Assembly: GCA_016722575.1 (NCBI GenBank)
Contig: JADKIY010000001.1
Location: 768,887 to 832,886, forward strand
Direction: 5' to 3'
Length of the DNA: 64,000 nucleotides
Source: Elusimicrobiota bacterium
Lineage (GTDB): Bacteria; Elusimicrobiota; Elusimicrobia; FEN-1173
This document shows positions 1 through 64,000 of the stretch, piece after piece (positions within the stretch are counted from its first letter, which is position 1; each line of letters begins with the position of its first letter). The position numbers were made by a program, and so were the translations under genes. The notes beneath the pieces are model-generated. The model did no database searches and was not told the DNA's origin. It saw only the letters and a program-made list of their open reading frames with translations.

Positions 1-1
1 G

Positions 2-286
2 GCCGAACGGCTTGTCGTGGTCCACGCCGACGCCGTCGCCCAGGACGGCCGCGTCAGCCTGCGCCGCCTCCTGAGTTGGACGCGTTCCCAATGGGCGGGA
101 CGAACGGTGGGGACGGTTCAGATTTTCACCCGGGACCGCGACCGTATTTTGGACGACGTCCGCGGCCGCCTCGTGGATTGGATCCTCTATCTGATCGAAC
201 CCCTGGGGCTCCGGCGCCTGTCCTCGTCCCTGGAGGACGCGGCGGCCGAGGACCGCCTGCGCCGTTTCATCGCGTCGAACGCCTAA
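2..286 (+). CDS. 3' end of an unidentified protein; gene begins upstream of the window
   Basis: Open frame from the window edge to a stop at 284-286 (AERLVVVHADAVAQDG...RFIASNA). No recognisable motif. Confidence 0.3.
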   Translation, partial: AERLVVVHADAVAQDGRVSLRRLLSWTRSQWAGRTVGTVQIFTRDRDRILDDVRGRLVDWILYLIEPLGLRRLSSSLEDAAAEDRLRRFIASNA

Positions 287-336
287 GAATTCGCTAAAAT
301 GTTTTTCATCAACTTTTCTTCCAAAGGACATCTCCC

Positions 337-1410
337 ATGACCACCCACAACGTAACGCTCATTCCCGGCGACGGCACGGGGCCCGAAATCTCCGCCACGG
401 TTCAGAAAGTGTTGGACGCCACCGGCGTCAAAATCGCTTGGGACGTCGTGGAGGCCGGGGCCGATGTCGTCGAAAAATACGGCACCCCGCTCCCCGATAA
501 CGTGCTGGCCTCCATCCGGAAAAACAAAGTCGCCCTGAAAGGCCCCCTCACGACTCCCATCGGCACGGGGTTTCGCTCGGTCAACGTCGCCCTCCGAAAA
601 GAACTCGACCTCTACGCCTGCCTCCGCCCCTGCAAGTCCTACGCGGGCGTCCGGTCCCGCTACGAGAAGATCGACTTGGTCGTGGTTCGGGAGAACACCG
701 AAGATCTCTACGCCGGGGTCGAATACGAGGCCGGAACGAAGGAAGCGAAGGAAATCATCGGCTGGGCCAAAGGAAAAATTTTTCCCGACGCCGCCATCTC
801 CATCAAGCCCATCTCCCGCACGGGCACCGAACGGATCGTGAAATTCGCCTTCGACTACGCCGTGGCCCACAAACGGCGGAAAGTCACCGCCGTGACCAAG
901 GCCAACATCATGAAGTACACCGACGGCCTCTTCTTCCAGGTCGCCCAGGAAGTCGCCAAAAAATACCCCGGCATCGAATACGAGGAACGGCTGATCGACA
1001 ACATGTGCATGCAGTTGGTGCAAAAGCCCGAGCTCTACGACGTGATCTGCCTGCCGAACCTCTACGGCGACATCCTCTCGGACCTCTGCGCCGGCTTGAT
1101 CGGCGGCCTGGGCATCGCCCCGGGCGCCAATCACGGCAAGGACATCGCGCTTTTTGAGGCGGTCCACGGCTCCGCCCCCAAATACAAGGGGATGAACAAG
1201 GTGAACCCCACGGCCGTCCTGCTCTCCGGCGTTTTGATGCTGGAGCACCTGGGCGAAAAAGCCGCGGCGCAGAAACTCGAAGCCGCCATCGCCGCCGTGA
1301 TCGCCGAAGGAAAGTCGGTGACCTACGATCTCAAGCCCCAACCCACCGATCCCACCGCCGTCGGTACGAGCCAAATGGGCGATGCCATCATTCGGGCCAT
1401 GAAGAAATGA
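337..1410 (+). CDS. Isocitrate/isopropylmalate dehydrogenase family enzyme, most like NAD-dependent isocitrate dehydrogenase
   Basis: 357 aa. N-terminal [13 protein letters not shown] is the dinucleotide-binding motif of the family; also GSAPKYKG and [13 protein letters not shown] at 337 follows AAAGGA. Confidence 0.8.
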
Positions 1411-2929
1411 CCCGGGCCGCCGGGGTCCTCCCGGGTCGATCAACGCGGCGCTTCGCAATCGTTCGGGGCGCGTTCCTCGCCGGAATTGTCTGTTGGACGG
1501 CGGGGCGCCTTTGGGCGTTGCAGGACGGACAAGCCGCCTTTGATCTGTTGGGTCAGGTGGACGTATCCGGAGCCCCCGTTTTTACCCAAAGCGGGATCAA
1601 CAACAGTCAAGGGCCACGCCGAACGCCCGCGGGTTTCGGCTCGCGGCCGGACTGGCGTTGGATCCGGTCGCCCACCGTTTGTTCGTGAGCGACGCCCAAA
1701 ATCATCGGGTGCTCGTTTTTAACCTGAACGCGGAAAACGGTCTGGAAGATCGGACCGCCGACGTTGTTTTGGGGCAACCGAACTTCTCGGCGAACGCCTC
1801 CGGGAACACCGCGCATTCGATGAGCGGTCCGTGGGCCGTGGCGGTCGATTCCTCCCGGGAACGGCTCTACGTGGCCGACGCCGGCAACAATCGGGTGTTG
1901 GTGTTCAACGTGTCATCGCCGACAAACGGGATGGACGCGACGGCCGTGCTGGGACAGACGGGGTTCGGACTGTCGGGGGCCACTCGAACCGTCGATGGGA
2001 TGTCGGATCCCGAGGGCTTGGCGTACGACGCGGACGGACGTCGTTTGTTCGTCGGCGATGTCGGCAACCGCCGTGTTCTCGTTTTCGACCTGGCCGCGGT
2101 GGCCACCGGCCTTTCGGCGGCGGCCGTTTTGGGGCAATCGGATTTCGTTTCCTACACGAGCGCCGCCGATCAAGGGCATTTCGTCGCCCCGTACGGCTTG
2201 AGCTACGATTCCAAATCTCGACGATTGTTCGTTTCGGACTCGGTGGCCCACCGAATTCTGGTGTTCGACGCGGCGTCCGTGGTCAATGGGGAACCGGCCG
2301 TGGGGGTTCTGGGTCAGGCCACTTTTGCTGGGACTTCGCCCGGAGGCCCCAACCGGAATCGATTCAACAACCCCCTGGGAACGGCTTTCGACCCCGCCAG
2401 CGGTTCCCTGTTTGTCGTGGACGAAGTCAACGCGCGTGTCCTCGTCTTTGACGTTAACCGTTTGGACGATGGCGAAGACGCCGTGGGCGTCCTGGGTCAG
2501 CCGGATTTCCTTACGTCGAATTTGGCCACCTCCGCGGCGGGGGTCAGCGACCCCGTGTCTTGCTTTTTTGATGTTTCCTCCCGGCGGCTCTGGGTGGGGG
2601 AGGGTTCTCCGAACTGTCGGGTCGTCGTGCACCAGGTTTTTCCGTTCCCCTCCTACGCGGGCCCCGCGACGGTGCGGGCGTATCCCAACCCTTTTCGGTC
2701 AACGGCGGGAAATTCGTCCGTGACCATCGATCGATTGCCGGCGGGGGCTGCGGTGAAAATCCATGCCCTGGATGGACGGGAGGTCCGAGAATTGATGGCC
2801 GACGCCTTCGGTTCTTTAACCTGGGACGCCAAGGACGCCGGGGGGACCTCGGTGCCGAGCGGCGTGTATTGCGGGTTGGCGACGTCGGGCGGGGACACGA
2901 AGACCTTTAAAATCGTGATTCAGCGGTGA
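1407..2929 (+). CDS. Secreted NHL-repeat protein with a T9SS-type (Por_Secre_tail-like) C-terminal domain; apparent frameshift near 1640-1650
   Basis: ATG 1407 overlaps the upstream stop (ATGA). Frame 3 encodes a signal peptide ([22 protein letters not shown]) plus a first repeat ([13 protein letters not shown]). Frame 2 then runs from ~1650 to 2929 with five repeats of VLGQ..F...(~20)...RLFV[SAG]D and a C-terminal ...[14 protein letters not shown]...SGVYCGL...FKIVIQR tail. A single extra G in the GG run at ~1646-1650 would fuse the two frames. Confidence 0.6.
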
Positions 2930-2958
2930 GGAGAATTCCCTTGAATGAAGCCGGAACA

Positions 2959-3861
2959 ATGAGAAAACTTTTTTTAGCGACGATCGGGATGGTCCTCGGG
3001 GTGGGAGGGGCCTTCGCCGGGGACGGAAGTTCGACGGCGGGGTTTTTAAACCTGCCCTCCTCGAGTCGGCTGGCGGGGTTGGGGGAAGCGGGGCTGGCGT
3101 TGGTCGACGGATCCCAAGGCCTTGGCGTGAACCCGGCGAGTTTGGGGCGGTTTAAGGGGCAGGGAGTGGGTTTGACCCACGGGATCTACGTGGACGAAAG
3201 CGCCCTGGAAGACCTGACCTACGCCCGGGCGACGAAGGCGGGGGCGTTCGGGGTGGGGGTTCGGTATTTTTCGGCGGGGAAGATCGACGAATTGGACACG
3301 ACGGGGGCGACGGTGGGGAGCTTTACGCCAAGCGACTTGGCCCTGACGGCGGGGTATGGCCGTGCGCTGAAGTATTTGAAAGTGGGCGGGGCCGTGAAAT
3401 ACATTCGGTCGAAGCTGGTGGACAGCGCGAGCACGATCACCCTGGACCTGGGGATCGAGTCCAGGCCCCTGCTGCAAAAGAAACTGCGGCTGGCGCTGGT
3501 GGGACAGAACCTCATTGGGAGTTTGAAGTATGAGACGGAGAAAAGCGACCTGCCGCGGATGATCCGCGCGGGCGGGACGTACAGCGTGAAGGACCCCTGG
3601 GACGTGGCGTTGGATTTTGGATTTCCCAAGGACGGGGACACCGAATGGTCCCTGGGGACGGAGTATCGATTAAGAATGGCCGAGCCCTGGGGCGTGGCCC
3701 TCCGGACCGGCTACAACAGCCGCCGTGCCGACGTGAGCGGGGGGGAAGGATTCGCCTTGGGTTTGGGCGTTAAACGGAACAAAATGACGGTGGACTACGC
3801 CTACGTGCCCTTCGGCGACATCGGATCGACCCATTGGATTACGATCGGGTGGGCCTGGTGA
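2959..3861 (+). CDS. PorV-like / UPF0164-type outer-membrane beta-barrel protein
   Basis: Signal peptide MRKLFLATIGMVLGVGGAFAG, then GFLNLPSSSRLAGLGEAGLALVDGSQGLGVNPASL, typical of the PorV/LptO family. Ends with aromatic-rich beta-strand pattern. Sits directly after a CTD-bearing cargo gene. An alternative ATG at 2926 is in frame. Confidence 0.5.
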   Translation: MRKLFLATIGMVLGVGGAFAGDGSSTAGFLNLPSSSRLAGLGEAGLALVDGSQGLGVNPASLGRFKGQGVGLTHGIYVDESALEDLTYARATKAGAFGVGVRYFSAGKIDELDTTGATVGSFTPSDLALTAGYGRALKYLKVGGAVKYIRSKLVDSASTITLDLGIESRPLLQKKLRLALVGQNLIGSLKYETEKSDLPRMIRAGGTYSVKDPWDVALDFGFPKDGDTEWSLGTEYRLRMAEPWGVALRTGYNSRRADVSGGEGFALGLGVKRNKMTVDYAYVPFGDIGSTHWITIGWAW

Positions 3862-4328
3862 GCGCGGAACTGTCCTGCGTCATCGTCAAGCCCGACGGGG
3901 TGGGGAAAGCCCTGGTGGGGAAGATATTGGGCCGGCTGGAGGAGGAAGGGTTTCGCCTGTTGGCGGTCCGAATGGTTCGTCCCACGGTGCCGACCATGTC
4001 CGAATTCTACGCCGAACATCGCGGGAAACCTTTTTACGACGGTTTGATGAAGTTTATGACCTCGGGGCCCTTCGTAGTCACGGCGTGGACGGGGGAGAAC
4101 GCCATCGCCCGCATTCGGGCCCTGGTGGGCGCCACGGACCCCCGAAAAGCCGCGCCGGGAACCCTTCGGGCGACCTGGGGAACGGACAATCGCCGAAATT
4201 TGATCCACGCCTCGGACTCCCCCGCCAGCGGCCAGCGGGAAACGGCGCTCTTTTTCACCCCCGCCGAATTGGCCCCCTACGACCCCCAACGCTGGGCCGC
4301 CGAGGACATGGCGCCACCGAAAATTTAA
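3834..4328 (+). CDS. ndk: Nucleoside diphosphate kinase
   Basis: IVKPDGV...GFRLLAVRMV...NLIHASDS motifs. Start uncertain: ATG 3834 or GTG 3858. Confidence 0.9.
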   Translation: MDYDRVGLVSAELSCVIVKPDGVGKALVGKILGRLEEEGFRLLAVRMVRPTVPTMSEFYAEHRGKPFYDGLMKFMTSGPFVVTAWTGENAIARIRALVGATDPRKAAPGTLRATWGTDNRRNLIHASDSPASGQRETALFFTPAELAPYDPQRWAAEDMAPPKI

Positions 4329-4861
4329 ACCGACACCACCTGAATCTTGGGGTCCACCATCCGCTGGAGAAGGTTTTGGATGGCGTAAAGGGTTCCCGAG
4401 GTCGCGCTGGCGCAGCTTCCGCAGGCCCCCTGGTAGTGCACCGTCAACACGTTGTCCGAAAATTCCAACACTTCCAACCCCCCGCCGTCTCCGGCCAAGG
4501 CCGGGCGCACGTTCTCATCGATCACCGCGTTGATGAGGGCCAGTTTTTCGTCCGTGGAGCCCGTTGCCGCGGCCGCGCCCTCGGCGACGGTCGGCGCCGC
4601 GGTGGTTTCGATGGCGGCCACGAGCCGGGGTTTGATCAAGGGCCAGTCGGCGTCCGGAAATTTGGTGATCGTGACGAACCGGTCCATGACGAACACCGAG
4701 GCCACGGGGCCCGAGGCGAAAATCGCTTCGGCCAAGGGGTGGCCCTTGGCGGTGTCGGTCGATTCAAAGGACAGCGCGCCTTTGGCGACCAACGCGGCGT
4801 CGGTGATGAATTTGAGTGAATCGGGGTTGGGGGTGGCTTGGGTTTCAATCACGTGAACCAT
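4325..4861 (-). CDS. nfuA: Nfu/NifU-type Fe-S cluster scaffold protein (N-terminal Nfu domain + C-terminal NifU domain)
   Basis: MVHVIETQATPNPDSLKF... and C-terminal HYQGACGSCASATSGT (CxxC). ATG at 4861 is preceded by GGAG. The six-frame ORF runs to 5038 but the upstream 59 aa look non-coding. Confidence 0.8.
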   Translation of the reverse strand: MVHVIETQATPNPDSLKFITDAALVAKGALSFESTDTAKGHPLAEAIFASGPVASVFVMDRFVTITKFPDADWPLIKPRLVAAIETTAAPTVAEGAAAATGSTDEKLALINAVIDENVRPALAGDGGGLEVLEFSDNVLTVHYQGACGSCASATSGTLYAIQNLLQRMVDPKIQVVSV

Positions 4862-4932
4862 GGAGTTCTCCTTTTTTCCGTCGGTGAATTGTACCTTTTT
4901 TGTCGGCGGCGGTCCAGAACCCGGGAAAACCC

Positions 4933-4960
4933 TTGACACGGATCGTCGGGCGTGTATAAT
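4933..4960 (+). promoter_or_regulatory. Consensus sigma70-type promoter upstream of rho (TTGACA-N16-TATAAT)
   Basis: TTGACA at 4933-4938 and a perfect TATAAT at 4955-4960. The ~150-nt leader runs to the rho ATG at 5114 (RBS AAGGAG). Confidence 0.45.
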
Positions 4961-5113
4961 GAGTGCGGAAAAACCCACCGAGATGCTCTTCCCAATTCCG
5001 TTGTCCATCCCGAGGTGAACATCCCCAACGGCGCGCACGGCGCGACCGCGGGTTTTTCCGCTGTTTCATCTTAAAACACAGTCGCCCCATCCCCCAACTC
5101 TAAGGAGCGCTTC

Positions 5114-6445
5114 ATGGAGTCACACACCCACACCCCCCATCCCCACCCGGCGTCCGCCGGCGGGACCCACAAGCCCCTGAACGCCGAGGCCCTGACCAAG
5201 GCGTCCATGTCCGAAATCATCAAGATCGGCGAGGATTTGAAAATCCCCGCCGTCGCCGGCATGCGGAAACAGGAGGCCATCGCGCGCATTCTGGAAGCCC
5301 AGGCCCGGGATTCCAACAACGGCGCGATCGTGAAGGGCGGCGTGTTGGAAGTGCTTCAAGACGGTTTCGGTTTTTTGCGGAGCCCCGACTACAATTACCT
5401 GCCGGGTCCGGACGATATTTATATTTCGCCCAGCCAGATCAAGAAGTTCGGCCTGCGCAAGGGCGACACCGTCACCGGCCAGGTCCGACCGCCCAAGGAC
5501 CAGGAGCGCTTTTTCGCCTTGTTGCAGGTCCAGACCATCAACGGCGAGCCCGTCGAGAAAGCCATTCACCGGCCTCTCTTCGACAATCTGACGCCCCTTT
5601 ACCCCCAAAACCGGATCAACCTGGAAACCAAAAAAGACGAGATCAACACCCGGATTCTGAACCTCGTGACGCCCATCGGCAAAGGCCAGCGCGCGTTGAT
5701 CGTCGCCCCGCCCCGGACCGGCAAGACGATCTTTCTTCAGAAGATCGCCAACTCCATCACGGAGAACCACCCCGAAATCGACCTGATCGTCCTGTTGATC
5801 GACGAACGCCCCGAAGAAGTCACCGACATGCAGCGGAGCGTGAAGGGCGAGGTCATCAGCTCGACCTTCGACGAACCCCAGGACCGCCACGTGCAGGTGG
5901 CCGAGATGGTGTTGGAAAAAGCCCGCCGGCAGGTGGAGTGCGGCAAGGACGTTTTGATCCTGCTGGACTCGATCACCCGGCTGGCCCGGGCCTACAACTC
6001 GGTCACCCCGAGTTCCGGCCGCGTGCTGTCGGGCGGCATCGACGCCAACACCATGGAGCGGCCGAAGCGGTTCTTCGGCGCCGCCCGGAACATCGAAGAG
6101 GGCGGGTCGCTCACCATCATCGCCACCGCGCTGGTCGAAACCAACAGCCGGATGGACGACGTGATCTTTGAAGAATTCAAAGGCCGTGGGAACATGGAAG
6201 TTTATTTGGACCGGAAACTGGCCGACCGCCGCGTGTTTCCCGCCATCGACATCCACCGGTCGGGCACCCGGAAAGAAGAATTGCTCCTTTCCCCGGACGA
6301 GCTCAATAAAGTGTGGATTCTCCGCAAAGTGCTCTCCAGCCTCTCGCCGGTGGACGCCATGGAACTCCTCATCGACAAGGTGGGGGCGACGAAGTCCAAC
6401 AAGGATTTCCTGCGGTCCATGGAACTGTCCAGCATGGAGAAATAA
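5114..6445 (+). CDS. rho: Transcription termination factor Rho
   Basis: 443 aa. N-terminal RNA-binding domain ([18 protein letters not shown]), Walker A (APPRTGKT), and a Q/R-loop region. His-rich N-terminal extension. Confidence 0.95.
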
Positions 6446-6531
6446 GCGAGAACACGGCCGGTTTCGGCGGTCCCGGCCCCCCGATTTCCGTTGTAATTTT
6501 TCGAAATTCGGGGTATCCTTAACGAGAGCTT

Positions 6532-7476
6532 ATGCGTCGACAAACCGATGTCCTGGTGGGAGGCATTTTCGCGGCCGCGGCGCTGGTGGTCACCCTGGCG
6601 CCGGTGGGCGGAGCGTCGTTTCAATTCAGCGCGGGCGAATCTCCGGCGTTCTCGGAATCCTACCTGCTGACCGTGGCGCGCGGGCCCGCCGGGCCCTCCC
6701 CGGAAACCTTTCAAACCTTAAGCGATATGGGTCGCGTGGTCGTCGGCCAGTACGAAGTCCGGCCCCAGGACACTCTCGCGAGCATCGCCGCCACCTACGG
6801 TTCAACGGCGGACTACCTCCGAAGCACCAACCATTTGGAATCCACCAAGCTCCCGCCCGGCAAAACCCTGCTGGTTCACAGCGGCAAAGGCATGCTTTAT
6901 CAAGTCCGGGAGAAAAAAGGACGGCCCGAAAGCCTTCGGCAGATTGCCCAGCGTTACAATCGGTCGGCGGTGGAGATCGCCCGGGCCAATCGGCTTCCCG
7001 GGGTCGCCTTGCTCGGCGATTTCGAATTGGCGGACGGCAGCGTGCTTTTCTTGCCGGGAGTGCGCTTGCGATTCACCGATTACATGGTCCCGGTCGCCTG
7101 GGTTCCCGGTCGGCGTATGATTTCTTCCGGATTCGGCGTCCGCCGCCATCCGTTGCTCCGAACCCGGCGTTTCCACACGGGCCTCGACATGCCCCGCCCC
7201 TTCGGTTTTCCCGTCAAAGCCTCGCGGGAAGGCACCGTCATTTTTTGCGGGTGGCGGGGCGGCTACGGCAAACTCGTGATCATCAAACACCAGGGCGGTC
7301 TGCGCACCTGGTACGGCCATCTTTCCCAAATTGACGTCGCCGAGGGCCAGCGCGTGACCAAGGGCCACCCGGTGGGCCGGGTCGGCGCCACGGGGTTGGC
7401 CACGGGGCCCCACCTCCACTTCGAAGTGCGGGACCGTTTCGGCAATTCCCTCAACCCCAAAAAGTTCATTTTTTAG
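6532..7476 (+). CDS. LysM-domain M23 family metallopeptidase
   Basis: LysM-like segments ([17 protein letters not shown]; [20 protein letters not shown]). C-terminal M23 core: HTGLDM...[13 protein letters not shown]...[15 protein letters not shown]. Confidence 0.85.
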
Positions 7477-7564
7477 GTATAATAAGCCATTCCCTGACGC
7501 CCCGCGGGGCTTTGCCCGCCGGGGCTTTTTGTTGGAAACACGTCTCCCCCATAGAGAGGTTGAA

Positions 7565-7924
7565 ATGAAAGAAGGCATTCACCCCAATTACAATACCGTC
7601 ACCGTGGCCTGCGCCTGCGGGAACAGCTTTGTGACGCGGTCCACCGCGTCCCAGATCCGTCTTGAAATTTGCTCCGCCTGCCACCCGTTCTACACGGGCC
7701 GGCAAAAACTCGTGGACACCGCCGGTCGCGTGGAGCGCTTTGAGAAGCGTTACGCCGCCACCGGGGGCAAGACGATCGTCCGCAAGCCCGCCGCCAAAAA
7801 AGCGGCCGCTCCGGCCCGTCCCGCGGCCAAAAAAGCCGACAAGGTCCTCCGCACCGCGCCCAAGGCCGGCGCCAACAAACCGAAACCCAAAAGCGAAAAA
7901 ACCGCCGTTAAGGCCGGTAAGTAG
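7565..7924 (+). CDS. rpmE: 50S ribosomal protein L31 with an unusually long Lys/Ala/Pro-rich C-terminal extension
   Basis: [22 protein letters not shown]...[13 protein letters not shown]...[10 protein letters not shown] matches L31 (CxxC...C..H zinc ribbon). Followed by ~50 aa [18 protein letters not shown]... RBS AGAGAGG upstream. Confidence 0.85.
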
Positions 7925-7971
7925 CTCTCCGTCCGTCGGCCGCCCCCGGTGACCGGGGCGGCCGGGGTCTC

Positions 7972-9042
7972 ATGAACCCCAAATTCCAACAACTGGTCGA
8001 GCGTTACGCCCAGGCGCAACACCGCCTGGCCGATCCCGCCTTTCAAGGCACGCCGGAGTACAACGCGTTGGCCCGGGAGTACAAGCGTTTGGAACCGGCC
8101 GCGGCCAAAGCGGCCGAGCTCCGCCGCGTGGAATCCGACATCGAAAAATCCCAACCGCTGCTCCAATCCAACGAAGCCGATCTCCGCGCCTTGGTGGAGG
8201 AAGAGCTTCTCACCCTGCGCGGCCGCGAAGCCGCGCTCACCCGCGAGCTGGAGGAATTCCTATTGCCCCGGGACCCCCAGGACGAACGCGACGTCATCGT
8301 GGAAATCCGGGCGGGCACCGGGGGGGACGAGGCCGCGCTCTTTGCCGGCGATCTCTACCGCATGTACACCCGTTACGCCGCCGACCGGGGCCTGGCGGTG
8401 GAGCCCTATTCGTCCAGCCCCACGGGGTTGGGGGGGTACAAGGAAATAATTTTCGGACTCCGCGGATTGGGCGCCTACGGACGATTCAAAAACGAAAGCG
8501 GCGTTCACCGGGTTCAGCGCGTGCCGGACACCGAAGCGTCGGGGCGGGTCCACACGTCGACCGCCACCGTGGCCGTTTTGCCGGAGGCCGACGACGTGGA
8601 CATACAAATCAACCCGGCGGACCTGCGCATCGACGTCTATCGCGCCTCGGGGGCGGGCGGCCAGCACGTGAACAAAACCGAATCCGCCGTCCGCATCACC
8701 CACCTGCCGACGGGCGTCGTCGTGGCTTGCCAGGACGAGCGGAGCCAAATGAAAAACCGGGCCAAGGCCTTCGCCATGCTTCGAACCAAATTGTACCAGG
8801 CGCAACAGGAACGCGTGGACGCCCAGCGCCGGGACCTGCGCCGCAGCCAAGTCGGGTCCGGGGAACGCACGGAGAAAATCCGCACCTACAATTTTCCCCA
8901 GGACCGGGTGACCGATCACCGCTTGAATCAGAATTTCCACAACCTGCCCCGCATTTTGGAGGGGGGCTTGGACGACATGTTCCAGGCTCTCGCCGAAGCG
9001 GAAAAGGCCCAGAAGCTGGCCGCCTTGGAAACGCCCCAATGA
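7972..9042 (+). CDS. prfA: Peptide chain release factor 1
   Basis: PxT-type RF1 region and GGQ motif (RASGAGGQHVNKTESAVRITHLPTG). Confidence 0.95.
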   Translation: MNPKFQQLVERYAQAQHRLADPAFQGTPEYNALAREYKRLEPAAAKAAELRRVESDIEKSQPLLQSNEADLRALVEEELLTLRGREAALTRELEEFLLPRDPQDERDVIVEIRAGTGGDEAALFAGDLYRMYTRYAADRGLAVEPYSSSPTGLGGYKEIIFGLRGLGAYGRFKNESGVHRVQRVPDTEASGRVHTSTATVAVLPEADDVDIQINPADLRIDVYRASGAGGQHVNKTESAVRITHLPTGVVVACQDERSQMKNRAKAFAMLRTKLYQAQQERVDAQRRDLRRSQVGSGERTEKIRTYNFPQDRVTDHRLNQNFHNLPRILEGGLDDMFQALAEAEKAQKLAALETPQ

Positions 9043-9971
9043 CGCCCACCATCGGCGACGGAATTAAGCGCGCGACCCAGCGATTGTCGGACCGGGGCGT
9101 TTCCAACGCCGAACGGGAGGCTTTGGAGCTTGTGGCCCGCGCCGCCGCCTTTTCCAAAGACACCCTGCCCGCCCGTCTTCGGGACCCCTTGAGCCCGGAG
9201 GCTTCCATTTTTCTTGATCAGTGGACGGTCCGCCGGGTCGCGGGCACCCCGCTGGCCCATTTGATCGGGGAATGGGATTTCCTGGATTTCACCGTCACCG
9301 TCACCCCGGACGTTCTCATCCCCCGGCCCGAGACCGAAGGTCTTTTTGACTGGGCCGTCCGCGCTAGCGGCAGTCCCAGATCGTCGGATGGGGCCGTCCG
9401 CGCTAGCGGCAGTCCCAGATCGTCGGATGGGGCCGTCCGCGCCCGGGACGCCGTTTCGGGGGCCAAAGGCCCGGCGCATTGGGTCGATTGCGGCACCGGC
9501 TCCGGGGTGTTGGCTCTGGCCGCGGCCCGGCAGTGGACCGATGCGCGGGTAACGGCCATCGATCTTTCGGCCGCGGCCCTGGCCGTGGCCCGGTGGAACG
9601 CCCGCCGATTGGGCGTGGAGAACCGAATTCAATTTCGACAGGGCGATCTCTTGGACGGGATCGACGACCAATCCGTGGACGGTCTCCTGGCGAATCTGCC
9701 CTACGTGGAAGACGGGGAATGGTCCGGCCTGGCCACCGAAGTCCGCCAGGAACCCCGGCGCGCCCTGTTGGGCGGCTCCGATGGGCTGGACGTGATTCGA
9801 CGCTTTGTTCCCCAGGCCGCCCGCGTTCTTCGTTCCGGCGGGGCGGTGTACCTGGAAGTGGGGCGAGGCCAAGCCGAGGCCGTGGCCGCGCTGTTGCGCG
9901 GCTCCTTCAGCGACGTGCGATTGGAGAAGGATTTCGCCGGCATCGACCGGTACGTGGGGGGCGTGCGATGA
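9039..9971 (+). CDS. prmC: Release-factor glutamine N5-methyltransferase PrmC/HemK
   Basis: ATG 9039 overlaps the prfA stop (ATGA). VDCGTGSGVLALAAA is the SAM-binding motif and NLPYV is the NPPY-type substrate motif. The six-frame ORF from 8727 is an antisense/overlap extension. Confidence 0.9.
   Translation: MTPTIGDGIKRATQRLSDRGVSNAEREALELVARAAAFSKDTLPARLRDPLSPEASIFLDQWTVRRVAGTPLAHLIGEWDFLDFTVTVTPDVLIPRPETEGLFDWAVRASGSPRSSDGAVRASGSPRSSDGAVRARDAVSGAKGPAHWVDCGTGSGVLALAAARQWTDARVTAIDLSAAALAVARWNARRLGVENRIQFRQGDLLDGIDDQSVDGLLANLPYVEDGEWSGLATEVRQEPRRALLGGSDGLDVIRRFVPQAARVLRSGGAVYLEVGRGQAEAVAALLRGSFSDVRLEKDFAGIDRYVGGVR
9352..9442 (+). repeat. 39-bp in-frame tandem repeat (~2.3 copies) inside prmC
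   Basis: gggccgtccgcgctagcggcagtcccagatcgtcggatg occurs twice in tandem plus a partial third copy. Encodes AVRASGSPRSSDG x2. Confidence 0.8.
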
Positions 9972-11227
9972 TGCGTTTGGACGGGTTTGTTCTTCGGGGC
10001 GGCCGCCGCTTGGCGGGCCGCGTGCGGGTGTCGGGTTCCAAGAACGCCGCCCTGCCCTGCCTTTTCGCCACGTTGTTGACCGACGATCCTTGCGAATTGA
10101 CCAACGTGCCGGACCTTCAGGACATCCGAACGGCGGTGCGTCTGTTGGAACGCTTGGGCAAGAAAGTGACTTTTGAGCGGGGCACGGTGACGGTTCGCCG
10201 GCGCGGCGCTTTGCAACACAAGGCGCCGTACGATTTGGTTCGCCGCATGCGGGCCAGCGCCGTCGTCCTGGGCCCCCTCTTGGCCCGCCTGGGACGGGCT
10301 CACGTGTCCCTGCCGGGTGGGTGCGCCATCGGCGCCCGGCCCATCAATTTTCATTTAAAGGCTTTCGAAACCCTGGGCGCCAAGGTGACCGTCCAGGAAG
10401 GCTACGTGGCCGCGGCGGGACGATTGCGGGGAAAAACCCTTCGGCTTCCTTTCGCCAGCGTGGGCGCCACCGAAAACGTCCTGATGGCCGCCGCCTTGGC
10501 CCGAGGCCGAACGGTGCTCAAAAACGCCGCCCGGGAACCCGAAATCACCGATTTGGCCGACATGTTGATCGGCATGGGCGCCCGGGTGGCGGGCGCCGGG
10601 ACCGACACCCTGGTGATCGACGGACGCGAGCGCCTGGGCGGGGTCCACCATCGCGTCATTCCGGACCGGATCGAAGCCGGCACCTTTTTGATCGCCGCCG
10701 CCATCACCCGGGGAAACCTTCGGGTGATCGACGCCCGGGCGGACCATTTGACCGCGGTCCTCGCGGCGCTCCGAAAAGCCGGCCTCGGGGTGCGCGCCGA
10801 CGGGTCGGATTTGGTGGCCCGTTGGACCCGGCCGCTCCGCCCCGTGTCCATCACGACAAAGGTCTACCCCGGTTTTCCAACGGACATGCAAGCCCAGTGG
10901 ATGGCCCTCATGGCCGTCACCCGGGGCAAAAGCGTGATCACCGAATCTATTTTTGAAAACCGGTTTCTTCACGCCCAGGAACTTCAGCGCTTGGGGGCCC
11001 GGGTGGACGTGCGCGGCTCCCGCGCCACGGTGGAAGGCGTGGCGTCCCTGTCGGGTTGCCCGCTCATGTGTTCGGATTTGCGGGCCGGCGCGGCGCTCGT
11101 GCTGGCCGGCCTGGCGGCCCGGGGGGTCACCAAAGTGCTCCGGGTTTATCACCTGGATCGGGGCTACGAAGCCCTGGAAAAAAAGCTGCGCGCCGTGGGC
11201 GCCGACATCCGGCGGGCCCCCCTGTGA
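9968..11227 (+). CDS. murA: UDP-N-acetylglucosamine 1-carboxyvinyltransferase
   Basis: [37 protein letters not shown]... is the classic MurA N-terminus. Start overlaps the prmC stop. The six-frame ORF from 9479 is an extension in the prmC region. Confidence 0.95.
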   Translation: [419 protein letters not shown]

Positions 11228-12648
11228 GACGGGGCCTCGTTCTCGTTTTTGTGGCGTTGGGCGCGGGCGCCTCGGCCGTGCGGGCCGAGGACGCCGCCCC
11301 GGACGCCGGCGCCATCGCCCCCGGCGTTCAAACGACGGAGGTCATCACGTTGTCGACGGAGACCGAAACGTTGACCGAAAAGCCTTCCTGGTTGGAACGC
11401 GCCGAAAACCTTTTCCAGGAGGGTCTGGCGGCCGAAGCGTCGGGCGATATTCGCACGGCCCGTCGCCGCTACAGCCGCACGCTGAAGACCTTGGCCGACC
11501 AGGCGGACGACGCCGCCGTCCTGGACATGCGCAGCGAAATTGCGACCTTTTTGAATATGGCGGACGTGGGCCCTCTGCCCCGGCCCGGGGATTGCCCCCC
11601 GGCCACGGAAGTCCAGCCCGTGACCCAGGAGGAACTCAACGCCGCGCCGGTGGTCGAGCCCGTGGTCTCGTCCACCAAAAGCTACGCCATCCATTTGGAC
11701 CCGGAAGACCCGCTCGTGAAAAAATTCATCGGTCTCTACACGGGGCCCCTGCGCGGACGGTTTCAAGACGCGTTGCGGCGCATGGCCCGCCATCGGGGGA
11801 TGATTTTGTCGGAAATTGAAAAGGCCGGCCTTCCCCGGGAGCTTTTGTATCTGCCCATCGTGGAAAGCGAATTTCAAACCTTCGCGGTCTCCCGGGCCGG
11901 GGCGGTGGGGATGTGGCAATTCATGACGTCCACGGCCAAATACGCCGGATTGAAAATCAATTACTGGGTGGACGAGCGGCGCGACCCCGCGAAAGCGACC
12001 CACGCCGCGCTCCAAACGCTCAAAAGCCTCCACGATTGGTTCGACGATTGGCACTTGGCTCTGGCGGCGTACAACCGGGGCATGTACGGCATTCAACGCG
12101 ATTTGGAATTCACCCGTTCGACGGATTTCGCGCTGTTGTCCAAACGGCAAGGCCTCCCCATGGAAACCGAGCAATACGTGCCCAAGCTCATGGCGGCCGT
12201 GTTGGTCGGGGAGAACGCGAAGGCCTACGGATTCGACGTCGGGGCCGCCGCCGCGGCGCCCCCGCCGGACGCGGTGATCCTGGAAAAACCCCTGGACCTC
12301 AAGATCGCGGCGGCCTGCGCCAAGACGACGGAGGAGACGCTGCGGGAACTCAATCCGTCGGTCCGCCTTTGGTGCACGCCGCGGAACGAATCCCGTTTCG
12401 CCTTCAACGTCCCCGCGGGGACCCGGGCGCGCTTTTTGGAAGAACTGAACAAAGTGAAGGACTGGACGCCGTCGCCCGGCTATCTCAAATACACCGTGCG
12501 GAAGGGCGACGTGCTGGGCCGCATCGCCCGGCGTTACCGCACGACCGCGGCGGCCATCCAGCGGGAAAACAAAATACAAAACGCCCATCGACTCCGACCG
12601 GGGCAGGTGATTCTCATCCGCCCGGGCCGGGGATTTAAAGACGACTGA
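11224..12648 (+). CDS. Membrane-bound lytic murein transglycosylase (MltD-like; SLT domain + C-terminal LysM)
   Basis: GTG 11224 gives a signal peptide (VRRGLVLVFVALGAGASAVRA). SLT catalytic region LLYLPIVESEFQTFAVSRAGAVGMWQFM...AYNRG. C-terminal LysM: YTVRKGDVLGRIARRY. Confidence 0.75.
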   Translation: MRRGLVLVFVALGAGASAVRAEDAAPDAGAIAPGVQTTEVITLSTETETLTEKPSWLERAENLFQEGLAAEASGDIRTARRRYSRTLKTLADQADDAAVLDMRSEIATFLNMADVGPLPRPGDCPPATEVQPVTQEELNAAPVVEPVVSSTKSYAIHLDPEDPLVKKFIGLYTGPLRGRFQDALRRMARHRGMILSEIEKAGLPRELLYLPIVESEFQTFAVSRAGAVGMWQFMTSTAKYAGLKINYWVDERRDPAKATHAALQTLKSLHDWFDDWHLALAAYNRGMYGIQRDLEFTRSTDFALLSKRQGLPMETEQYVPKLMAAVLVGENAKAYGFDVGAAAAAPPPDAVILEKPLDLKIAAACAKTTEETLRELNPSVRLWCTPRNESRFAFNVPAGTRARFLEELNKVKDWTPSPGYLKYTVRKGDVLGRIARRYRTTAAAIQRENKIQNAHRLRPGQVILIRPGRGFKDD

Positions 12649-12671
12649 CCGACCCCAAACGAGGACCTCTC

Positions 12672-14081
12672 ATGAACCCCATCAAAATGGAACCCATACT
12701 TTTCGGCACCGACGGCTGGCGCGGCTTGATCGCCCGGGATTTTACCTTCGCGAATCTGCGGCGCGTGTCCGACGCCCTCGCCCGCGCCTTGCCGTCGAAG
12801 TCGCGCGTCGTGGTCGGCCACGATCACCGCTTCCTGTCGGAGGAGTTCGCCCGCGCCGCCGCGTCGGTGCTGGCGGTCCGGGGCCACCGCGTGATCCTCG
12901 GGCAAGGCCCGACCACGTCCCCGGCCCTGTCCTTCGCGCTCAAAGGCGCCGGCGCCCGGGCCGGCGTCATGATCACCGCGAGCCACAACCCTCCGACTTA
13001 CAACGGATTTAAAATCAAGCTGCCACCGGGCCGCTCGGCGGATCCGCTGTTTACGACCAAGGTGGAAACCCTGCTGGAACCCGAGACGCCGCGCCCTCCG
13101 ATGGTGGAGGGGGAACGGCGGGACCTGTCGAAGCCGTATCTCGCCCATTTGGTTTCGCGGTTGGACCGGGCCTTCTGGAAAAAAGCGCGTTCGACCCGGG
13201 TGGTTTTTGACGCCATGCACGGGACCGGCGGTGTTTTGTGGGCGGCCGTGGGCGCGGTGTTGGGGTTGGGCGGCGGCGCCGTCCGCGTGGAGCGGGACCC
13301 CCTGTTCGGGGGCGTTTCGCCGGAGCCCATCGAGAAGAATTTGGCGGTGTTGTCCGAAGCGGTGCGCGCCCAGAAAGCCGTGTTGGGCGTGGCCGTCGAC
13401 GGCGACGGCGACCGGTTGGGCGCCGTGGACGAAAAAGGCGTTTACCTGCCGCCCCACGCCGTGTTCCCCCTCATCCTGCGTCATTTGGTGGAGAACCGGA
13501 AAATGAAGGGGGCGGTGGTTCAGGCCGTTTCCCTGGGATATCTTTCGGAGCGTCTGGCCAAGGAATACAAGTTGCCTTTTGTTGAAGTGCCGGTGGGCTT
13601 CAAATACGTCGCCGATCAGATGGCCAAAACCCGCGTGCTCTGGGGCGGGGAAGAATCCGGCGGGTACGGCGTGGGGCTCTGGGGTCCCGAGCGGGACGGT
13701 TTGTTGACGGGCCTCTTGTTGGTCGAAGCGGTGCTGGCGGCGGGAAAGCCCCTGTCGGTGCTCCGCAAGGAACTGACGGAAAAATGCGGGGCCTCCGAAT
13801 TTTCCCGGGTGGATCACCCGCTCAAAGCGCCGGTGGTGGACAAGGCGGCCTGGGTGGCCACCGTCACCAAGCGGATCCCGGCCAAGGTGGGCGGCGTCGC
13901 GGTCAAGGAAACCCGCAACACCGACGGCCTTAAAGTGGTCCTGGTGGACGGTTCCTGGGTGTTGCTGCGACCCAGCGGCACGGAACCGCTTCTGCGCGCC
14001 TACGCGGAATCTCCCACGACGATCCTCACGCAGCAATTGCTGACCAAGGCCCAGGAGTGGGCCGGGGCCAAGAATATTTAA
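12672..14081 (+). CDS. Phosphomannomutase/phosphoglucomutase family protein
   Basis: FGTDGWRG..., active-site loop TASHNPPTYNGFK, and a GVAVDGDGDR metal-binding loop. Confidence 0.85.
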   Translation: MNPIKMEPILFGTDGWRGLIARDFTFANLRRVSDALARALPSKSRVVVGHDHRFLSEEFARAAASVLAVRGHRVILGQGPTTSPALSFALKGAGARAGVMITASHNPPTYNGFKIKLPPGRSADPLFTTKVETLLEPETPRPPMVEGERRDLSKPYLAHLVSRLDRAFWKKARSTRVVFDAMHGTGGVLWAAVGAVLGLGGGAVRVERDPLFGGVSPEPIEKNLAVLSEAVRAQKAVLGVAVDGDGDRLGAVDEKGVYLPPHAVFPLILRHLVENRKMKGAVVQAVSLGYLSERLAKEYKLPFVEVPVGFKYVADQMAKTRVLWGGEESGGYGVGLWGPERDGLLTGLLLVEAVLAAGKPLSVLRKELTEKCGASEFSRVDHPLKAPVVDKAAWVATVTKRIPAKVGGVAVKETRNTDGLKVVLVDGSWVLLRPSGTEPLLRAYAESPTTILTQQLLTKAQEWAGAKNI

Positions 14082-14172
14082 CGAGAATTTTTTCCCCGCT
14101 CCGGGAGTGATTCTGGGCCGTGCGGTTCCGCCGGCTTGTCCCGGGGCCGAACCTTGAAAAATCGAAGGCCTA

Positions 14173-14237
14173 TAGCAAAACGACTCTATTTTTAAATACG
14201 TTTTGCTATTGACCATTTCGGTATTCGGGGTATACTT
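14173..14237 (+). promoter_or_regulatory. AT-rich inverted repeat (10-bp arms, 16-nt loop) abutting a candidate promoter TTGACC-N16-TATACT
   Basis: Arms tagcaaaacg (14173-14182) and cgttttgcta (14199-14208). TTGACC at 14209-14214 and TATACT at 14231-14236. Lies upstream of the tandem GGDEF genes. Confidence 0.35.
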
Positions 14238-14306
14238 AAGTGAAGTTTAGCCGAGACCTCGACACCCATCGACATCACGATTGACAGCGACGACGCGGAT
14301 CTCCGG

Positions 14307-14371
14307 CCGGAAACGCGGCGCGTTTCCGGGCGGGGTCGCGATAGGGCCGCGCGGGGGCGGGATATTTTTTT
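14307..14371 (+). promoter_or_regulatory. Leader hairpin (perfect 11-bp palindrome ccggaaacgcg) then a GC-rich segment and a T7 tract; possible attenuator or terminator
   Basis: Palindrome at 14307-14329 and TTTTTTT at 14365-14371. Located ~80 nt upstream of the 14452 GGDEF start. Confidence 0.3.
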
Positions 14372-14451
14372 GGCGGCCGGGAATGGGAGGCCCGCCGCCG
14401 GAGGAGCTCCGATGAGCGTCCACGTCCGGGAAGGAACAACATGAGCCGACG

Positions 14452-15870
14452 GTGCCACCCATGACCCCGGCGTCTCTTCCGGAATCGCAGCCTCTGATGT
14501 TGGCGTCCTTGATGGGGCGGGGCCGTTGGGCCCCGACCGTCGTCCTTTTTTTGGGCCCGGTGGGGTTGCCCTTGTTCGGCGGGGCCATCGTCTGGGCCAT
14601 GGTACGCGGCCCCTGGCCCGCCGCCGACGTCTTTCCCCTGTTTGTCGGTCTCGAACTCCTCTTGTATTTGGGGGCCGGACTCGGCTGGAGCTTCGGCGCC
14701 GCGCTCTCCGCCACGGGTCTCGGCCTTCTCGGCTTTTTCTTTTCGACGGTGCCCCAGGCCCGCCTGCTCTTCGCCGCCCACATCGCCCTTCTTTGGACCG
14801 TTTTTGCCGTGTTAAGCCTGTTCGACCGCCGGCGTCAAACCGCGTGGAATCGATTTCACGAGGAGTGGGACGGGCTCGAGATGGATTTGACCCACACCCA
14901 GACGGACGTGGACAGCACCCGCGCCTTGATCGAAGACAGCCGCGCCCGCATCGTGGCCTTCGACCGGCTCCAGCTTTTCACCGACGATCTCATCGGTCCC
15001 TACCACCGGGAAGAACTTCTCGGCAAGGCCCAGACCGGCTTGGGCGCCATGTTCCCCCGGGCCCGGGTGTCCCTCCACATGTTTCCCAAGCCCGACGCTC
15101 CCAGTCCCGAGGACGAATTGGGCATGAAAATGCTCCAGTGGGGCCAACCGCGCCTTCTGGCCTCCCGCGCCGGCTCCGTGCCCACCTGGGACCAGGGCCT
15201 GGTCATCGTGCTGCCGGTCAAGGGAAGGGAAAATTTCCTGGGGTGGATCCTTTTGGAATCCAAAAACCCCGACGCGCCCTTTGAAATTCACGACTTGCGT
15301 TTGGCGTCCATCGCCTCGGACTTGATCGCCCTGGCCCTCGGCAACACGGAACGGTTCTCCCAGACCGAAGCCCTGGCGATTTCCGACGAGCTCACGGGCG
15401 TCTACACCCGGGGCTATTTCAACGAACGGCTTCAAGAGGAATTCGCCAAAGCCCGGCACAAAGGCCGGCCCTTCACCCTGGTTCTCCTGGACATCGACCA
15501 TTTCAAAAAAGTCAACGACCTCCACGGCCACCACATCGGCGACGAAGTGCTTCGGTGGTTGGCGCGCCTCGTGACGGGCCAGGCCCGGGAAACGGACTTC
15601 GTCGCGCGCTACGGCGGCGAGGAATTTGTCGTCCTCATGCCCAACACCCGGGGCGCCGACGCCTTTCGGTTCACCCAGCGGTTGTGCAAGACCATCGCCA
15701 CGACGCCTTTCCGGTGGGGCACCAAGAAAATCAAAATCACCTTGTCCGCCGGGGTCGCCTGCCTGAAAGACGAGGTGACGGCGGAGGAAGATTTGATCCG
15801 GCGGTCGGACGAAGCCCTCTACGCCGCGAAAAACAGCGGCCGCAACCGGGTGTGCAATTATGACGCCTGA
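14452..15870 (+). CDS. Membrane-anchored diguanylate cyclase (GGDEF domain, GGEEF active site)
   Basis: N-terminal TM helices, then a central sensory region. GGDEF core DELTGVYTRGYF...LLDIDHFKKVND..GH..GD...RYGGEEFVV. Confidence 0.85.
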   Translation: MPPMTPASLPESQPLMLASLMGRGRWAPTVVLFLGPVGLPLFGGAIVWAMVRGPWPAADVFPLFVGLELLLYLGAGLGWSFGAALSATGLGLLGFFFSTVPQARLLFAAHIALLWTVFAVLSLFDRRRQTAWNRFHEEWDGLEMDLTHTQTDVDSTRALIEDSRARIVAFDRLQLFTDDLIGPYHREELLGKAQTGLGAMFPRARVSLHMFPKPDAPSPEDELGMKMLQWGQPRLLASRAGSVPTWDQGLVIVLPVKGRENFLGWILLESKNPDAPFEIHDLRLASIASDLIALALGNTERFSQTEALAISDELTGVYTRGYFNERLQEEFAKARHKGRPFTLVLLDIDHFKKVNDLHGHHIGDEVLRWLARLVTGQARETDFVARYGGEEFVVLMPNTRGADAFRFTQRLCKTIATTPFRWGTKKIKITLSAGVACLKDEVTAEEDLIRRSDEALYAAKNSGRNRVCNYDA

Positions 15871-17203
15871 ACTCGCCCACGCGCTTTTGTTCTGGGGGGC
15901 CGCGCCCGTGCTGTGGGCGTCCATCCATTGGCGGGACGCCCGGGGCTTCCTGATCGCCGCGGTTTTCGGCGTTTTCGCCCTCTTTCACGCCTGGGGCGAC
16001 GCGGGGGCCCTCTGGGATTTGCTATTCCATTGGGGCACGTACGGCTTGGCGGCCCTCGTGCCCTATTATTTTCGGCGGTACCAGAACGGACTGGAGCGGG
16101 AATTCGCCCGCCGGAAGTCCCATTTGTCCGAACAACGCTCCAAAAGCGCCCACCGCCACGACGCCATCGTCCGGGAGAAAAACGAACTGCAGGACAATCT
16201 GGAACGCCTGCAAAACCGTTTCGCCCTGGTGCAGGTCATGGCGACGAAGCTCGAAGCGGGCGAAATTCTTCAGACCTTGGGCCACATGTGGAAAAAGCGC
16301 ACCGGCGTCAAAGGGTGCCTGATTCTGCGCCGCCAGTTGAACGGCAATTGGACCACGGCCTTCACCGACGGCATTTTTAACGCCCAGGATTGGATTCGTT
16401 TTATGACCGCGCACCCCTCCATCGCCCGTTCGCGGCGCATTCGGCGTTACGCCGCCAACGGCCGCCAGCTGTCGTTTCCCGGCCAACCCTTCGGGTCCAC
16501 GTGCCTGCTCATCCCTTTCACCTGGGACAAGGACATCCTGGCCATGGGCGTGGTCGAAGTGGAGCCCCAGCGGATGGAGGACAGCTTGGAAGGATTCAAC
16601 ATCGAACGCAAACTCGTTTCCATCGGCCTGCGGCGGGCCGATCTCTACGATTTGATGACGGAGCGCAGCCGCTACGACGCGTTGACGGGGGCGTTCCTCC
16701 GGCGAAGTCTGACCGAACGGTTGGAAGACGCCGTCCGAAAGTCCCATCGCTACAACACCCCGCTGTTTTTCGCCTTGATGGACATCGATCACTTCAAGAC
16801 GCTGAACGACCGTTGGGGCCACGTGATCGGCGATCGCGTTCTGGTCCACTTGGCCCAGATGGTCCGCCGATTGGCCCATCCCGGCGTGACCCTGGGCCGC
16901 TTCGGCGGCGACGAGTTCGCCCTCATCATGGAAATGGATTCCCAGCCGGAGGTGTTCGCCTGGTTTGAACGCCTGCGCCAGCTGACGGCGGAATCGCCGC
17001 TCCGGGACCGGGAAGCCTTGATCCGCTTCACGATCTCCGCCGGAGTGAGCGCCTACCTTCCCGGCCGGCCGGCGCTGTCCGATTTGATGGCCCAGTCCGA
17101 CCACGCCTTGTATCAGGCCAAGCGGGCCGGGCGGGACCGGGTGGTGGCCTGGCGGGCGCCCGGATCGGCCTCCTCGTCGACGGCGGCCCCGGTGAAGAGC
17201 TGA
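15860..17203 (+). CDS. Second membrane-anchored diguanylate cyclase (GGDEF domain, GGDEF active site)
   Basis: Overlaps the previous stop by 11 nt. N-terminal TM helices, then YDALTGAFLRRSL...MDIDHFKTLND..GH..GD...RFGGDEFAL. Confidence 0.85.
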   Translation: MTPELAHALLFWGAAPVLWASIHWRDARGFLIAAVFGVFALFHAWGDAGALWDLLFHWGTYGLAALVPYYFRRYQNGLEREFARRKSHLSEQRSKSAHRHDAIVREKNELQDNLERLQNRFALVQVMATKLEAGEILQTLGHMWKKRTGVKGCLILRRQLNGNWTTAFTDGIFNAQDWIRFMTAHPSIARSRRIRRYAANGRQLSFPGQPFGSTCLLIPFTWDKDILAMGVVEVEPQRMEDSLEGFNIERKLVSIGLRRADLYDLMTERSRYDALTGAFLRRSLTERLEDAVRKSHRYNTPLFFALMDIDHFKTLNDRWGHVIGDRVLVHLAQMVRRLAHPGVTLGRFGGDEFALIMEMDSQPEVFAWFERLRQLTAESPLRDREALIRFTISAGVSAYLPGRPALSDLMAQSDHALYQAKRAGRDRVVAWRAPGSASSSTAAPVKS

Positions 17204-17205
17204 CC

Positions 17206-18318
17206 ATGTCGCGCGTCGTCCTTCAAAACGTGTCCAAGTGGTACGGCCTGGTTCCCGCCGTGCAGAACGTCAGCCTCGAAGTCGAGGACCGGGAATTGTT
17301 CGTCCTGGTGGGCCCCTCGGGGTGCGGCAAAACCTCCTTGCTCCGGTTGATCGCCGGCCTGGACGACGTGTCCGACGGCAAAATTCTCATCGACCGCCGC
17401 GTGGTGAACCACGACGCGCCCAAGTCCCGAAACATCGCCATGGTTTTTCAGAATTTCGCCCTCTACCCCCACATGACCGTTTTCGACAACATGGCCTTCG
17501 GCCTGCGCATGCGCGGCTATTCCGACGAAGAGGTCTCCGCGCGGGTGCGCCAGGCCTCCGACATGCTGGAGCTGACCCCGCTTTTGGACCGCAAGCCCAA
17601 CGAAATCTCCGGGGGTCAACGACAGCGGGTGGCGGTGGGCCGGGCGATCGTTCGAAAACCTCGGGTGTTCCTTTTCGACGAACCTTTTTCCAATTTGGAC
17701 GCCAAGATGCGCGCCGAAACCCGGGGCGAGCTTCTGCGCCTGCACCAACGGTTGCAGACGACCATGATCTACGTGACCCACGACCAGGTCGAAGCCATGA
17801 CCCTGGGCGACCGCATCGGGGTTTTAAAGGACGGCGCCGTTCAGCAGGTGGGGACGCCCTTGGATCTTTACCGGCGACCCAAAAACCGGTTTGTGGCGGA
17901 GTTCATCGGAAGCCCGTCCATGAATTTTTTCCACGTCACCGTGCTGGACCGGGGCGACAGCTTGTGGCTCGACCAAGGGCATTTCCAAATCAAACTGCCG
18001 CCGCGCTACCGGCGGTCGGGGTTTCTAAAGGACGGACAGGAAATTCTTTTGGGCATCCGGCCCGAGGACATTCACGACCGGCTTTTCCAGTCGGGGGGTG
18101 TCACGGAGGGCAATTCGGTCATCGCCATCGTCCAACTTCTGGAACCCATCGGGGCCGAGACCCACGTTCACTTGGACGCGGGGGGGTCTCGCTTTTTGGC
18201 CCGGGTGCATCCGGACAACCCTTTGGAAATGAATCAACCGATGGAAGTGGTTTTTGATTTGGACAAGTTGCACTTGTTCACGAAGAACGGGAAGGAACGG
18301 CTGCACTCGGAAGTTTAG
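17206..18318 (+). CDS. ABC transporter ATP-binding protein, MalK/UgpC-like (sugar-type ATPase with C-terminal regulatory domain)
   Basis: Walker A GPSGCGKTS, Q-loop, signature LSGGQRQRVAVGRA, Walker B FLFDEPFSNLD. No permease or SBP gene adjacent. Confidence 0.85.
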   Translation: MSRVVLQNVSKWYGLVPAVQNVSLEVEDRELFVLVGPSGCGKTSLLRLIAGLDDVSDGKILIDRRVVNHDAPKSRNIAMVFQNFALYPHMTVFDNMAFGLRMRGYSDEEVSARVRQASDMLELTPLLDRKPNEISGGQRQRVAVGRAIVRKPRVFLFDEPFSNLDAKMRAETRGELLRLHQRLQTTMIYVTHDQVEAMTLGDRIGVLKDGAVQQVGTPLDLYRRPKNRFVAEFIGSPSMNFFHVTVLDRGDSLWLDQGHFQIKLPPRYRRSGFLKDGQEILLGIRPEDIHDRLFQSGGVTEGNSVIAIVQLLEPIGAETHVHLDAGGSRFLARVHPDNPLEMNQPMEVVFDLDKLHLFTKNGKERLHSEV

Positions 18319-18330
18319 GCGGTGTTTTCA

Positions 18331-18574
18331 GTCTGGGATTTTATCCCAGGCCAGCGGCCGTGAACCCCCCGCTATCGCTGTGGGTATCGTGCAAGGGGTA
18401 CGCGGGTTTTAAATTGGTGCCGGAGGGGGGACGACGCCAGAAACGGGCGTGGCGGCAGGGACTGGACTTTTAAGCCTGGAACACTGTTCCAGGCCGGCCG
18501 CTGTGAACCCCCACTTTCGCGGTGGGTTTCGTGCTGGAGGTACGCGGGTTTTAAATTGGTGCCGGAGGGGGGAC
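18331..18574. repeat. Two ~102-bp direct repeat copies (period 142 bp); the second runs into the tRNA-Leu 3' end, so the first carries a partial tRNA 3' end plus the same flank
   Basis: Copy A is 18331-18432 and copy B is 18473-18574, ~85% identical. Each starts with a short palindrome (ctgggattttatcccag / cctggaacactgttccagg). Both contain gtacgcgggttttaaattggtgccggaggggggac. Confidence 0.7.
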
Positions 18575-18644
18575 TTGAACCCCCACGTGGCCTAAGCCAC
18601 TTGAGATTTTGAGTCTCACGCGTCTGCCATTTCGCCACCCCGGC
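18557..18644 (-). tRNA. tRNA-Leu (anticodon CAA), CCA encoded
   Basis: Reverse complement GCCGGGGTGGCGAAATGGCAGACGCGTGAGACTCAAAATCTCAAGTGGCTTAGGCCACGTGGGGGTTCAAGTCCCCCCTCCGGCACCA folds as a cloverleaf: 7-bp acceptor (one G-U), D-arm, anticodon stem TGAGA/TCTCA with loop CTCAAAA, long variable arm, T-arm GGGGG/TTCAAGT/CCCCC. Confidence 0.85.
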
Positions 18645-18707
18645 AAGGGCGCTGCCAAAACCGAACAATAACATTTTCTCTTTTCCGTCGAGGATTGTCA
18701 ACAAACC

Positions 18708-19604
18708 ATGCGCCTTGGACTCCACGTGTCGGTCAGGAACGGTCCCGTGACGGCTCTCCGTCGGGCGGCGGGGCTGGGCGCCCAAACCCTGCAGATGTTC
18801 GCGCGACATCCCCGGCGGTGGCGGGGGCCCGGGTGGGACGACGACACGGTGTCCGTCTTTCGCCGCCTTCGGGAATCCCTGGGTCTTTCGCCCCTCCTCA
18901 TTCATTCCGCCTTTGTTCCCAATCTTTCCGTGTCGGAGGAAAAGTCCCACCGGCGGTCCATCCTTCATTTGGCGGAGGAGCTGCGACGGTCCGAGGCCCT
19001 GGGAGCCGACGCCTTTGTGATTCACGCGGGGGCGGCCTCGCCGGGGCGGAAGCCGGCGGAAGGGGTGGAACGGTTTCGGGCCGCCGTCCGCGAAGCGACC
19101 GTTTTGGCGCCCGGCCGGGTGTCGATTTTGTTGGAGAACGTGCCCGGCGGCGGCCGCCGCCTGGGGGGGGATTTCGGGGAGGTGGCGGCGCTCTTAAACG
19201 CGCTCCCTTCCGATCGCCGTCCCGGCCTCTGCTTCGACACCGGCCACGCCTGGGGCGCGGGTTGGGATCTTTCCACCGCCTCGGGCATTGAGAGGACGGT
19301 GACCGCCCTGGAACGCTCGGTGGGCCTTTCCGCGATTCGCGTGTTCCACGTCAACGATTCGGCGGCGCCCCGGGGAAGCGGACTGGATTGGCACAACCAT
19401 CTGGGAAAAGGGCTCATTGGGATCGACTCGCTTCGGGCCTTTTTTGCCCGGGCCGGGCGCCGCGACGCCGCCTACATCATGGAAACCCCCCGGGACGCCA
19501 TCGACGCCGACGAGCAAAATTTCAAGGCGATGACCCGCGGGCTCGCGGGCTTGTTTGACGGCGAACCTTCCGATAAAATGTCGCCGAATGACCTCCTCCT
19601 CTAA
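18708..19604 (+). CDS. nfo: Endonuclease IV (AP endonuclease family 2, TIM-barrel)
   Basis: MRLGLHVSV...AQTLQMF...LIHSAFVPNLS...FVIHAGA...FDTGHAW... carries the conserved metal-binding His/Asp/Glu pattern. Confidence 0.85.
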   Translation: MRLGLHVSVRNGPVTALRRAAGLGAQTLQMFARHPRRWRGPGWDDDTVSVFRRLRESLGLSPLLIHSAFVPNLSVSEEKSHRRSILHLAEELRRSEALGADAFVIHAGAASPGRKPAEGVERFRAAVREATVLAPGRVSILLENVPGGGRRLGGDFGEVAALLNALPSDRRPGLCFDTGHAWGAGWDLSTASGIERTVTALERSVGLSAIRVFHVNDSAAPRGSGLDWHNHLGKGLIGIDSLRAFFARAGRRDAAYIMETPRDAIDADEQNFKAMTRGLAGLFDGEPSDKMSPNDLLL

Positions 19605-20271
19605 TTCCGCCGGTCATCGCGCCCGCCTGCGGGAGCGATGGCGCCAAACCGGTCCCGCTGGGTTCCCCGACTACGAACTGCTGGAGCTCTTGTTGACCCA
19701 GGCGGTGCCCCGGCGGGACACCAAGCCCTTGGCCAAAGAGCTGCTCCGCCGGTTCGGAACCCTCAAAGGGGTGCTGGACGCCTCGGCGGTGGAGCTGGAA
19801 TCCGTTCCGCGCATCGGCCCCGGGGTTTCTTTTTTCTTTTCCATCCTCCGGGGAACCATGGAACGCTATTTCGAATCCGAGGCCCGAAAAACCGATCTGC
19901 TCAATTCTCCGGAGGCGGTGATCCGCTACTGCCGGGCGTCCCTGGAAGGGCTTAAGAACGAAGTCTTTGACGTGATTTTCGTTTCGACCAAAAACCGGGT
20001 TCTGGGCCGGGAACGCCTTTCGGAGGGGACCATCGACCAGGCCGCCGTCTACCCCCGGCGGGTGGTGTCCTCCGCTCTGGCGGCCAACGCGGCCTCCCTC
20101 ATATTTGTTCACAACCACCCCTCCGGGGACCCCACGCCCTCGCCGGAGGACAAGCAGTTGACCCGCCGCCTGGAGGAAGCCGCCCAGACCGTCGGAATCC
20201 CCGTGTTGGATCATTTGATCGTGGGGAACGGCGCCCACTTCAGCTTCCGCGAACAAGGCCTCCTGGCGTGA
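19588..20271 (+). CDS. radC: RadC-family (JAB/MPN domain) DNA repair protein
   Basis: C-terminal JAMM-like motif LIFVHNHPSGDPTPSPEDKQLT. N-terminal HhH-like region. Start overlaps the nfo 3' end; ATG 19555 is an alternative. Confidence 0.85.
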   Translation: MTSSSNSAGHRARLRERWRQTGPAGFPDYELLELLLTQAVPRRDTKPLAKELLRRFGTLKGVLDASAVELESVPRIGPGVSFFFSILRGTMERYFESEARKTDLLNSPEAVIRYCRASLEGLKNEVFDVIFVSTKNRVLGRERLSEGTIDQAAVYPRRVVSSALAANAASLIFVHNHPSGDPTPSPEDKQLTRRLEEAAQTVGIPVLDHLIVGNGAHFSFREQGLLA

Positions 20272-20656
20272 CGGCCCGGGGATGGTGGGCCGCGGCGGCG
20301 GTGTGGTGCGGGATTATTTTTGCCCTTTCGGCCATCCCGGATCGAAGCCAGGGCGGGGCGCCCCTGCCCGCCACGATGTCCCGAAAAATGGCGCATTTGA
20401 TCGAATATGGTTTTTTGGCTTTTTTGACCGCCCAGGCCCTTCGGGCGGGGAATCGTCCCCGTCGGGTCGTTCTGGGGGGCGCCCTGCTTTTTTGCGTTCT
20501 CTACGCCGCTTCCGATGAATTTCACCAATCTTTCGTGCCGGGTCGGTACGCCAAAGTGCGGGACGTGGCCCTGGACGCCCTGGGGGCCGCTTTGACCCTC
20601 TCCATCTACCACCGCCGGGTTTTGGTTTTAACGAGCGGGAAGGAAACACGGAACCC

Positions 20657-20660
<4 letters not shown>
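20268..20660 (+). CDS. VanZ-like family membrane protein
   Basis: Small multi-TM protein with [11 protein letters not shown]...DV.LDALGA, characteristic of VanZ-like proteins. Confidence 0.55.
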
Positions 20661-21121
<461 letters not shown>

Positions 21122-21164
21122 GGCGTCGGGTCGTTTTCCGACGAGGCTGTGGTATAATGGGGAC

Positions 21165-21884
21165 ATGGAACCCCGCCCCGATGATTATTTCAAAGGGATC
21201 AACTTCGACAAATCCTGGGAAGAAGAGGATTGGGAGAAGTTTTTTGACGCCCAGGAACGCCTGATCCGGGATTACCATTGGGTGGGCACCCCCCCGGAGC
21301 GCCCCGCCGCCGATCCGTCCCTGTCGTTCCGCCAGGTCCTCCGCCGCTTCGGCATGGATCCGGACAGCCCCAACACCCCGCCGCGGTCCTTTTACTACAC
21401 CGGGGAAGAGCCTTCGGAGGAACCGAACACCCCGCCGGGCCTTAAATTCTGGCAACAGGGCGCCGATCACGAATCCCTCCCGATGTATTGCCAGGCCAAG
21501 TGCTACGCCTACCGCGTGGTGCTCCTGATCGACGCGCGTTTTTCCAAATTTTTGGCCAAGACCTACAAAAGCCGCTCCCATCGGGAATTCCAAAAAGCCC
21601 TGACCGAATGGCGCCGCGTGGCCCAGGCCATTCCCCGCTTGGTGGCCGAAGGGCACCGCCTGGGCTACGACCCCGCCGGGGTCAAGGGAAACATCGTGTT
21701 CTGCCGGCGGGCCCTGGCCCGAACGGACGTCTGCGTTGGCCTCCTTTCCAAGATCCCCGTCCGCCATTGGTCCCGGCCGGACCACCAGCGATTCACCCAG
21801 GAAACCCTGCGGCTTCGAAACGCCCTGCACCGGTGGATTGATTTGTTGCGGGACCGGTTCGCCCCGCACCGCTCCCAACCTTAA
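21165..21884 (+). CDS. Hypothetical protein
   Basis: 239-aa ORF with protein-like composition. No recognised motif. Confidence 0.45.
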   Translation: MEPRPDDYFKGINFDKSWEEEDWEKFFDAQERLIRDYHWVGTPPERPAADPSLSFRQVLRRFGMDPDSPNTPPRSFYYTGEEPSEEPNTPPGLKFWQQGADHESLPMYCQAKCYAYRVVLLIDARFSKFLAKTYKSRSHREFQKALTEWRRVAQAIPRLVAEGHRLGYDPAGVKGNIVFCRRALARTDVCVGLLSKIPVRHWSRPDHQRFTQETLRLRNALHRWIDLLRDRFAPHRSQP

Positions 21885-21888
21885 CTTT

Positions 21889-22998
21889 ATGTCCCTCCCC
21901 GTGACGGCGTTGGTCGTTGTGACGGTCCTCCTGGCCGTCGGGCTCCTCTGGGCCCTTTGGGGGCGCCGGCCTTCGCCGCCGGACAACGGTTTAACCCTTC
22001 TTCAACAACAGTTGGATCTCCTGCGCCAACAATCGGCGGAATCCAGCCAATCCCAGTCCCGGGCCCTCGCCGAAAACCTGTCGCGCCTGACCTCCGAGGT
22101 CAACCGGCAAATGGAAGCGGTGTCCCGGCAGGTGTTGGAAGGCCAAAAGTCCGTGGGCGACCGCCTGGACAACGCCGCGCGCGTTGTGGGCGAGGTTCAA
22201 AAGAACCTGGGGGCCCTGGGCGAAGCTTCCGAAAAGATTTTCGAGGTGGGCAAGGACATCGCCGGGTTGCAGGACATCTTGCGGGCGCCGAAACTTCGGG
22301 GCGGCCTGGGGGAGTATTTCCTAACGGACCTCCTTTCCCAAATCCTCCCCGCCCGGAACGTCACCTTTCAATACGCCTTCCGGTCCCGGGAAACCGTGGA
22401 CGCCGTCATCCGCCTGGGCGAACGCCTGGTCCCGGTGGACGCCAAGTTTCCCCTGGAGACCTTCCGCAAGGTGCTTGACGCCAAGTCCGACGAGGATCGA
22501 CTCGCGTTCCGCCGGAAGTTCACCCAGGACGTGCGCAAGCACGTGGACGCCATCGCCGCCAAATACATTCTGCCCGACGAAGGCACCTACGATTTCGCCC
22601 TGATGTACATCCCCGCCGAAAACGTGTATTACGAATGCATCGTGAAAGACGACAACGCCGGGTCCGACAGCGCCCTGGTGGAATACGCCCTAAAACGCCG
22701 CGTGGTTCCCGTGTCCCCGGGGAGCTTTTACGCCTACCTCCAGGCCATCGCCATGGGGTTGCGGGGGTTTCAGATCGAAGAGAACGCCCGCCGCATCATG
22801 GACGACCTGGGGCGTCTTCGGGTGGATTTTGAACGATTCGCCGAGGAATTCGAGGTGCTGGGCAAGCACTTGTCCAACGCCAAGGTGAAGCACGACGACG
22901 CGGGTCGGCGGCTCGACCGGTTTCAAGAAAAACTGGAACGGGTGCAAGACGCCCCCGCGTTGGCCAAAGACCCTTCCGAACCCGCCGCCCTCCCTTAA
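21889..22998 (+). CDS. rmuC: DNA recombination protein RmuC
   Basis: N-terminal TM helix, a long coiled-coil, and the RmuC C-terminal nuclease-like region (FLTDLLSQILP...VDAKFPLE...YILPDEGTYDFALMYIPAENVYYE). Confidence 0.8.
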   Translation: MSLPVTALVVVTVLLAVGLLWALWGRRPSPPDNGLTLLQQQLDLLRQQSAESSQSQSRALAENLSRLTSEVNRQMEAVSRQVLEGQKSVGDRLDNAARVVGEVQKNLGALGEASEKIFEVGKDIAGLQDILRAPKLRGGLGEYFLTDLLSQILPARNVTFQYAFRSRETVDAVIRLGERLVPVDAKFPLETFRKVLDAKSDEDRLAFRRKFTQDVRKHVDAIAAKYILPDEGTYDFALMYIPAENVYYECIVKDDNAGSDSALVEYALKRRVVPVSPGSFYAYLQAIAMGLRGFQIEENARRIMDDLGRLRVDFERFAEEFEVLGKHLSNAKVKHDDAGRRLDRFQEKLERVQDAPALAKDPSEPAALP

Positions 22999-23140
22999 TC
23001 GTTGGCCGACCGCTAAAAAACCCTATCGTACGCCATTCCGGAATGATCGTGTCCGGAATCCATGTTTTTCTCCGACGGAAGAGAACCCCTGGATTCCGGC
23101 CAGAGGCATGCCGGAATGACGGGCCCTTGGGTTTGTCAGA

Positions 23141-23170
23141 GAAAAAAAATCCCCGCGGAGGGCCGCGGGG
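23141..23170 (-). terminator. Rho-independent terminator downstream of the giant-locus last ORF
   Basis: Minus strand reads CCCCGCGGccctCCGCGGGG followed by TTTTTTTTT. Lies 40 nt past the stop at 23210. Confidence 0.6.
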
Positions 23171-23209
23171 ATCGGGGTGAATCGGTTTACCGTTTGATCG
23201 GCGGTGGAA

Positions 23210-25795
23210 TTACGCCTGGGTCATGATCTTGAGCATCGTCGCGATGTCGTTGGCGATGGCTTCGGAAAGCTTTTGCAGGCCGATGATCAGGAAACCCGCG
23301 GCTTTGGTGACGCTCTCGGCGTTCCGGGCGATGATCCGGGTTCCTTTCATCATTCCCGCTTTCTGGTTTTCCGGCCGGTTGATCCAGGCCACCACTTCCG
23401 ACATGACCACGCGGCCCTCGGCGTCCACCAGCCCCGGCACGCGGCCGGGCGTCAGCACGTGGACCACCGCTTCTTTTTGCACGGCATTGGCGAAGACATC
23501 GTTCAAGGGGTTGGCGCCTTCGGCCGCGACGATTAAATTGGTTCCCGGTCGGACCGCTTCGGCCAGCCCCGTGAGGAAAATCCGCATGTCCTTCTGTTCC
23601 CGGGCGCTCCAACCCATGTAACCAACCAAATTGACGTGGAGGGTGGTGGCCGAATCCTGGGCGGCCCGGGCCCCCGCGGCCAGCAGAGCGCCTTCGGCCA
23701 ATTGTTCCTGACGGGCGGGTTCGTTGATCAGCCGCCGGGCGGCGGCGCGGTCGTTGGAAAGGAGCTGGACGAGGCTTTCGAAACCGCTCAGCCGGGTGGC
23801 GTCGTCCACCGACGTGTATTCCGAACGAAGGTCGTTGAAGTTTCGCGCGGTCCAATAATCGCCGCTTCCGACCGGGGTCGGAATCGTGAAATTGAAGGGT
23901 TCCGCTTTGGAACCCAAAAGCGTTTCCATGAGGGCCAATCGCGCCCAGGCGTTAAAGTCTTCCTCGCCCGTTCCGGGGGACCGGCGGCCGTTGGGCCCCT
24001 TGGGCGTTTCGACGCCCGCGGGCAGACCGAGGGTCGGCGATTTGGGGGTGGCCGGGATCCCCAGGTCCACGGGGAAGGACCGGTTCCGGGCGTCCACAAA
24101 CGTGAGGGTGACCCGTCCGTCCGTCACGCCGACCGTGTAGGTGGTCAACCCGTAGACCGCTTGAACCCGGAAAACCCGTTGGCCGATCAAGGGAACCAGC
24201 CGATTGATTTCGGCTTTGACGGCGCTGTGGTTGGGGCTTAAGAGCGCGGGCGTCGGGGATTCGCGAAGAAGGAAGGACACCACGGCCGGAACGACGTCGT
24301 ACCGCAGCCAGAAGGCGTTTCGCGGAGACAAATTCGTCGCGCCCAGAACGCCCAGGGCCTGGGGATTGTAAAACTCCAGGGCGGCCGGCAATCCGAACCG
24401 TTCGCGAACGCCCGGCCAGTCTTTGGCGGCGGCGTCGATGTAGGGAAGCAGGGAGGAGGCGATCCGGGAATCCTCCGCCAAGGTGTCGGCTTCGGCCGTT
24501 TGGCGGTTGTCCCGGGCGATGTGCCCCGCCTCGTGGCCCCAGGTGTTCAAAAGGCCCACGGCCGTGTTGTTGCGGTCCAAATAAACGACCCGCTTGGCGT
24601 CGGCGTCCGATTCGCCCTTCTTTTTTAAATCGTTGAACAATCCCAGGGCCGGCAAATTGGAGGTGATCACCACCGCGCCGACCTTGGAGGTGTCCAGTTT
24701 CCAGGTGTGGGTCACCTCCAAAAGCCAGGCCAAAATCTTGGCGTCGTCGGCCGTGTTCGCTCCCTCCAAATTAATTTTTTGAAGTTGAGCCGAGGCCTGC
24801 AGAAGCGGGTTGGACTTTGCCATCCATTGCTCGGCCCGCTTGATCGACGCCTCGCTGGGCGCCAACTGGGACATGTCCAGGCGGGCCACTTGGGCCCGTT
24901 CCAGCGTGGCCAGGGGCAGGTTCGGGGTTTCCACGTTGGCTTGGGAAAGGGCCAGGGGGACGCTCAAAAGGTTGAGGGACAGGAGGGCGGCGGTGGCCAG
25001 GCCTTTGACGAAGCCGGTGCGATCGGCCATCCATCGCGCGACGGAATCGCGTACGTTGAGAAGCGCGTGGGCCGCGACCCCGGCGGCCGCCGCCGCGGCG
25101 GTCATCCAATGGGACACGCCGCCGGTCATAAACAGGTCCAGCATCATGAGAGGGACGAAGGTAGTGGACGCGATGGCCGTGGCCCCCACGGCGCGCCCAA
25201 AGGTTCCCGGGGCGGGCTCAAACCGTTTCGTCGCCGGGTTGTAATTCAGAATGCCGCTCACGTAGTGGGCGCCGAAAAGGGCTACTCCCAACGTGGCGTC
25301 GTTCAGCAGATCGGAGCCTTCCGCGTAGCCGGTGAAGGGAAGAAGGAAGTTCACCGCCAGGAGGAGCACCGATTCCAGGGCGCCGAAAAGGGCGAAGGAA
25401 AGGTTTCGGGAATTCCCGAGGGACGGGAACCGGTCCAAAAGGGCGTTGGCCACCGGCGCCCACCAGCCGACGGCGCCGCGGGTCGGGCCGTGGGCGGGGG
25501 CCGCGGCGGCGGGTTTCGTGGCCGAGAAACCAAGGCCGGTTAGCACTTCCGTTTGAATAAACTGGGTCAATTTCGGCCAAAGGGTGTCCGGTTCTTCGTC
25601 GGGCATTTCGATAACGACGAGCTTGTCCTCAAATCCAAGCTTTTTGGCCTGGGCCTTGAGCACCGCGAGGGCCGTGGCGGCGGGACGACCGTCCGGCCGA
25701 AGGGCCTTGGTGTCGACGAAGGCGATCAGGAAGTCGGGTTTGCGGGCGCGCAGGGTGTTCTCGTCGAATTTCGTCGTCGCGGGCGGGATATACAC
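23210..25795 (-). CDS. Giant-locus ORF3: polytopic membrane protein with an M48-like HEAGH zinc-metalloprotease motif
   Basis: 861 aa from GTG 25795. TM-rich region at aa ~130-285. NNTAVGLLNTWGHEAGHIARDN maps to 24521-24556 and resembles the M48 active site. The frame is open upstream to 25964 with no start codon, so it may be fused to ORF2 by a frameshift. Confidence 0.6.
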   Translation of the reverse strand: MYIPPATTKFDENTLRARKPDFLIAFVDTKALRPDGRPAATALAVLKAQAKKLGFEDKLVVIEMPDEEPDTLWPKLTQFIQTEVLTGLGFSATKPAAAAPAHGPTRGAVGWWAPVANALLDRFPSLGNSRNLSFALFGALESVLLLAVNFLLPFTGYAEGSDLLNDATLGVALFGAHYVSGILNYNPATKRFEPAPGTFGRAVGATAIASTTFVPLMMLDLFMTGGVSHWMTAAAAAAGVAAHALLNVRDSVARWMADRTGFVKGLATAALLSLNLLSVPLALSQANVETPNLPLATLERAQVARLDMSQLAPSEASIKRAEQWMAKSNPLLQASAQLQKINLEGANTADDAKILAWLLEVTHTWKLDTSKVGAVVITSNLPALGLFNDLKKKGESDADAKRVVYLDRNNTAVGLLNTWGHEAGHIARDNRQTAEADTLAEDSRIASSLLPYIDAAAKDWPGVRERFGLPAALEFYNPQALGVLGATNLSPRNAFWLRYDVVPAVVSFLLRESPTPALLSPNHSAVKAEINRLVPLIGQRVFRVQAVYGLTTYTVGVTDGRVTLTFVDARNRSFPVDLGIPATPKSPTLGLPAGVETPKGPNGRRSPGTGEEDFNAWARLALMETLLGSKAEPFNFTIPTPVGSGDYWTARNFNDLRSEYTSVDDATRLSGFESLVQLLSNDRAAARRLINEPARQEQLAEGALLAAGARAAQDSATTLHVNLVGYMGWSAREQKDMRIFLTGLAEAVRPGTNLIVAAEGANPLNDVFANAVQKEAVVHVLTPGRVPGLVDAEGRVVMSEVVAWINRPENQKAGMMKGTRIIARNAESVTKAAGFLIIGLQKLSEAIANDIATMLKIMTQA

Positions 25796-28700
25796 TTCCG
25801 GGGGTACGGCCGATACGTTGGCTTTCAGGGCTTCGGCGCGGTAATGCCGCGTCCGCCCAAAACCGTTGGCTCCCAGGCCGGCGGAGAAGAACCGAATCGT
25901 CTTCAGGGCTTCGGGGTCCGGGGCCCAGCAGGACTTTGTTTGCGTCCTCCGGGAAGTCCAGTTTCATCCCGCTGCGCATGGTCAGGGTCGTGACGGTCCC
26001 TTCGGGGGACGTCACTTCCAACCGGGGCAGAATGGCGTTGATGGAGGATTGGAACTGATCCCGCTCGGCGGCCGGGACCAGGGAACTGTTGAATTTGAAG
26101 AGCGCCTTGCGCGCCAGAATTTCGGCGATGGCGCTTCGGCTTTCGTTGTTGGAGCAAATGAACATGCCCGTGACGTGATCGTCCTCGGTCAGCCGCCCGC
26201 CGCGGCGCAATTTTTCGACGCTCGCCCGGAGTTTCGCTCCCGCCCGGGCCAGGACCGCTTTTCCTTCCGCGTCGATGTATTTGGGGGCCGCCGGACCGGC
26301 GGTGGGCGCGTGTCCGGCGGTCAAGGCCGTCCAACCGAAGCGGGCGGCGGCCCGGTTGTGGACGGCGTGGAGGGCCACGCTAGCCAGCGCGCCCAGGGGG
26401 GCCAGGAACAGCCCGCCGAAAGGGTCCATGAAGGCCAGGAGCAAAGGCGCGTGAATGGCCATGCCCCGCAGGGCCAAGTTCCACCGGGTTTGCCGGGTGG
26501 CGGGGGCGGGTTCCAATTCCCATCGGCCCAAACGGTCAACCCCCGACTCCGCGGGCTTATAGCGATAGACCGACCGGTGGGAAAAGCCGAAGGCCACGTT
26601 AACGAGGGCGAAGAGGCCGGTGGCCGCGAAGAAGGAATGATCGATGGAGACGCCGAAGAAGGACCCCAGGGCGCTCATCAAGCCCACGGAGGCGTAGAAG
26701 AAGACGCCCGTAGCGAGGGATTCCACCAAGGGGGCCTTTTCGTTGACAATGCGGTTGAGGTCGGCCGGATTATTCTTGTCGAGGTTGAAGACCCAGGCGA
26801 TCAGGGGCACCAGCCCCGGAATCGTCGCGGCAAGCGGTTTCTGTTCAAAATCAGCGGCTCTGACCAAATTGATGGCGACGCCATGGTAGCCGCCCCAATC
26901 CGCCGGCGGCGTCGATAGGAGAATTTTGTGGACGGTTGGCCGGCTACGCACAAATCGCCGAATGATCTCCGGGGTGGCCAGCGGTGTGGGATCGGTTGCA
27001 CCTGTCACAGCGGCGATCAACTTAAGGGCCTTGCGCTGGACGTCGGGGTGGTTCCTTAGGTATTCAAGGTATTCAGAGACAGCTTGTTCCCCGGGCGATA
27101 CGGGGGCGACGGAATGAGCGAAAGTTGTCACAAGCTGAAGGGGCGAGTCCTCGGGCCGCTGAGCGATGCGAGCCATAATCACTTTTAAATCATCGTTGTT
27201 CATCGGGCGGCCGGTGATTTCCTGGAAACGAGCCCGCCAGGCCTGAATATCTTGAGGCGTGAAAACTCTTACGTTGTTGGTAACAGGCTTCGGTTCCGTC
27301 GCGCGCAGGCGCCCCTCCAATTCGGTGCGCAGGGGCTCCGAGGGGAGGCTCTTGTCGATCGCCGGTCCCATGAGGTCTCTGATGTCGTCGGCGCTCAGCG
27401 TGGCTTTGATTTCAGAATGTTTGTATCGCTCTCTTTCGTCCGGGACGATTTCGCCGTTGGGCAATGCGACCTCCCGGCCTTCAAAGGCCCCATACCGGTA
27501 GCCGAGGCGTCCATGTGAGCGATCGCTAAAACGTTTGTCGCCCCCTGTCCCGAGCTCATGAAACTCAAGCCCCGGGACCTCTCCTATTCCCGCATCGGCC
27601 AGTCTCTTTTCCAGCAACATCCCCAGGAAGATGGCCGAAATCTCGTAAGGTTCAACCGACTTCCCTTTCAATTCGTTCAAACGGAATTTCTCATAGATTT
27701 GAGCTGCAATGGATTGATGCAGGTAGATGGTGATGCCTTTGGCGGCTTGAGTCTCATAATCCTTCAGAAACTCCAGCATTTCAAGGCCGTCGGCGACCTT
27801 GTGCGGTATGTTAAGGTCCCAAAGTACCGGCAGTATTGCGTCCAACACACGATCGGCGTCATCCGGCGTCAGGCTGATATGGAATTTCCAGCCCTGTTTG
27901 TCGCGCGGCAGTTCTCCCATTCGAACATCTGCATATCGCCATCCCCGCATCGGAACATATTTATCCTGCGGGGTTTTGAGGCGGATGGGGTCAGTCCCGT
28001 CCTCGCCCTTCCCGGGGCCCTTTCGGGCGGGCGCGTGCCCGGCGGTCAAGGCCGTCCAGCCGAAGCGGGCCGCGGCCCGGTTGTGGACGGCGTGGAGGGC
28101 CACGCTGGCCAGCGCGCCCAGGGGGGCCAGGAACAGCCCGCCGAAGGGATCAACGAAGGCCAGGAGCAAAGGCGCGTGAATGGCCATGCCCCGCAGGGCC
28201 AAGTTCCACCGGGTTTGCCGGGTGGCGGGGGCGGGTTCCAATTCCCATCGGCCCAAACGGTCAACCCCCGGCTCGGCGGGCTTGTAGCGGTAGAAGGAGC
28301 GGTGGGAAAAGCCGAAGGCCACGTTAACGAGGGCGAAGAGGCCGGTGGCCGCGAAGAAGGAATGATCGATGGAGACGCCGAAGAAGGACCCCAGGGCGCT
28401 CAAAATCCCGACGCCGGCGTAGAAGGCGAGGCCGGTGGCGACGGATTCGACCAGGGGGGCCTTCTCGTTGACAATGCGGTTGAGGTCGGCCGGATTGTTC
28501 CTGTCGAGGCCATAGACTCTGGCGATGAGGGGCACCAGCCCCGGAATCGTTGCGGCCGGCGGTGTCGCGGAACTTTCATTTAAGAAGGCATCCAATTGAC
28601 GTTTAACGTTTTTGTTTAACTGCTGCCAGTAGGAAAGACTTTGTTCCCACTCGTTGTAAACCTTGTCGTTGGCGAGGACGTCGGCCACGGCGTCCCCCGT

Positions 28701-28805
28701 GGCTTCAATGTATTTTTGAACGGAAACAAGGAAATCGCGACCGGCTTCGGATTGAATGGCGGAAAGGATTTCCCGATCAACGGTGCGGTCGTCGATCATT
28801 CCCAA
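25629..28805 (-). CDS. Giant-locus ORF2: membrane protein with two near-identical copies of a ~170-aa His-rich four-TM module flanking a ~420-aa soluble region; CX5R(S) motif near the C-terminus
   Basis: 1058 aa from TTG 28805 or ATG 28799. Modules at aa ~85-257 and ~660-832 are ~95% identical. CSNNESRS (C-x5-R-S) maps to ~26150. The last ~60 aa are Arg/Pro-rich and look like an out-of-frame tail. Confidence 0.6.
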   Translation of the reverse strand: MGMIDDRTVDREILSAIQSEAGRDFLVSVQKYIEATGDAVADVLANDKVYNEWEQSLSYWQQLNKNVKRQLDAFLNESSATPPAATIPGLVPLIARVYGLDRNNPADLNRIVNEKAPLVESVATGLAFYAGVGILSALGSFFGVSIDHSFFAATGLFALVNVAFGFSHRSFYRYKPAEPGVDRLGRWELEPAPATRQTRWNLALRGMAIHAPLLLAFVDPFGGLFLAPLGALASVALHAVHNRAAARFGWTALTAGHAPARKGPGKGEDGTDPIRLKTPQDKYVPMRGWRYADVRMGELPRDKQGWKFHISLTPDDADRVLDAILPVLWDLNIPHKVADGLEMLEFLKDYETQAAKGITIYLHQSIAAQIYEKFRLNELKGKSVEPYEISAIFLGMLLEKRLADAGIGEVPGLEFHELGTGGDKRFSDRSHGRLGYRYGAFEGREVALPNGEIVPDERERYKHSEIKATLSADDIRDLMGPAIDKSLPSEPLRTELEGRLRATEPKPVTNNVRVFTPQDIQAWRARFQEITGRPMNNDDLKVIMARIAQRPEDSPLQLVTTFAHSVAPVSPGEQAVSEYLEYLRNHPDVQRKALKLIAAVTGATDPTPLATPEIIRRFVRSRPTVHKILLSTPPADWGGYHGVAINLVRAADFEQKPLAATIPGLVPLIAWVFNLDKNNPADLNRIVNEKAPLVESLATGVFFYASVGLMSALGSFFGVSIDHSFFAATGLFALVNVAFGFSHRSVYRYKPAESGVDRLGRWELEPAPATRQTRWNLALRGMAIHAPLLLAFMDPFGGLFLAPLGALASVALHAVHNRAAARFGWTALTAGHAPTAGPAAPKYIDAEGKAVLARAGAKLRASVEKLRRGGRLTEDDHVTGMFICSNNESRSAIAEILARKALFKFNSSLVPAAERDQFQSSINAILPRLEVTSPEGTVTTLTMRSGMKLDFPEDANKVLLGPGPRSPEDDSVLLRRPGSQRFWADAALPRRSPESQRIGRTPGSVYPARDDEIRREHPARPQTRLPDRLRRHQGPSAGRSSRRHGPRGAQGPGQKAWI
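26309..26828. repeat. ~520-bp direct repeat, copy 2 (encodes a four-TM His-rich module)
   Basis: Near-identical to 28034-28553; the six-frame side ORFs 26321-26539 and 28046-28264 translate almost identically. Copies are separated by 1725 bp. Confidence 0.8.
28034..28553. repeat. ~520-bp direct repeat, copy 1 (encodes a four-TM His-rich module)
   Basis: See 26309-26828. Confidence 0.8.
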
Positions 28806-31800
28806 GTTGCGAGGGGCGTTCTTTCAGGCCGGGGCCCTCCCAGTGGCGCGCAATATCAAACAAGGTTTTAACGGTTTGCCGGGCCAGGCCGGGATCCATC
28901 CGGCCATGGGCTTTGATCTCGTGGAGCGTTTGCCCCTCGACAAATTCTTCGACGTACCATTGGATCTGCTCTTTGCCGTCGGGCGTTTCAATGAAATCGG
29001 CAAGGCCGAAGCGGGGCGTTCCGTGGCCTCCGATGGATTTCAGGGCATCAAGCTCTCCACGTGCGGGTCTTGAAGGCACAGGTTTTCTTTGGGAATTACG
29101 GACATCTTTTCCTTCCGCGACATAGGCGATGTCGAATTGGTCGGTCAAGTCGGTGGACGAAAGGGGAACCTCCAGGATCCGGCGAATCAGCATGGCGGCC
29201 GTCCCCTTGTCGACTTTCGTCAGAATTTCGCCGGCGGTGGTGGATAGGTCCGCCAGGCGCCGAGCCGTATCGGCCGGTTTTTCTCCGGGTTGCGTGGCGT
29301 AACGTCCGGCGATGGCGAACCGTCTAAAAGCACCGGCGGAGGACGAGGCCGGCCCTCCCGCCGTCATCGCCCGCCAGCCGAAATGGGAGGCCAGTTCGTT
29401 GTGGACGATGTGCAGGACGACGGAGGTGGCGGCGCCCAGGATCGTCACGAGGGGGCCTAGAAGGGGGAAGAGGTTTGTCCAGAGCAGCGGGGAGTGAATG
29501 GCCATTCCGCGCACGGCCAAGCTGAGGCGGGTGCCCCAGGAGGCAAATTTCGGTGTGCCGTCGGGGTTCGACTCGACTTCCCATTGGCCGTCCCGGTAGG
29601 TGTACACCCGGGCGTGAAGGGCGCCGAAGGCGAGGTTCGCCAGGGCGAAGAGCGAGTATTGGTTGAAAATCGTCGGATTCAGGGAAACCGGGACTCCGAG
29701 GAAACCGGAGACGATGACGTCCAGGTTGGACATCAGCACCATGGCCCCGAAATAGAAAAGACCGAAAAGGGCGGATTCGACGAAGGGGGCTTTTTCCGTC
29801 ACGATCTTGTTCAGGTCTTCCGGGCTGTTGGGGTTCAGCCGGTAGAGGCGGGCGATCAGCGGGACGAGGCCGGGGATGGTCGCGGGCGGGCCGCGATCCC
29901 GGTGGACGTTGGGGGCCGCGCCGGTTTTTAGAATGGGGATTTCGCCCCGGCCGAACCGGACGGCTTGATTGTAGAGGGTCAAGGATTGGTAGGCCAACGA
30001 AAGCAGTTTGGTCGGATTGGTTTTGACCCCGAACATGGGGAAATGCGAATTCGCGTTGTGAACGGCGGCGTATTGGAACGGCCAATAAAGGTCCAAGAAG
30101 GCCTTTTCCCGGGTGTCAACGGCGTAAATATCCGAAAGTTCGGGTTGGGACAAGGACACGTGGTTCGACCGTCCCAGGAGAACGTCGACCTTGAACGGGG
30201 TCGATTCACGCCCCCGTTCCCTGGTGGCGAAATATTCAATGACGGATTTGACGAACAGCGCGGATTTCCCGGACCCGTAAGTGTCCACCACGACAAAGGA
30301 CCGAGTCATCGGCAAGCCGCTGGAGCGGAATTGGCGATAAATTTGATTCGCGTAGTCGGCGAAAAGCGCGTCGCCTTCGATGAGAGCCGCTGTTTTTTGC
30401 TTGAATTTTTCCTCGATCCCCTCCCGAACGGCCGCCGATTTAATGCCCAATTGATCGAAGGGGAATAGACCTTCGGCGACGATTTCCCTAAAACTCTCGT
30501 CCATGATGTTCTTGATGGATTTGATGATTTGCGACAATTCTTTGTCGTCGTTGCGGCGATTGGGGCCCACCGGCGTGAATATGCCCGGATGGTAAACCAC
30601 GGCGGCGGCCGACGTTTGGTCGTTCAGTTGGTCCGTGTAGCGACGGAATTCGTTAATGGACAAGGCGTCGCGGGCCAGGAAGATCGGCACCTGCCCCGTT
30701 TCCTGAAGGCGCGCCACGACGTACGGCGCGAAGGCGACATGACTGTCGACGGCTTCCTGGTCCCGGGTGACGACGTCCGGGGCCAGCAATTGCCGCAATT
30801 CTTCCCGGGCGTGCAGGAAGGAGTCCCGGTTGACCTGGTTCGACCCGCCCATGAGCATCAGCCAGCCGGAGAGAATTTGATTGATTTCGTTGTCGGTGAA
30901 GACCCGGGGGCGTCCTTCGGCGTCCTTGGGAAACTGGTCCGCGTCCAAGGCCCAAGGCAAAGCCGCCAAGTCTTTCAACTGGAAAAGGCGCTCCTTTCCA
31001 AAAAACCGCTGGTGGTTGGCGAACAAACTCTGGGCCACGGGATGGGGGGTGAGCACAATGATCTTGGTGGATTGGAAAAAGCTTTCAATGCTCCCGGCCT
31101 TCCACCAATTCCGCATTTCGGGTTGGCGAATCAAGGACGCGTCGTGGATGGGGATGTTCCCGGGGGCCCATTGTTCGCCCGGCGTTCCCCGGCCCCGCAC
31201 TTGAATGAGTTCCGTGCCCTCAAAGGCGCGGCCCAGACGTTTGACGACGTTGCGGATGGCGATGTCTTGTAGGTGGCGGGCCGGCGTGTCGCCCTGCTTG
31301 GTGTAGTCCCCGCCGCTGGCCACGTTGGACGGAGCGGTGTCGTAGACGTCGCGCGCCATTTTAACCAGGCGGTCCAGTTCGTCGGGATGGGACTTGAAAT
31401 ATTGATAGTAGCCTTCTTCGTAAAATTCGTAGGCCCTTGATTCGTCCACGATTTGGTCGTTAATGACGTGCTTGATGGACCAGCCGCTGGGGCCGAACCA
31501 TTCGTCCAGCCGCGCCCGAATCGCCGGGGCGTTGTAGCCGAAATATCCGGGGCGAAAGAAGTCCTCCTTGGCGTATTCTTGTAAGAAATCCGCCAAGGAC
31601 ATTTTGACCAGGCGCTTGGCGTTGCTGGGGGGGCCTTGGTCCCCGTTGGCCGCGGTGGCGGCCGTCCAGCCGAACCGGGCGGCCAATTGGTTGTGGACGA
31701 CATGGAAAGCGACGCTGGTCAGAGCCCCCAGGGGGGCCAGGAAGAGGCCGCCGAGGGGGTCCATGAAGGCCAACAAGAGGGGGGTGTGAATGGCCGCGCC

Positions 31801-34800
31801 CCGGAGAGCCAACGCCCAACGATCGCGGAGGGACGCGGGGGCCGGTTCGGCCTCCCAGCGGCCCGTTCGGGTGACGCCCGGGAGGGGCGGCTTAAAGCGA
31901 TAAACCGACCGGTGGGAAAAGCCGAAGGCCAGGTTGACCAGGGCGAAGAGGCCCGTGGCGGCAAAGAAGGCGTGGTCGATGTGAAAGCCCACCGCGGAAC
32001 CCAGGGCGCTCAGGAGTCCCACGGCGGCGTAGAAGAAGACCCCCGTAACGACGGTTTCGACGAGGGGGGCTTTTTCGTTGATAATGCGGTTCAAATCCGC
32101 CGGGTTGGCGGGATTGAGTCCGTAAAGCCGGCCAATCAGGGGAACCAACCCCGAAATCGTCGCCGCCGGAGGCCCCCGGGGCGCCCCGGTGGACGTGGGG
32201 GCCAAGGTCCCGTTGGCGGACTGTTCGTCCAAGAGGACGACGTCGTTGCCAACGATGGATAGAGAGAATTGGTTGCGGGAAATGCCGCTGGTCGGGCCGA
32301 CGCCCAGGTCCTCCCGGCCGAATTGAAGGGTTGCGCCGGTCCGTCGATGGCCGTTCGGGAGAAGCAGAGACAATCCCCCTTCGGGGGTCGACTCCAGCAC
32401 TAGGTGGACGCCATTGACGACGAGGGGCACGGGCAGATGTTTTCGGGGGATGTTGACGGCCCCCGCGTTTTGGGACGGGCCGCCCAGGAGTGCCGTTGCC
32501 CGGACGTTCCTCCAGGCGTCAACGAGGGCGGTCAGATACTCGGCGGAGAAGGCTTCGATTCGCCCCGGGGTTTGATTGCGTTGGAGGGAAGAGACGGTCT
32601 GCTCGAGGGCATACACCTCATCGGACAACGGTTCGTTGGCCAATGGCCGGCCGAGCGCCGCCAAGTGGTCGTTCAAACGAGTGTCCAAGTGAAGCCGGAC
32701 GGTCCGCATTTGGGCCAGGTCGTCTCCCAGCTCCAAGTTCCCGGAATCTCCCCGGCGCAGGGTCCCGGCGGCCGACACACGCTGCCCCGCTTCGTCCCGA
32801 ATATCCGAAAGGGTGTAGCGGGCCGATCTCCCGCCCTCCGAGGCTTCGATGTCCACGGCCACGGCAAAGGCGGCGGCGTTTTGGATGTCGCTTAGGACGA
32901 CCGCCCCGTCTTGGGGGACGACGCGAATTTTGTCGCCTTTAATGTAAACGTCCAGGGGGATCCGAAGGGCGCGGCCCTGGGCCAAGATTCCCAAATCCCC
33001 CCGGACCGAGGCCAGAAGGGTCGATTCCAATCGTTCCCGGCCGGAATTTCCCTCTTCAGCGGGGCTCACGTCCACCGTGGTGTTGTTGGGTGAAAAGTTT
33101 TCCACCGTGGCTTCGCTGCCCGACCAGGCCAGGGCGGCGTGTTTGCGGGAAACTTCCACGCCGCTCAACCGGAGCGTGCGTCCCTCGGCGGCGGTTTGGC
33201 GGCCCAGAGTCAAGGATTCCCCGGGTTGAAGGACTTCCCGGCCTTCGGGGCCGGTGGCGATCAATCGGTTTCCCTCGAGCGAGAGGGAAACGCGGTTTCC
33301 GCTCAACACCAGGACCGAGGGGAAAGTGCCCAGCCGGCGGGGCCCCGACGTTGGCGTGAGAATCGTGTTCCCCGTGATGGCGGGGACGACCGGCGCGACC
33401 GGGGTCTCGACGACGGGTTCCGCCGGCCGGGTGATCCGCAGGGCGTTGTTCAGGAAGAAGTCGGCCGTTCCCTGCCGTTCGTTGGTGACGCCGAAATCGA
33501 AGTAGGCTTCCGGGATGACGTTCCAGGTTTTTTTAACGGTCTCATTGTTGAATTCCGCCGCGCCGTCCCCCGGCTGAAAACGGGCGCGTCCCGCGGAGGC
33601 GGGGGCCAAAATCACGCCGGGGGTGAGGCGGGCGAGCTGTTCCCAGGCGGCCTTCCAAACGGGACTCAAATCGTAGCCCGAGGCGTTGTAGTCGCCGAAA
33701 ACGAGAACGCCCTGATCGGTCATCACCAGCACCACGTTGGCGATCATGGCCCCGGTGGCTTCGTCGTAGGCCATGGCGAAGGCGGAGTTGGATTCCAGGG
33801 CGTGGGCCACGGGCATTTCCTGGTGGCCGCCCCCGAAGGGATTGAAGCACCCCGGAACCCGGTGCCCGGCGGCCACTTCGTCCAGGAGGCTTTTCTGGAT
33901 TTTCACCGAGACCCGGGCCCGGGCGTCGTCTTTTAGTTTCTGCGTGGCCAAGAGGGACCGGAGGGCGATGAGGATTTCGTTGAAGTGGAGTTGAATTTGG
34001 AGGAACCGTTCCTCGGGGTTTTCCACGCCGTCCCGGGAGAGGCGGTCGATGGCCTCGTCCCGTTGGCCGAGGATCCGCTCGTTCACGAATTGTTCGGCGG
34101 CGGCGTAGGTGTCCAGGGCGTCGGCCGTTTGCGCGGCTTCGGCCGCCTTGACCAGTCCCAGGGATCGGGCGATCTGGACCAACTGTTCGGTTTGCCTCTG
34201 AACCTGGACAATCCGTTCCTGGGCCGACAGCGGGGCCACGTCCTGGGCCGGGACGACGATTCCCCGGTCCCACAACGCGGGGGAATAGCCCGCCGCCAGA
34301 AGCGCGGCCTTGGCCTCGCCGTTGCCGGGGATTTGGGCGAGGTTGTGCGCCGCGGCGGCGGCGTTCGCCGCCTCGGCCGTCCCACCGTTGCGGAGCGTCT
34401 CCAGCCAGGTCGTGACGGCCGACTTCAGCCGGTCCGCCAACCCCGCCGTTTCCCCGGTCGGGGCGCGCTCCGGCCGCAACGACGTGGTCAAGGACGTGGC
34501 CACGATCAGTTGCGTCAATTGCCGCTGGTCCAGCTTCTCCAAAATGGGAGCGTTTTCCTCGCCGAAAACCTCCAGAACCGCCTGCCGCTCGGCGGCGGCG
34601 ACGACCGCCTCGACCGTCCTAGCCAGATTTTTCGGTCGGAGCGACCCGCCGGCGAAAGCGGCCGCCAAGGCGCGCATGGCTTCCAGGGAAGGTTCGAGTT
34701 TTTCCCGGGAATTGGCTTCCGCGTGAAGTTTAAGAAGCAGACTCCAACGGTAAAAGGTTTCGATCAAACGGTAATAGTCGATGGCCGGGTCGGTGCGTCG

Positions 34801-37800
34801 AAGGAATTCGAAAAACGGATCCCTTTCGCTCCAATAGGGAAGGCCCGCCAGGGCCTCGTCCAACAGTCCCACGCTGGGAACGCGGTTTTTCTCCGCCAGG
34901 AACATCAATAAATCCAGGGAAGCCGCGGGGCCGATGTGGCGGGAAAGGGCCCCGTCCACGTGATTGATGAGATGACCCTCTTCCGGCACGCTCCATCGCT
35001 CGGCGATTCCCCGAAGCCGCTCGGCCAGGGCCGCCATGCGCTCGGGGCGGGCCGTTGAGCTTCCGGTGTTCCGTGCCGTCGTGGCCAGGGCCCGGGCGGC
35101 AAAACCCATGAAGGATCCCTCGCTGGAGCGGATTTTTCTCGGATCGACTCGGACGCCGAGGGTTCCCAGCAAAGCGATTTCCTCCGGGGACAGGGCGCCA
35201 AGGTGTTTCAGGTCGTCGCTGGGAATGTTCAGGGCCCGCAAGGTTTTGGTCCGCTCGAAGGCCTGGACGAAGGCCGGGGCCTGGGCCAGGGGGCCTTTGA
35301 GCGGGCGATCCCGGGTGTCCTCCCAGGGGCTGAACGCCGATTCCAGGGCTCTTTCCACTTCGCTCGACAAATTGAAGCGCGCGCTCTGACCGGCCACGGC
35401 CAAATCCGCCAACAAGGGTTTTTGAAGATCCGGGTAGACCAACCCGAGCAGCAACAGGCCCACCGCGGCCTTTTCCTCCGTTTGGTATCGGGAGGGTTTA
35501 TCCCCTTCAAAGAGCAGTTCGGAAAGACCGGTAAAAAATTCCAGAGGCGCCGTTTCACTTTCGCGGCCCACGGGGGATCGGGCCAGCAATTCCAGGAAGT
35601 GGACCTTGGTGAGGCCGAAAATCATGCCCTCGTTTTCCCGTACAAATTGCGATTTGAGAACCCGCTCGATGGCCGCCGCGCTTTCCCCGGGGTCGGGGGA
35701 GGACAGCAGTCGGTTGCCGAGGGTGTTTTGAATCGTTTGTGATTTTGTCTGATCGAAAACCTCCCCCAGGAGGAAGGAGATTTTCCAGAGAGTCTGGGCG
35801 TCCGGTCCCTCGGTCAACAATTTGGGGGAGTCCGCCACGCGCTGGAAATAGAGTTGACGGAATTCCCGGTGGAGGCGTTGTAGGTCGGCGGGGGCGGACA
35901 GAAGAGCCTGGGTGGCGGCGCCGAAATCGGCCCCCTCTTTAACCAGAACGTGTCCCGCGAGGGCGATCATGGCCCGCTCGGACCGGTCGTAGGCGTCCAT
36001 GCGGTCGAAAAATTCACCGAGTCGAACCAGCGCCTCCGGATTGGATATCGCGTGGTGGACGATCCTCTCGGCCATGACCTCCCCGGGGACGGGCACGTCT
36101 TGGGTGGAAGTTCCCGCGCCTTGGCGGGCCATGTTCAGAAGCCGGTTCAAGGCCAGGGCCAGTTCGGGCTTTTCGTTCAGCCGTTGGTCGGGGGCCAGAA
36201 GGCGATCGAGTCCGGCGAGGGCCGTGGGCGAGGTGAATTTTCCGTACCTTCGGAGATTGGACAGGCCGGCCAGGTGGTCTTCCGTTGATCCCGTCAAAAA
36301 GGCGCCACCGCCGCGGCGTTGGGCCCAGTTGACCCCCGCGTGGCCCAAAACGCCTACCGCAAAGCCCCCGACGACGGGACCGAGAACGGAAGACGAGACC
36401 CCCGCCAGTTCTTGCAAACCTTGAAGGGGCGCGGCCCAGAAATGGGATGTTCCGAGGGAAAGAAGCGTGTTTCCCAATTCCCGAACGAGGAGGGGAAGGT
36501 TTTGAATGATTTCGGTTGGGCCGAAGGCGGCAAAGGAGGGGACAAAGGCGCCTGTCAAAAAGACCGTGACGGCCAAGGACGCGACTCCGAAAGCCGTGAA
36601 CAGGGAAAAGATGCCAAGTCGATCGAGGGGGGTGGCTTCGCGTTGTTGAAGAGCTCCGTCTTTCCCGTAGTAGTAGACCTGTTTGTGCGTTGCCAACGTG
36701 ATTTTGGCCGCGACGACCAAGGCGGCGGTCAGGGACCAAGCGGGAGAACCCGCCAGGAGAAGAATGGGGTAAACGTACAGGAGAAACCGGGCGTTCTCGC
36801 CGAAGGGGGCGGACCATAAAACCGTGCGGGCGGGATCGGTGCGCATCGATCCGGCGTAGTTCCCGGAGAAAAGCGGCCGACGCGCCAAGTCGCTCAAAGC
36901 GGAGCGGGCGCGGACCACGACCGATTCGGTCAGAGCGCCGGGGAGGGCCGCCGCACGGGCGAATAAGCCCGACATTCGGGAGGCCAAACCGCCGACCAAA
37001 GCGCCGAAGGCGGCCACGACCGATCCCGTTCTCCGAACCATGTCCACGGCGTGGCCGTTGCCCAGATCGACGTGGCGGTCGGCGGCCCCGTGGACGTTGT
37101 CGCAGGGCTCCAGGGCCTCGGCGGCCGATACGGATACCGCGCGGACGCCGTTTTGCAGGACTTCCTGGGCGCCGTGAATAAACCGGGGGGTTTCGCCCGT
37201 CGCGTCGGCCAGGGCGATGGGGTGGGAAAGATAAATGCGGTCGCCGGCGACCAATTTTTCCAGGGGAACGGGGTCGTGGGCCAGGATGTCCAGGTAATCG
37301 CTCTCGCCGGGGACGTCCGTGATTTTAGGCGTGACCACGACGTAGGAAATTTGTTTTTGCCGGAGAAGGCCGGTCAATCCCTCGGTGTGGAAGCCGCCGG
37401 CCACGAGCACGCCGGTGGTGGTGCCTTTTTCGGCCATTTTAGCCAGGAGGTTGGCCACCAGGGCGTCGTTTCGACGGACGGCGTAGGAGCAGAAATCCTC
37501 AAAGGGCTTGAGCGTTTCAACCGTCAGGGACGGGAGCCGGGCCACCGTCGGATCCAGGGCCGCCAGGCGGTCCCGAAGGGCCAGAATCTCGGGCCGGCGC
37601 TTTTCGTAGGCCACCCAGTCGGGCATGGCCATTTCGTGCCGGAGCATTTTTTCCAACAGGGCCAGGTCCCGGGCGATGTTCATTAAGGCGGTTTCGGCGG
37701 GGGTTTTGGCCAGGGAATTTTGGGCGGCGATTTCCAACTGGTCCAGTTCGGCCACGAGCTCGTTGCGGCTGATCTTCTCCGCCAGCAGGACGTAGGTGAT

Positions 37801-39099
37801 GTAGCTGGAGAGTTGGCCGAAATCGTCCAGGCGAATTTTGTTGTCGGCGCAGACCTGGCGCAGGTGGCGGTGGTAGTCGCCGTAGCCCATCCGGCCCGTG
37901 CGGTAATCGATGCTTCGGGCCACCAAGTCCTGGAGGGCCGGTTTCGACAGGCGGCGGACCAAAACTTCCACCAGGCGTTGGCGCTCGGTTTCCACGGCCT
38001 TGAAATCGAGGTTTTCCTCCCAATCCAGGGCGTTCAGCATCAGGCGGACGTTGGGAATGTCCAGGCGCCCGTCCCGGCCGCCGGGGGTTTTGACCAGGGC
38101 CCGGACGTAGTCGCCCAACTTTTCCCGCTGGGCCTTGTAGGCTTCAAAATGCCGGTCGAAGTTCTTGAGGCCTTCGGAGAAGGTTTTTTTCTTTTCCTGG
38201 TCGGCGACGGCCCGCAGGGTGGCCAGGGTGGCGAGGAGGGTGGTTTTGGTCTTGAAAGCGGTTTTGAGGGCTTTGACGTTCCCTTCGTAGAGGGCCGAGT
38301 CTTCCGCGCCGTAGAAGGCCGGGGCCTGGGGCAGGGTGAGTCCGGCGTACTCGGGCCCCGCGATCAGGCCTTTAATCAAAAGGAAATCGGCGATGTCTTT
38401 GGTGATGGACGAATCGGGGTAGGTGCGGTAGGGGTCCAGGGTGAAGGAGCCCGAGGCGCCTTCCAGTCCCACCAGGTTGACCCGGCGTTCCTGCATGAGC
38501 GCCCCGAGCATGGCGGAGATGTTTCGCTGGGCTTCCTCGATGCCGTGGGCGTCTTGGATGTGAACGACCACCGGGGCGTTGGCTTTGGGGGAGAGGTAGA
38601 CGTCCCGCACCCAGCCGTAGGGCGTGACCAGCTTGCCCAGCCAGTCCTGGGGGGCCGTTTTGGTGGGGGGGATCTTGGCCAATTCTCCGGGGGTGGAGGA
38701 AATGGCGGATCCGCCGGCCGAGCCCAGGTCCATCCGGACCGCCTGGGGGATTTGGGACAAGAGCATGTTGCCCTCTTGCCCCAGGTCGATCCCCTCGGAT
38801 TCCGGCGGCTGCATTTTGCGCGCCGCGACCCGACGAGCGCTCCAAAAGTTTTGCTCCTGGGCGTAGACGCCGAGGACGTTGCAGAAAAAGAAGGAGGCCG
38901 CCAAGGCGCCGCCCAGGGCGGACCGAAGGCCCGCCGAAGGTCGGAGGAGCCGTCGCTCCTTTGGAGCGCCGACTGTCCCCGGAGCTCCGCGAAGGGGGCG
39001 GAGGAGCCGTCGCTCCTTTGGAGCGCCGACTGTCCCCGGAGCTCCGCGAAGGGGGCGGAGGGACGGGAGAAAGCGAAGTAAGGCTTTGGTTTTCGTCAT
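28777..39099 (-). CDS. Giant-locus ORF1: 3440-aa multidomain membrane protein (signal/TM, possible TraB/GumN-like domain, TM block, long helical regions, 2x FHA, 2x four-TM His-rich module)
   Basis: Uninterrupted 10.3-kb frame with protein-like composition throughout. FHA signatures are LTLGRQ...VSRKHAALAWSG...NFSPNNTTVD and LQFGRED...ISRNQFSLS...LLDEQSANGT. Modules ATI[PS]GLVPLI...IDH[SA]FF...FGFSHRS...H.VHN are at ~31645-32165 and ~29350-29910. VHIQDAHG and VLVAGGFHTEGL resemble TraB/GumN family motifs (weak). Confidence 0.7.
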   Translation of the reverse strand: MTKTKALLRFLPSLRPLRGAPGTVGAPKERRLLRPLRGAPGTVGAPKERRLLRPSAGLRSALGGALAASFFFCNVLGVYAQEQNFWSARRVAARKMQPPESEGIDLGQEGNMLLSQIPQAVRMDLGSAGGSAISSTPGELAKIPPTKTAPQDWLGKLVTPYGWVRDVYLSPKANAPVVVHIQDAHGIEEAQRNISAMLGALMQERRVNLVGLEGASGSFTLDPYRTYPDSSITKDIADFLLIKGLIAGPEYAGLTLPQAPAFYGAEDSALYEGNVKALKTAFKTKTTLLATLATLRAVADQEKKKTFSEGLKNFDRHFEAYKAQREKLGDYVRALVKTPGGRDGRLDIPNVRLMLNALDWEENLDFKAVETERQRLVEVLVRRLSKPALQDLVARSIDYRTGRMGYGDYHRHLRQVCADNKIRLDDFGQLSSYITYVLLAEKISRNELVAELDQLEIAAQNSLAKTPAETALMNIARDLALLEKMLRHEMAMPDWVAYEKRRPEILALRDRLAALDPTVARLPSLTVETLKPFEDFCSYAVRRNDALVANLLAKMAEKGTTTGVLVAGGFHTEGLTGLLRQKQISYVVVTPKITDVPGESDYLDILAHDPVPLEKLVAGDRIYLSHPIALADATGETPRFIHGAQEVLQNGVRAVSVSAAEALEPCDNVHGAADRHVDLGNGHAVDMVRRTGSVVAAFGALVGGLASRMSGLFARAAALPGALTESVVVRARSALSDLARRPLFSGNYAGSMRTDPARTVLWSAPFGENARFLLYVYPILLLAGSPAWSLTAALVVAAKITLATHKQVYYYGKDGALQQREATPLDRLGIFSLFTAFGVASLAVTVFLTGAFVPSFAAFGPTEIIQNLPLLVRELGNTLLSLGTSHFWAAPLQGLQELAGVSSSVLGPVVGGFAVGVLGHAGVNWAQRRGGGAFLTGSTEDHLAGLSNLRRYGKFTSPTALAGLDRLLAPDQRLNEKPELALALNRLLNMARQGAGTSTQDVPVPGEVMAERIVHHAISNPEALVRLGEFFDRMDAYDRSERAMIALAGHVLVKEGADFGAATQALLSAPADLQRLHREFRQLYFQRVADSPKLLTEGPDAQTLWKISFLLGEVFDQTKSQTIQNTLGNRLLSSPDPGESAAAIERVLKSQFVRENEGMIFGLTKVHFLELLARSPVGRESETAPLEFFTGLSELLFEGDKPSRYQTEEKAAVGLLLLGLVYPDLQKPLLADLAVAGQSARFNLSSEVERALESAFSPWEDTRDRPLKGPLAQAPAFVQAFERTKTLRALNIPSDDLKHLGALSPEEIALLGTLGVRVDPRKIRSSEGSFMGFAARALATTARNTGSSTARPERMAALAERLRGIAERWSVPEEGHLINHVDGALSRHIGPAASLDLLMFLAEKNRVPSVGLLDEALAGLPYWSERDPFFEFLRRTDPAIDYYRLIETFYRWSLLLKLHAEANSREKLEPSLEAMRALAAAFAGGSLRPKNLARTVEAVVAAAERQAVLEVFGEENAPILEKLDQRQLTQLIVATSLTTSLRPERAPTGETAGLADRLKSAVTTWLETLRNGGTAEAANAAAAAHNLAQIPGNGEAKAALLAAGYSPALWDRGIVVPAQDVAPLSAQERIVQVQRQTEQLVQIARSLGLVKAAEAAQTADALDTYAAAEQFVNERILGQRDEAIDRLSRDGVENPEERFLQIQLHFNEILIALRSLLATQKLKDDARARVSVKIQKSLLDEVAAGHRVPGCFNPFGGGHQEMPVAHALESNSAFAMAYDEATGAMIANVVLVMTDQGVLVFGDYNASGYDLSPVWKAAWEQLARLTPGVILAPASAGRARFQPGDGAAEFNNETVKKTWNVIPEAYFDFGVTNERQGTADFFLNNALRITRPAEPVVETPVAPVVPAITGNTILTPTSGPRRLGTFPSVLVLSGNRVSLSLEGNRLIATGPEGREVLQPGESLTLGRQTAAEGRTLRLSGVEVSRKHAALAWSGSEATVENFSPNNTTVDVSPAEEGNSGRERLESTLLASVRGDLGILAQGRALRIPLDVYIKGDKIRVVPQDGAVVLSDIQNAAAFAVAVDIEASEGGRSARYTLSDIRDEAGQRVSAAGTLRRGDSGNLELGDDLAQMRTVRLHLDTRLNDHLAALGRPLANEPLSDEVYALEQTVSSLQRNQTPGRIEAFSAEYLTALVDAWRNVRATALLGGPSQNAGAVNIPRKHLPVPLVVNGVHLVLESTPEGGLSLLLPNGHRRTGATLQFGREDLGVGPTSGISRNQFSLSIVGNDVVLLDEQSANGTLAPTSTGAPRGPPAATISGLVPLIGRLYGLNPANPADLNRIINEKAPLVETVVTGVFFYAAVGLLSALGSAVGFHIDHAFFAATGLFALVNLAFGFSHRSVYRFKPPLPGVTRTGRWEAEPAPASLRDRWALALRGAAIHTPLLLAFMDPLGGLFLAPLGALTSVAFHVVHNQLAARFGWTAATAANGDQGPPSNAKRLVKMSLADFLQEYAKEDFFRPGYFGYNAPAIRARLDEWFGPSGWSIKHVINDQIVDESRAYEFYEEGYYQYFKSHPDELDRLVKMARDVYDTAPSNVASGGDYTKQGDTPARHLQDIAIRNVVKRLGRAFEGTELIQVRGRGTPGEQWAPGNIPIHDASLIRQPEMRNWWKAGSIESFFQSTKIIVLTPHPVAQSLFANHQRFFGKERLFQLKDLAALPWALDADQFPKDAEGRPRVFTDNEINQILSGWLMLMGGSNQVNRDSFLHAREELRQLLAPDVVTRDQEAVDSHVAFAPYVVARLQETGQVPIFLARDALSINEFRRYTDQLNDQTSAAAVVYHPGIFTPVGPNRRNDDKELSQIIKSIKNIMDESFREIVAEGLFPFDQLGIKSAAVREGIEEKFKQKTAALIEGDALFADYANQIYRQFRSSGLPMTRSFVVVDTYGSGKSALFVKSVIEYFATRERGRESTPFKVDVLLGRSNHVSLSQPELSDIYAVDTREKAFLDLYWPFQYAAVHNANSHFPMFGVKTNPTKLLSLAYQSLTLYNQAVRFGRGEIPILKTGAAPNVHRDRGPPATIPGLVPLIARLYRLNPNSPEDLNKIVTEKAPFVESALFGLFYFGAMVLMSNLDVIVSGFLGVPVSLNPTIFNQYSLFALANLAFGALHARVYTYRDGQWEVESNPDGTPKFASWGTRLSLAVRGMAIHSPLLWTNLFPLLGPLVTILGAATSVVLHIVHNELASHFGWRAMTAGGPASSSAGAFRRFAIAGRYATQPGEKPADTARRLADLSTTAGEILTKVDKGTAAMLIRRILEVPLSSTDLTDQFDIAYVAEGKDVRNSQRKPVPSRPARGELDALKSIGGHGTPRFGLADFIETPDGKEQIQWYVEEFVEGQTLHEIKAHGRMDPGLARQTVKTLFDIARHWEGPGLKERPSQLGNDRRPHR
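32180..32420 (-). other. FHA domain 2 within giant ORF1
   Basis: ...LQFGREDLGVGPTSGISRNQFSLSIVGNDVVLLDEQSANGTLAP carries the G-R...S-R/H...N-G-T FHA signature. Confidence 0.6.
33060..33330 (-). other. FHA domain 1 within giant ORF1
   Basis: ...LTLGRQTAAEGRTLRLSGVEVSRKHAALAWSGSEATVENFSPNNTTVD carries the same FHA signature. Confidence 0.6.
38944..39057. repeat. 57-bp in-frame tandem duplication near the 5' end of giant ORF1
   Basis: gaggagccgtcgctcctttggagcgccgactgtccccggagctccgcgaagggggcg x2, with a partial copy upstream. Encodes LRPLRGAPGTVGAPKERRL x2, just before the predicted signal/TM segment. Confidence 0.8.
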
Positions 39100-39213
39100 G
39101 GATGAGCTGCGGCGCGGGGCTCTCTCCCCTCGGCGCGGCTTAATAGAAGAATAGGGGAAGAAGGGCGAAAAAGCCCTTAAGGGATGGTAAATTTATTGTA
39201 ACGGGTTTTTGGG

Positions 39214-39558
39214 TTAAACGCCGAAGGATTCGCCGCAGGAGCAGGTGGCGGTGGCGTTGGGGTTCTTGAAGAGAAATCGGCGGGAAAACATCTTGTCTTC
39301 GTAGTCCAGGGTGGTGCCGGCCAGGTAAAGCAGACTTTTTTTGTCCACATAAACCGTGACGCCGTGGGCGTCCACCCGGTGGTCGGTTTGGGGGGCGGGG
39401 CCCACCAGGGGTTCCAGGGAGTAACTGAACCCCGAGCAGCCGCCCGCCGTGACTTTCACCCGCAGGGCCTCGGCGCCTTGGCCTTTTTCGGCCAAAAGCT
39501 TTTTGGCGCGCTGGGCGGCGCGTTCGGTTACGTCAAAGAGGGCTTGGGTTTCGATCAC
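39214..39558 (-). CDS. HesB/IscA-family Fe-S cluster insertion protein
   Basis: ...VTAGGCSGFSY...C-terminal TCSCGESFGV (Cys-x-Cys motif). GTG start. Confidence 0.85.
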   Translation of the reverse strand: MIETQALFDVTERAAQRAKKLLAEKGQGAEALRVKVTAGGCSGFSYSLEPLVGPAPQTDHRVDAHGVTVYVDKKSLLYLAGTTLDYEDKMFSRRFLFKNPNATATCSCGESFGV

Positions 39559-39882
39559 TTAGGCGTCGAAGGATTTGCCGCAGCCGCAGCTTTTTTTGGC
39601 GTTGGGGTTGGAGATGGCGAAGCCGCCGCCGGAGAAATCCTCTTTGTAGTCGATGACGGCGCCCGCCAAAAGCGCGGCGCTCGGCTCGTCGATCACCAGG
39701 TTCAGTCCGCTCAAATCCAGGGCGGTGTCCCCGTCTTTTTTGTCGTCGAAGGTGAACCCGTATTGGTAGCTGGAGCAGCCGCCTTTTTCGACGTAGACGC
39801 GCAGGGCTTTGCCGGCGAGTCCCTTGTCGTTGGCGTAAAATTCCTTGACCTTTTCCACCGCGTTCGGGGTCATTGTGAGCAT
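39559..39882 (-). CDS. HesB/IscA-family Fe-S cluster insertion protein (tandem paralog)
   Basis: ...VEKGGCSSYQY...C-terminal SCGCGKSFDA. Directly abuts the downstream paralog. Confidence 0.85.
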   Translation of the reverse strand: MLTMTPNAVEKVKEFYANDKGLAGKALRVYVEKGGCSSYQYGFTFDDKKDGDTALDLSGLNLVIDEPSAALLAGAVIDYKEDFSGGGFAISNPNAKKSCGCGKSFDA

Positions 39883-39934
39883 GGTTCCTCCGGGATTCTT
39901 GATTTCGATCTAATTATGCCAAAAAAGTCATATA

Positions 39935-39963
39935 TTGTCAACGACGGAAAAGAGCGGTATAAT
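39935..39963 (+). promoter_or_regulatory. Near-consensus promoter TTGTCA-N17-TATAAT placed so the def mRNA would be leaderless
   Basis: TTGTCA at 39935-39940 and a perfect TATAAT at 39958-39963. The def ATG at 39970 is only 6 nt after the -10. No SD sequence. Confidence 0.45.
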
Positions 39964-39969
39964 ACTTCC

Positions 39970-40500
39970 ATGTCCACCGCCGCCGAGTCCCCGACCCTGT
40001 TGGAAATCCGCAAATTCGGGGACCCCGTGCTTCAACGCCCCGCCAAGCCCGTCGAAAAAATCGACGAAAAGCTTTTGCGCCTCGTCGCCGCCATGTTCCG
40101 CACCATGTACGCGGAGCCGGGCATTGGCTTAGCCGCGCCTCAGGTGGGCGTCTCCCTTCGCCTGATGGTGCTGGACGTGGCCCCCGAAGGCCAAAGCCGG
40201 CCCCTGGCCCTTCTCAATCCGGTCTTTTTGGAAAAGAAGGGGAAGATTCGTTCCGAGGAAGGATGCCTTTCTTTTCCGGGAATCCAAGTGACGGTGCCCC
40301 GGGCGGCCCGGGTCAAGGTGTCGGGCATCAACGAACGCGGCCTGCCCGTGACCGTCGAGGCCGAAGGCCTCTTGTCCCGCTGCCTTCAGCACGAAATGGA
40401 CCATTTGGACGGGGTCGTCATGATCGACCGCCTCCGTCTTCCCCAGAGGCTCAAGGTCCTCTGGGACATTCGCCAGCGTAAAAAAGCCGGGCTCTGGTAG
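39970..40500 (+). CDS. def: Peptide deformylase
   Basis: GIGLAAPQVG, EGCLSFPG and HEMDHLDG are the three PDF motifs. The six-frame ORF from 39364 is an antisense extension over the iscA genes. Confidence 0.9.
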   Translation: MSTAAESPTLLEIRKFGDPVLQRPAKPVEKIDEKLLRLVAAMFRTMYAEPGIGLAAPQVGVSLRLMVLDVAPEGQSRPLALLNPVFLEKKGKIRSEEGCLSFPGIQVTVPRAARVKVSGINERGLPVTVEAEGLLSRCLQHEMDHLDGVVMIDRLRLPQRLKVLWDIRQRKKAGLW

Positions 40501-40516
40501 CCCCCAAGGACCTCCC

Positions 40517-40852
40517 GTGACCGAACCCGCCGCTCCGCCCTCCGCGCTTTTAAAGATGGTTCGCGCTTCCCGCCATCTCATCACCGCCGTGTGCGTCGTT
40601 TTGGTTTTTGTCACCATCGTTTCTCTTTTCCGAAACGCTCTGGCCCCCTCCGGTTCCTGGCGACTCCTGGCCGAAAGCGGCCAGGTGTTCCTCCCCGCCG
40701 TTTTTCTTTTCGTCCTTTTCAATAATCTCGCCCACCGTTACCCGGTCAGCGAGGCGGCCAAGGCCCGTTTAAAAACGGCTTCCCGGGTTTGTCTCGGCCT
40801 GGCGGTCCTGGGGTTTGTGATGGGTTACCTGTATCTCCGGCGTTCCGCCTGA
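40517..40852 (+). CDS. Small hypothetical membrane protein (2-3 TM)
   Basis: 111-aa ORF filling the def-fmt gap. Two strongly hydrophobic helices. Confidence 0.4.
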   Translation: MTEPAAPPSALLKMVRASRHLITAVCVVLVFVTIVSLFRNALAPSGSWRLLAESGQVFLPAVFLFVLFNNLAHRYPVSEAAKARLKTASRVCLGLAVLGFVMGYLYLRRSA

Positions 40853-40855
40853 GAA

Positions 40856-41785
40856 TTGATGCTTAAATCGGTTTTCTTCGGCACCCCGTCGGTGGCGGTG
40901 CCTTTTTTAGAGCGGTTGGCCAAAACCACCCGCGTGGTCGGCGTGGTGACGAGTCCCGACAAACCCGCCGGCCGCGGCTATCAACTGGCGGCCCCCCCGG
41001 TCAAAATCGCCGCCGAAAAACTGGGCCTCCCCGTCCACCAACCCCCTTCCCTGAAGACTTTTTCCCTTCGGGCCGCCCTGGGCGAAACGCCCGACCTGGG
41101 CATCGTCGTGGCCTACGGCCACCTGATCCCTTCGGCGGTCTTCGACGCCCCGCGGTTCGGCCTGGTCAACGCGCATTTTTCCCTGGTGCCCCGTTACCGC
41201 GGGGCGGGGCCCATGCAATGGGCCCTCATCCGGGGGGAAACCGAAACCGGGGTTTCCCTGTTCCGCATCGACCAGGGGCTGGACACGGGCCCCGTGTTCC
41301 TCCAACGGGCCGCCCCCATTCTTCCGTCGGACAACGCCGCCACCCTCCGGGAACGATTGGTGGCCCTGGGCGTCGAACTTCAAGACGAGCTGATCCGTAA
41401 GTTAGAGGCGGGCCCCTTTGAACCGACGCCCCAGTCCGGCGAGGTCAGCCAGGCGCCCCTCCTAAAGAAGGAAGACGGCGAAATTTTCTGGGACCGGTAC
41501 ACCGCCGACCAGGTGGCCAATCTCGTTCGTGGAACCTACGAATGGCCCGGGGCTTTCGCTCGAATGAAGGGCCAGCGGATTAAAATCCGCGCGGCGGAAC
41601 CCCGGTCCGGCGGCAACGGCCGCCCCGGCGAAGTGATCGCCGTCGAGAAGGGGCGCGGATTTTTGGTAAAATGCCTGTCGGACAGCGTCCGGGTGACCCG
41701 GGTTCAGCCCGACGGGAAAAAGGAAATGGACGCGGAAAGCTTTTGGAACGGCGCGCGCCTTTCCGTCGGCGACACGTTCGAATAA
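40856..41785 (+). CDS. fmt: Methionyl-tRNA formyltransferase
   Basis: FFGTPS.AVP.L..L......VVGVVT.PDKP.GRG; ...NAHFSLVPRYRGAGP is the formyltransferase core. Confidence 0.9.
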   Translation: MMLKSVFFGTPSVAVPFLERLAKTTRVVGVVTSPDKPAGRGYQLAAPPVKIAAEKLGLPVHQPPSLKTFSLRAALGETPDLGIVVAYGHLIPSAVFDAPRFGLVNAHFSLVPRYRGAGPMQWALIRGETETGVSLFRIDQGLDTGPVFLQRAAPILPSDNAATLRERLVALGVELQDELIRKLEAGPFEPTPQSGEVSQAPLLKKEDGEIFWDRYTADQVANLVRGTYEWPGAFARMKGQRIKIRAAEPRSGGNGRPGEVIAVEKGRGFLVKCLSDSVRVTRVQPDGKKEMDAESFWNGARLSVGDTFE

Positions 41786-41800
41786 CGGAGGAATGATTTT

Positions 41801-42688
41801 ATGGGTTTTATGAGACGCATCGTTTTGTTCATGGCCGTCAACCTGTTGGTAGTGGTGACGATTTCCATCGTCCTGCAACTCTTGGGGGTCCACGGTTACA
41901 TGACCGCCCGGGGGTTGGATTACCAGGCGCTCATGTTTTTCTGTCTGATTTGGGGCATGCTCGGCGCTCTGATTTCCCTGGCGTTGTCCCGGATCATGGC
42001 CAAATGGATGATGGGCGTCCGGGTCATCGATCCGGCCCAGGCCACCGGCGACGCCGCCTGGCTCGTTCAAACGGTGCACACCCTGGCCCGGGCCGCGGAC
42101 CTGCCCGAAATGCCCGAGGTCGGCATCTACGCCAGCCCCGAATTGAACGCCTTCGCCACGGGCCCGACGAAAAGCCGCGCCCTGGTGGCGGTGTCGGCGG
42201 GTCTTCTGGGGTCCATGGACCGGCGGCAGGTGGAAGGCGTTCTCGGCCACGAAATCACCCACATTTCCAACGGGGACATGGTGACCATGACCTTGATCCA
42301 GGGGGTGGTCAACGCCTTCGTCATGTTCTTCTCCCGGGTGATCGGTTTCCTCGTCAGCCAGCAGGTGAAGGAGGAAGCCCGCCGAAGCATTCAATTCCTG
42401 GTCACCATCGTCACGCAGATCCTTTTCAGTCTTCTGGGCATGGTGGTGGTCGCCTCCTTCTCCCGGTGGCGCGAATACCGCGCCGATGCGGGCGGGGCGC
42501 GCTTGGCCGGCCGGGAAAAAATGATCGCCGCCTTGGAAGCCCTGGGTCAATCCCGCGCTCCCATCGACACCCGGCAGGCCTCCGTGGCCGCCTTGAAAAT
42601 TTCCGGCCGGCGGGGCCTTTTGGCCCTGTTGTCCACGCACCCGCCCCTGGAAGACCGCATCGCGCGCCTGAAACGGGCGGACTACTGA
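41801..42688 (+). CDS. htpX: Zinc metalloprotease HtpX (M48 family)
   Basis: Four TM segments; HEITHISNGD (HExxH); typical HtpX length and layout. RBS GGAGGA. Confidence 0.9.
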   Translation: MGFMRRIVLFMAVNLLVVVTISIVLQLLGVHGYMTARGLDYQALMFFCLIWGMLGALISLALSRIMAKWMMGVRVIDPAQATGDAAWLVQTVHTLARAADLPEMPEVGIYASPELNAFATGPTKSRALVAVSAGLLGSMDRRQVEGVLGHEITHISNGDMVTMTLIQGVVNAFVMFFSRVIGFLVSQQVKEEARRSIQFLVTIVTQILFSLLGMVVVASFSRWREYRADAGGARLAGREKMIAALEALGQSRAPIDTRQASVAALKISGRRGLLALLSTHPPLEDRIARLKRADY

Positions 42689-42725
42689 TCCCCGCGCTCC
42701 GCCGACCTCGGCGGACCGCCCGTCC

Positions 42726-43790
42726 ATGACCGAATCCCCTTCGGCGCTTCTCGATATTCCCTTCGACCGGTGGACCGCCGCCCTCGGCCTCGAGGGCGCC
42801 AACCTTTTTCGCGCCCGCCAGGTGCAGACCTGGGTGTTCGAAAAGCGTGCCGCCTCCTTTTCCGAAATGACGGATTTGCCCGCCGATCTTCGCACGCGCT
42901 GGGAATCCGCTTTTCGCCTTCGCACGGCCTCCTTCCTCCGTCAGGACACCTCCGCCGAAGACGGCACCGCCCGCCTTTTTTTTAAGGCGGCCGACGGCCG
43001 GGATTTCTCGACCGTTTACCTCCCCGCTCGGAAGGAAACCGAGGACCGGGCCTCCTTGTGCCTGTCCACCCAGGTCGGTTGCGCCTGGGGGTGCGTGTTT
43101 TGCGCCTCGGGCCGGGTGGCCTACGAGCGAAACCTCACCCCGTCGGAAATCCTGGAGCAGATCTTCGGCGCCGAAAAAGCCACGGGCCGCCGGGCCCAAA
43201 GCCTGCTTTTTATGGGCATGGGCGAACCCCTGGCCAATTTGGACAATTTGCGGGTGGCCCTGGCCGCCATTCGTTCGCCCCTGGGCCTCAACATCGGCGC
43301 CCGACACGTGACGGTGTCCACCTCGGGGCTCGTGCCGGCGATCCGGAAACTGGCCCAGGAAGGGCCCCGGGTCAACCTGGCCATCAGCCTTCACGCCGCC
43401 GACGACGAAACCCGGCGGAAGGTCCTGCCCAAAAGTTCGGCCTGGACCATTAAAGACCTCTTGAGCGCCGCCTGGGATTACCAGAAACTGGCCGGCGGCG
43501 GCGGGCGCGTGACCTTTGAATACATCCTTCTGGCCGGGATCAACGATTCCATCCGGGAGGCCCAACGCTTGTCCAACCTCTTGCGGGGGAAAAAGGCCTG
43601 GGTCAACTTGATCGCCTACAACCCCGTGGCGGGCCTCCCCTACAAGCGTCCCGACGACGAAACGGTCCGCGCCTTCGGCAAAGTGCTGGAGGACCGGGGC
43701 CTCTTCGTTCGATTGCGAAAACCCCAGGGGACCGATATCGAGGCGGGTTGCGGCCAATTGGGCCGCCCCCGAACCCTTCCGGCGGTTTGA
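42726..43790 (+). CDS. rlmN: 23S rRNA/tRNA adenine C2-methyltransferase RlmN (radical SAM)
   Basis: CLSTQVGCAWGCVFCASG (CxxxCxxC) and the conserved C-terminal region. Confidence 0.9.
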   Translation: MTESPSALLDIPFDRWTAALGLEGANLFRARQVQTWVFEKRAASFSEMTDLPADLRTRWESAFRLRTASFLRQDTSAEDGTARLFFKAADGRDFSTVYLPARKETEDRASLCLSTQVGCAWGCVFCASGRVAYERNLTPSEILEQIFGAEKATGRRAQSLLFMGMGEPLANLDNLRVALAAIRSPLGLNIGARHVTVSTSGLVPAIRKLAQEGPRVNLAISLHAADDETRRKVLPKSSAWTIKDLLSAAWDYQKLAGGGGRVTFEYILLAGINDSIREAQRLSNLLRGKKAWVNLIAYNPVAGLPYKRPDDETVRAFGKVLEDRGLFVRLRKPQGTDIEAGCGQLGRPRTLPAV

Positions 43791-43842
43791 AAGGCCCCCC
43801 CGGTCGATATGGTAAGATGAGTTTTCTGTTTAATTCCAAACC

Positions 43843-44874
43843 ATGACCGACCCCACTTCCTATTCCAACAACCCCTCGGCCGGCCGTCTGGAGGCCCTCG
43901 CGAGCCGCGTCGGCCCCTCGGCGGAGGCCATTCGGCGCCACCCCTGGGCCTTTTTGGCCGCCGCTTTTCTGGCCGCCGCGATTTCCACCGCCTTGGCCAC
44001 CTATTGGATCATCGGGGGATTGATTCACAGCCGCCAGGCCGTCACCGTGCCGGACTTGACGGGCAAAAACCTGGAAACGGCCTTGGACCTTCTGGGGCCC
44101 CTTCGTTTGTCCCTGGCCAAAGACGCCGTCCAAATCGACGAAAATTTTCCGCCCGGCGCCATCCTGCGCCAGGTGCCTCCCGCGGGCATTAAAGTCCGGG
44201 AGGGGAAAGTGGTCCACGTCACGCTTTCCTCCGGTGGCCAAGTGCTCTTCGTCCCCGAATTGACCGGCACGACGTTGACGGAGGCCCAGAACCGTCTCCG
44301 CTCCGCGGGGCTCGTGCTCGGGGCCATGTCCCAGGCCTATTCGACGCAAAGAGAAGCCGGGTGGGTCATGGAGCAATCCCCGCCCATCGGGGCCGTCATC
44401 AAGCCCGGGTCCATGGTGGATTTGAAGGTGTCCAAGGGACCGCCCCCCGAAGGCACCACCCTCATGCCGGATTTCATCAACCGGCCATTCGGGTTGGCGC
44501 GCCAATGGGCCAAAGACGCGGGCGTGGAAGTGAAATCGACGGAGGAATTGTCGCCCACCCTGCCCGGACTCGTGTTGAATCAGACCCCCGCGCCGGACAC
44601 GCCGCTCGCCGAAAAGGCGGCCGTGACGTTCGTGGTGGCCAAGTCGAGCTCGACCGCCGCGGCCGACGTGAAGTTGATCCGCTACGAGATTCCCCCTGGA
44701 ACCGAGCGCGTGCAGGTGCGCATCGTGCTGCGGGACGACGACGGGGAAAAAGAGGTTTACCAGTCCCAGCAGAACGCGGGGTCCGCGGTGGAAGTCGCCG
44801 TGGCGCCCAAGGGCGCCGCCCGGGCCCGTATTTTCGTCGACGGCGTGTTGATCGAAGAACGCCCCCTGCCGTAA
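43843..44874 (+). CDS. PASTA-domain protein with no kinase domain (TM anchor + three PASTA repeats + C-terminal beta-rich domain)
   Basis: TM helix (WAFLAAAFLAAAISTALATYWIIG) then three units of ..VPDLTG.....A...L........, the PASTA pattern. No Ser/Thr kinase catalytic motifs. Confidence 0.8.
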   Translation: MTDPTSYSNNPSAGRLEALASRVGPSAEAIRRHPWAFLAAAFLAAAISTALATYWIIGGLIHSRQAVTVPDLTGKNLETALDLLGPLRLSLAKDAVQIDENFPPGAILRQVPPAGIKVREGKVVHVTLSSGGQVLFVPELTGTTLTEAQNRLRSAGLVLGAMSQAYSTQREAGWVMEQSPPIGAVIKPGSMVDLKVSKGPPPEGTTLMPDFINRPFGLARQWAKDAGVEVKSTEELSPTLPGLVLNQTPAPDTPLAEKAAVTFVVAKSSSTAAADVKLIRYEIPPGTERVQVRIVLRDDDGEKEVYQSQQNAGSAVEVAVAPKGAARARIFVDGVLIEERPLP

Positions 44875-45557
44875 TGCCCCGCCCGCCGTTCCCCGCTCTG
44901 GCCCCGTCCATCCTCTCGGCCGATTTCGCCCATCTGGCCGACGACGTTCGCACGGTGGAAAAGGCCGGCGCCGACTGGCTGCACGTCGACGTCATGGACG
45001 GCCATTTCGTGCCCAATTTGACCATCGGTCCCGTGGTCGTGCATTGGCTGAAGAAATGCACCCAACTCCCCCTGGACGTTCACCTGATGATCGAACACCC
45101 GGAAAAATACATCCCCGCCTTCGCCCAGGCCGGGGCCTGGAACATTACGGTCCATCGGGAAGCCTGCCGTCGCCCCGCCGAGGTTTTGCGCCTCATTAAA
45201 AAGCACGGGTGCCGGGCGGGGATGTCCGTCCGCCCGAAGACCCCCATTCGGGAGGTTGCCCCCTACTTGAAAAATTTGGACGTGGTCCTGGTCATGACCG
45301 TGGAGCCCGGCTTCGGCGGACAGTCCTTCATGCCGGACATGTTGCCGAAAGTCCGCTGGCTTCGGGAGCATTGGCGCGGGAAACGGAAAGAAGGCCCCTG
45401 GATCGAAGTGGACGGGGGCATCAACGCCGACACCGCGCCTTTGACCGTGCACGCCGGCGCCAACGTGTTGGTGGCCGGCAACGCCATTTTCGGCGCCCCG
45501 AACCCGGGCCGCGCTCTTCAAAACATCCGCCGCCGGGCCGCCGCGCCCGTCCTTTGA
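44875..45557 (+). CDS. rpe: Ribulose-phosphate 3-epimerase
   Basis: LAPSILSADFA...HVDVMDGHFVPN...MTVEPGFGGQ.F....L.KV matches Rpe. ATG overlaps the upstream stop. The six-frame ORF from 44361 is an upstream extension. Confidence 0.9.
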
Positions 45558-46309
45558 CCCTTCCGAAGTTCCTTTCTTCCCCGAGCGATTTAATCCTATT
45601 CCCGGTTCGGGGGGCGCCGCTGTGGGCCCTCGGTTTATTCGTTCTCGGATGCGGTCCCTCGGAGCCGCCGGAACCCGCACCCCGGGCGGTGGCGACCTTG
45701 ACCGCCGAGGAGCGGGATTCCGCGTCGATCATTAAAGAGGAATCCCGGGAATGGTATTTGTGGCACACCCACGGGAATCGGATTCAGCGGGAAGGAAAAT
45801 TCGACGAGGCCCTCTACTGCTACAACCAAGCCCAGGCGGCGTGGCCGAAGACGGGCGAATCCACCGACACGGCCCTTCAAAAGGCCTATTTGTACCTCCG
45901 CCTCAAGGAACCCGCCTGGGCTCTGCGTTACGCCGACCGGTTCGCGGCGCATTTTCCCCGGGACAGCAACCCGCCCTACGTCCGGGCCTTCGCCTATTAC
46001 GATTTGGGGAAGGACGAGGCCGCGCTGGAAGAGGCCGGTCGGTTGGGCAAGGACGATATGGCTCGGCGGATGGTCCAGGGGTTGGTTCAAGCGCGGAAGG
46101 GCGATGCGGCGGCGGGGAACGCCGCGGTGATCGCCGCGTGGACGGACTATTTAAAACGGCACCATCGCTACCCGTCGCCCCCCCGGCCCGAGGACATGGT
46201 TCAAATCAAGTTTTTGACCTGGCCGCTCCTGCCCTTCGACGCCCAGAAAATATTGATTGACGCGCGTTTGGATCCCATCCCCCTCGAAGCCGGCCCGGCC
46301 GCGCGCTGA
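45554..46309 (+). CDS. Putative TPR-like lipoprotein
   Basis: TTG 45554; lipobox LFVLGCG; helical repeat region (ALYCYNQAQAAWP...AYLYLRL...AFAYYDLG). Start codon uncertain. Confidence 0.45.
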   Translation: MTLPKFLSSPSDLILFPVRGAPLWALGLFVLGCGPSEPPEPAPRAVATLTAEERDSASIIKEESREWYLWHTHGNRIQREGKFDEALYCYNQAQAAWPKTGESTDTALQKAYLYLRLKEPAWALRYADRFAAHFPRDSNPPYVRAFAYYDLGKDEAALEEAGRLGKDDMARRMVQGLVQARKGDAAAGNAAVIAAWTDYLKRHHRYPSPPRPEDMVQIKFLTWPLLPFDAQKILIDARLDPIPLEAGPAAR

Positions 46310-46333
46310 TTTTACCGTCGGGCGCGGACGCGC

Positions 46334-48358
46334 CTACCGTTGGACGGCCAGCCTCCCCCGCTGGATCTCACCGCCCGCCTCCACCACGAAATAATACACC
46401 CCCGACCCGACGGGACGTCCGTCGTCCCCCAGCAGGTCCCATTGGGCGGGGCCCCCCTCCACCCGGATTTCCCGAACGCGGTTCCCCGAAACCCCGTAGA
46501 CGCGGATCACGCTTCGGTCGGGCACGTTTCGGAAAAGCATGGGAAGGCCGCCGTGGTCGCCTCCGCGCCAGGGGTTTGGAAAGGCGTCGGCGACGTTCCG
46601 CGGTTCCCCGGGAACGGTGAGCGTCGCGAAGACCCCCTGGCTGAGATTCGTGTAGGAACCGGTGGGTGTGGTTTCCAATTTCAAGGCGCGGACCATATAC
46701 GTGTACGTGTGCCCGGCCTGGGCCCCGTTGTCCCGCCAGCGATGGGCGGCGGTTCCGCCCTCGGGCGTCAGCCGGGCGAAAGGCCCCCGGGGGGTGTCGC
46801 CCCGGAAGACGGCGTATCCCGAAACGGCCGCGTCCGACGAGGGCGTCCAGGTCACCGACCACCGGCCGTCGCTCCGATCGCCCCCCGCGTCGGCGGGGGG
46901 GGCGACCGTGTTCGCTCGAAGAGTGGGATCCCCCAACAACGCCACGTGGATTTGGCCGTGGCCGACGTCCGGGGCGTTTTGGGAAAATCGCGCGCTTTCG
47001 CCCAGGGTTTCCCCCAGGGACATGGCGTGGAATTGCCAATTGGGACGGCCCGGCCAGGCCGACGCCAATCCGTACGAGGGCGTGGCCAAGGGCGCCCGAA
47101 GAAAATTGTTGGCGTTGTCCCAGTCGCCGAAGTAGCTCCCGAACAAAAGGGTAAAAACGGTTTTGGGATCGCCCACGGCGAACCCCGCCGTCGTGGTCCC
47201 CACCCCGCTCGCGCTTTGGTAGGTCCCGCCGCCGCAGGCGTAGGTCCACAGATAGGCGTCGCTGGCCAGGGTGGGGAAATATTGATCCGTCCCGACGGCG
47301 GTGATGGACGCGGTGCCCAGGAGGGCGGTGAAGTTGCGCCACCCGTTGGCGGCGAAGGCTTCGCCGCCGAAAACGCCGAACCCGTCGCGGATCAGGCCCC
47401 GTTGGGGCACGGCGGCAAACACCCCGCGGTGGTGGCGGTAATCGTGGTCCTTGTTGAGATAGCCCCGAAGGAGCTCGGTTTCGGTGTGCGGGAAGGCCGG
47501 CAGATTGGAAAGGTCCACGCGCCCGACGCCCAGTTCGACGGCGTCGCCGGACCCGTCGGCCGGCACGATCGTTTGGTCGAATTTCCCGTCCCCGGGCCGG
47601 TTCGTTAACCGGGCGTTGCCGGGCTGGACATAGTTGGCCGTTGCGTCCGTCCAGAGGCCGTCCACGTCCCCGTAATACACGTCCGCCGGCCAGGCGCCCA
47701 GGTGGTTGGAATGTCCGTCGGGGTTGATCGCCCCGGCGTAAGGGATGGGCGCCCGGCCGAACAGAAAGACCTCTTTGACGTGCGAGGGGTCCGCCGTGTA
47801 ATCCTCGACAATCAGGGCCTTCACCTGCCGTTGGAGGGCCCCCGAGGAGGCGAAGGCATCGTCCCGGGGGACGTCGTGGCGGATCACCTTCCACCCATCG
47901 CCGATCAAGTCCTCTTCCAGCCGCGCCAGTTCGCTCGACAGGGGGGACGCCTGGGTTTGGTCAACCACCAGGAGAACGGTCCCGCGGTGTTCCACGGGGG
48001 GAAGGTCGAACCCCGCTCGGGCTTCGCCGTATCGGTTGTAGAGGTCGGTTTCAATCGTGTAATCGTAGACGGTTCCCTCCGGGGCGTTGTCGTCCACGAA
48101 CTGCGTGGCGCTCCCGGCGAGGGTGGCGATGGACGGGCCGCGCCCCGTCCCGCTGGTTTGGCGGCGAACGTTGTAACTGCCGGGAGCGGCCGTGGGAGTC
48201 GGCCAGGAAAGGGTGATCTGGCGGGGGCCGGTGCGCCGCGCGGTGACCTGGACGGCGTAGTCCCGGGTGGTGAGCGCCTCCGCGGGCGTCGCGGTCCCCC
48301 AAAGAAACAGGGCAAGGACCGAAAGCGGGCGTAAAAAGGCGGGGGCCGGTGATTCCAT
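46334..48358 (-). CDS. Secreted protein with FN3-like domains and a T9SS-type C-terminal sorting domain
   Basis: Signal peptide (LSVLALFLWGTATPAEA). C-terminal ...FPNPWRGGDHGGLPMLFRNVPDRSVIRVYGVSGNRVREIRVEGG...GSGVYYFVVEAGGEIQRGRLAVQR parallels the CTD of the 1407-2929 protein. Confidence 0.7.
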   Translation of the reverse strand: MESPAPAFLRPLSVLALFLWGTATPAEALTTRDYAVQVTARRTGPRQITLSWPTPTAAPGSYNVRRQTSGTGRGPSIATLAGSATQFVDDNAPEGTVYDYTIETDLYNRYGEARAGFDLPPVEHRGTVLLVVDQTQASPLSSELARLEEDLIGDGWKVIRHDVPRDDAFASSGALQRQVKALIVEDYTADPSHVKEVFLFGRAPIPYAGAINPDGHSNHLGAWPADVYYGDVDGLWTDATANYVQPGNARLTNRPGDGKFDQTIVPADGSGDAVELGVGRVDLSNLPAFPHTETELLRGYLNKDHDYRHHRGVFAAVPQRGLIRDGFGVFGGEAFAANGWRNFTALLGTASITAVGTDQYFPTLASDAYLWTYACGGGTYQSASGVGTTTAGFAVGDPKTVFTLLFGSYFGDWDNANNFLRAPLATPSYGLASAWPGRPNWQFHAMSLGETLGESARFSQNAPDVGHGQIHVALLGDPTLRANTVAPPADAGGDRSDGRWSVTWTPSSDAAVSGYAVFRGDTPRGPFARLTPEGGTAAHRWRDNGAQAGHTYTYMVRALKLETTPTGSYTNLSQGVFATLTVPGEPRNVADAFPNPWRGGDHGGLPMLFRNVPDRSVIRVYGVSGNRVREIRVEGGPAQWDLLGDDGRPVGSGVYYFVVEAGGEIQRGRLAVQR

Positions 48359-48598
48359 GATGGATTTAGGGGATGCAACATTGTGGCCACGGAGGGGAAG
48401 GGCCCCGGGTTAATCACAAGGCGGTTTAGGTAAGGAAATACCCTCTGGAAATCAATTTGTTTTTGCCGTCTCCCCGGCGAAAGCCGGGGCCCGGTTTGAA
48501 AAACCGCTCTCGAAGACTGTGTCACTGACCGGATTCCGGCTTTCGCCGGAAGGACGAACTTATCGACGGAAAATGCCCTTATCTAAACGGCACTGGGA

Positions 48599-49216
48599 TT
48601 AATCGGGCGCCGGGCCCGAAGGAGGTTTTTGAAACCCGCTCGAATATTTTTTCGGCGCGCCCAGGGAGGCGTATCGAGTTTTCAGGGCCGCCAGGGCTCG
48701 CGCGGCCTCCTCGGCGTTGCCGGCCGAACAGAACCGGACCGTTTTCCCGTCGACGTCGAAGGCCAGCCGTCCCGTTTTTCCCAACTTCGAGCGAACCCCC
48801 GCGGGCGGGGTTCCGGTGGGGTCCTCCGCCGCCAAGCGCAGGTTCTTGATCTTCGCCATTTCGTATTCCCGAACCCACCCCTTGCCGAAAAGTTCGTAGG
48901 CCACCTTTATTCGAAGCGCGTCGGCGGTGATTCGCTCCCGCCCGCCCAACATCCAAAGCCAAAGGGCCAGGGCGAAACCGCCCCCGGCCGTCCAGCCCGT
49001 CAACCACAACAGGAGGAACAGCCGGGCCGGGATCGGCGTTTTGGAGTGGAAGAGCGCTTTGACGGCCGCCGCTTCCCCCGCGGCCCATCCGCACAGCCAA
49101 AAAGACAGAAAGAGAAGGAGGGGCCACACTCGCTGGACGGAAACGACGATTTCCAAGCCCAGGGGCGTGTCGTTGATTTGAAGTCGTGCGGCGGTCGAGG
49201 CGGCGGGGGTGTCCAT
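48599..49216 (-). CDS. Hypothetical membrane protein
   Basis: 205 aa with two TM helices (WPLLLFLSFWLCGWAAG; LFLLLWLTGWTAGGGFALALWLWML). Last gene of the AsmA-like operon. Confidence 0.5.
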   Translation of the reverse strand: MDTPAASTAARLQINDTPLGLEIVVSVQRVWPLLLFLSFWLCGWAAGEAAAVKALFHSKTPIPARLFLLLWLTGWTAGGGFALALWLWMLGGRERITADALRIKVAYELFGKGWVREYEMAKIKNLRLAAEDPTGTPPAGVRSKLGKTGRLAFDVDGKTVRFCSAGNAEEAARALAALKTRYASLGAPKKYSSGFQKPPSGPAPD

Positions 49217-49263
49217 GGCGTTTTAAGGATAGACCGGGAACGGCGAACGGCCAACCCCCGGGG

Positions 49264-51645
49264 TCACTTTTTTTTGAATAGTTTTTGAAGGGATTTCAGG
49301 CCTTGATCGACGGCTTTGTCCACGGCGTTGGACCCTCCGTTGTCGCCCGCGCCCGGCGCGCGGTATTTTTCGAGGCTTTTCTGAAGAAGGTCCTTGGCGG
49401 CGTTTTTGGCCGCCTGGGAGAAATCCACGGAAATCTTGGGGTCCGTGAGGGGCCCCGTGATTTTGGCGGTCAAGGTCGGACGGCCGTCGGGGCCGGAGGT
49501 CCAGTCGCCCAAGCTCCCGCCCAGGGACCCGGCCGGCAATTTGATCGTGGCCCGAAGGTCCGAATCGTAATCCGTCAAACGAACCCGGCCTTTGGCCGAG
49601 AGATCCGTTTGGTCGCTTTCCACGGCCAGGTCCTCGGTGGTCAACAGGCCCCGGTCGATTTTCAAATGCCCCCCGAGGGTTTTGTAAGTCAGATCGGCGG
49701 AATCTTTTTTCATGAGCTTGTTGATTTTTTCCGCCAGGGGGAGGTTGCGGATTTTTCCGTCGGAGGCAGAGAGCGTCAGGGCGCCGCTCAGTTGCCCCAG
49801 GTCGGGGCCGAGATCGGTCAACAGCCCCTTGAGTTGGAAGTTTTTCCCCAGGTAATAGGGGTGGGTTGCCTCGCCGATTTTGATGGACCCTTCGGCCCGG
49901 GCAATGGGCGCGGGACCCGAGGGACCGGCGGGGGCCGCGGAGGATTCCGTCGTAGCGGTCGAGCTGAAAATTTCCTGAACCTTGGCCAGATCCAGTCGGT
50001 CCAACTTAAAGTCGTACGTCAATTCCGGTCGGGAGAAGCGCCGGGCGGTGAGGGCCAGGGAAAAAGGAGACCCGAGAAATTTTCCCTTGAAATCCTTGAG
50101 AGTCGCGTCGTCCTCTGAAAAGGCGACCGATCCGCCCAGGCTTTCCAGGGAGGCGCCGGGAAGCGGAGTCAGGCCCACGCCGGACAGGACGGCGTTCCCC
50201 TTGGCCTGGGGGGCCGCCGTGGTGCCCTGGATTTTTGCGTTCAGGGAAATTTTTCCCCGGGGGGAGTAGTCCCGGAGGGCCGGGACGAGGGCCGCCGCGG
50301 GACCCAAATCCAGGGCGGGGGCGCTGACGGTGAAATCCAGAAGGGATTGGTTCTTGGAGGCCCGCAGAGCCCCTTGGCCGTCAATCGCGCCCACGGGGCT
50401 TTCCAATTTAAAGGACTTGAGAACGGTGGCCGCGGCGTCCCAGGCGCCGGCGGCCGTGATTTTCAATAGGGATTTGGCCGGCTTCACAAAGGAATCGCCG
50501 TAGCGGAGCTCGGCCTCGCTTAAGTCCAGGTTGACGGAGAAACCCAGGCGGTCCGCCGTGCCCTGGGCCGCGAGGGACCCCGACAGGGGGCCCGTGAGCC
50601 CCGCGCCGCCGTTTTGCGAAGGGTATTGGAGGCGTGTGGGGGACGCTTTGGCGTCGAAGGAAAGGGGCGTGGCCTGGGGTTTCGCCCGGGCGTCGATCGT
50701 GAAGTCCAAGTCGAGGTCCTTGGTGTGGACGGTCAATGGCCCCGTCAGGGCGACATTCTCCAGGGATCCATTGACCTTCAAATCGCCTTTGACCGAAGCG
50801 CCCTTGGCTTCGGCCGGCAGGGCCACCCAGGGGGACAGGGAATCGGCCAAAAAGGGCGAGAGCCCCAGGGCGATGTCGAATTGGGGGGCGGCGAAATGTT
50901 GGACGGTTCCCGCCAGGGTCACGGTGGAATCTCCCAGGCCCAGGACGGTTTTTCGGAGTCGAAGGCTCTCGCCCGGCAGGTCCAGGCGGCTGTCGACGGA
51001 AACGCGCGCGCCGACGGCCTTGCCCTGGGTCTGGCCGGTGAGCTCGGCGGAGAGGACGATGTCAAAGGGGGTGGCCAGGGAGACGTTGGTGAGGTCCAGC
51101 GTGAGATCCTTCACCGTCAGGTCGTCGCCGCGAACCGCGTCGTCCCAGCGAACCTGCCCTCGCCGAAGGGTGACCTTGCGGACGAAGAAGGCCGCCCGGG
51201 AGGGTTCCACCGCCGGGGTGGGCCGGGGCGCGGGGGCCGGGGCGCTGGAGGCGGTCAAATCGTCGATGCTTAAAACGCCGTCGGCCCGCCGGTGGAGGAC
51301 CACCCGGGGGGATTCGATGAAGACGGAACGGACCACGATCCGGCCCGACAGAAGCATGAAGAGATTGGGTTGAACCGACAGGCGCTCCGCCGAAAAGAAA
51401 ACCCCGGCCGGAAATCCCGCCCGTTCCTGGATCGAAAGTTTGGAAACGTCCAGTCCCGAGAGGCCCAGGTGGATTTCCCCCAAGTCCACTTGGCGGTGGA
51501 GGTTGTCCCCGGCCCACTTCAGGGCCAGGGCGCGGAGCTTCTCCGGCGGGTAGCGCAATTTGATGAACACCGCCGCGGCGGCCAGCAGGACCACCGGCGT
51601 CAGGAGCACGGCAATCAATACGGTGCGAAATCGAGGGAACTTCAT
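49264..51645 (-). CDS. AsmA-family outer-membrane assembly protein
   Basis: N-terminal anchor (TVLIAVLLTPVVLLAAAAVFI) then an extended beta-rich repeat architecture with ...LSGRIVV.SV.IESPRV.L.R..DG... motifs typical of AsmA-like proteins. Confidence 0.7.
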   Translation of the reverse strand: MKFPRFRTVLIAVLLTPVVLLAAAAVFIKLRYPPEKLRALALKWAGDNLHRQVDLGEIHLGLSGLDVSKLSIQERAGFPAGVFFSAERLSVQPNLFMLLSGRIVVRSVFIESPRVVLHRRADGVLSIDDLTASSAPAPAPRPTPAVEPSRAAFFVRKVTLRRGQVRWDDAVRGDDLTVKDLTLDLTNVSLATPFDIVLSAELTGQTQGKAVGARVSVDSRLDLPGESLRLRKTVLGLGDSTVTLAGTVQHFAAPQFDIALGLSPFLADSLSPWVALPAEAKGASVKGDLKVNGSLENVALTGPLTVHTKDLDLDFTIDARAKPQATPLSFDAKASPTRLQYPSQNGGAGLTGPLSGSLAAQGTADRLGFSVNLDLSEAELRYGDSFVKPAKSLLKITAAGAWDAAATVLKSFKLESPVGAIDGQGALRASKNQSLLDFTVSAPALDLGPAAALVPALRDYSPRGKISLNAKIQGTTAAPQAKGNAVLSGVGLTPLPGASLESLGGSVAFSEDDATLKDFKGKFLGSPFSLALTARRFSRPELTYDFKLDRLDLAKVQEIFSSTATTESSAAPAGPSGPAPIARAEGSIKIGEATHPYYLGKNFQLKGLLTDLGPDLGQLSGALTLSASDGKIRNLPLAEKINKLMKKDSADLTYKTLGGHLKIDRGLLTTEDLAVESDQTDLSAKGRVRLTDYDSDLRATIKLPAGSLGGSLGDWTSGPDGRPTLTAKITGPLTDPKISVDFSQAAKNAAKDLLQKSLEKYRAPGAGDNGGSNAVDKAVDQGLKSLQKLFKKK

Positions 51646-52001
51646 TTGATCTTTTCCTCCGTGATTTTGAGCGAGGCGTCCAGGTCGGCCAGGGCGGCTT
51701 CAGCGTCGTCCTGGGCCCGGGGCCGGTGGGTTTGGTTGGCGGCCCTCAGGGTTTCCAATTTCATGGCCGCCACGGTGCGGAACTCCTCCAAGTCGTCCAG
51801 GGCCCGGTTGATTTCCCGGCGATTGCGGTGGGCCGTGTTGTCCGCGCGCTGGCGGAGGCGTTCGGCTTGCTGGGTCCGGGCCTTCAAGCGCAAATCCAAT
51901 TCCGCCACGCTGGCCCGCGCGGGGGGCGCCGGTTGAGGGGCCCGGCATCCCGACGGGGCCAGGAGGCTTAGGGCAAACCAAAAGATCCGTCGACGCTTCA
52001 C
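51642..52001 (-). CDS. Coiled-coil lipoprotein, hypothetical
   Basis: Lipobox LLAPSGC; overlaps the AsmA-like start by 4 nt. Confidence 0.5.
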   Translation of the reverse strand: MKRRRIFWFALSLLAPSGCRAPQPAPPARASVAELDLRLKARTQQAERLRQRADNTAHRNRREINRALDDLEEFRTVAAMKLETLRAANQTHRPRAQDDAEAALADLDASLKITEEKIK

Positions 52002-52933
52002 GGGGTCCGTCGGGGCCGGGGGGTCAGGCCGATTTTCTTAAGTTGGGCCTCAAACCCGGGCCCGTTCATCTGCCAATAGGCGAGCCGGTCCGCCCCCCGC
52101 AGCTCCCCCTTTTCCCCGTCGGAAACCGTCCATTGGACGAGGCGCCGGGCGCCGGTGCTTTCCACGCAAAAAGTCCATTTTCGTCCTTCCGGGAGATCGG
52201 CGGTGAGGACGTCAACGGTGAAGGTCCCGGCGGGAACCGTGACGCGCCGCGGCGCCGACCCTCGGGCCAGAGTGCCGGCCCCCCACTCCACGGGTTTGTG
52301 AAATAGCCGCGCCGTCGCCAGGGAACGGAGCACCGGAAGGGTTTTTCGTTCCCCCGGTTGGAGGAAGGGCGCCGCCAAGCCCCGGGCCCAAAGGGGCAAG
52401 ACGTCTTCGCTCAGTCCCCCCGGGGGAATTTGATGGCGGTGTTCCCCGTCGCCCTCCCCGTCGAAATAACTGCGCCAGCTTTCGTCCACAAAGCCGTCCC
52501 GGAAATTCAGCTGGTGGAACACCTGGCCGCACCATTCCTGGGCGGAAAACGCGATCTTGGCCGGGGCCCCGGCCGGGCGACCGCCGGCGGGGGCCAGCCC
52601 GACGAAGGCGCTGGTCATTAAATTGTAATCGTAAAGGCCGGTGGAAAAATCCCGCATTAAGTTGAGTTTCATCACCTGGAATTCATCGGAGGCGGGATGT
52701 CGCCCGGGGTCGGCTTTGACCTGAAGGGATTCGGAAAAGGGTTCGGTCACGAAGACCGCCACGGCCACGCCCCGGCGTGGGTGCCCATAGCGGGGGAAAA
52801 CCAAATCGTAGCCCGCCACCTCGGCCTTGCCGTCGCCCCAGGTTTTCCAAAAGGCGTCGTTGTCGGGGGAGTTCCCGGCCCGGGCCACCGGGAGGGCGAA
52901 CAAGGCGGTCAGCAAAAGCGCGGCCTGTTTCAT
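51998..52933 (-). CDS. Secreted hypothetical protein
   Basis: Signal peptide MKQAALLLTALFALPVARA. First gene of the four-gene minus-strand operon. Confidence 0.5.
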   Translation of the reverse strand: MKQAALLLTALFALPVARAGNSPDNDAFWKTWGDGKAEVAGYDLVFPRYGHPRRGVAVAVFVTEPFSESLQVKADPGRHPASDEFQVMKLNLMRDFSTGLYDYNLMTSAFVGLAPAGGRPAGAPAKIAFSAQEWCGQVFHQLNFRDGFVDESWRSYFDGEGDGEHRHQIPPGGLSEDVLPLWARGLAAPFLQPGERKTLPVLRSLATARLFHKPVEWGAGTLARGSAPRRVTVPAGTFTVDVLTADLPEGRKWTFCVESTGARRLVQWTVSDGEKGELRGADRLAYWQMNGPGFEAQLKKIGLTPRPRRTP

Positions 52934-53151
52934 CGACGGAATTTTATCATTTTGGACCGCCGATCGAAGGCCCCGGCGGGAAGGGAGGGACGGCGACGTT
53001 GTCCCGGATCAACGGCGGTTTCCCCTTGCCGTCACTCCATTTTCCCTTTACTCTTTAGGAACGCCCCCGGAGCGATTCCCGGGGCCGGGGTTATAAAAAT
53101 AGGATCGGTCTGTAATCGTTTTTTTCCGGAGATCGATGATAGAATCCCCCC

Positions 53152-53733
53152 ATGAAGAAAAGGCCCAACGAAGGGACAAGTTCTTACGAAATGCTTCGCC
53201 GAGCTCTTTCGGGATTGGGGATAAAAAGAGTCGCCCGGGAGTTGAGAATTTCCGCGGCCCTCCTGTATAAATGGTGCCAACCGCCGCGCGCCAACGCCGA
53301 GGGGTTGGAGGGGAGCGGGGCCTTGAACCCCCTGGACCGTCTGGATCAAATCATCGGGTTGACCCGCGACGACGAATTGCTGGCGTGGTTGTGCCAACGG
53401 TCCGACGGGTTTTTTGTGACGAACCCCTCCCCGCCGAAGCGGGAGCAATCCCTGGAATTGATGACGGAGATTCAACGTCTGGTCAAGGAATTCTCCGATA
53501 CCCTGGACGCCATATCCCGGTCCTGCCTGGAGGACAAGGAAATCGACGGAACGGAAGCCCGCCGGATTCGCCGGGAATGGGAGCCGCTCAAGCGGGTCGG
53601 GGAAAGCTTTGTGCGGTCTTGCGAATCCGGACGATATTTTAAAAACGGGAAACGGAAGAACGTGAAAAGACCGGGATCCGTCGAGTCCGGGGGGCCCGGC
53701 CGGAAACAAAGCGGTGGCCCGGGGCGGACATAG
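53152..53733 (+). CDS. Putative HTH DNA-binding protein
   Basis: GIKRVARELRISAALLYKWCQ looks like a helix-turn-helix. Basic C-terminal tail. Confidence 0.45.
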   Translation: MKKRPNEGTSSYEMLRRALSGLGIKRVARELRISAALLYKWCQPPRANAEGLEGSGALNPLDRLDQIIGLTRDDELLAWLCQRSDGFFVTNPSPPKREQSLELMTEIQRLVKEFSDTLDAISRSCLEDKEIDGTEARRIRREWEPLKRVGESFVRSCESGRYFKNGKRKNVKRPGSVESGGPGRKQSGGPGRT

Positions 53734-53743
53734 GAGGCGTGCG

Positions 53744-53953
53744 ATGTTTCTGAGAGCCGCGGAATGGGTGGGGTCGGTGTTGATCGTCTGTGTTTTCGCC
53801 ACGCAGATCTTTTTGCCCCTGGTCCGGGGCACGCCGTTCTTTCCCTTTTTTAGGCGAGAGAGATCCCTGGAAGGGGCGTTGAAGGACGCCCGGCAGGAAG
53901 CGGCGGAAAAGCGCGTGGAATCGGAAATCGAAAAAATCAAGAAAGATCGGTAA
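53744..53953 (+). CDS. Small single-TM membrane protein
   Basis: ATG 53744 with AGGAGG 7 nt upstream. MFLRAAEWVGSVLIVCVFATQIFL... Immediately precedes the SPFH gene. Confidence 0.45.
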   Translation: MFLRAAEWVGSVLIVCVFATQIFLPLVRGTPFFPFFRRERSLEGALKDARQEAAEKRVESEIEKIKKDR

Positions 53954-53967
53954 AAGGAGAAATCGAA

Positions 53968-55146
53968 ATGGACGGTGTGACCAATGTGCGTCGGGTGGCG
54001 TTCGGCCTGGTGGCCTCGGCGGTGATGGTGTTCTGTTTGGCCTTTGCGGGGAAATTGTTTCAAAACGTCGATGCCGATGAGATCGTTTGCATCCAGAGCC
54101 CGGTGTCCGGCAAATTGAACTGGCACACCACGGCGGGCGTGAAATGGCAGGGGTTCGGCAAGGTGACGAAATATTTCAAATTGGACACCTACGAGTTCAA
54201 AGTTCCGGTCCGGTTCAACGACGGCGGTCACGGCACCATCGTCGGATCCTTGAACTACGAAGTGCCCTTGACGCCGGAACAGCTGACCCAAATTCACATG
54301 AAATACGGCAGCCAGGAAGCCATACAGAAGCAATTGGTGGAGACCGTCACCAACAAATGCGTCTACATGACCGGTCCGTTGATGTCTTCCAAGGAATCCT
54401 ACGCGGAAAAACGGACAAGCCTGATCCTTTATATTGAAGACCAAATACAAAACGGCGTGTATAAAACAACCCAGAAGGACGTCAAAACGCGGGATCCCAT
54501 CACCGGCTCCGAAAAAACCGTGGCCGTGGTGGAGATCGTCAAAGACGAAAACGGCCGTCCCGCCCGCCAGGAGGACGCGGTGCTGAGCGGTTACGGCATC
54601 AACACCTCCAACTTCGCCGTGACGAAGCTCGATTACGAAGACGCCGTTGAAAAACAAATTCAACAACAACAGGAATTGACGATGAAGGTGCAAACCGCGG
54701 TGGCCTCTTCGAAAGAAGCCGAACAGCGGGCCATCACCGTGGCGAAAGAAGGCGAAGCCAACGCCGCCGCGGCCAAGTGGGCCCAGGAGGTTGAAAAGGC
54801 CAAGGCCGTCACCCTCGCTCAGCAACAATACGAAGTGGCCACCCTGGAGGCCAAGGCGGCGGAACAAAAGAAACGGGCCGAAATTCTTTTGGGAGAAGGC
54901 GAATCGACGCGCAAGCGCCTGGTCATGCAGGCCGACGGCGCCCTGGAGAAAAAATTGCAGGCCTATGTCGAAACCCAAAAATATTGGGCCGACGCCATGG
55001 CCCGGATGACCCAGCCCGTGGTCCCCGGCGTTTCCATGGGAGGCGCGGACGGGAAGGGCGGCAATGGGGTCACCCAAATGATGGAGATCATGGCCGCCAA
55101 GGCGGCGCGTGATTTGCAATTGGACCTCAAAGCCTCCAAGCCTTAA
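53968..55146 (+). CDS. SPFH/band-7 (prohibitin/flotillin-like) domain protein
   Basis: N-terminal anchor, SPFH-like beta/alpha core, then a long Ala/Glu/Lys/Gln-rich coiled coil. Confidence 0.75.
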   Translation: MDGVTNVRRVAFGLVASAVMVFCLAFAGKLFQNVDADEIVCIQSPVSGKLNWHTTAGVKWQGFGKVTKYFKLDTYEFKVPVRFNDGGHGTIVGSLNYEVPLTPEQLTQIHMKYGSQEAIQKQLVETVTNKCVYMTGPLMSSKESYAEKRTSLILYIEDQIQNGVYKTTQKDVKTRDPITGSEKTVAVVEIVKDENGRPARQEDAVLSGYGINTSNFAVTKLDYEDAVEKQIQQQQELTMKVQTAVASSKEAEQRAITVAKEGEANAAAAKWAQEVEKAKAVTLAQQQYEVATLEAKAAEQKKRAEILLGEGESTRKRLVMQADGALEKKLQAYVETQKYWADAMARMTQPVVPGVSMGGADGKGGNGVTQMMEIMAAKAARDLQLDLKASKP

Positions 55147-55215
55147 GACGTTCGGCGGGCCGCGGGGCGATCGAAAAAATCCCCCCTCCGGGCCTTTGGT
55201 TTCCGTCGTTTTTCG

Positions 55216-55255
55216 CCCCGCTCCCCGGCCGATGCCGGGGAGCGGGGTTTTTATT
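55216..55255 (+). terminator. Rho-independent terminator after the SPFH gene
   Basis: CCCCGCTCCCCGGC-cgat-GCCGGGGAGCGGGG followed by TTTTTATT. Confidence 0.6.
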
Positions 55256-55298
55256 GGTCCGCCCGGACGCCCGTCTCTTTTCCGCCATGGCCGGGGGG

Positions 55299-55328
55299 TT
55301 GACCTTTTTACCATACAAATGTATGGTA
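55299..55328 (+). promoter_or_regulatory. lexA promoter (TTGACC ... TATGGT) with an overlapping perfect 20-bp palindrome TACCATACA-AA-TGTATGGTA; candidate SOS box
   Basis: Palindrome at 55309-55328, 9 nt upstream of the lexA ATG; TTGACC at 55299-55304. Confidence 0.5.
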
Positions 55329-55336
55329 TCCCGGCC

Positions 55337-55936
55337 ATGAACGGTTTAACCCCTCCCCAGAAGAAAATTTTCGATTTCATCGTCCACCAGGTTCACGAGA
55401 TCGGCGTGCCGCCCACGGTGCGGGAAATCGCCCGGCGTTTTGATGTCGCCATCGGCACCGTCCAGGGCCATTTGGCGGCCCTGGATCGGAAGGGGGCTGT
55501 TCGGCGGATGCGGGACCGGGCCCGGGGCTTGGCCCTGGCGGTCAAGCGGGATTGGGCGGGGGGGGTCCGCTTGCCGGTCTTGGGACGGGTGCCGGCGGGG
55601 CTTCCCGTTGAAGCCGTGGCCCTCGCGGACGAGCATTTCCCCGTGCCCGGGGAGATCGCCCAGGGCGCCAATTTTATTTTGCGGGCCAAGGGGGACAGCA
55701 TGTCCCCCAAAATCGAGGACGGCGATTTGTTGCTGGTCCGGCTTCAGGAAGAGGCCCTGGAGGGCGATATTGTGATCGCCTACGTGGGGGACGAGGGCGA
55801 AGCCACGGTCAAACGGTTCCGTCGAAAGGGGACACGCGTCTTTCTTCAGGCCGACAACGCCAAATACGCCCCCATTCTCAAACCTTTTAAAGTGGCCGGT
55901 CGGGTGACGGGATTGATACGAACGGGGTTGAGGTGA
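55337..55936 (+). CDS. lexA: LexA repressor
   Basis: N-terminal wHTH (PTVREIARRFDVAIGTVQGHLAALDRKG). Cleavage site AG in VKRDWAGG-like region. S24 peptidase GDSM...KRF motifs (Ser/Lys dyad). Confidence 0.9.
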   Translation: MNGLTPPQKKIFDFIVHQVHEIGVPPTVREIARRFDVAIGTVQGHLAALDRKGAVRRMRDRARGLALAVKRDWAGGVRLPVLGRVPAGLPVEAVALADEHFPVPGEIAQGANFILRAKGDSMSPKIEDGDLLLVRLQEEALEGDIVIAYVGDEGEATVKRFRRKGTRVFLQADNAKYAPILKPFKVAGRVTGLIRTGLR

Positions 55937-55939
55937 ACG

Positions 55940-56647
55940 ATGAGTTGGCTTCGCGATCAGATTCGGCAGGCGGCGGGGGCGGTGGAGGACGCGGGGGGCA
56001 CCGTCCGGTTTTTCCGGCGGGCCATCGACGAACGGTTGGCGGAACTGCCGCTCACCGAGTGGGAAACGCTCTTTTGGACCCGGGGACTGAAACGCGGGTT
56101 GATCCAACTCAACAGCCACTGGTTCCGGCTCGGCTCGGGACGGCAAACTTCCTTTAGTTTCTTCGTCCGGAACGAGGCCGGCCTGCTGGTGGGCCTTCGT
56201 CGGGAGTCGGTGACCCAGGCGGCGGTGTACGTGGCCCTGGTCACCCATTACGGTTATCCCCGGGCCCGGGTGCGGTTCGAAATCGATTTCCTGGACGTGG
56301 CCCTGCGGGACGAATCCGGCGACGTGTCGCTCTACGCCGAAACCAAAGCCTCGGACCGGGTGCTGGAGCGCCTGGTCAACGAATTGTCCGCCTCATTCGC
56401 CGAGGGCCTCCCCCGGCTGGAACTTCCCGAAGGCAAACCGCCGCCGGACGCTCACCAAAAAGCCGCCCATATTTTGCGAACCCGCCCCTTGTTCTTTTGG
56501 GCCGTGTCGCCGGGGCGTCGGTTGGCCTATTCGGTCCACTTCCTGGGCGACGGCTTCCGCCTGAGTCCCCGCTCGGACATCCCCTTCCACCGGGACGTGG
56601 ATTTGTTTTCCGGTCTTTCCCCGCAACCTTTGCCCGCGGCGGTCTGA
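55940..56647 (+). CDS. Hypothetical protein immediately downstream of lexA
   Basis: 235-aa ORF starting 4 nt after the lexA stop. No recognisable motif. Confidence 0.45.
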   Translation: MSWLRDQIRQAAGAVEDAGGTVRFFRRAIDERLAELPLTEWETLFWTRGLKRGLIQLNSHWFRLGSGRQTSFSFFVRNEAGLLVGLRRESVTQAAVYVALVTHYGYPRARVRFEIDFLDVALRDESGDVSLYAETKASDRVLERLVNELSASFAEGLPRLELPEGKPPPDAHQKAAHILRTRPLFFWAVSPGRRLAYSVHFLGDGFRLSPRSDIPFHRDVDLFSGLSPQPLPAAV

Positions 56648-56666
56648 TCCGCTTTCCCGGGAAGGC

Positions 56667-57194
56667 TTAGCGATTCAAAAGAAATCGAGCCGCCGCGGCG
56701 AGGGCCCTCCCGACTCCGTAAAAAACAGCCGTGTCGGTCGCCAAAAACAGCGGATACAATAAAATTCGAAAGCCGCCGGGGGCGTTCCACCGATCAAAGA
56801 GCAGGGACCCGGGCATCGTATAAAGCAGCAAAGCAAAGTCCGTACTGAAAAAATCGCCGCGCCGCTTCAGGATCACCGCCAGGACGTAACGCCCCCACAA
56901 AACCGCGCCCGGGAGGAGATACGCCAAGGCCAGGCTGGCCGGGAATCCGGCAACGCGCCAACGTTGGGTCAGCCAGATTCCGATCCAATAGAGAATCGAC
57001 GCGTTGAGGAGGAAAAAGGGTCCCGCGAAATAATTCATGACCCCGTTGTGGTGGCGATACCACGGGCGAATGAGAATCGACCAGGGGGAGGACAAGGCAT
57101 ACCAATCGGCGTCACCCGCCTTGACGAGGGCGCTCAGGCAGACCAAAAGATAGATCCCGGCGAAAAGAGATCCTGGAAGAGAGAAATATTTCAT
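56667..57194 (-). CDS. Hypothetical polytopic membrane protein
   Basis: 175 aa with four or five hydrophobic helices and Trp/Tyr-rich segments. Confidence 0.5.
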   Translation of the reverse strand: MKYFSLPGSLFAGIYLLVCLSALVKAGDADWYALSSPWSILIRPWYRHHNGVMNYFAGPFFLLNASILYWIGIWLTQRWRVAGFPASLALAYLLPGAVLWGRYVLAVILKRRGDFFSTDFALLLYTMPGSLLFDRWNAPGGFRILLYPLFLATDTAVFYGVGRALAAAARFLLNR

Positions 57195-57368
57195 GGCGAA
57201 GGTCGATTTCGGGGTCGTGTGGCCAAGCCGTCGGACCCTCCCCCGCTCTGAGGCCGTCGAAAGGGTCGCCCGGCTATTGTAATAAAAAAGCCCCGACTCC
57301 CTTCGGTCCCTTCAAGAGAGCGTGCGAAAATCAAATAATGAATCCCTGAAGAAGAAACGGCAAAATCA

Positions 57369-59351
57369 ATGAATTGCAAATACGCGTTGATCGGTTTAAT
57401 TCTGGCGGCCCCCCGTTACGGTTCGGGCGGGGAGGACGACGTTATCGTTCTTCCGCCGCTGGTGATCAGCGCGGAACGGGACAAAGACCCCGTGACCAAG
57501 CGGGACGTCACGAAGGAGGATCTTCGGCTGGTCCCCGGAACCCAGGGGGACCCGTTAAAGGTGCTTCAATCCCTCCCCGGCGTGGCGGTCGGGTCCGACG
57601 GGTCCAGCGACCCGGCGGTCCGCGGCACGGCGCCCATTGATAATTCTTACTACATTGACTTCCAGACGGTGGGGTATCTTTTTCACACCGGGGACCTGCT
57701 CAGCGTTTTGAACGGCGACCTGGTGGATTCCTTTTCCATCTACCCCTCCGCCTTCGGGCCCGAATACAACAGCGGCCTGGGGGCCGTGATCGACGTGCGT
57801 TTGCGGGACCCCCGACGGGACCGGTGGGGCGCCAAACTGAACTTGAGCGCTTTTGAATCCGACGCCCTGGTGGAAGGCCCCGTGGGACCCCGCCAGGCGG
57901 TTTACGTCGCGGCCCGCCGGAGCTACCTGGACTTCCTGCTCTCCAAATTCCCGGGCACCAGCGACATCGACGTCGTGCAATTTCCGGAGTTCTACGATTA
58001 CCAGGGGAAATGGTTGTGGCAGAACCCGACCCACCGATTGGTTTTCCAGACCAACGGCGCCTGGGACAAAGTGGCCCTGGACATCAAGAGCGATTCGGCC
58101 ATCGCCAAGCGGGACCCCGCGTTGGGCGGTCGCTTTGCTCAAATCCAGGATTACCACCAGGAGGGCCTCGCCTGGACGTGGAGTGGGCCGTCGGTGACCA
58201 ACGCGGTGGCCCTTTCCCACACTCAGACCATTCTGGACAATCGGGTGGGCGGGTTGGGCGTCGTTCGCCTCAACAACCGCTGGTGGGACGTGCGGGACGA
58301 TCTGGCGTGGCGGCTGCCGGCCGGAAACACGCTGTCGTTGGGCGCCCACCACATTTACGTGCCCGTGGTCTTGAACGTGGACGTCCGGGTGGATTTTCCG
58401 TCGGAATTCGACCCTCCGCCCGATTTTACGAGCGCGCCTCCCCGCAGCGAGTTCGGCACGCTTTACATCAACGAAACCCTGGTGTATTTGAAGGACCGTT
58501 GGTCGCCCACGGCGGACCTCACGCTTTCGGCCGGCGGCCGGTGGGGTCGAAACGGCTATTTGAAGGAAAATTACGGCGAACCCTGGGCCGCGGGGGAATG
58601 GCGGTTTTTGGGCGAGACCGCTTTCACCACCGCCTGGGGGCGCTACCACCAGTTTCCGGAGGGGCACCAAACCACGAAAAATTTCGGCAACCCGGACCTG
58701 ACCGCCCTGCGGGCCGAGCACGCGGTGGCGGGGCTTAAACGGAAATTGCCCGACGGATGGTCCCTGAATGTGGAAGTGTATCGGAAACGCCTGTGGAATC
58801 TGCCGGTGGAGGACCCGGTGCTGAATTTCGTGAACGGCGCCCGGGGGCTGGCCCGGGGGGTGGAGTTGTTGGTGAAGAAGGACCGCACGGCCCGGTGGGC
58901 CGGGTGGTTCGCGGTTTCCCAATCCCATTCCACGCGGAAAAACGAACGGACCGGGCAGGAAGTCAATTTCAGCCAGGACCAACCCTGGGTTCTGAACCTC
59001 GTGGCCACCCGCCGGGTCGACCAATTTTATTCCGTTGGATTGCGCGCCCAGTATCACAGCGGCGCGCCGGACACGCCCATCACCGGGACGTATGTCGATG
59101 GTACGGGTCGGGTTCGGCCGGTGTACGGGCCCACCGGTTCCGTCCGGCTGCCGGACTACCATCGAATCGACCTCCGGTTCAGCCGGGACTTTAAAATGAA
59201 AGCGGGGTTGGGCAATTTCTACCTCGATTTGATCAACGTCCTCAACCACAAAAACGTCGCCGGTTATTCCTATTCGGATGATTATTCCGGCCGGGAGAAA
59301 GTCACTCAACTCCCCTTCTTCCCATCGGTCGGCGTTCAGTTGTCTTTTTAA
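57369..59351 (+). CDS. TonB-dependent outer-membrane receptor
   Basis: Signal peptide; plug-domain motifs (VLQSLPGVAV; DPAVRG); long beta-barrel region; C-terminal aromatic terminus (...VGVQLSF). Confidence 0.75.
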   Translation: MNCKYALIGLILAAPRYGSGGEDDVIVLPPLVISAERDKDPVTKRDVTKEDLRLVPGTQGDPLKVLQSLPGVAVGSDGSSDPAVRGTAPIDNSYYIDFQTVGYLFHTGDLLSVLNGDLVDSFSIYPSAFGPEYNSGLGAVIDVRLRDPRRDRWGAKLNLSAFESDALVEGPVGPRQAVYVAARRSYLDFLLSKFPGTSDIDVVQFPEFYDYQGKWLWQNPTHRLVFQTNGAWDKVALDIKSDSAIAKRDPALGGRFAQIQDYHQEGLAWTWSGPSVTNAVALSHTQTILDNRVGGLGVVRLNNRWWDVRDDLAWRLPAGNTLSLGAHHIYVPVVLNVDVRVDFPSEFDPPPDFTSAPPRSEFGTLYINETLVYLKDRWSPTADLTLSAGGRWGRNGYLKENYGEPWAAGEWRFLGETAFTTAWGRYHQFPEGHQTTKNFGNPDLTALRAEHAVAGLKRKLPDGWSLNVEVYRKRLWNLPVEDPVLNFVNGARGLARGVELLVKKDRTARWAGWFAVSQSHSTRKNERTGQEVNFSQDQPWVLNLVATRRVDQFYSVGLRAQYHSGAPDTPITGTYVDGTGRVRPVYGPTGSVRLPDYHRIDLRFSRDFKMKAGLGNFYLDLINVLNHKNVAGYSYSDDYSGREKVTQLPFFPSVGVQLSF

Positions 59352-59360
59352 AGGAAACCC

Positions 59361-60923
59361 ATGGACCCGTCGTTCGTTCCTCCTGTTTCGGAATCAACAA
59401 AACCCCCGTCGTCGCCCACGGCGCTGGAGGTGCTTCGGGGCACCTTCGGTTATGAATCCTTCCGCCCGGGGCAGGAAAAAATCATTAACGCGGTCCTGGC
59501 CGGGCGGGACTGCATCGGCGTTCTGCCCACGGGCGGGGGGAAATCCCTGACGTTTCAAATCCCCGCCAAGCTCTTGGGCGGCACGGTCCTGGTCATCTCG
59601 CCGTTGATCTCGCTCATGAAAGACCAGGTGGACGCGTTGATTCAATCGGGTTTCCGGGCGGCGGTCATCAATTCCACGCTCAAGGCGGAGGAACGGCGCG
59701 AGCGGATGGAGGGCCTTCGCCGGGGCGACTTCGAATTGGTTTACGTGGCGCCGGAAGCGCTGGAGGAGGGGTTCCGCCAATTTTTGGCGGCGTGTCCCGT
59801 TCGTTTGTTGGTCGTGGACGAGGCCCACTGCATCAGCCACTGGGGGCATGAATTTCGGCCGTCCTATCGAAATCTGCGGGGCCTGAAGGCCTTGCTGGGC
59901 AACGTCCCGGTCTTGGCGCTGACCGCCACGGCCACCCGGGCGGTGGCCCGGGACATCCTTCAACAATTGAGCATGGTCAAACCGGAAGGGTTCAAGGGGT
60001 CTTTTTTCCGGCCCAACCTGAGAATCACCTGCCAAAAGAAAGGCGGCGGCCGTGACACGAAAAAAGACCTTTTGCGTTTTGTTCAGGGGCGCCCCGGCCA
60101 GTGCGGCATTGTTTATTGTTTGAGCCGAAAAACGGTGGAGTCGACGGCGGCGTTCTTGAATTCCCGCGGGGTTCGGGCGGCGCCTTACCACGCCGGGCTC
60201 TCGGACGAGGAGCGGCAACGGAACCAAAACGCCTTCGCCCGGGACGAAATCGACGTGGTCGTGGCCACGGTGGCCTTCGGCATGGGCATCGACAAGTCCA
60301 ACGTGCGCTACGTGATCCACCGGGACATGCCGAAGAGCCTCGAAAATTATTCCCAGGAAATCGGCCGGGCCGGGCGGGACGGGTTGCCCGCCGAGTGCGT
60401 TCTTTTATTCCTGGGCGGACGTCATGGCCTACGAACGTTTCGCGGCCCTGGGGGGGGACGCCTCGTTGACCGCGGCCGCGAAACAGAAAACCGTGGAGAT
60501 GTTTCGCTGGGCCGACCGTCCGGCCTGCCGCCACCGGGGGCTCTCAGCGGTTTTTGAGGAGGAACTGGCGGATTGCGGGCAATCCTGCGACGTCTGCCGG
60601 AAAACAATCCTGGACGATTTGTTGCCCACCGTGTCCGCGCGGGCGGGGGGGACCGGACCCCGCCCCCCCGGCCGTCGGGCGGAAGTCGACGGGGGGAATC
60701 TGGACGATCCGTTGTTTTTGCGGCTCAAGGCCCTGCGTCGCTCCCTGGCGGACGCCCAGGGCGTTCCCGCCTACATCGTATTCAGCGACGCCGTTCTTTT
60801 GCGATTGGCGGAGCGGCGCCCCGGACGCCCGAGGAATTTCTGGGGATCGCGGGCATCGGTCCGGCCAAGCAGGCCCGTTACGGCGACGCCTTCCTTCGGG
60901 CGTTAAACGACTCCGAGGCCTAA
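59361..60923 (+). pseudogene. recQ: ATP-dependent DNA helicase RecQ interrupted by two apparent single-base frameshifts (pseudogene or assembly errors)
   Basis: Frame 1 (59361-~60415) has helicase motifs I-VI (LPTGGGKS, DEAH, ...) and the Zn-binding region. Frame 3 (~60412-~60825) continues ADVMAYERF... through the Cys4 and HRDC start. A third frame (~60822-60923) gives ...RTPEEFLGIAGIGPAKQARYGDAFL. Shifts lie in the T4 run (~60410) and the C4 run (~60822). Confidence 0.8.
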
Positions 60924-60925
60924 AG

Positions 60926-60953
60926 GCAAGGCCCACCGTCCTTCGACGGTGGG
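60926..60953. terminator. GC-rich hairpin between the convergent recQ and 60974-61552 genes; possible bidirectional terminator
   Basis: GGCCCACCGTC-cttc-GACGGTGGGCC. No clear U-tract. Confidence 0.35.
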
Positions 60954-60973
60954 CCCGCCGCGGGTGGCCGAAT

Positions 60974-61552
60974 TCAGGGTTGCTTGAGGCTGTCCCGTTT
61001 GGCCTTGTTTTCCGCTTTCTGTTGTTCGAAGTGGGCCTGGGTGGCCGCTTTCACCTCGTCCCGATGGGCTTTAATGGCGGCTTTCTTCTGTTCCTGGGTC
61101 AGGGAGCCGTCGGTCGCGATCTTTTCAAAAAACGCGACGCTTTCCTGGTAGCGGGTTTCCCGGTAGGCGTCGTTCTCCTTCCATTGGTTTTCGTGGAAGG
61201 CAATGAGGTCGGCTTTTTGAGTGTCGGTCAGCTTCGTGTTGGCGGCCAAGCGCTGGGTCAGGAAGGCCCGGCGTTTTTCGGTTTGTTCAGCGGCGAAGGC
61301 CGCGTTTTCCTTGTGCTGGGTCTCCCGGTGATCTTTTACCGCGGCCTTTTTTTCCTCCGGGGATTTGCCCTGAAGGCCGTCCCGAAAGGTTTTGTTCTCC
61401 GACTGTTGCTGTTGGCGATGGTTTTCCCAGGCGGTCTTCTGTTGGGTCCGGAACGCTTCGCGATCGTCTCGCTTTTGGCCGGGATCGGCCCGCAAAAACC
61501 CGGAAGGGGCCAGGCAGGCGAATCCGAAGAGGAAAACCATTGTTTTTTTCAT
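60974..61552 (-). CDS. Secreted, internally repetitive, Lys/Glu/Gln-rich periplasmic protein
   Basis: Signal peptide MKKTMVFLFGFACLAPSGFLRA. Repeated units (...TDTQKADLIAFHENQWKEN...; ...TQEQKKAAIKAHRDEVKA...). Confidence 0.55.
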   Translation of the reverse strand: MKKTMVFLFGFACLAPSGFLRADPGQKRDDREAFRTQQKTAWENHRQQQQSENKTFRDGLQGKSPEEKKAAVKDHRETQHKENAAFAAEQTEKRRAFLTQRLAANTKLTDTQKADLIAFHENQWKENDAYRETRYQESVAFFEKIATDGSLTQEQKKAAIKAHRDEVKAATQAHFEQQKAENKAKRDSLKQP

Positions 61553-62551
61553 GGGTTGCTCCTTTTGAACTTAATGGCACGCCTTGGCGCGTGGCGTGGG
61601 CCTTCGAACGTTTGGACGACCGCCGGTTCCAGAAAGTGTCGATTCGACGGATTCCTCCCCGGGTGCGCGGTTGATTTTTTGTGTTTTTGGACCCATCCTT
61701 GAATCGGAAGTCCTGCTCAAGAGCGATCAATGAAAACAGTTCTGCGCGTTGCCGGATGCGATCTCGGGAAGTCCTCGGCCCAATTCGTACTCGTTCGCGT
61801 GAGTCCGACGGGTTCGTCCGTGGAATCCCGGGAGACGCAGGCCCACGACGGCCGGCCCATGGCGGTTTTTGAGGAATGGCACCGGGGGCGGCACCGCTTC
61901 TCTCAACAAGGAATTGATCCCGGTGGCCAACCCGAAGGCAATGGACGTCGGCGACGTATTCATCCGGGGCAGGTTCCTGGCCATGCCGTCTGAATTGTCG
62001 ACTTGGCGGAAAATGCGAAGGGGGACCGGGTTTTTTGCTGGTCCAAAGTTATATGCCGGCCCAGGAGATTCACGTGCTGAATAATCCCGATCGCCGTTTA
62101 AGTCCGTGGTGTCGAGCGGGCGACTTGGACAAACTTGACACCCCGGAATGGATTTTTCATTGGTCCGACTTGAAACGTTTCGCCGAAAAGGGGTGTCCTT
62201 GACGAGGTTCCCCCTCTCGATCCTTGGGATCCGTTGGCTTGCGCTCCCGGCCTTTGGGGTCCTTCCATCGGTCCAGGATTGGATGGATTTTGAGGCGGCC
62301 GTCCGAAGCGGTAAAATCGATAAACGCGAAGCGCGGGAAAGGCTTCCCGGCGCACGCCTGGCAAAAAGACCGCGAAGTTGACCGGTGGGCGGAAGAATGA
62401 GTGGAATGTTGGCCATCGGTGCGTTGGATGGAAAAATGTTTGGCTCGATGGGCGGGGGGACTTTGTTTTGTGGGGCGCATTGGGAAAAAAGTAAGCTGTC
62501 CCTCGTTGCGGGGGATGGCGGGGCGGGGCGGCCCAACTTTGAGGAGATGAA

Positions 62552-63466
62552 ATGCTGATTACCAACGCGCACGTTCACTTGATCGAGCTTCAAAAGATGA
62601 TTGAACTTCAGGGGGATGTGCGACTGCCGGCGTCCATCTCCGTCCTTAAAGATTTGGAATCCACGCTGCCTCTGTTGGCCCCGGAAGTCGCGCTTCGGCA
62701 AATGGACGAGGCGGGAATCGCGCGCTCCGTTCTCTACGCGGTGGAGGCGCCCATCGTCTACTCTTCGAACGAATACGTTTCCCTGTTGTGCAAAAAATAT
62801 CCCGACCGATTCATCGGTTTCGCGTCGGTGAATCCCCTGGACCCGGCGGCCCCGGAGAAGCTGGAGCACGCGGTCAAAAATTTGGGCCTCAAGGGTTTGA
62901 AGCTGCATCCGCCCCTTCAGGGCTTTTCGGCCAACGACCCGCGCGCCTTCTCGACCTACGAGAAGGCCCAGGCGTTGAACGTCCCCATCGTCTTTCACGT
63001 GGGCAGCACCCCCTTCGGTTGCCTGTGCCGGTTGGAACACGCCTCGCCGCTCCTCCTGGATGAAGTCGCGGTGACCTTCCCGAAGCTCCGCCTCCTGATC
63101 ACCCATCTCGGCACGTTGTGGCACAACGAGTCTTTTATGGTGGTCGAGAAGAATCCGAATGTCTACATCGACACGGCCGCCTACGTGACGGAAATCAAAA
63201 CCATATTGACCCCGGACATCATCACGCGAATCGGGCCGGACAAAATCATCTTCGGCACCGACTACCCCATGCCCTACGCGGGGAAAGTGCACCGCATGAA
63301 AGAGTTCGTGGACGTCGTGAAATCCATCGAGGTGGGGGCCGACGTTCTGGCCGATATATTCCACAACAACTTCCTTCGACTGCTGGAGGGGGACGCTGCC
63401 GCCGGGCAAACGATCAACGCCAAGGACATGCTGGCGCGCCTGGCGGGGCCAGGGCGTCCCGGCTAA
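62552..63466 (+). CDS. Amidohydrolase-2 family (TIM-barrel metal-dependent hydrolase)
   Basis: MLITNAHVHLIE (His-x-His metal site) and a conserved ...THLG... / ...FGTDYP... pattern. RBS GAGGAG. The overlapping 584-aa minus-strand ORF is judged spurious. Confidence 0.75.
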   Translation: MLITNAHVHLIELQKMIELQGDVRLPASISVLKDLESTLPLLAPEVALRQMDEAGIARSVLYAVEAPIVYSSNEYVSLLCKKYPDRFIGFASVNPLDPAAPEKLEHAVKNLGLKGLKLHPPLQGFSANDPRAFSTYEKAQALNVPIVFHVGSTPFGCLCRLEHASPLLLDEVAVTFPKLRLLITHLGTLWHNESFMVVEKNPNVYIDTAAYVTEIKTILTPDIITRIGPDKIIFGTDYPMPYAGKVHRMKEFVDVVKSIEVGADVLADIFHNNFLRLLEGDAAAGQTINAKDMLARLAGPGRPG

Positions 63467-63479
63467 GGGGCTGGCCCCC

Positions 63480-64000
63480 ATGTCGATTTTCTCCGCCCTC
63501 CGCCACCGATTGGTTCGGTGGGAGTACCAACGCCTGGCGGATTACCTCTCGAACGTCGACCCCGAGGCCATTGAAAAAGAAAGCGAACAACGGGTTTTGA
63601 CGGCGTTTCGCCGCTGGACGCGCGCCGTTCCGGCCTATCGGGAACTGGCGTCGTTGGCGGCCACCCTGGCGGACTTCAAAAGGAACGTCCCCGTGTGCGA
63701 CAAGGAGTCCCACTTTCAGGGGCACGATTTGCGGAGTCTTTGTCCCGACGGGGACCTTTCCCGCGTTCGGCTTTTTTATTCCAGTTCGGGTTCGTCGCGG
63801 GTTTTCTCCTACGGGGCGGAATCGTGGCAAGACCCCCGGCGGTCGGCCCTTGAACTGGAGTTCGTTCTGCACGACAGCCTCTCGGTCTTTGACCGGAAAA
63901 CGCTGATCGTCAACGGCCTGCCGATGGGGGTGAAGGTCCACACCCGGACGATTCCGTTGATCGAAAGCGGGACGCGCGCGGATGTCGTGTGGGCGCTTTT
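63480..64000 (+). CDS. Phenylacetate-CoA ligase (PaaK/CapK/F390-synthetase)-like adenylate-forming enzyme, 5' part; gene continues beyond the window
   Basis: ATG 63480. ...FKRNVPVCDKESHF...RLFYSSSGSSRVFSYG (P-loop-like SSSGSS) typical of the PaaK-like family. No stop before the window end. Confidence 0.6.
   Translation, partial: MSIFSALRHRLVRWEYQRLADYLSNVDPEAIEKESEQRVLTAFRRWTRAVPAYRELASLAATLADFKRNVPVCDKESHFQGHDLRSLCPDGDLSRVRLFYSSSGSSRVFSYGAESWQDPRRSALELEFVLHDSLSVFDRKTLIVNGLPMGVKVHTRTIPLIESGTRADVVWAL

Follow-up and report, generated by a model that had tools for sequence, protein, structure and literature searches.

Three contiguous open reading frames of an Elusimicrobiota genome as apparent fragments of one giant gene for a putative membrane-threaded multi-enzyme protein

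What is encoded by a minus-strand locus in which three very long open reading frames (ORFs) overlap head to tail? The question arose from a 64,000-nucleotide stretch of an Elusimicrobiota genome (the window), in which a first, sequence-only reading had described three mega-ORFs. The sizes, order, and coordinates that it gave were exact (Table 1), and the junction overlaps that it noted measure 29 nt (ORF1/ORF2) and 167 nt (ORF2/ORF3), but the ORFs are not separate genes: a related genome reads through them as one gene, which is interrupted here. That reading had missed that the ORFs are frameshift-broken pieces and that the cargo is cassette-like and strain-variable. The region is real coding sequence, with a GC3 of 0.72-0.80 across the locus and a dN/dS of 0.05-0.17 versus the orthologous locus in each segment, ORF2 and ORF3 included. 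The gene has its own terminator, a hairpin 37 nt past the ORF3 stop codon, and lies in a chromosomal, housekeeping neighborhood. The ORF2 product is identical to MBL0349436.1 (IPP68_03540, Elusimicrobia MAG).

Table 1. Features of the giant locus (positions in the window)
Feature	Position	Strand	Remarks
ORF1	28777..39099	-	3440 aa, ATG start; N to C: leader, head, divergent module, orphan ~970-aa region, two FHA, M1, S6, M2, kinase-like remnant
Perfect 57-nt tandem duplication	38942..39061	-	2.1 copies, 100% match
Hydrophobic leader and NFWxxRR	38830..38928	-	leader aa 58-80, NFWxxRR aa 84-90
Head domain core	37303..38625	-	aa 159-599
Divergent module in ORF1 (putative)	36310..36813	-	aa 763-930; motifs read by eye
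Orphan region	33400..36309	-	ORF1 aa 931-1900; matches no family or solved structure
FHA domain 1	33067..33213	-	aa 1963-2011
FHA domain 2	32197..32328	-	aa 2258-2301; placed by GR...SR...SxNGT motif
Module M1	31624..32178	-	ORF1 aa 2308-2492
Cargo S6	29899..31623	-	ORF1 aa 2493-3067
Module M2	29338..29898	-	ORF1 aa 3068-3254
Kinase-like cargo remnant	28569..29337	-	spans ORF1/ORF2 junction
Junction 1	28812..28833	-	20 nt here versus 148 nt in orthologue
ORF2	25629..28805	-	1058 aa, TTG start; kinase-like domain end, M3, phospho-lyase-like cargo, M4, N-terminal half of CX5R domain
Module M3	28023..28568	-	ORF2 aa 80-261
RamC_N/OspF-type phospho-lyase-like cargo	26844..28022	-	Pfam match 27714-27941 plus ~290 orphan residues
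Module M4	26289..26843	-	ORF2 aa 655-839
CX5R (LMW-PTP-like) cargo	25511..26177	-	split between ORF2 and ORF3 frames
Junction 2	25923..25946	-	net 8-nt deficit versus orthologue; reading frame +1
ORF3	23210..25795	-	861 aa, GTG start; C-terminal half of CX5R domain, divergent module, HEAGH region, ~300-aa C-terminal region
Divergent module in ORF3 (putative)	25019..25396	-	ORF3 aa 134-259
HEAGH motif	24521..24535	-	conserved in orthologue
Intrinsic-terminator-like hairpin	23148..23173	-	strong; 11 pairs, 8 G-C, then T-run

The syntenic locus of the related genome, which comes from an independent metagenome, has the same order and orientation, with flanks of 88% nucleotide identity. One reading frame runs through both junctions there without a break; because of this read-through, ORF1 to ORF3 appear to be fragments of one ancestral gene of about 5,300 to 5,700 codons. 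A 4764-aa ORF is open on relative contig L003, and a 1736-aa ORF on relative contig L004 spans the ORF1 C terminus, the ORF2 start, the last module and CX5R region, and all of ORF3, with the whole phospho-lyase cassette missing. At junction 1, the net difference of -128 nt shifts the reading frame by +1 and takes out the catalytic core of the kinase-like domain, which has lost a further 63 nt. The deletion at junction 2 splits the CX5R phosphatase-like domain. By this comparison, two frame-breaking deletions appear to have cut the gene into three ORFs and destroyed two cargo domains. ORF1 ends with 17 codons that are out of frame, as are the final ~97, R/P/G-rich, codons of ORF2, and the ORF3 frame is open upstream as far as 25963. 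Three "hypothetical proteins" of a public MAG would then be fragments of one gene, which is a lesson for annotation.

Programmed +1 frameshifting was rejected, since neither junction involves a change of frame in the orthologue. A single-base homopolymer error as the only cause was also rejected: the orthologue differs by 128 nt and 8 nt, and the flanking sequence is clean, the gaps in ~10 kb of flanking alignment being almost all multiples of three (3n), with no non-3n excess in flanking genes. The frameshifts might be sequencing errors on top of in-frame deletions. Both adjoin CCCC runs. The sequence-only reading had allowed for a mis-assembly of repeats, which was rejected, since a syntenic orthologue exists. 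The modules are long near-identical repeats that broke two short-read assemblies of relatives (contigs L001/L002 and L003/L004 end inside the gene), and the sequence comes from a MAG. That these repeats were collapsed or joined into a chimera during assembly is nevertheless very improbable, given that an independent metagenome shows the locus between the same flanks with its order and orientation unchanged, and given the purifying selection on every segment, the clean gap pattern of the flanking genes, and the 851-kb contig in which the locus sits.

The broken gene may be a decaying pseudogene, with nothing made past the first frameshift and the whole gene perhaps on its way out. We consider this possible but doubtful. 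The two frame disruptions point in this direction, as do the missing kinase-like core with the extra 63-nt loss in the same domain and the split CX5R domain, whose second half has no available start codon; inspection of the sequence upstream of the ORF2 and ORF3 starts revealed no convincing ribosome-binding sites. Against decay, ~1,900 codons past the first shift are free of stop codons, and ORF1 by itself still encodes most of the cargo, together with the leader, the head, and three modules. The downstream dN/dS is in the same range as that upstream but mostly reflects the history before the break and is therefore not decisive. ORF1 probably still yields a truncated protein in this genome.

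The repeated His-bearing four-TM module of the sequence-only reading is real, with four canonical copies (M1 to M4). The copies are 47-89% identical, M2 being the most divergent (47-52%), with invariant Glu, His, and HxxxN; the M3 and M4 DNAs are 95% identical over 300 nt, including 63 identical bases. By our reading of the motifs, two segments of ORF1 and ORF3 previously listed as "TM blocks" would be divergent copies, bringing the total to six. The ORF1 copy has AP..E, ..TH, and HxxxN (HAGVN), with the TM3 His missing (hhalign E only 0.16); the ORF3 copy has ALES, FGAH, RFEPAP, and HALLN (hhalign E only 0.013). The same module occurs two to four times in each of three other giant proteins (P0030, P0147, and P0058), and AP..E, N, FG..H, G.W, H.P, and H...N are invariant in an alignment of 15 modules. 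It comprises ~180 residues, modeled by AF2 as four long helices and a hairpin, and matches nothing in Pfam, NCBIfam, or the PDB. The lack of matches to the module and the 15-module alignment in word-indexed searches reflects a limit of the tool rather than rarity, as relatives do occur in the exhaustive library.

The Lys and Arg residues of the module are restricted to the two flanks and the middle loop, with none in loops 1 and 3 (mean K+R per region over 15 modules, from N-flank to C-flank, 5.4/0/4.3/0/1.8). We hold, with moderate confidence, that the locus derives from one giant membrane-threaded multi-enzyme gene, with a head, swappable cargo separated by modules, and tethering in the cytoplasm, and that this gene is broken here. 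The N-terminal leader is followed by a TIKI-type head and then by soluble cargo domains parted by the four-helix modules. Given the even number of helices and the Lys/Arg placement, the cargo domains would all face the same side of the membrane, most likely the cytoplasm. The protein would thereby tether phospho-signaling and metabolic enzymes (FHA, kinase-, phospho-lyase-, and phosphatase-like) to the membrane. At the helix ends that face the cargo, the invariant Glu, His, His, and His-x3-Asn suggest a metal or hydrolytic site, and this candidate site might cut the chain at conserved boundaries (PPAGAIPG...; GWxAAT), a catalytic role behind which our comparisons found no family or fold match.

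The N-terminal signal/TM segment noted earlier is present as a hydrophobic leader that carries a mid-helix Asn and is followed by a conserved NFWxxRR motif. The head is predicted to have a TIKI/Ere/ChaN/TraB-like α/β fold with a large helical insert (~290 aa), the pLDDT of the AF2 core being mostly >90. Its parallel β-sheet core is shared with ChaN, Ere, Bcr135/136, HopBA1, TraB, and RRSP. Thus, the TraB/GumN-like domain proposed before stood at the level of the fold, but no curated sequence model matched: Pfam searches at E≤1 (TraB/GumN, Erythro_esteras, Cofac_haem_bdg), NCBIfam, and a profile search of PDB sequences were all negative. Q182, D183, H185, E213, R543, and GGFH571 are the invariant residues of the head, with D183, H185, E213, and H571 invariant in 24 sequences. 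The catalytic 2His/2Glu set of RRSP consists of E3900, H3902, E3930, and H4030 (PMC6254334), and E213 follows H185 by 28 residues, as E3930 follows H3902; the residues were matched by sequence position only, and the first acidic one is Asp, not Glu. By its model, the head is hydrolase-like, with an invariant Asp-x-His...Glu...His set. It differs from the rest of the superfamily in that the ~290-aa insert splits the fold and that the fold lies at the start of a chain several thousand residues long.

The head and all of the cargo could instead lie outside the cytoplasm, because the leader resembles a signal sequence, classical signal peptides are present on more distant homologues of the head, and P0058 and P0151 have no convincing helix between the head and the first module. 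The locus would then encode an exported or surface multi-effector with a true signal sequence, its head and cargo lying outside or being delivered to host or prey and its modules inserting in the membrane. Such a protein would be comparable to MARTX toxins or to giant surface proteins proposed for Omnitrophota. Several proteins elsewhere that carry the S6 domain have classical signal peptides as well, the structural neighbors of the head include the effector domains HopBA1, RRSP, and PMT, OspF-type lyases are known as effectors, and conflict systems typically show cargo differences of this kind between strains. In related phyla, giant proteins rich in TM helices have been read as extracellular weapons (10.1101/2023.11.21.568195). 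By the positive-inside rule, however, the Lys/Arg distribution places the cargo in the cytoplasm, a conserved RR straight after the leader is not typical of Sec substrates, AceK, malate synthase, and isocitrate lyase are among the cargo of relatives, and at the three loci examined no secretion-system genes lie alongside. We therefore regard export as unlikely; the secreted, surface, or host-interaction role first proposed is disfavored by the charge distribution of the modules, the cytoplasm-type cargo of relatives, and the housekeeping neighborhood.

The tethering of signaling enzymes, the reading that we prefer, draws on the cargo that could be recognized. Pfam, NCBIfam, PADLOC, and PDB sequence searches of the giant locus returned nothing beyond FHA and RamC_N, in line with the earlier statement that the combination is not a characterized system. 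The two FHA domains already named are matched by PF00498 in two stretches, above the gathering score (23.3 bits on whole ORF1 with a cut-off of 20.7; 30.1 bits on the segment, E 6.8e-07). The phospho-lyase-like domain matches PF25816 with 43.8-47 bits (cut-off 27; E 2.7e-12), over profile positions 21-97 of 191 only (the N-terminal ~40%), and NCBIfam LanL/LanKC models match the same stretch (1e-11 to 1e-10). The above-threshold match and the catalytic-type motif QGWKFHIS (GWK.HIS) are likenesses to RamC_N and the OspF/SpvC phosphothreonine lyases; unlike in class III/IV lanthionine synthetases, kinase and cyclase domains are missing, and there is no precursor-peptide context. In the kinase-like remnant, both the Gly-loop/Lys segment and the one with the catalytic loop and DFG-like motif are missing. 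The domain has no Pfam match, and a profile of its orthologue and paralogue copies gave weak matches to small Ser/Thr kinases (PDB-profile E 0.004 and 0.018). The CX5R motif is present, as had been noted: the P-loop FICSNNESRS (26133-26162) is in the ORF2 frame, and SAGLG... and DFLIAFVD are in the ORF3 frame. Pfam LMWPc scores 13.2 bits on this domain (E 0.1), below the cut-off of 23.2, and does not match the intact orthologue copy.

Most of the cargo is orphan, and the term "signaling scaffold" therefore rests on few recognizable domains. The soluble region between the first two modules (S6), put at ~700 aa in the sequence-only reading, actually spans 575 aa. Its N-terminal ~170 aa (31045-31560) form an unannotated domain that is the target of most of 389 library matches, counted as clusters at 50% identity. 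The M48-like HEAGH protease was half right: the motif is there, but neither Peptidase_M48 (PF01435, E≤1) nor any other peptidase family matched. A true M48 gene lies elsewhere in the window (41786-42688; Peptidase_M48 E 2.6e-36). Searches of solved-structure sequences with the head, S6, the ORF3 C terminus, and ORF1 aa 961-1900 gave nothing significant.

Relatives of 4,200-5,570 aa keep the head and modules and differ in cargo, which is PP2C in P0030 and AceK, malate synthase, isocitrate lyase, and an aldo-keto reductase in P0058. Strains differ at the same locus by an extra ~680-aa cassette, by the absent lyase cassette, and by a replaced region: at the site of the orphan region, the orthologue carries another segment, of ~630 aa, that contains an HD-like motif. 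Pfam gave no above-threshold match for the strain-specific cargo of the relative. Cargo thus varies from one family member to another and, at one and the same position in the chromosome, from strain to strain; the head and modules are conserved. The near-identical module DNA may provide crossover sites for the gain or loss of cargo-plus-module cassettes. The family consists of very rare, undescribed Elusimicrobiota membrane-threaded proteins of a "beads-on-a-string" type. A C-terminal "tail" domain shared among family members, suspected by eye, was not supported by phmmer.

The conserved module boundaries bear on another explanation, in which the head or the modules cleave the chain there and free the enzymes, so that the gene would serve co-expression and not a scaffold. 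PPAGAIPGVV upstream and GWxAAT downstream are conserved between modules that are otherwise just 28-40% identical, which is equally explained by constraints of folding or insertion or by recombination. In the head, the catalytic-type residues known from a hydrolase/protease superfamily appear to be retained as a full set, and the short family member P0151 consists of the head and one module-like block. CPBP proteases carry EExxxR, FxxxH, and HxxxN/D on their core helices. In the module, the Glu (in AP.VE[ST]), FGxxH, and HxxxN are invariant and match CPBP/Rce1/Abi in residue order and helix placement (Glu where helix 1 begins, FxxxH where helix 2 ends, HxxxN on helix 4), but the second Glu and the Arg of EExxxR are absent, and no similarity to CPBP/Rce1 or any protease was detected by sequence model or fold. 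The intramembrane-protease-like character assigned earlier thus found no support as CPBP membership. Release of the enzymes through cleavage by the head or the modules is, in our estimate, rather unlikely. It is quite unlikely that the product is a membrane-embedded self-processing polyprotein, cut at the conserved boundaries by the TIKI-like head or by a Glu/His/His/Asn metal site of the module, whose enzyme cassettes strains swap by recombination at the module repeats. If true, this would be an undescribed bacterial gene organization, defined by a head and a repeated module, and a counterpart of viral polyproteins or MARTX for the cell's own signaling and metabolic enzymes.

The membrane-threaded multi-enzyme protein that we favor was compared with known giants. 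It is neither a conventional adhesin nor an RHS/polymorphic toxin, as had been considered, according to Pfam and NCBIfam searches of the giant ORFs, which found no RHS/YD or RTX repeats, no CPD, no Ig-like or cadherin repeats, and no C-terminal toxin; besides the modules, the gene has only short tandem repeats. An anti-phage defense system was rejected, as no PADLOC model matched. MARTX toxins likewise join exchangeable enzymatic domains in one giant polypeptide of strain-variable content and contain a TIKI-fold domain (RRSP). In contrast, searches of this locus turned up neither RTX repeats nor a cysteine protease domain nor T1SS genes, the domains are parted by membrane modules and not by cleavable linkers, and the cargo of the family includes housekeeping enzymes.

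Elusimicrobia are named among the lineages with giant TM-rich genes (10.1101/2023.11.21.568195; Nielsen & Lui 2026). The Omnitrophota/PVC-related giant proteins ("Archaeovorins," West-Roberts et al. 2023; Nielsen & Lui 2026) resemble the present gene as very long, TM-rich, mostly unannotated ORFs with enzyme domains, including central metabolism, amid TM helices. They reach 10-147 kaa, whereas the gene here has 5-6 kaa (combined, ~5.3 kaa), and Pfam found no SecA_DEAD, dockerin, or TSP3 domains in the locus, which sets it apart from Archaeovorins (divergent SecA DEAD helicase domain, >10 kaa). A TIKI-like head with one repeated four-helix module bounding every cargo is absent from the accessible portions of the Omnitrophota papers, and "CPBP" and "polyprotein" have 0 occurrences each in the West-Roberts preprint (10.1101/2023.11.21.568195). 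The genomics of candidate phyla is known to have a blind spot for giant TM-rich genes, most of whose sequence lacks annotation. At 5-6 kaa and with a clear grammar of one head, one repeated module, and exchangeable cargo, this family is tractable. The grammar makes it testable why AceK, malate synthase, and isocitrate lyase, or sets of kinase, phosphatase, and FHA domains, are fused in one chain, whether the chains are processed into separate proteins, and how domains are shuffled between strains. The analysis also brings out two building blocks missed by databases, the four-helix module with its invariant Glu, His, and HxxxN and the ~170-aa S6 domain.

At the other end of the protein, the duplicated 19-aa N-terminal motif reported by the sequence-only reading was borne out. 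It is Arg-rich, is missing from the orthologue, and is encoded by a perfect 57-nt tandem repeat in the N-tail.

The sequence-only reading had described three large ORFs lying head to tail on one strand, and the ORF listing confirmed them on the minus strand with the sizes proposed (3440, 1058, and 861 aa for ORF1, ORF2, and ORF3, respectively) and with overlaps of 29 nt and 167 nt at the junctions. The third-position GC bias of the locus is that of the neighboring genes, which are ordinary chromosomal genes (RmuC, RadC, def, fmt, RlmN, and Rho, together with an HtpX-type M48 peptidase and MurA-like and GlmM-like proteins), and a strong terminator-like hairpin closes it. ORF2 is identical to MBL0349436.1, a GenBank "hypothetical protein" from an Elusimicrobia MAG (851-kb contig).

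Coordinates of features of the giant locus and its surroundings
Feature	Window position	Strand	Protein position	Remark
Giant locus (ORF1, ORF2, ORF3)	23210-39099	-		
Perfect 57-nt tandem duplication	38942-39061			Within the 5' coding region; lengthens the N-tail
Head domain			ORF1 aa ~159-599	
S6 ~170-aa domain	31045-31560		ORF1 aa 2514-2685	
M48 (HtpX-like) peptidase gene	41786-42688	+		Flanked by fmt and rlmN; 2.7 kb upstream of the giant locus

Comparison with an orthologous locus carried by two contigs of one metagenome (L003 and L004) indicates that ORF1, ORF2, and ORF3 are one gene, not three. The outer flanks of these contigs are 88% identical to the window at the nucleotide level, with the same order and orientation. 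In L003, 4764 codons are open in a single frame that runs off the contig end; in L004, 1736 codons in one frame comprise the end of ORF1, the start of ORF2, the last module, the CX5R domain, and all of ORF3. With 20 nt where L004 has 148 nt, the window is shorter by a net 128 nt at the ORF1/ORF2 junction. The deleted stretch codes for the catalytic loop and DFG-like part of a kinase-like domain whose N-lobe is reduced by another 63 nt. At the ORF2/ORF3 junction, 8 nt are missing from the window relative to the orthologue. The first half of the CX5R domain, with its P-loop, is in ORF2; the second half is encoded by the ORF3 frame over the DNA of the last ~97 codons of ORF2, which are Arg/Pro/Gly-rich in the ORF2 frame. 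The frame shifts by +1 at each of the two junctions. A single-base error added to in-frame deletions could still be the source of these shifts, but gaps in the ~10 kb of flanking alignment are almost all multiples of three nucleotides, indicating that the assembly is not generally error-prone. The dN/dS ratio between the window and the orthologue, which does not date the breaks, is 0.05-0.17 in every segment on both sides of them, as expected for real coding sequence under long-term constraint. The giant locus is real, unusual, and partly decayed in the source genome of the window.

The leader is hydrophobic, has a conserved Asn in mid-helix, and is followed immediately by NFWxxRR, a pattern common to the closest relatives. 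The tandem duplication adds two Arg-rich 19-aa units to its N-tail; since neither copy is present in L003, this is a recent, strain-specific insertion. Homologues of the head (24, from Elusimicrobiota and Omnitrophota MAGs) are all annotated as "hypothetical," none has Pfam domains, and several are free-standing proteins of 580-810 aa. The head did not match TIKI-superfamily sequence models in Pfam or NCBIfam or give such a match in a PDB-sequence profile search. An AlphaFold2 model built on the homologues, confident in its core, places the head in the TIKI superfamily at the fold level. By sequence position, the invariant residues D183, H185, E213, and H571 may correspond to the 2His/2Glu set of RRSP and have the His-to-Glu spacing described for it (PMC6254334); the first acidic residue of the head is Asp.

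The ~180-aa membrane module is present in four copies (M1 to M4) with a mutual identity of 47-89%, M3 and M4 sharing 95% DNA identity across 300 nt, and recurs 2-4 times in three other giant proteins (4200-4875 aa). Invariant over 15 modules are AP..E, N, FG..H, G.W, H.P, and H...N, and the boundary motifs PPAGAIPG and GWxAAT are conserved too. The structure model comprises four long helices and a hairpin. Hydrophobic blocks at ORF1 aa 763-930 and ORF3 aa 134-259 retain the Glu, the first His, and HxxxN, hinting that they may be divergent module copies. The module resembles the CPBP/Rce1 core in motif order only, and assignment to that type failed every sequence and structure test run.

Among the cargo, Pfam recovered the two FHA domains previously proposed, and a RamC_N/OspF-type phospho-lyase-like domain is also present. 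The Pfam LMWPc match of the CX5R domain was sub-threshold. Used as a profile, intact copies of the kinase-like domain matched small Ser/Thr kinases (E 0.004), the window copy being a remnant. The HEAGH region had been read as an M48-like protease, an assignment that is abandoned here because no M48 match was obtained, versus the genuine M48 gene of the window as the positive control; neither this region nor the C-terminal region had any match, and ORF1 aa 931-1900 is an orphan in Pfam and solved-structure sequence searches. The first ~170 aa of S6, a 575-aa orphan cargo between M1 and M2, form a widespread unannotated domain, often a free-standing protein of ~185 aa, which explains most of 389 matches in the clustered protein library and matched nothing in Pfam, NCBIfam, or PDB. 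Its pattern, also found in P0013-P0150, is RPGYFG...W...YE..Y...VYD..SNV.SG.DY..Q....H.QDIA.RR...QIRG...WW...S.E.F.QS.K. Four multidomain proteins with this domain (P0005, P0006, P0008, and P0009) have classical signal peptides at the N-terminus. Short motifs that recur between the domains of these proteins look, by eye, like linker or processing sites: P0005 has DGG[GRK]K in at least six places, and P0006, P0008, and P0009 have [AST]GLEE.

Mean Lys+Arg counts of the modules are 5.4 in the N-flank, 0 in loop 1, 4.3 in loop 2, 0 in loop 3, and 1.8 in the C-flank. The even helix number and this charge asymmetry would put both ends of every module on the same side of the membrane, and all of the cargo with them. 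The positive-inside rule predicts that this side is the cytoplasm, a placement that fits ATP- and metabolite-dependent cargo. We infer that the giant gene would encode an array of signaling and metabolic enzymes tethered to the membrane. The leader, however, resembles a signal sequence, classical signal peptides occur in several S6 proteins and in the more distant homologues of the head, and in P0058 (a giant relative) and P0151 (a short protein with a head and one module) the first module follows the head with no helix in between, as might be expected if the whole array were extracytoplasmic or an exported effector. We consider this unlikely, though far from negligible, in view of the Lys/Arg asymmetry of the modules, and lean to a leader that acts as a non-translocating anchor in the giant-gene subfamily, which would explain the conserved RR behind it. 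The invariant polar residues at the cargo-facing helix ends may form a metal or hydrolytic site and, considered with the conserved module boundaries and the hydrolase-type head, would allow the reading of a self-processing polyprotein.

Pfam and NCBIfam searches led us to reject an RHS toxin, a MARTX toxin, and an adhesin; PADLOC did not support a defense system. The locus represents a variant among giant membrane-threaded proteins. The nearest described proteins are the giant, transmembrane-rich, enzyme-studded proteins of Omnitrophota and neighboring phyla, from which the present family differs by the lack of SecA-like domains and by an arrangement of its own, in which a head and a repeated module are combined with exchangeable cargo. 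No description of this arrangement was found in the papers searched.

Leader, head, and modules are common to all giant family members, and the gene neighborhoods of the relatives consist of housekeeping genes. P0030 (4850 aa; cluster members up to 5570 aa) has a PP2C domain and, by eye, appears to have several kinase-like domains and an HExxH region. In P0058 (4875 aa; contig L006, 2870-17497), two modules enclose malate synthase, isocitrate lyase, and AceK, the last with both its regulatory and its kinase domain. The protein, which also has an aldo-keto reductase, thereby combines the glyoxylate shunt and its regulator in a single membrane-threaded polypeptide. Compared with the window, the orthologous locus and the copy of the gene in a GTDB Elusimicrobiota MAG show changes of whole cassettes. 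The differences comprise an additional cargo of ~680 aa with a module behind M1, replacement of ORF1 aa ~950-1900 by a segment that bears an HD-like motif, an insert downstream of the head and before the first module, absence of the lyase cassette (as in L004), and, on one contig, other kinase-like cargo. In our reading of the alignments, the switch points are at conserved module ends where comparable, which would fit cassette gain and loss by recombination between module repeats. L003/L004 and L001/L002 (a contig pair from another relative) are independent short-read assemblies, and in each the contigs break within the giant gene, at a module repeat or close to one. Public MAGs are therefore likely to contain too few members of the family or to contain them as fragments. 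P0151 (807 aa) is located on L005 (JGI Ga0558121_00751, 151167-173590) in a row of very large same-strand genes (>1457, 1872, 1297, and >2540 aa), the first with PPDK_N and PEP-utilizer domains; no canonical module was found in these four genes.

Two more long ORFs with high GC3 are present in the window, one of 691 aa at 46334-48409 (-) and one of 669 aa at 57342-59351 (+); neither matched Pfam at E<=1e-5. The gene directly upstream of the giant gene, at ~39214-39400 (-), has the C-terminal end ...CSCGESFGV, and its product, by eye, resembles iron-sulfur assembly proteins of the IscA/HesB type. A hairpin, AAGGGC-TTTTTC-GCCCTT, separates this gene from the start codon of the giant gene.

Follow-up and report, generated by a model that had tools for sequence, protein, structure and literature searches.

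Three large open reading frames lying head to tail on the minus strand of the window (the entire 64,000-nucleotide stretch of Elusimicrobiota DNA analysed here) are, with near certainty, the pieces of one interrupted gene of about 5,300 codons. The interruptions have defined positions and sizes, are not conserved in orthologues, and sit in a frame that has been under strong past purifying selection. We lean towards a real and recent disruption in preference to an assembly artefact. On either account this is a damaged or mis-assembled gene, not new biology.

Gene unity and the orthologous reading frame

ORF1, ORF2 and ORF3 are separated by a +1 frame step at both junctions, and coordinates are collected in Table 1. 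NCBI calls ORF1 as IPP68_03545 (start TTG 38904, 3375 aa) and ORF2 as MBL0349436.1 (1056 aa, start ATG 28799); we likewise consider ATG 28799, rather than TTG 28805, the most likely start of ORF2. The first-pass annotation had proposed that the three ORFs are one frame of roughly 5,300 aa, and this was borne out by a syntenic orthologue, L003 (JGI contig Ga0268298_10001846; 86-89% nucleotide identity), which is open across the equivalents of both junctions and ends at the same stop. When a single base is removed per junction, the window itself yields a continuous ORF of about 5,295 aa; the length of the gene is ∼5,295 codons as fused, or ∼5,360 counting the lost kinase-like segments.

The tail of the giant gene in L003 and the genes downstream of it are colinear with window positions 26831-15670 at 86-88% nucleotide identity. 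Within L003, positions 8-1175 correspond to the end of ORF1, 1324-2110 to the start of ORF2 and 1580-5212 to the end of ORF2 together with ORF3. Starting at position 2, a single frame continues through both junction equivalents until the stop codon at 5210-5212, while the remaining two frames hold 18 and 54 stops. The P0001/L001 protein is also continuous through junction 2 (...MKLDFPEGTQYKEVLPEAPDPEALKTIRFF...), with L002 and L003 identical at that site. Upstream of the ORF2 ATG, L002 is open in the ORF2 frame (EDRAKFLFRTLRNLGMIDD) and closed in both others. In L004, a related contig, one frame is open across all 12,457 nt. In the comparison of orthologous loci suggested earlier as a check, L003 is in frame at both junctions, and L001 and L002 at junction 2.

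Table 1. Window coordinates of the reading frames, lesions and protein features of the giant gene.
Feature	Position	Strand	Remarks
ORF1	28777-39099	minus	3440 aa; fragment 1 of the giant gene
ORF2	25629-28805	minus	1058 aa
ORF3	23210-25795	minus	861 aa
Fragment 2, true coding part of ORF2	25927-28799	minus	TM module B, lyase-like cassette, TM module C, linker
Fragment 3, coding in the ORF3 frame	23210-25926	minus	conserved from APDPEALKTIRFF onward; stop shared with L003
Junction-1 lesion	28813-28833	minus	21 nt (CCCGGCCTGAAAGAACGCCCC) vs 149 nt in L003; net -128 nt, frame-breaking
Overlap of ORF1 end and ORF2 ATG	28777-28799	minus	ATG 28799-28797
Junction-2 lesion, variable linker	25920-25941	minus	vs L001, L002 and L003: 6-nt in-frame gap (∼25941) and 2-nt frame-breaking gap
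Out-of-frame tail of ORF2	25629-25926	minus	97 aa
Further copy of TM module	31615-32172	minus	
TM module A	29332-29889	minus	repeated ∼185-aa unit with four hydrophobic segments
Kinase-like domain, N-terminal remnant	28834-29331	minus	end of ORF1; hinge motif WYVEEFVEGQT
Kinase-like domain, C-terminal remnant	28563-28796	minus	start of ORF2; ILSAIQSEAGRDFLVSV...; colinear with P0006 residues 491-559 and with L003
TM module B	28011-28562	minus	in ORF2
RamC_N/LanL-like lyase cassette	27714-27941	minus	Pfam match; in ORF2
TM module C	26280-26837	minus	in ORF2
HEAGH motif	24521-24535	minus	in fragment 3

Position and size of the two lesions

At junction 1 ORF2 is read +1 relative to ORF1, as had been noted from the sequence. 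ORF1 stops at TGA 28779-28777 and the ORF2 frame is closed upstream by TGA 28825-28823, so that any join must lie within about 28822-28780, an interval that includes both runs previously named as candidates, CCCC (28816-28813) and ttGGG. A one-base change in either run does not by itself account for the junction: the lesion replaces 149 nt with 21 nt, which is no simple homopolymer slip. The lost peptide, RIPRDSTRRNFVLKKGTDRVVMVDVGGGFYRVLGPESTDEDRAKFLFRT, holds a catalytic-loop D-x4-N and a VD(x)G motif. As a result of the loss ORF1 ends 15-17 codons later, at TGA 28777, and its last ∼15 residues (PGLKERPSQLGNDRRPHR, followed by the stop) are new sequence made by the lesion. The lesion may go back to a pair of in-frame deletions at microhomologies, of 102 and 33 nt, together with 7 additional nucleotides; a plausible 102 + 33 nt split falls between GGGCC and GCAC direct repeats.

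Junction 1 cuts through a kinase-like domain. The ORF1 C-terminus matches the domain profile with E = 1.2e-9, whereas the ORF2 N-terminus is colinear with it but weak (P = 9e-4). Against the PDB, 27 of the 28 matches of the domain profile are to Ser/Thr kinases, each of them weak (best E = 0.028). Relatives resemble the eukaryotic-like Ser/Thr kinase fold in carrying an EEF(I/V)EG.T hinge-like motif, (P)RD-x4-N and VMVD(I/V)G in canonical order; they differ from it in that the PDB matches are individually weak and no Pfam kinase family was matched beyond a weak AceK_kinase match in P0003 alone (E = 0.006). The D-x4-N motif and the DFG-like Asp are invariant in L003, P0006, P0007, P0001 and P0003 and are deleted from the window copy; the invariant D, N and VD positions that were lost at junction 1 are the only ones in the domain alignment. 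The N-terminal remnant has a further net in-frame loss of 63 nt relative to L003 (29062-29109), which removed the beta-strands carrying the AFK lysine. The window copy, unlike eukaryotic-like Ser/Thr kinases, is missing the catalytic loop and the DFG-like motif as well as some of the N-lobe, and the cassette has lost its catalytic core at junction 1.

Junction 2 lies ∼2.9 kb downstream. There ORF3 is read +1 relative to ORF2, and the variable linker is shorter by 8 nt (6 + 2). The frame-breaking gap falls between 25927 and 25926, directly 5′ of GGGCCCC (25926-25920). It had been suggested that a single C in a gaCCCCgaa run would fuse ORF2 and ORF3, but the alignment places the break outside that run (25916-25913), which already codes for a conserved D-P-E in the ORF3 frame. 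The description of the ORF2 tail as Arg/Pro-rich and out of frame proved correct. Arg and Pro make up 35% of the last 97 residues against 14% of the remaining ORF2, and differences from L003 read in the tail frame are all non-synonymous (0 synonymous, 25 non-synonymous); in the ORF3 frame after the junction, 25 are synonymous and 2 non-synonymous. Translation that passed junction 2 would enter this nonsense tail.

The ORF3 frame was also rightly described as open upstream without a start. It is open back to 25963, with no ATG, GTG or TTG before GTG 25795, and the first possible starts of fragment 3 are GTG 25795, GTG 25663 and ATG 25606. By chance alone, 56 open codons upstream of a start are not rare in DNA of 62% GC; however, relative to the orthologue these codons have 9 synonymous differences and no non-synonymous one, and on this conservation the open frame is non-random.

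The proposal of single-base homopolymer indels at both places is not supported in that form. The lesions themselves are larger (net -128 nt at junction 1; -2 and -6 nt at junction 2), yet removal of one base at each restores the long ORF, so a final one-nucleotide error or mutation on top of in-frame deletions may still be involved.

Recent disruption, artefact and other readings

We give about an even chance to the reading in which one giant gene has been broken twice in this organism, the lesions being real, very recent and a sign of early decay or fission. Re-initiation would then, at best, give fragment 2 from Met 28799, formerly an internal residue, and fragment 3 from GTG 25795 or ATG 25606. 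Omega is 0.06-0.17 on both sides of both junctions, and since there is no sign of relaxed selection downstream of junction 1, the lesions, if real, must be very young. Several features are those of young pseudogenes and split genes: neighbouring ORFs on one strand correspond to successive parts of a single orthologue, the frame-breaking indels can be localised, the shift is followed by a nonsense tail, and a downstream fragment has no start of its own. The case departs from the usual young pseudogene in that one gene carries two lesions with no detectable relaxation of selection, and in that one lesion is domain-sized and precisely removes a catalytic core. A point against this reading is that L001-L003, the intact comparators, all come from a single sister lineage (∼98% mutual identity over the shared part) and so count as a single evolutionary data point. 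A search for a second assembly of the same species found none.

Somewhat less probable, though a serious competitor, is that the organism carries an unbroken gene for an in-frame, kinase-dead protein of ∼5,295 aa, and that at each junction the consensus contains one base too many (or two too few). Such errors could be long-read indels that survived polishing, or could come from a mixed-strain consensus at indel-polymorphic sites. In favour of this, taking one base out of 28822-28780 and one out of GGGCCCC produces the continuous ORF, and most indels between the window and L003 are multiples of three (63, 6 and 3 nt, arguably also 102 and 33), as expected if the gene were intact. Omega stays within 0.03-0.17 downstream of both lesions, and the run of 9 synonymous and 0 non-synonymous differences falls in 43 codons that would be untranslated if ORF3 began at GTG 25795. 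Both lesions, moreover, lie at sites with indel variation between lineages, where a mixed-strain consensus is most likely to be mis-sized.

Residual indels are to be expected in Nanopore assemblies polished by a single Illumina-Racon round, and in homopolymers the usual Nanopore error is a deletion, in longer runs. With its length of 851 kb the contig points to a long-read assembly, and its locus-tag and accession series presumably fits the activated-sludge MAGs of PMC8012365. These MAGs were assembled from Nanopore data (CANU/Racon/medaka) with one Illumina-Racon round (PMC8012365). The junctions resemble the residual indels of such short-read-polished assemblies in that the broken ORFs are repaired by a one-base change and the contig is long. 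They differ in the shortness of the runs (G3 and C4, with no homopolymer of at least 5), in needing an insertion, in the clean neighbouring genes, and at junction 1 in a net loss of 128 nt, which is no type of base-calling error. None of the 20 other window ORFs scanned was apparently split (16 of the 20 had Pfam matches, mostly to the whole model), and the coding regions in 7.4 kb of flanking genes aligned to L003 contained no frame-breaking gap. Under a uniform error rate, it would be unlikely for two errors to fall within 2.9 kb in a single gene while every other gene is free of them. The reality of the lesions, like the set of products translated today, is inferred.

The first-pass annotation had also raised coupled overlapping genes and programmed frameshifts; both are contradicted by the unbroken frame of the orthologues and by the lack of conservation in the ORF2 tail frame. 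That the ORFs are three truly separate genes with short overlaps and translational coupling is very improbable. The ORF2 ATG does lie 20 nt before the ORF1 stop, and NCBI annotates ORF1 and ORF2 as distinct proteins. No Shine-Dalgarno motif was found at the proper distance from this ATG, but many genes of this genome are without one, so its absence is not decisive. Against separate genes, the orthologues have neither stop nor start at these places, and in L002 and L003 the codon equivalent to the ORF2 ATG encodes a Met inside the protein (RNLGMIDD). The end of ORF1 and the start of ORF2 fall inside one kinase-like domain, the final 97 residues of ORF2 are unconserved nonsense, and ORF3 is conserved from 25926, with its first 43-56 conserved codons lacking a start before GTG 25795. 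L003 already contradicts this reading.

Also very improbable is programmed +1 ribosomal frameshifting at both junctions, which would yield the full-length protein from the sequence as it is. The same +1 step is needed at both, and near both sites there are CCC-C contexts, on which tRNA-Pro tends to slip by +1, as in prfB/RF2-type and tRNA-Pro CCC-N frameshifting. Against it, the orthologues do not share the shift (at junction 2 all of L001, L002 and L003 are in frame, as is L003 at junction 1), neither a stop nor a known hungry-codon motif like that of prfB is present, and no Rfam element was found in 23000-39300; at junction 2 the shift would have to precede GCC-CCG (APDPE), where the P-site CUG cannot re-pair in the +1 frame.

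A giant protein with variable cassettes

The gene product is best explained as an Elusimicrobia-specific secreted or membrane protein in which four-helix membrane modules separate enzymatic cassettes, namely FHA, kinase-like, LanL/RamC-type lyase-like and an HExxH region. The ∼185-aa membrane modules, which had no Pfam match, flank cassettes that vary. The window alone has the module B-lyase-module C cassette, which is in frame, 1725 nt long and flanked by modules that are 95% identical. Between these same modules, L001 and L004 have a kinase cassette that is unrelated to it. The losses within the kinase cassette of the window (63, 102 and 33 nt) are all multiples of three.

It is conceivable, if unlikely, that the gene belongs to a family of giant Elusimicrobia membrane proteins not described before, whose near-identical modules act as sites of in-frame recombination for the gain, swap and loss of cassettes, and that the lesions reflect cassette turnover, not plain gene death. 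If so, the junction lesions would be snapshots of the erosion of a kinase cassette. An analogy can be drawn with polymorphic toxins and MARTX proteins, in which conserved repeated modules likewise border enzymatic cassettes that are unrelated and vary from one close relative to the next; it is an analogy only, with no membership claimed, and the repeats here differ in being ∼185-aa membrane modules without a Pfam match.

For annotation, the GenBank entries MBL0349437.1 and MBL0349436.1, together with any call for ORF3, should be read as fragments of one gene. ORF2 ends in 97 residues of nonsense, and the third fragment is called without its first ∼45-105 residues. Both junctions are also precise and cheap sites for testing residual indels in this long-contig MAG. 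The biology is otherwise ordinary, that of a giant gene recently broken or mis-assembled; the gene family is mildly interesting as one of giant, lineage-restricted and almost unannotated proteins whose cassettes differ between close relatives.

Arrangement of the three reading frames

The window derives from an Elusimicrobia MAG contig of 850,996 bp and holds three neighbouring minus-strand ORFs, the second and third each in a frame +1 relative to the ORF upstream of it. The first-pass annotation described the junctions accurately, including the Arg/Pro-rich end of ORF2 and the start-less opening of the ORF3 frame. At the two junction regions, 28780-28850 and 25900-25950, the deposited sequence reads CCCGGCCTGAAAGAACGCCCC and CTGCTGGGCCCCGG, respectively. 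NCBI records ORF1 as IPP68_03545 (MBL0349437.1, 3375 aa) and ORF2, from an ATG start, as IPP68_03540 (MBL0349436.1, 1056 aa); searches of the protein collection for the exact sequences of two guessed ORF3 products found neither. The proteins can hardly be annotated: Pfam and NCBIfam identified only an FHA domain (ORF1) and a lyase-type RamC_N / LanL-LanKC N-terminal stretch (ORF2), with no domain in ORF3, and an NRPS/PKS-like megasynthase was rejected on the basis that these were the only matches.

The 5' end of ORF1 carries a 57-nt tandem duplication (perfect to 98%) that encodes LRPLRGAPGTVGAPKERRL twice. The start chosen by NCBI, TTG 38904, comes after this duplication and is followed by a signal-peptide-like stretch (...FFFCNVLGVYAQEQ), while ORF1 was called here from ATG 39099, which makes it uncertain where the giant gene really begins. 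A Shine-Dalgarno motif accompanies only some genes of the window, and the ORF2 ATG (28799) is without a proper one. Two tandem small HesB/IscA-type Fe-S cluster biosynthesis genes (PF01521) lie directly upstream on the same strand.

Features of the giant gene and its surroundings (window positions)
Feature	Position	Strand	Details
ORF1	28777-39099	minus	3440 aa
ORF2	25629-28805	minus	1058 aa
ORF3	23210-25795	minus	861 aa, counted from GTG
Module copy	31615-32172	minus	ORF1 residues 2310-2495
Module copy	29332-29889	minus	module A; ORF1 residues 3071-3256
Module copy	28011-28562	minus	module B; ORF2 residues 82-265
Module copy	26280-26837	minus	module C; ORF2 residues 657-842
Lyase cassette	26838-28010		LanL/RamC_N-like
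N-lobe loss	29062-29109		net 63 nt, in frame, vs L003
ORF3 frame, 43 codons before GTG	25926-25796		9 synonymous, 0 non-synonymous vs L003
ORF3 frame	25795-25629		16 synonymous, 2 non-synonymous vs L003
ORF2 tail frame	25926-25632		0 synonymous, 25 non-synonymous vs L003
HEAGH motif	24521-24535		in fragment 3
57-nt tandem duplication	38939-39052		5' end of ORF1
HesB/IscA-type gene pair	39214-39909	minus	PF01521
GGDEF gene pair	14452-17203	plus	diguanylate cyclases

The frame in related contigs

The proposal that a single giant gene has been split in three was borne out by L003 (JGI metagenome contig Ga0268298_10001846), a syntenic orthologue whose giant-gene tail and downstream genes are colinear with window 26831-15670. 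One frame is open in L003 over both junctions, from the first contig base to a stop at 5210-5212 (equivalent to the window stop at 23210), and the two remaining frames contain 18 and 54 stops. In L004, a second contig from the same metagenome, one frame runs without a stop through the 12,457 nt of available sequence. Members of this family thus normally carry the gene as one giant, unbroken ORF. L003 also keeps the order of two neighbouring GGDEF diguanylate-cyclase genes. The comparison of orthologous loci suggested by the first-pass annotation found L001, L002 and L003 in frame at junction 2 (the ORF2/ORF3 boundary), and L003 at junction 1 (the ORF1/ORF2 boundary).

ORF2 reads ...MKLDFPEDANKVLLG up to junction 2 and continues as a 97-residue tail containing RSPEDDSVLLRRPG..., with 35% Arg+Pro compared to 14% in the remaining ORF2. 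The ORF3 frame is open upstream as far as 25963 (...APDPEALKTIRFFSAGLGANGF...), its first start codon being GTG 25795. P0001, a partial protein of 1362 aa (91% identical) from another Elusimicrobiota MAG (contig L001, GCA_035334285.1), crosses junction 2 without a break (...MKLDFPEGTQYKEVLPEAPDPEALKTIRFFSAGLG...). The alignment of L001 with window 26831-24216 (87% nucleotide identity) has only two gaps near the junction, one of 6 nt in frame (~25941) and one of 2 nt at 25927|25926. The same in-frame sequence is present in L002 (GTDB genome contig DAOQNO010000380.1) and L003. The break is therefore at the 5' edge of GGGCCCC (25926-25920), and not in the gaCCCCgaa run (25916-25913) first suspected, which already codes for a conserved D-P-E. 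Judging by substitution counts against L003 (Nei-Gojobori; see table), the Arg/Pro tail is a nonsense translation, and coding has stayed in the ORF3 frame ever since the window and L003 lineages diverged. Fragment 3 further contains an HEAGH (HExxH) motif (...LLNTWGHEAGHIARDN...), kept in P0001 as HEAGHITRDN; this region, which has no Pfam or NCBIfam match, could be a zinc-metalloprotease-like cassette.

At junction 1, ORF1 ends in ...HWEGPGLKERPSQLGNDRRPHR* (TGA 28779-28777), and the ORF2 frame is closed by TGA 28825-28823, followed by KNAPRNLGMIDDRTVDREIL... and the ATG at 28799. With the fused inter-module segment as query, exhaustive HMMER searching retrieved two distant relatives, P0006 and P0007. 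Both match the ORF1 C-terminus (motif WY.EEF(I/V)EG.T) and further on carry kinase-type catalytic-loop and DFG-like motifs (...PRD.HL.NFV...AVMVDIG...). Against the domain profile, the ORF1 C-terminus scores E = 1.2e-9; the ORF2 N-terminus follows colinearly in the later part of the domain (E = 0.004 in a pairwise match with P0006 residues 491-559; P = 9e-4 against the profile). These colinear matches predicted that ~45-50 residues were missing exactly at junction 1, as L003 confirmed: where the window has 21 nt (28833-28813) between the anchors CACTGGGAGGGC and TCGCAA, L003 has 149 nt, a net difference of -128 nt for the window. The L003 protein reads through as ...TLFDIAGHWEGRIPRDSTRRNFVLKKGTDRVVMVDVGGGFYRVLGPESTDEDRAKFLFRTLRNLGMIDDRTVDREIL..., and the ORF2 ATG is thus an internal Met codon; independently of L003, the ORF2 frame of L002 is open upstream of this Met with the same sequence. 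The domain alignment has invariant D, N and VD positions nowhere but in the segment that the window is missing. A further in-frame loss in the N-lobe takes out ...KVVYRVKFHASNKAVSKPLELLFAFKKP..., the strands carrying the likely ATP-binding Lys, and the 76 codons left between the two losses have an omega of 0.06.

Searched against PDB, the domain profile gave 27 Ser/Thr kinases among 28 matches, all weak (best E = 0.028), and Pfam assigned no kinase family to the fused segment. P0001 was rejected as a junction-1 orthologue, its kinase cassette being unrelated at the DNA level and only faintly similar at the protein level. The 'PRNLGM' of the ORF2 frame was likewise rejected as a PRD catalytic motif, since in L002 and L003 it reads ...FRTLRNLGM..., downstream of the true catalytic loop. 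A word-indexed protein search with the P0006 domain and the intact L003 domain found nothing, missing even the known positives P0002 and P0004 (the latter identical to ORF2), and likewise returned nothing for queries ~85% identical to these, so its negatives for the giant-gene family do not signify an absence of homologues.

One plausible, though not unique, decomposition of junction 1 would combine two deletions, 102 nt between GGGCC direct repeats at L003 1171 and 1273 and 33 nt between GCAC repeats at L003 1284 and 1317, with 5 + 2 extra nt; 12-13 of the 14 leftover orthologous bases then agree. The large losses would be in frame, with only the ~7 extra nt breaking it. Removal of one base within 28822-28780 (e.g., in the CCCC or GGG run) would yield a continuous, kinase-dead ORF of ~5,295 aa. 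Single-base homopolymer indels, as proposed in the first-pass annotation, account for the breaks only in part: junction 1 marks the loss of a kinase-like catalytic core, and junction 2 is a 2-nt deficit in a variable linker.

Membrane modules and cassettes

Self-comparison revealed four copies of a ~185-aa module, each with four hydrophobic segments, which flank enzymatic cassettes that are unrelated. The module has conserved His/Asn positions (...NEKAPLVES...FGFSH...IHAPLL...LHAVHN..FGW) and is also found in P0001 and in P0003, a further relative. Its motifs resemble those of CPBP/Abi proteins, but Pfam lends this identity no support: the module is without a match at thresholds up to E <= 10. 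The two ORF2 copies lie exactly 1725 nt apart and are 95% identical at the DNA level over 300 nt.

The unit of module B and the LanL/RamC_N-like lyase cassette between modules B and C (exactly 1725 nt, in frame) occurs in the window only; in L002 and L003, the ORF2 N-terminal region leads through a single module directly to the tail. This difference reflects either real gain or loss via inter-module recombination, or repeat collapse in short-read contigs. Between the same flanking modules, L001 (357-1528) and L004 (10530-11701) carry a different full-length kinase-like cassette of ~390 aa (...WIMDVNPDNFMF...VFVDLG...) that cannot be aligned with the window/L003 cassette as DNA. L003 and L004 share only 88% identity in module A, so these contigs represent either two strains or two paralogues of the giant gene within a single metagenome.

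Gene disruption or consensus error

We give about an even chance to a real, recent disruption of the giant gene. None of the 20 other window ORFs scanned looks split (16 have Pfam matches, mostly to the whole model), every gap between the 7.4 kb of flanking genes and L003 is intergenic or a multiple of three, and the runs at both lesions are short. The same observations count against an assembly or consensus artefact, whereby the broken frame would not exist in the organism's DNA, as does the need for an insertion where the usual error is a deletion. Such an artefact is nevertheless a serious possibility, if somewhat short of even: the remaining indels are almost all in frame, omega is 0.03-0.17 downstream of both lesions, and both lie at sites where indels vary, just where a consensus of long reads from mixed strains would be most prone to error. 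Furthermore, the MAG is probably a Nanopore assembly polished once with short reads, the procedure described in PMC8012365; its locus-tag and accession series would fit that study. Any neutral period in the window lineage would have covered no more than a few per cent of the branch, because the pN of ORF3 (0.07) is similar to that of the upstream segments.

Separate, overlapping coupled genes are contradicted by boundaries located within a domain and within a conserved linker, by an ORF2 start that is internal in relatives, by the lack of an ORF3 start where conservation begins and by the unconserved ORF2 tail. Programmed +1 frameshifting, also raised by the first-pass annotation, fails as the sites are not conserved in the in-frame orthologues, the junction-2 shift point (by homology) follows a CUG codon unable to re-pair in the +1 frame, and an Rfam scan of 23000-39300 found no frameshift elements.

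The giant gene itself is unusual and uncharacterised, but what is seen in it is ordinary: it is a young pseudogene or split gene, or else the consensus is in error. Taken as real, the sequence would leave ORF1 ending in a truncated kinase N-lobe followed by ~15 novel residues, and fragment 2 would be made only via initiation at ATG 28799, 20 nt before the ORF1 stop. Fragment 3 would be made only from GTG 25795, GTG 25663 or ATG 25606 (the last 23 nt past the ORF2 stop), and would lack 43-105 conserved residues.

What the first reader, a model, noticed from the sequence alone, without database searches (positions are those of the whole stretch)
26309..32165. Four copies of a ~170-aa His-rich four-helix membrane module with FxxxH and HxxxN motifs, possibly CPBP/CAAX-protease-like
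The module shape is ATIPGLVPLIA..YGL..NNPADLNRI.NEKAPLVE, then two TM helices, IDH[SA]FFAATGLFALVN.AFGFSHRS.YR.KP, then ...RW.LALRG.AIH.PLL, then ...LAPLGAL.SVA.H.VHN..AARFGW. It occurs twice in ORF1 (~31645-32165, ~29350-29910; ~55-60% identical to each other) and twice in ORF2 (28034-28553, 26309-26828; ~95% identical, so ~520-bp DNA repeats). The conserved F-x-x-x-H and H-x-x-x-N spacing on adjacent helices matches motifs 2 and 3 of the CPBP (Rce1/Abi) intramembrane metalloprotease family, although the EExxxR motif 1 is not evident. Four protease-like or immunity-like membrane modules iterated inside one mega-protein is highly unusual.
Basis: inference. Interest (0 to 1): 0.75.

Follow-up and report, generated by a model that had tools for sequence, protein, structure and literature searches.

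The report
Repeated protease-like membrane modules in giant protein
A rare, unannotated four-helix membrane domain that keeps the catalytic residues of CAAX-type (CPBP) intramembrane proteases is repeated four times in a giant multi-enzyme protein of an Elusimicrobiota bacterium, where it staples cytoplasmic enzyme domains to the membrane and may cut the giant into pieces.

Summary
Four ~180-aa, four-helix membrane modules lie on the minus strand at 31630-32175, 29335-29895, 28020-28565 and 26295-26840.

A profile of them finds only 18 protein clusters among 1.84 billion. Those that carry a source organism name are Elusimicrobiota or Endomicrobiales MAGs, and most are 3.9-7.8 kaa giants with 2-4 modules each.

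Across 23 modules (24-90% identity) nine residues are invariant: AP-x-x-E, F-x-x-x-H, W, H-x-P and H-x-x-x-N.

The CPBP reading is partly supported:
- No Pfam hit to PF02517, and profile-profile comparison is not significant.
- The second Glu and the Arg of EExxxR are missing.
- Motifs 2 and 3, one Glu and the helix order do match.
- Degenerate modules in related giants partly bridge the gap to CPBP.

Charge distribution predicts N-in/C-in, so flanking cargo (FHA, kinase-like, lyase-like; elsewhere PP2C, AceK, malate synthase, isocitrate lyase) stays cytoplasmic.

The window's three ORFs are one gene in a close relative. Here it is broken by a ~128-nt deletion and a 2-nt gap.

Best reading: a new remote CPBP/APH-1-superfamily family that anchors, and possibly self-processes, a membrane polyprotein. 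Catalysis is inferred, not shown.

The parts
31630..32175 (-). Module M1 (ORF1 aa 2309-2490)
   Evidence: Module HMM 175 bits. Alignment A1. Carries APLVE, FGFSH, IHTP and HVVHN.
29335..29895 (-). Module M2 (ORF1 aa 3069-3255), the most divergent copy
   Evidence: Module HMM 168 bits. 50-51% aa identity to the other copies. Carries APFVE, FGALH, IHSP and HIVHN.
28020..28565 (-). Module M3 (ORF2 aa 81-262)
   Evidence: Module HMM 181 bits. This is the sequence modelled by AlphaFold2 (pLDDT 84.9).
26295..26840 (-). Module M4 (ORF2 aa 656-837), a recent duplicate of M3
   Evidence: 90.1% aa and 90.7% nt identity to M3, with flanks at chance. Relatives L003 and L004 have a single module in place of M3-cargo-M4.
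28777..39099 (-). ORF1 (3440 aa). It holds an N-terminal hydrophobic segment, a ~600-aa head domain shared by all the giants, about 1000 aa of unknown function, two FHA stretches, M1, a 580-aa unknown domain, M2 and a truncated kinase-like domain.
25629..28805 (-). ORF2 (1058 aa; identical to MBL0349436.1 from the ATG at 28799). It holds M3, a RamC_N/LanL-lyase-like domain, M4 and a CX5R segment, then an out-of-frame Arg-rich tail.
23210..25795 (-). ORF3 (861 aa). It is the continuation of the same gene in relatives. Its frame is already open 68 codons upstream of its listed start.
   Evidence: 88% identical to the single ORF of L003, with dN/dS 0.115.
28812..28834 (-). Lesion 1: a net ~128-nt deletion relative to L003. 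It removes the kinase-like catalytic-loop region and shifts the frame between ORF1 and ORF2.
   Evidence: Nucleotide and protein alignments. P0004 and P0005 are also continuous here.
25926..25927 (-). Lesion 2: a 2-nt gap relative to L003 that shifts the frame between ORF2 and ORF3.
   Evidence: L003 reads ...VLPEAPDPEALKTIRFFSAGLG... in one frame.
27714..27941 (-). RamC_N / class III-IV lanthionine-synthetase lyase-like domain (ORF2 aa 289-364). It lies inside the cargo found only between M3 and M4.
   Evidence: Pfam PF25816 at 2.6e-11. NCBIfam LanL and LanKC N-terminal part at 1e-11 and 1e-10.
33070..33210 (-). FHA domain (ORF1 aa 1964-2010). A second FHA stretch lies just upstream of M1.
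   Evidence: Pfam PF00498.
25016..25393 (-). Possible degenerate module (ORF3 aa ~135-260): LES, FGAH, a hairpin-like NYNPATKRFEP, and HALLN.
   Evidence: Module HMM E 0.05 in the six-frame search of the window. Collinear alignment. Weak.
36295..36822 (-). Possible degenerate first module (ORF1 aa ~760-935): APFGE, ..ATH-KQVYYY, and HAGVN. It sits at the position where giant P0006 has a strong module.
   Evidence: Not significant on its own. Rests on positional and motif arguments only.

Best explanation
**What it is.** The module is a previously undescribed four-transmembrane-helix domain family. It is most likely a remote offshoot of the CPBP/Rce1-APH-1 superfamily of intramembrane glutamic proteases and their pseudo-protease relatives.

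**Anatomy (M3 numbering).**
- A conserved junction motif, PPA-[AG]-[TA]-[IM]-P.
- Two short amphipathic helices.
- TM1, opening with the invariant A36-P37-x-x-E40.
- TM2, ending in N81-x-x-F84-G-x-x-H88.
- A basic cytoplasmic beta-hairpin, VYR...G-x-W107, specific to this family.
- TM3, with the invariant H130-x-P.
- TM4, with the invariant H158-x-x-[YH]-N162.
- A conserved exit motif, G-[WL]-x-A-[AL]-T.

**Topology.** The module enters and leaves the membrane on the cytoplasmic side. It can therefore be placed between any two cytoplasmic domains. There it pins the polypeptide to the membrane, with E40, H88, H158 and N162 in the cytoplasmic leaflet next to both junctions.

**Context.** In Elusimicrobiota giants a conserved ~600-aa head is followed by variable cytoplasmic cargo separated by 2-4 such modules. 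The cargo includes FHA, kinase-like, phospho-lyase-like, PP2C, AceK plus malate synthase plus isocitrate lyase, radical-SAM plus GNAT, and Ser/Thr kinase domains.

**Proposed mechanism (inferred).** Each module is an active Rce1-type glutamic endopeptidase. It tethers the giant to the membrane and cleaves it in cis, or cleaves neighbouring copies, at or near the conserved junctions. This would turn a membrane polyprotein into membrane-anchored or released enzyme units.

**Evolution.** Modules also act as conserved joints at which cargo cassettes are gained or lost. In this window a 393-aa lyase-like cargo sits between two near-identical modules, where relatives have one module and no cargo.

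**Shown:** the repeat, its rarity and taxonomic range, the invariant residues, the predicted topology, the cargo types, the single-ORF state in relatives, and purifying selection.

**Inferred:** homology to CPBP (about 0.65), catalytic activity (about 0.45), and self-processing (about 0.25).
For: **Rarity and range**
- 18 hits among 1.84 billion representatives.
- The hits that carry a source organism name are Elusimicrobiota or Endomicrobiales MAGs; five clusters have no name.
- The giants carry 2-4 strong modules each.

**Conservation**
- A36, P37, E40, F84, H88, W107, H130, H158 and N162 are invariant in 23 modules that reach down to 24% identity (per-column counts).

**Match to CPBP**
- PF02517 proteins share AP-x-x-EE...FRG, F-x-x-x-H and H-x-x-x-N in the same helix order.
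- The CPBP motif definitions are in PMC6588880 and PMC11980579.

**Fold**
- The AF2 model has pLDDT 84.9 and pTM 0.80.

**Bridge sequences**
- Degenerate modules in P0017, P0016 and P0007 match the module profile at hhalign probability 93.8% (E 1.7e-7).
- The same profile aligns to the CPBP profile with all three motifs in register at probability 12% (E 2.4e-3).
- A CPBP HMM hits P0017 aa 632-690 at 13-17 bits.

**Topology**
- Mean K+R is 4.7 in the N flank and 3.7 in loop 2-3, against 0.0 in loops 1-2 and 3-4.

**Cargo**
- All cargo domains identified are cytoplasmic enzyme types.

**One gene**
- L004 has four modules in one 3,585-codon open frame.
- The single ORF of L003 spans the homologues of ORF1, ORF2 and ORF3.

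**Selection**
- dN/dS is 0.12-0.33.
Against: - No sequence method reaches significance for CPBP. Pfam shows no PF02517, PrsW, YhfC, APH-1 or TMEM147 hit for any of 23 modules at E<=10.
- PDB hmmsearch finds nothing.
- hhalign of modules against CPBP gives a probability of 2.6%. The motif-register alignment is only the second-best, at 1.4%.
- PF02517 on the best bridge sequence reaches only E 5.7.
- Foldseek against PDB finds no match (best E 0.44).
- The second Glu and the Arg of EExxxR are absent.
- The top structural hit, APH-1, is a non-catalytic scaffold.
- I could not superpose coordinates to check that the conserved residues coincide in space.
- No experimental or proteomic evidence for cleavage exists.
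- In P0006, AceK, malate synthase and isocitrate lyase follow each other with no module between them. Module-flank cleavage alone would therefore not separate all the enzymes.
- The junction motif is essentially confined to module borders.
- The window's own copy carries two frame-breaking lesions.
Confidence: 0.45

Rival explanations
1. Pseudo-protease anchor or scaffold. The module belongs to the CPBP/APH-1 fold class but does not cleave anything. Like APH-1 in gamma-secretase or SpdC with SagB, it only anchors the giant in the membrane. It would organise the cargo domains, or the modules with each other, through its polar intramembrane residues.
For: The best structural match is the non-catalytic APH-1B, and SpdC and TMEM147 also match. 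The strict EExxxR motif is missing. An N-in/C-in four-helix unit is an ideal neutral tether. Cargo is not always separated by modules, as in P0006.
Against: All four residues equivalent to the Rce1 catalytic set are invariant in 23 diverged modules, including paralogues within one protein. From my own knowledge, the known pseudo-proteases of this superfamily have lost the Glu. The conserved junction motifs on both sides of the module have no obvious role in a pure anchor.
Confidence: 0.3
2. A convergent membrane domain unrelated to CPBP. One Glu and three His (E40, H88, H130, H158) would form an intramembrane metal site for a different chemistry, such as a lipid or other hydrolase, or metal sensing or transport. 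The motif resemblance to CPBP would then be coincidence.
For: All sequence-based tests for CPBP fail. Foldseek is negative. The invariant H130-x-P and W107 hairpin have no counterpart in the PF02517 alignment.
Confidence: 0.15
3. The modules are mainly recombination joints. Under this view their conservation reflects repeated gene conversion and cassette shuffling between giant genes, not a biochemical function of their own.
For: M3 and M4 are about 96% identical in their core DNA, with sharp borders. Relatives have one module where the window has module-cargo-module. Module number differs between close relatives.
Against: Modules at different positions are only 50% identical, yet they keep the same nine invariant residues. 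dN/dS is 0.16-0.33. Conversion alone does not explain invariant polar residues inside membrane helices across distant lineages.
Confidence: 0.07
4. Assembly or annotation artefact: a collapsed or duplicated repeat, or spurious ORFs in high-GC DNA.
For: The window's gene is broken by two frame-shifting lesions. The MAG is a metagenome assembly.
Against: The copies are diverged and in frame. They are found in independent assemblies from several sources and are under purifying selection.
Confidence: 0.02

Closest known systems
CPBP / Rce1-like intramembrane glutamic endopeptidases (Pfam PF02517; MmRce1, PDB 4CAD)
   Different: - No significant HMM or profile-profile match.
- E-[ST]-x-x-F-G replaces EE-x-x-F-R-G.
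- There is an extra invariant His-x-Pro on TM3.
- A 20-30-residue basic beta-hairpin with an invariant Trp follows motif 2.
- The module is only four helices, against 7-8 in Rce1.
- It is never stand-alone in the giants. It is iterated 2-4 times inside one polypeptide, between soluble domains.
APH-1 (gamma-secretase subunit) and TMEM147
   Different: These are eukaryotic seven-helix scaffolds without the Glu. There is no Pfam PF06105 match. They are subunits of complexes, not repeated modules.
SpdC/LyrA (S. aureus CPBP pseudo-protease, PDB 6u0o)
   Different: SpdC is a stand-alone eight-helix protein. From my own knowledge it has lost the catalytic residues, whereas here they are invariant.
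Giant membrane proteins of Omnitrophota and Elusimicrobia (West-Roberts et al. 2023 preprint, 'Archaeovorins')
   Same: Both are very long bacterial ORFs with many transmembrane helices and fused metabolic enzyme domains. Proteolytic processing into smaller pieces has been suggested for those giants too.
   Different: Those are larger than 10-30 kaa, carry SecA-DEAD domains, and have C39 or S8 peptidases as the candidate processors. Here the giants are 3.9-7.8 kaa, no SecA domain was detected, and a defined four-helix CPBP-like repeat is the only protease-like element. That preprint holds no occurrence of 'CAAX' or 'polyprotein'.
Self-processing multi-effector proteins (MARTX toxins) and viral membrane polyproteins (functional analogy only)
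   Same: A long precursor carries several enzymatic cargo domains with embedded processing elements. From my own knowledge, flavivirus-type polyproteins also alternate membrane segments and soluble enzymes.
   Different: There is no sequence or fold relationship. No cysteine protease domain was detected. Cleavage is not shown here.

Membership tests
CPBP / Rce1-like (Pfam PF02517) | Significant match to the family HMM | tested here: not met
   There is no PF02517 hit for the four window modules or for any of the 23 aligned modules at E<=10. A positive control, a consensus CPBP sequence, scored 1.6e-29. The best related segment, the P0017 degenerate module, reaches E 5.7 at 7.8 bits against a cut-off of 22.4.
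CPBP / Rce1-like (Pfam PF02517) | Motif 1: EExxxR on a transmembrane helix | tested here: not met
   The modules have A-P-x-x-E-[ST]-x-x-F-G. The first Glu is invariant (23/23). The second Glu is Ser or Thr, and the Arg is absent. PF02517 proteins have AP-x-x-E-E-x-x-F-R-G.
CPBP / Rce1-like (Pfam PF02517) | Motif 2: FxxxH at the end of the following helix | tested here: met
   F84 and H88 are invariant in 23/23 modules, at the cytoplasmic end of TM2.
CPBP / Rce1-like (Pfam PF02517) | Motif 3: HxxxN/D on the last core helix | tested here: met
H158 and N162 are invariant in 23/23. HxxxN is also kept in the degenerate copies.
CPBP / Rce1-like (Pfam PF02517) | Profile-profile similarity to the family | tested here: not met
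   hhalign of A2 against 28 PF02517 proteins gives a probability of 2.6%. The motif-register alignment is only at 1.4%. Through the degenerate-module profile the figures are 93.8% to the modules but only 12.4% to CPBP.
CPBP/APH-1 superfamily (fold level) | Fold similarity to solved members (MmRce1, APH-1, SpdC, TMEM147) | tested here: inconclusive
CPBP/APH-1 superfamily (fold level) | Pfam models of the other member families (PrsW, YhfC, Aph-1, TMEM147/DUF2053) | tested here: not met
   None of these appears for any of the 23 modules at E<=10.
CPBP / Rce1-like (Pfam PF02517) | Endopeptidase activity dependent on the Glu, His, His and Asn residues | not testable with these tools
   This needs expression and mutagenesis.
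Omnitrophota-type giant proteins ('Archaeovorins') | Length above 10-30 kaa with a SecA-DEAD helicase domain and many transmembrane helices | tested here: not met
   The giants here are 3.9-7.8 kaa. Pfam finds no SecA domain in ORF1-3, P0004, P0006, P0011, P0016 or P0017.

The most novel reading that the evidence does not exclude
Elusimicrobiota encode true bacterial membrane polyproteins. A single 4-8 kaa precursor is threaded into the membrane by iterated four-helix intramembrane glutamic proteases. These cut the chain at their own conserved junctions and so release, or individually anchor, ordinary cytoplasmic enzymes. The cargo includes signalling domains and even a whole glyoxylate-shunt set (AceK, malate synthase, isocitrate lyase). 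New cargo would be acquired as module-flanked cassettes by recombination within the modules.
Probability: 0.2. Interest if true: 0.85.

Novelty: new variant of a known kind. Interest (0 to 1): 0.68.

Why it matters
If the modules are active, this would be the first case of an intramembrane protease domain iterated inside its own substrate. It would also be a cellular counterpart of viral polyprotein processing. That would explain how bacteria can make use of giant genes that fuse unrelated enzymes.

Even if the modules are inactive, the work defines a new, very rare membrane domain family: 18 clusters in 1.84 billion. It extends the CPBP/APH-1 superfamily to a minimal four-helix form. It also provides a marker for a lineage-specific class of giant proteins in Elusimicrobiota.

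The module-cargo-module insertion seen in this window gives a concrete model for how such giants grow.

Tried and rejected
**Searches that found nothing**
- The word-indexed protein search with one module and with the 23-module alignment returned nothing, although ORF2 itself is in the collection. A search with the whole of ORF1 timed out.
- An exact look-up of ORF2's encoding contig found nothing on record.
- PDB sequence searches with the module profile, with ORF1 and with the head-domain profile gave only noise.
- NCBIfam found nothing for ORF1 or ORF3.
- The genome-collection scan could not use the diverse alignment. With the four window modules it found only one other MAG.

**Tests of the CPBP link that fell short**
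- hhalign against a single consensus CPBP sequence, and global-mode hhalign, were uninformative.
- Foldseek-PDB found nothing. The AFDB library was not available.

**Ideas rejected or left open**
- *Junction motif as a general cleavage site.* I looked for PAATI-like junction motifs away from modules as possible trans-cleavage sites. They are essentially confined to module borders, so this idea has no support.
- *LMW phosphotyrosine phosphatase after M4.* I suspected this domain from a CX5R string.
- *Homopolymer sequencing errors.* I first thought both ORF breaks were of this kind. Comparison with L003 shows one is a ~128-nt deletion, so that idea is rejected for junction 1.
- *Antisense ORFs.* Those overlapping the modules on the plus strand have no homologues and are shadows in 62% GC DNA.

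Full report
**1. What is in the window**

The region lies in three co-directional minus-strand ORFs: ORF1 at 28777-39099 (3440 aa), ORF2 at 25629-28805 (1058 aa) and ORF3 at 23210-25795 (861 aa). They are embedded in ordinary bacterial chromosome. Upstream are def, fmt, an M48 peptidase, RlmN and a PASTA protein. Downstream are RmuC, UPF0047, VanZ, RadC and a tRNA-Leu. GC content is even, at 0.59-0.67.

ORF2 from its ATG is identical to MBL0349436.1, a hypothetical protein of an Elusimicrobia MAG on an 851-kb contig.

**2.

Four ~180-aa modules are present at 31630-32175 (M1), 29335-29895 (M2), 28020-28565 (M3) and 26295-26840 (M4).

| Pair | aa identity | Note |
|---|---|---|
| M3 / M4 | 90.1% | 90.7% nt over 546 nt |
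| M1 / M3 | 73.1% | |
| M1 / M2 | 50.0% | |

The M3/M4 repeat ends exactly at the module borders. A module HMM scores 168-183 bits on each copy. Nothing else in a six-frame translation of the window scores, apart from a borderline degenerate copy in ORF3 (E 0.05). ORF1 aa ~760-935 shows only motif-level resemblance.

**3. Distribution**

A profile of the four copies, run against 1.84 billion cluster representatives, found 18 proteins. One of them, P0018, is a spurious repeat hit. The hits that carry a source organism name come from Elusimicrobiota or Endomicrobiales MAGs; five clusters carry no name. Seven are giants of 3878-7806 aa. Local iterative HMM searches show 2-4 strong modules per giant, plus degenerate ones.

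A genome-collection scan found one further MAG. A metagenome scan found two contigs. The family is therefore very rare, and the named sources point to one phylum.

**4. Conserved anatomy**

In an alignment of 23 modules, reaching down to 24% identity, nine residues are invariant: A36, P37, E40, F84, H88, W107, H130, H158 and N162. N81 and G85 are nearly so.

- The borders are also conserved: P-P-A-[AG]-[TA]-[IM]-P-G at entry and G-[WL]-x-A-[AL]-T at exit.
- AlphaFold2 with this alignment gives pLDDT 84.9 and pTM 0.80.
- The model has two short N-terminal helices, four long helices, and a beta-hairpin between helices 2 and 3.
- Lys and Arg are concentrated in the N flank (4.7 per module) and in loop 2-3 (3.7). 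They are absent from loops 1-2 and 3-4.

By the positive-inside rule the module is N-in/C-in. E40, H88 and H158/N162 then sit near the cytoplasmic face. This last step is inference from positions along the helices. I had no coordinates.

**5. Is it CPBP?**

*Tests that failed:*
- No PF02517 or related Pfam model matches any of the 23 modules at E<=10. A control consensus sequence scored 1.6e-29.
- PDB hmmsearch found nothing.
- hhalign against an alignment of 28 bona fide PF02517 proteins gave a probability of 2.6%. An alignment that puts all three motifs in register is only a sub-optimal solution, at 1.4%.
- Foldseek-PDB found nothing.
- The strict EExxxR motif is not there.

*Tests that gave support:*
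- The PF02517 alignment reads AP-l-x-E-E-l-l-F-R-G, F-a-l-a-H and H-a-x-x-N. The modules read AP-x-V-E-S-g-l-F-G, F-G-x-x-H and H-x-x-Y-N, on the equivalent helices.
- Degenerate modules in P0017, P0016 and P0007 have a classical-looking motif 2 (s-S-f-i-F-A-l-l-H).
  - A profile of them matches the module profile at 93.8% (E 1.7e-7).
  - The same profile aligns to CPBP with all motifs in register at 12% (E 2.4e-3).
  - A CPBP HMM scores 13-17 bits on P0017.
  - PF02517 is the only Pfam family listed for that segment, though at E 5.7.

*Verdict:* this is not a member of PF02517. It is probably (about 0.65) a remote member of the CPBP/APH-1 superfamily. It has family-specific additions: H130-x-P and the W107 hairpin.

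**6. Context: giant multi-enzyme proteins**

All the giants share a ~600-aa N-terminal head with ORF1, at 33-42% identity. Its invariant residues include Q-D-x-H, E-G and A-G-G-x-H. It has no Pfam or PDB match.

Between the modules lie cytoplasmic-type domains:

| Protein | Cargo detected |
|---|---|
| Window ORF1-2 | two FHA stretches before M1; a kinase-like domain after M2; a RamC_N / LanL-lyase-like domain between M3 and M4 |
| P0004 | PP2C |
| P0006 | AceK, malate synthase, isocitrate lyase, aldo-keto reductase |
| P0011 | radical SAM, GNAT, HATPase_c |
| P0016 | protein kinase |

This fits the N-in/C-in prediction. Each module pins the chain to the membrane without moving the cargo out of the cytoplasm.

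**7. One gene, broken here**

Metagenome contig L004 has a frame with no stop codon over all 10,756 nt (3,585 codons, running off both ends) and four strong modules.

Contig L003 has a single ORF of at least 1,736 codons. It is collinear with the C-terminus of ORF1 (77%), with ORF2 (89%) and with ORF3 (88%).

Relative to L003 the window has two lesions:
- A net ~128-nt deletion at about 28812-28834. It removes the kinase-like catalytic-loop region and shifts the frame.
- A 2-nt gap at 25926/25927.

This explains the Arg-rich out-of-frame tail of ORF2. It also explains why the ORF3 frame is open 68 codons upstream of its listed start.

Whether the lesions are real, giving a split or decaying gene, or are assembly errors cannot be decided here. 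dN/dS against the relatives is 0.12-0.33, so the pieces evolved as coding sequence.

**8. How the giants grow**

Both L003 and L004 have one module where the window has M3, then 393 aa of lyase-like cargo, then M4. The single module has M3's upstream flank and M4's downstream flank.

Together with the near-identity of M3 and M4, this indicates a recent gain of a cargo cassette with duplication of the module. Alternatively the relatives lost it by recombination between modules. Close relatives also differ in module number upstream of M1. Modules thus behave as conserved joints for cassette shuffling.

**9. Mechanism**

I favour a membrane-embedded, Rce1-type glutamic endopeptidase that tethers the giant and processes it at or near its own junctions. 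The reasons:
- All four residues equivalent to the Rce1 catalytic set are invariant. From my own knowledge, the known inactive relatives have lost the Glu.
- The active-site side coincides with the side where both conserved junction motifs and the hairpin lie.
- Enzymes such as isocitrate lyase and malate synthase normally work as separate proteins.

The weaknesses are stated under evidence against. Catalysis and cleavage are wholly inferred. The top structural hit is a scaffold. Some cargo is not separated by modules.

My probabilities are: CPBP-superfamily homology about 0.65, active protease about 0.45, self-processing polyprotein about 0.2-0.25, and pure anchor or scaffold about 0.3.

**10. 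Novelty**

Giant genes with many transmembrane helices and fused metabolic enzymes have been reported for Omnitrophota, and noted for Elusimicrobia. Their suggested processing is by C39 or S8 peptidases. I found no description of this module or of iterated CPBP-like domains.

The finding is best filed as a new variant of a known kind. It is a new minimal four-helix family related to CPBP/APH-1, in an unprecedented iterated arrangement.

Noticed in passing
window 23210-39099 (junctions at ~28812-28834 and 25926-25927); L003 nt 2-5209; L004 nt 2-10756: ORF1, ORF2 and ORF3 correspond to one continuous ORF in a close metagenomic relative. The window copy is interrupted by a ~128-nt deletion, which removes a kinase-like catalytic loop, and by a 2-nt gap. 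ORF2's last ~90 residues are out-of-frame Arg-rich sequence.
   Followed up: yes
window 26841-28019 (between M4 and M3): The 393-aa segment between M3 and M4 contains a RamC_N / LanL-type lyase-like domain. It is absent from relatives L003 and L004, which have a single module there. This looks like a recent cassette insertion with module duplication, or a recombinational loss in the relatives.
   Followed up: partly
P0006 (4875 aa, JGI metagenome) aa 994-2892: A homologous giant fuses AceK, malate synthase and isocitrate lyase, the whole glyoxylate-shunt set, in one stretch between two modules. An aldo-keto reductase follows.
   Followed up: partly
window 37168-38859 (ORF1 aa 81-644): A ~600-aa N-terminal head domain is shared by all the giants (33-42% identity). 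Its invariant residues include Q-D-x-H, E-G and A-G-G-[FY]-H. It has no Pfam or PDB match. From memory the pattern resembles the Tiki/TraB/ChaN-type GxxH motifs, but this was not tested.
   Followed up: partly
window 38939-39052: A perfect-to-98% tandem duplication of 57 nt lies at the 5' end of ORF1. It encodes two copies of a basic 19-aa unit (LRPLRGAPGTVGAPKERRL) ahead of the N-terminal hydrophobic segment. The homologous giants lack it.
   Followed up: no
window 38860-38920 (ORF1 aa ~60-80) and the N-termini of P0004-P0016: All the giants start with a signal-peptide-like hydrophobic segment. A conserved, strongly basic A-E-x-N-F-W-x-x-R-R follows it. This is atypical for an exported protein, so the sidedness of the head domain is unclear.
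   Followed up: no
window ~25990-26290 (ORF2 aa ~840-940): A CX5R(S) string (CSNNESRS) follows M4, and SAG...D-rich sequence continues in the ORF3 frame.
   Followed up: yes
window 29896-31629 (ORF1 aa 2491-3068): The 580-aa domain between M1 and M2 has no family match. It is 81-88% conserved in related MAG fragments and contains a Walker-A-like GSGKS string.
   Followed up: no
window 39140-39215: The upstream minus-strand gene ends in ...CSCGESFGV, which from memory is an IscA/HesB-like motif. A GC-rich hairpin plus T-run follows it, just before the giant gene. The giant probably has its own promoter.
   Followed up: no

Follow-up and report, generated by a model that had tools for sequence, protein, structure and literature searches.

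A giant protein of Elusimicrobiota carries a cassette of FHA-type modules directly before its first His-rich membrane module. We consider it probable that this is a juxtamembrane cytoplasmic cassette, made up of a genuine FHA domain (FHA1), a linker of ~160 aa and an FHA-derived module (FHA2), in which FHA1 would dock phosphothreonine, and that it is built into a mosaic, polytopic membrane protein. The gene lies in the window, i.e. the whole 64,000-nucleotide stretch of DNA that was analysed.

A giant ORF contains two sets of FHA motifs

The features discussed below are as follows; residue i of the giant ORF starts at nt 39099-3(i-1).

28777..39099, minus strand: giant ORF hosting the FHA cassette, 3440 aa; codon-position GC as in coding sequence (GC3 0.77)
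32935..33324, minus strand: FHA1, aa ~1926-2055; extra N-terminal beta-hairpin, FHA core, helical insert after Asn-x-Thr, closing strands (VRGDLGILAQGRALRIPL)
33070..33210, minus strand: FHA1 core matched by Pfam PF00498, aa 1964-2010; holds G1966-R1967, S1984, H1987 and N2005/N2006-T2007
32461..32940, minus strand: inter-FHA linker, aa 2054-2213; first half beta-rich, second half helical
32197..32460, minus strand: FHA2, aa ~2214-2301; FHA-like beta module, truncated; holds G2261-R2262, S2274, Q2277 and N2296-G-T2298
31660..32172, minus strand: first of the two His-rich membrane modules, aa 2310-2480; follows FHA2 directly

The ORF begins with an N-terminal signal/anchor sequence and further contains a transmembrane cluster (aa ~690-925) and two His-rich membrane modules. 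An earlier note on this DNA had quoted two sets of FHA motifs from nt 32180-33330, and the translation bore this out: both sets lie in that interval and in frame within the one 3440-aa minus-strand ORF, at aa 1966-2008 and aa 2261-2298. In FHA1 the motifs are G1966-R1967 (nt 33204), S1984-R-K-H1987 (nt 33150) and N2005-N-T-T2008 (nt 33087); in FHA2 they are G2261-R2262 (nt 32319), S2274-R-N-Q2277 (nt 32280) and N2296-G-T2298. The note had also placed them right before the first His-rich membrane module, correctly, as 8 residues separate the end of FHA2 (aa 2301) from the start of the module (aa 2310).

When the whole protein was scanned against Pfam-A (E<=1), FHA (PF00498) was the sole family found. 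The NCBIfam scan matched no family, neither scan detected an ATPase family anywhere in the 3440 aa, and PDB sequence searches with aa ~930-1900 and aa 2481-3070 gave zero matches.

FHA1 is a divergent FHA domain with the phosphothreonine pocket residues

FHA1 belongs to the FHA family at the sequence level. The gathering cutoff of PF00498 is 20.7 bits; FHA1 reached 23.3 bits, above this value, in the whole-protein scan, and a borderline 20.0 bits (E 9e-4; 0.7 bits under the cutoff) when the segment was scanned alone, where no family besides FHA appeared at E<=10. A single-sequence search of the PDB returned FhaA/Rv0020c as the best match (E 0.019). With a two-sequence profile built from the window and its orthologue, FhaA/Rv0020c was matched at E 4e-6, followed by GarA, ArnA and CEP170 and, lower, EmbR (E 0.62), all of which are FHA domains. 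Comparison of the FHA1 profile with an alignment of 120 annotated GarA-type FHA proteins by hhalign gave 95.5% probability (E 1.3e-8). BLASTP against GarA-type proteins showed 28-39% identity across most of the core, and MAFFT placed FHA1 in register with these domains, aligning a plausible closing motif, VRGDLGILAQGRALRIPL, to GarA NGDEVQIGKFRLVFL.

The closest sequence relatives of the core are thus FhaA (Rv0020c) and GarA/OdhI of Actinobacteria, at about 30-35% identity and with G-R, S-R-x-H and N-x-T identical. Unlike the giant protein, these are small soluble adaptors with a single FHA domain, and FHA1 differs from them by the extra N-terminal hairpin and by the helical insert of ~20 residues after Asn-x-Thr.

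In FHA domains phosphothreonine is contacted by Gly-Arg in the beta3-beta4 loop, Ser-x-x-His in the beta4-beta5 loop and Asn in the beta6-beta7 loop. A check of the FHA1 sequence found every one of these residues. Moreover, all five signature residues of Gly-Arg, Ser-x-x-His and Asn-x-Thr are invariant between FHA1 and its orthologue at 36% overall identity.

Other approaches added little. The AF2 model of FHA1 from the two-sequence alignment was uninformative (pLDDT 39), and an HMM made from the 120 GarA-like matches only was too narrow, the window scoring below its Pfam score. A word-indexed search with the FHA1 profile gave zero matches, and tblastn of FHA1 against plasmids gave noise only (e.g. 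DUF4926, aspartate kinase). Judged by its sequence, FHA1 is a true but divergent FHA domain whose phosphothreonine pocket residues are intact.

The cassette is kept in one orthologous lineage

Among 1.84 billion representative proteins, a search with the FHA region picked out a single lineage (P0002/P0003), 38% identical over all 396 residues. The genome scan and the metagenome scan each found one locus of this same lineage, in an Elusimicrobiota MAG (L003) and in a JGI contig (L004), and the sole match of a word-indexed search with the FHA region was a relative of the membrane module and the downstream domain, the FHA part excluded. Since only this orthologous lineage was found, the conservation statistics are thin. 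The L004 orthologue is an open frame of >4300 codons, and parts of the window protein compare with it as follows.

aa 50-736: 91% identity
aa 742-949: 58% identity
aa 950-1887 (~940 aa): no detectable similarity
aa 1888-2500: 51% identity (FHA part 37%)
aa 2306-3256: 81% identity

The flanks of aa 950-1887 are alike and the segment itself is unrelated; therefore FHA1, the linker, FHA2 and the membrane module keep their place while the upstream neighbour is swapped. Both giant proteins are mosaics. So far the giant family has been found in two Elusimicrobiota lineages only, with sizes of 3400 to >4300 aa.

The motifs of the orthologue are nearer to canonical (IGR...VSRRHA...SPNGTYV and FGR...ISAKHF...STNGTLV). 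FHA was the sole Pfam family that it matched, in two stretches (44 bits, or 41.6 when the full ORF was scanned), and the fragment with FHA1 alone scored 27.8 bits.

These values bear on the reading that the entire resemblance is due to motifs matching by chance in a long, compositionally unusual protein, with no FHA domain at all. The borderline Pfam scores of the window itself would allow for this. The orthologue scores (27.8 bits with FHA1 alone, 44 bits with both) and the profile E-values (4e-6 and 1.3e-8) argue against it. In addition, a relaxed regular expression, GR..S[RKA].[HQ]..N[GN]T (with spacing), occurred 0.001 times per shuffled protein, and none of 2000 shuffles held two copies; the figure is a rough bound only, because the pattern was fitted post hoc to both segments. 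Chance is already contradicted by the orthologue scores and the profile E-values, and we regard it as extremely improbable.

FHA2 is probably a truncated FHA derivative

FHA2 alone scored 14.2 bits against Pfam FHA (E 0.059), under the 20.7-bit cutoff and covering profile positions 15-45 of 67; no family besides FHA appeared for the segment at E<=10. Its single-sequence PDB search found no FHA domain and gave one insignificant match, hemophilin (E 4.6). With a profile, all eight PDB matches were FHA domains (Rad53 FHA1, 1uht and others; E 0.06-0.36). In hhalign comparisons the E-values were 5.5e-4 against FHA1 and 8.5e-4 against GarA, at probabilities of 24-30%. At the Ser-x-x-His site the window has Q2277 and the orthologue has His (SAKH). 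The orthologue FHA2 also matched Yop-YscD_cpl (PF16697, FHA clan) at 15.9-18.8 bits, far under the 33.2-bit cutoff of that family. In every alignment the FHA2 motifs were in register with FHA1 and GarA, on the same predicted loops.

For an AF2 model of FHA2, the input alignment combined FHA2 and its orthologue with the two FHA1 copies and 40 proteins of the GarA type. The model had a mean pLDDT of 71, with 75-91 over residues 1-88, and displayed a beta-rich fold of eight strands. Three of these are extra N-terminal strands; by position, strands 4-6 correspond to canonical beta1-3 and strands 7-8 to canonical beta5-6, and no strand follows Asn-Gly-Thr. The eleven-stranded FHA beta-sandwich was not reproduced, and the sequence for strands 7/8-11 is missing. 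Residues past FHA2 were modelled as disordered and then helical, and are part of the membrane module. Foldseek with this model gave the EmbR FHA domain as the best match (E 0.14, probability 0.77) and listed many FHA entries, none at E<=0.001. EssC, Chk2, Rv1747 FHA-1, Rad53, PNK, EmbR, GarA and FhaA recurred among the FHA matches; generic beta-sandwiches (viral class II fusion proteins) slightly outscored any FHA domain. The model is biased towards FHA because FHA sequences were in its input alignment.

The opening motif of the membrane module, ISGLVPLIGRLYGL, which MAFFT aligned to GarA GDEVQIGKFRLVFL, was considered as the source of the missing last strands and rejected, because the motif opens every module copy, even copies without a preceding FHA, and because AF2 predicts a helix there. 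The module start TISGLVPLIGRLYG is predicted to be helical and therefore does not complete the FHA2 sandwich.

A possible reading is that FHA1 alone is FHA-related, the GR/S/NGT pattern of the second segment being a coincidence in a small beta domain of other descent. The low Pfam score (14.2 bits, E 0.059), the hhalign probability of only 24-30% and the missing C-terminal strands fit such a domain. However, the Pfam and PDB profile matches of FHA2 and its orthologue are all FHA-clan, the second segment of the orthologue has canonical S-x-x-H and S-T-N-G-T, the three FHA2 motifs share register and predicted loops with FHA1 and GarA, and the pattern is expected by chance about 0.001 times per protein. 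We therefore judge an unrelated domain improbable. FHA origin is the best reading of FHA2, favoured because of the GR/S/NGT register, the second Pfam stretch of the orthologue and the all-FHA list of PDB matches; we read it as a truncated FHA derivative, and it is not a canonical FHA domain.

The earlier note had taken both segments for FHA domains. This stands for FHA1, with 23.3 bits (20.0 alone) against the 20.7-bit cutoff, a profile E of 4e-6 and 95.5% probability, and fails for FHA2, with 14.2 bits, Gln in place of His and strands 7/8-11 missing. The beta-sandwich that the note had expected was likewise not recovered for FHA2, whose eight-stranded model bears a weak FHA resemblance only.

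The cassette probably faces the cytoplasm

The inter-FHA linker (~160 aa) is conserved in the orthologue and matched no known family in Pfam or PDB searches. The module after FHA2 contains two hydrophobic helices separated by a 4-residue turn, followed by a TM2-TM3 loop with 8 K/R versus 3 D/E. By the positive-inside rule this loop would be cytoplasmic, and therefore FHA2, two helices away, would be cytoplasmic too. We thus infer that the cassette lies on the cytoplasmic side, the place in which an FHA domain is expected to work. For the earlier transmembrane cluster (aa 690-925), the topology was ambiguous. The protein is polytopic and its FHA side probably cytoplasmic; 'envelope protein', the term used in the earlier note, is loose wording.

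No kinase or phosphatase was found among the scanned window ORFs

The earlier note had called for a look for Hanks-type kinases and PP2C phosphatases elsewhere in the genome; Pfam scans of 38 window ORFs detected none. The one related item found is a kinase-less PASTA protein (43843-44874) between rlmN and rpe. A hinge-like 'YVEEFVEGQTL', continued over the ORF junction by a frameshift as 'APRNLGMIDD', suggested that the giant ORF might end in a protein-kinase-like domain; this was rejected, as Pfam and PDB searches of the spliced sequence gave no kinase match.

The downstream ORF, possibly contiguous with the giant ORF, has two further copies of the His-rich membrane module. Between them lies a LanKC/RamC_N-type stretch (Pfam 43.8 bits) that matched LanKC chains in the PDB (E 0.0015-0.4). 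In class III lanthipeptide synthetases, the region corresponding to the LanKC/RamC N-terminus is a phospho-Ser/Thr lyase domain. The stretch is a hint of a wider phospho-Ser/Thr theme and proof of nothing. A bolder reading is that FHA2 is a minimal or permuted form of FHA not described before, with three N-terminal strands standing in for the lost C-terminal ones, and/or that the FHA pair and the LanKC/RamC-type stretch form a self-contained phospho-Ser/Thr circuit in a mosaic protein of >5000 aa; we hold this to be highly doubtful.

It is also conceivable that both modules are phosphorylation-independent FHA-fold scaffolds, serving in protein-protein interaction or as spacers to position the membrane modules, comparable to the N-terminal FHA pair in EssC or to the FHA-like domain that YscD/PrgH carries. 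In one structural comparison the FHA2 model had EssC and YukB as its best matches of FHA type, and the orthologue FHA2 weakly matched Yop-YscD_cpl. The FHA domains of EssC adjoin transmembrane helices, lack the phosphothreonine residues and are phospho-independent (PMC4925161). The loss of His from FHA2 in the window and the lack of a kinase or PP2C match among the scanned window ORFs point the same way. Nevertheless, the phosphothreonine-contacting residues of FHA1, lost in EssC, are all kept in both lineages at 36% identity, and the nearest sequence relatives of FHA1, FhaA and GarA, are phosphopeptide binders. As far as the sequence tells, the hallmarks of an EssC-type phospho-independent tandem, residue loss and an FtsK-type ATPase downstream, are not those of this protein. 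We consider pure scaffolding rather unlikely, and phosphothreonine docking by FHA1 remains our preferred reading.

Discussion

Together with EssC, the closest analogy is Rv1747, a PknF-regulated ABC transporter of M. tuberculosis with N-terminal FHA-1, linker and FHA-2. In Rv1747, phosphothreonines of the inter-FHA linker are bound by its own FHA domains (PMC3138270, PMC8339232). Both proteins have two FHA domains with a linker directly before a transmembrane domain, on the cytoplasmic side (as we infer here), and Rv1747 FHA-1 was among the structural matches of the FHA2 model (27-28% identity, 53-60 aligned positions). The differences are considerable: the host here is a 3440-aa protein that lacks ABC domains, the cassette lies inside it (aa 1926-2301) and not at the N-terminus, no adjacent kinase gene was found among the scanned window ORFs, FHA2 is truncated, and the linker, by a secondary-structure impression only, is largely folded and not disordered.

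In EssC/YukB, the type VIIb secretion ATPase, a pair of FHA domains at the N-terminus precedes two transmembrane helices; what it shares with the giant protein is tandem FHA-fold modules straight ahead of membrane helices. Unlike EssC/YukB, the giant protein has no FtsK-type ATPase domains, FHA1 keeps the phosphothreonine residues that EssC lacks, and the structural similarity of EssC/YukB to the FHA2 model is weak. The cytoplasmic FHA-like domain of YscD/PrgH (PF16697), a member of the FHA clan weakly matched by the orthologue FHA2, adjoins a single transmembrane helix, whereas the window has no type III secretion context.

On the model of Rv1747, the cassette would lie on the cytoplasmic side, with 8 residues connecting it to the first transmembrane module. 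FHA1 would dock a peptide, belonging either to a partner or to the linker of the giant protein itself, in which threonine has been phosphorylated by a Ser/Thr kinase whose gene lies elsewhere. Phosphorylation may thereby be coupled to how the membrane modules assemble or cluster, or to their activity, and by this analogy the giant protein may be subject to phospho-dependent regulation. FHA2, on the model of EssC, is more likely a structural or phospho-independent interaction module. It retains the Gly-Arg, Ser and Asn-Gly-Thr loops and, counted from the N-terminus, two thirds of the fold; the C-terminal strands are lost, and the space that they left is probably taken up by the three additional strands at the N-terminus.

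For FHA biology this is an ordinary extension: the domain is of a familiar kind, its host protein is unusual, and there is no new mechanism. It is a further example, from neither Actinobacteria nor Firmicutes, of FHA domains arranged in tandem ahead of transmembrane helices. In this family of giant mosaic membrane proteins from Elusimicrobiota, no domain other than FHA can be recognised, and FHA is therefore the one clue to how they are controlled. It points to Ser/Thr-phosphorylation-dependent docking, which would take place where the repeated His-rich membrane modules face the cytoplasm.

Mosaic structure of the giant protein

Compared with its orthologue on a JGI metagenome contig (L004), the giant FHA-carrying membrane protein is a mosaic. 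The regions on either side of residues 950-1887 share 58-91% identity with the orthologue, and for these ~940 residues (window ~33439-36252) no similarity to it was detectable; in their place the orthologue carries ~610 unrelated residues with HD-like motifs. Near its N-terminus, within the signal/anchor region, the giant ORF contains a tandem duplication, in which 2.1 perfect copies of a 57-bp repeat double the peptide LLRPLRGAPGTVGAPKERR. This peptide is entirely missing from the L004 orthologue.

Window 38942-39061, 57-bp tandem duplication

Repeated modules and a RamC_N-like stretch

A His-rich membrane module of ~171 aa occurs four times: the giant ORF contains two copies, and the next ORF (25629-28805, minus strand) contains the other two.

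31660-32172, minus strand, module copy in the giant ORF
29368-29889, minus strand, module copy in the giant ORF
28050-28562, minus strand, module copy in the next ORF
26325-26837, minus strand, module copy in the next ORF
~27714-27941, minus strand, RamC_N-like stretch in the next ORF, resembling the N-terminal part of LanKC, a class III lanthionine synthetase

The module (consensus PPATIxGLxPLIxRLYxLNP...HxxH...HxVHNxLAxxFGW) matched no family in Pfam or NCBIfam; its His pairs, HIDH and HVVHN, suggest metal binding. The N-terminal region of LanKC is a phospho-Ser/Thr lyase domain. The RamC_N-like stretch, which is flanked by two modules and contains the motif GWKFHIS, scored 43.8 bits against Pfam PF25816 (cutoff 27), with a match spanning only profile positions 21-97 of 191. 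Against the PDB, it matched LanKC chains at E 0.0015-0.4.

One gene or three

The giant ORF (3440 aa) is followed on the minus strand by two further ORFs, of 1058 and ~860-917 aa. The ends of these three neighbours overlap, and GC3 was coding-like in all of them.

28777-28823, minus strand, junction of the first and second ORFs
25629-25963, minus strand, junction of the second and third ORFs

They may represent a single gene of >5000 aa with two frameshifts, arising from assembly error or in a pseudogene; alternatively, they may be three overlapping genes. The Arg-rich tail of the second ORF resembles out-of-frame sequence.

Other genes in the window

43843-44874, plus strand, PASTA protein
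14416-15870, plus strand, membrane-associated GGDEF diguanylate cyclase
15797-17203, plus strand, membrane-associated GGDEF diguanylate cyclase
49264-51699, minus strand, large AsmA/TamB/YhdP-like protein

The PASTA protein, encoded between rlmN and rpe in the cluster def-fmt-M48-rlmN-PASTA-rpe, combines three PASTA domains with a single transmembrane helix and a short tail on the cytoplasmic side, and lacks a kinase domain. In Bacillus, this position is occupied by prpC-prkC. The two diguanylate cyclase genes adjoin each other. The presence of the AsmA/TamB/YhdP-like protein is consistent with a diderm envelope.
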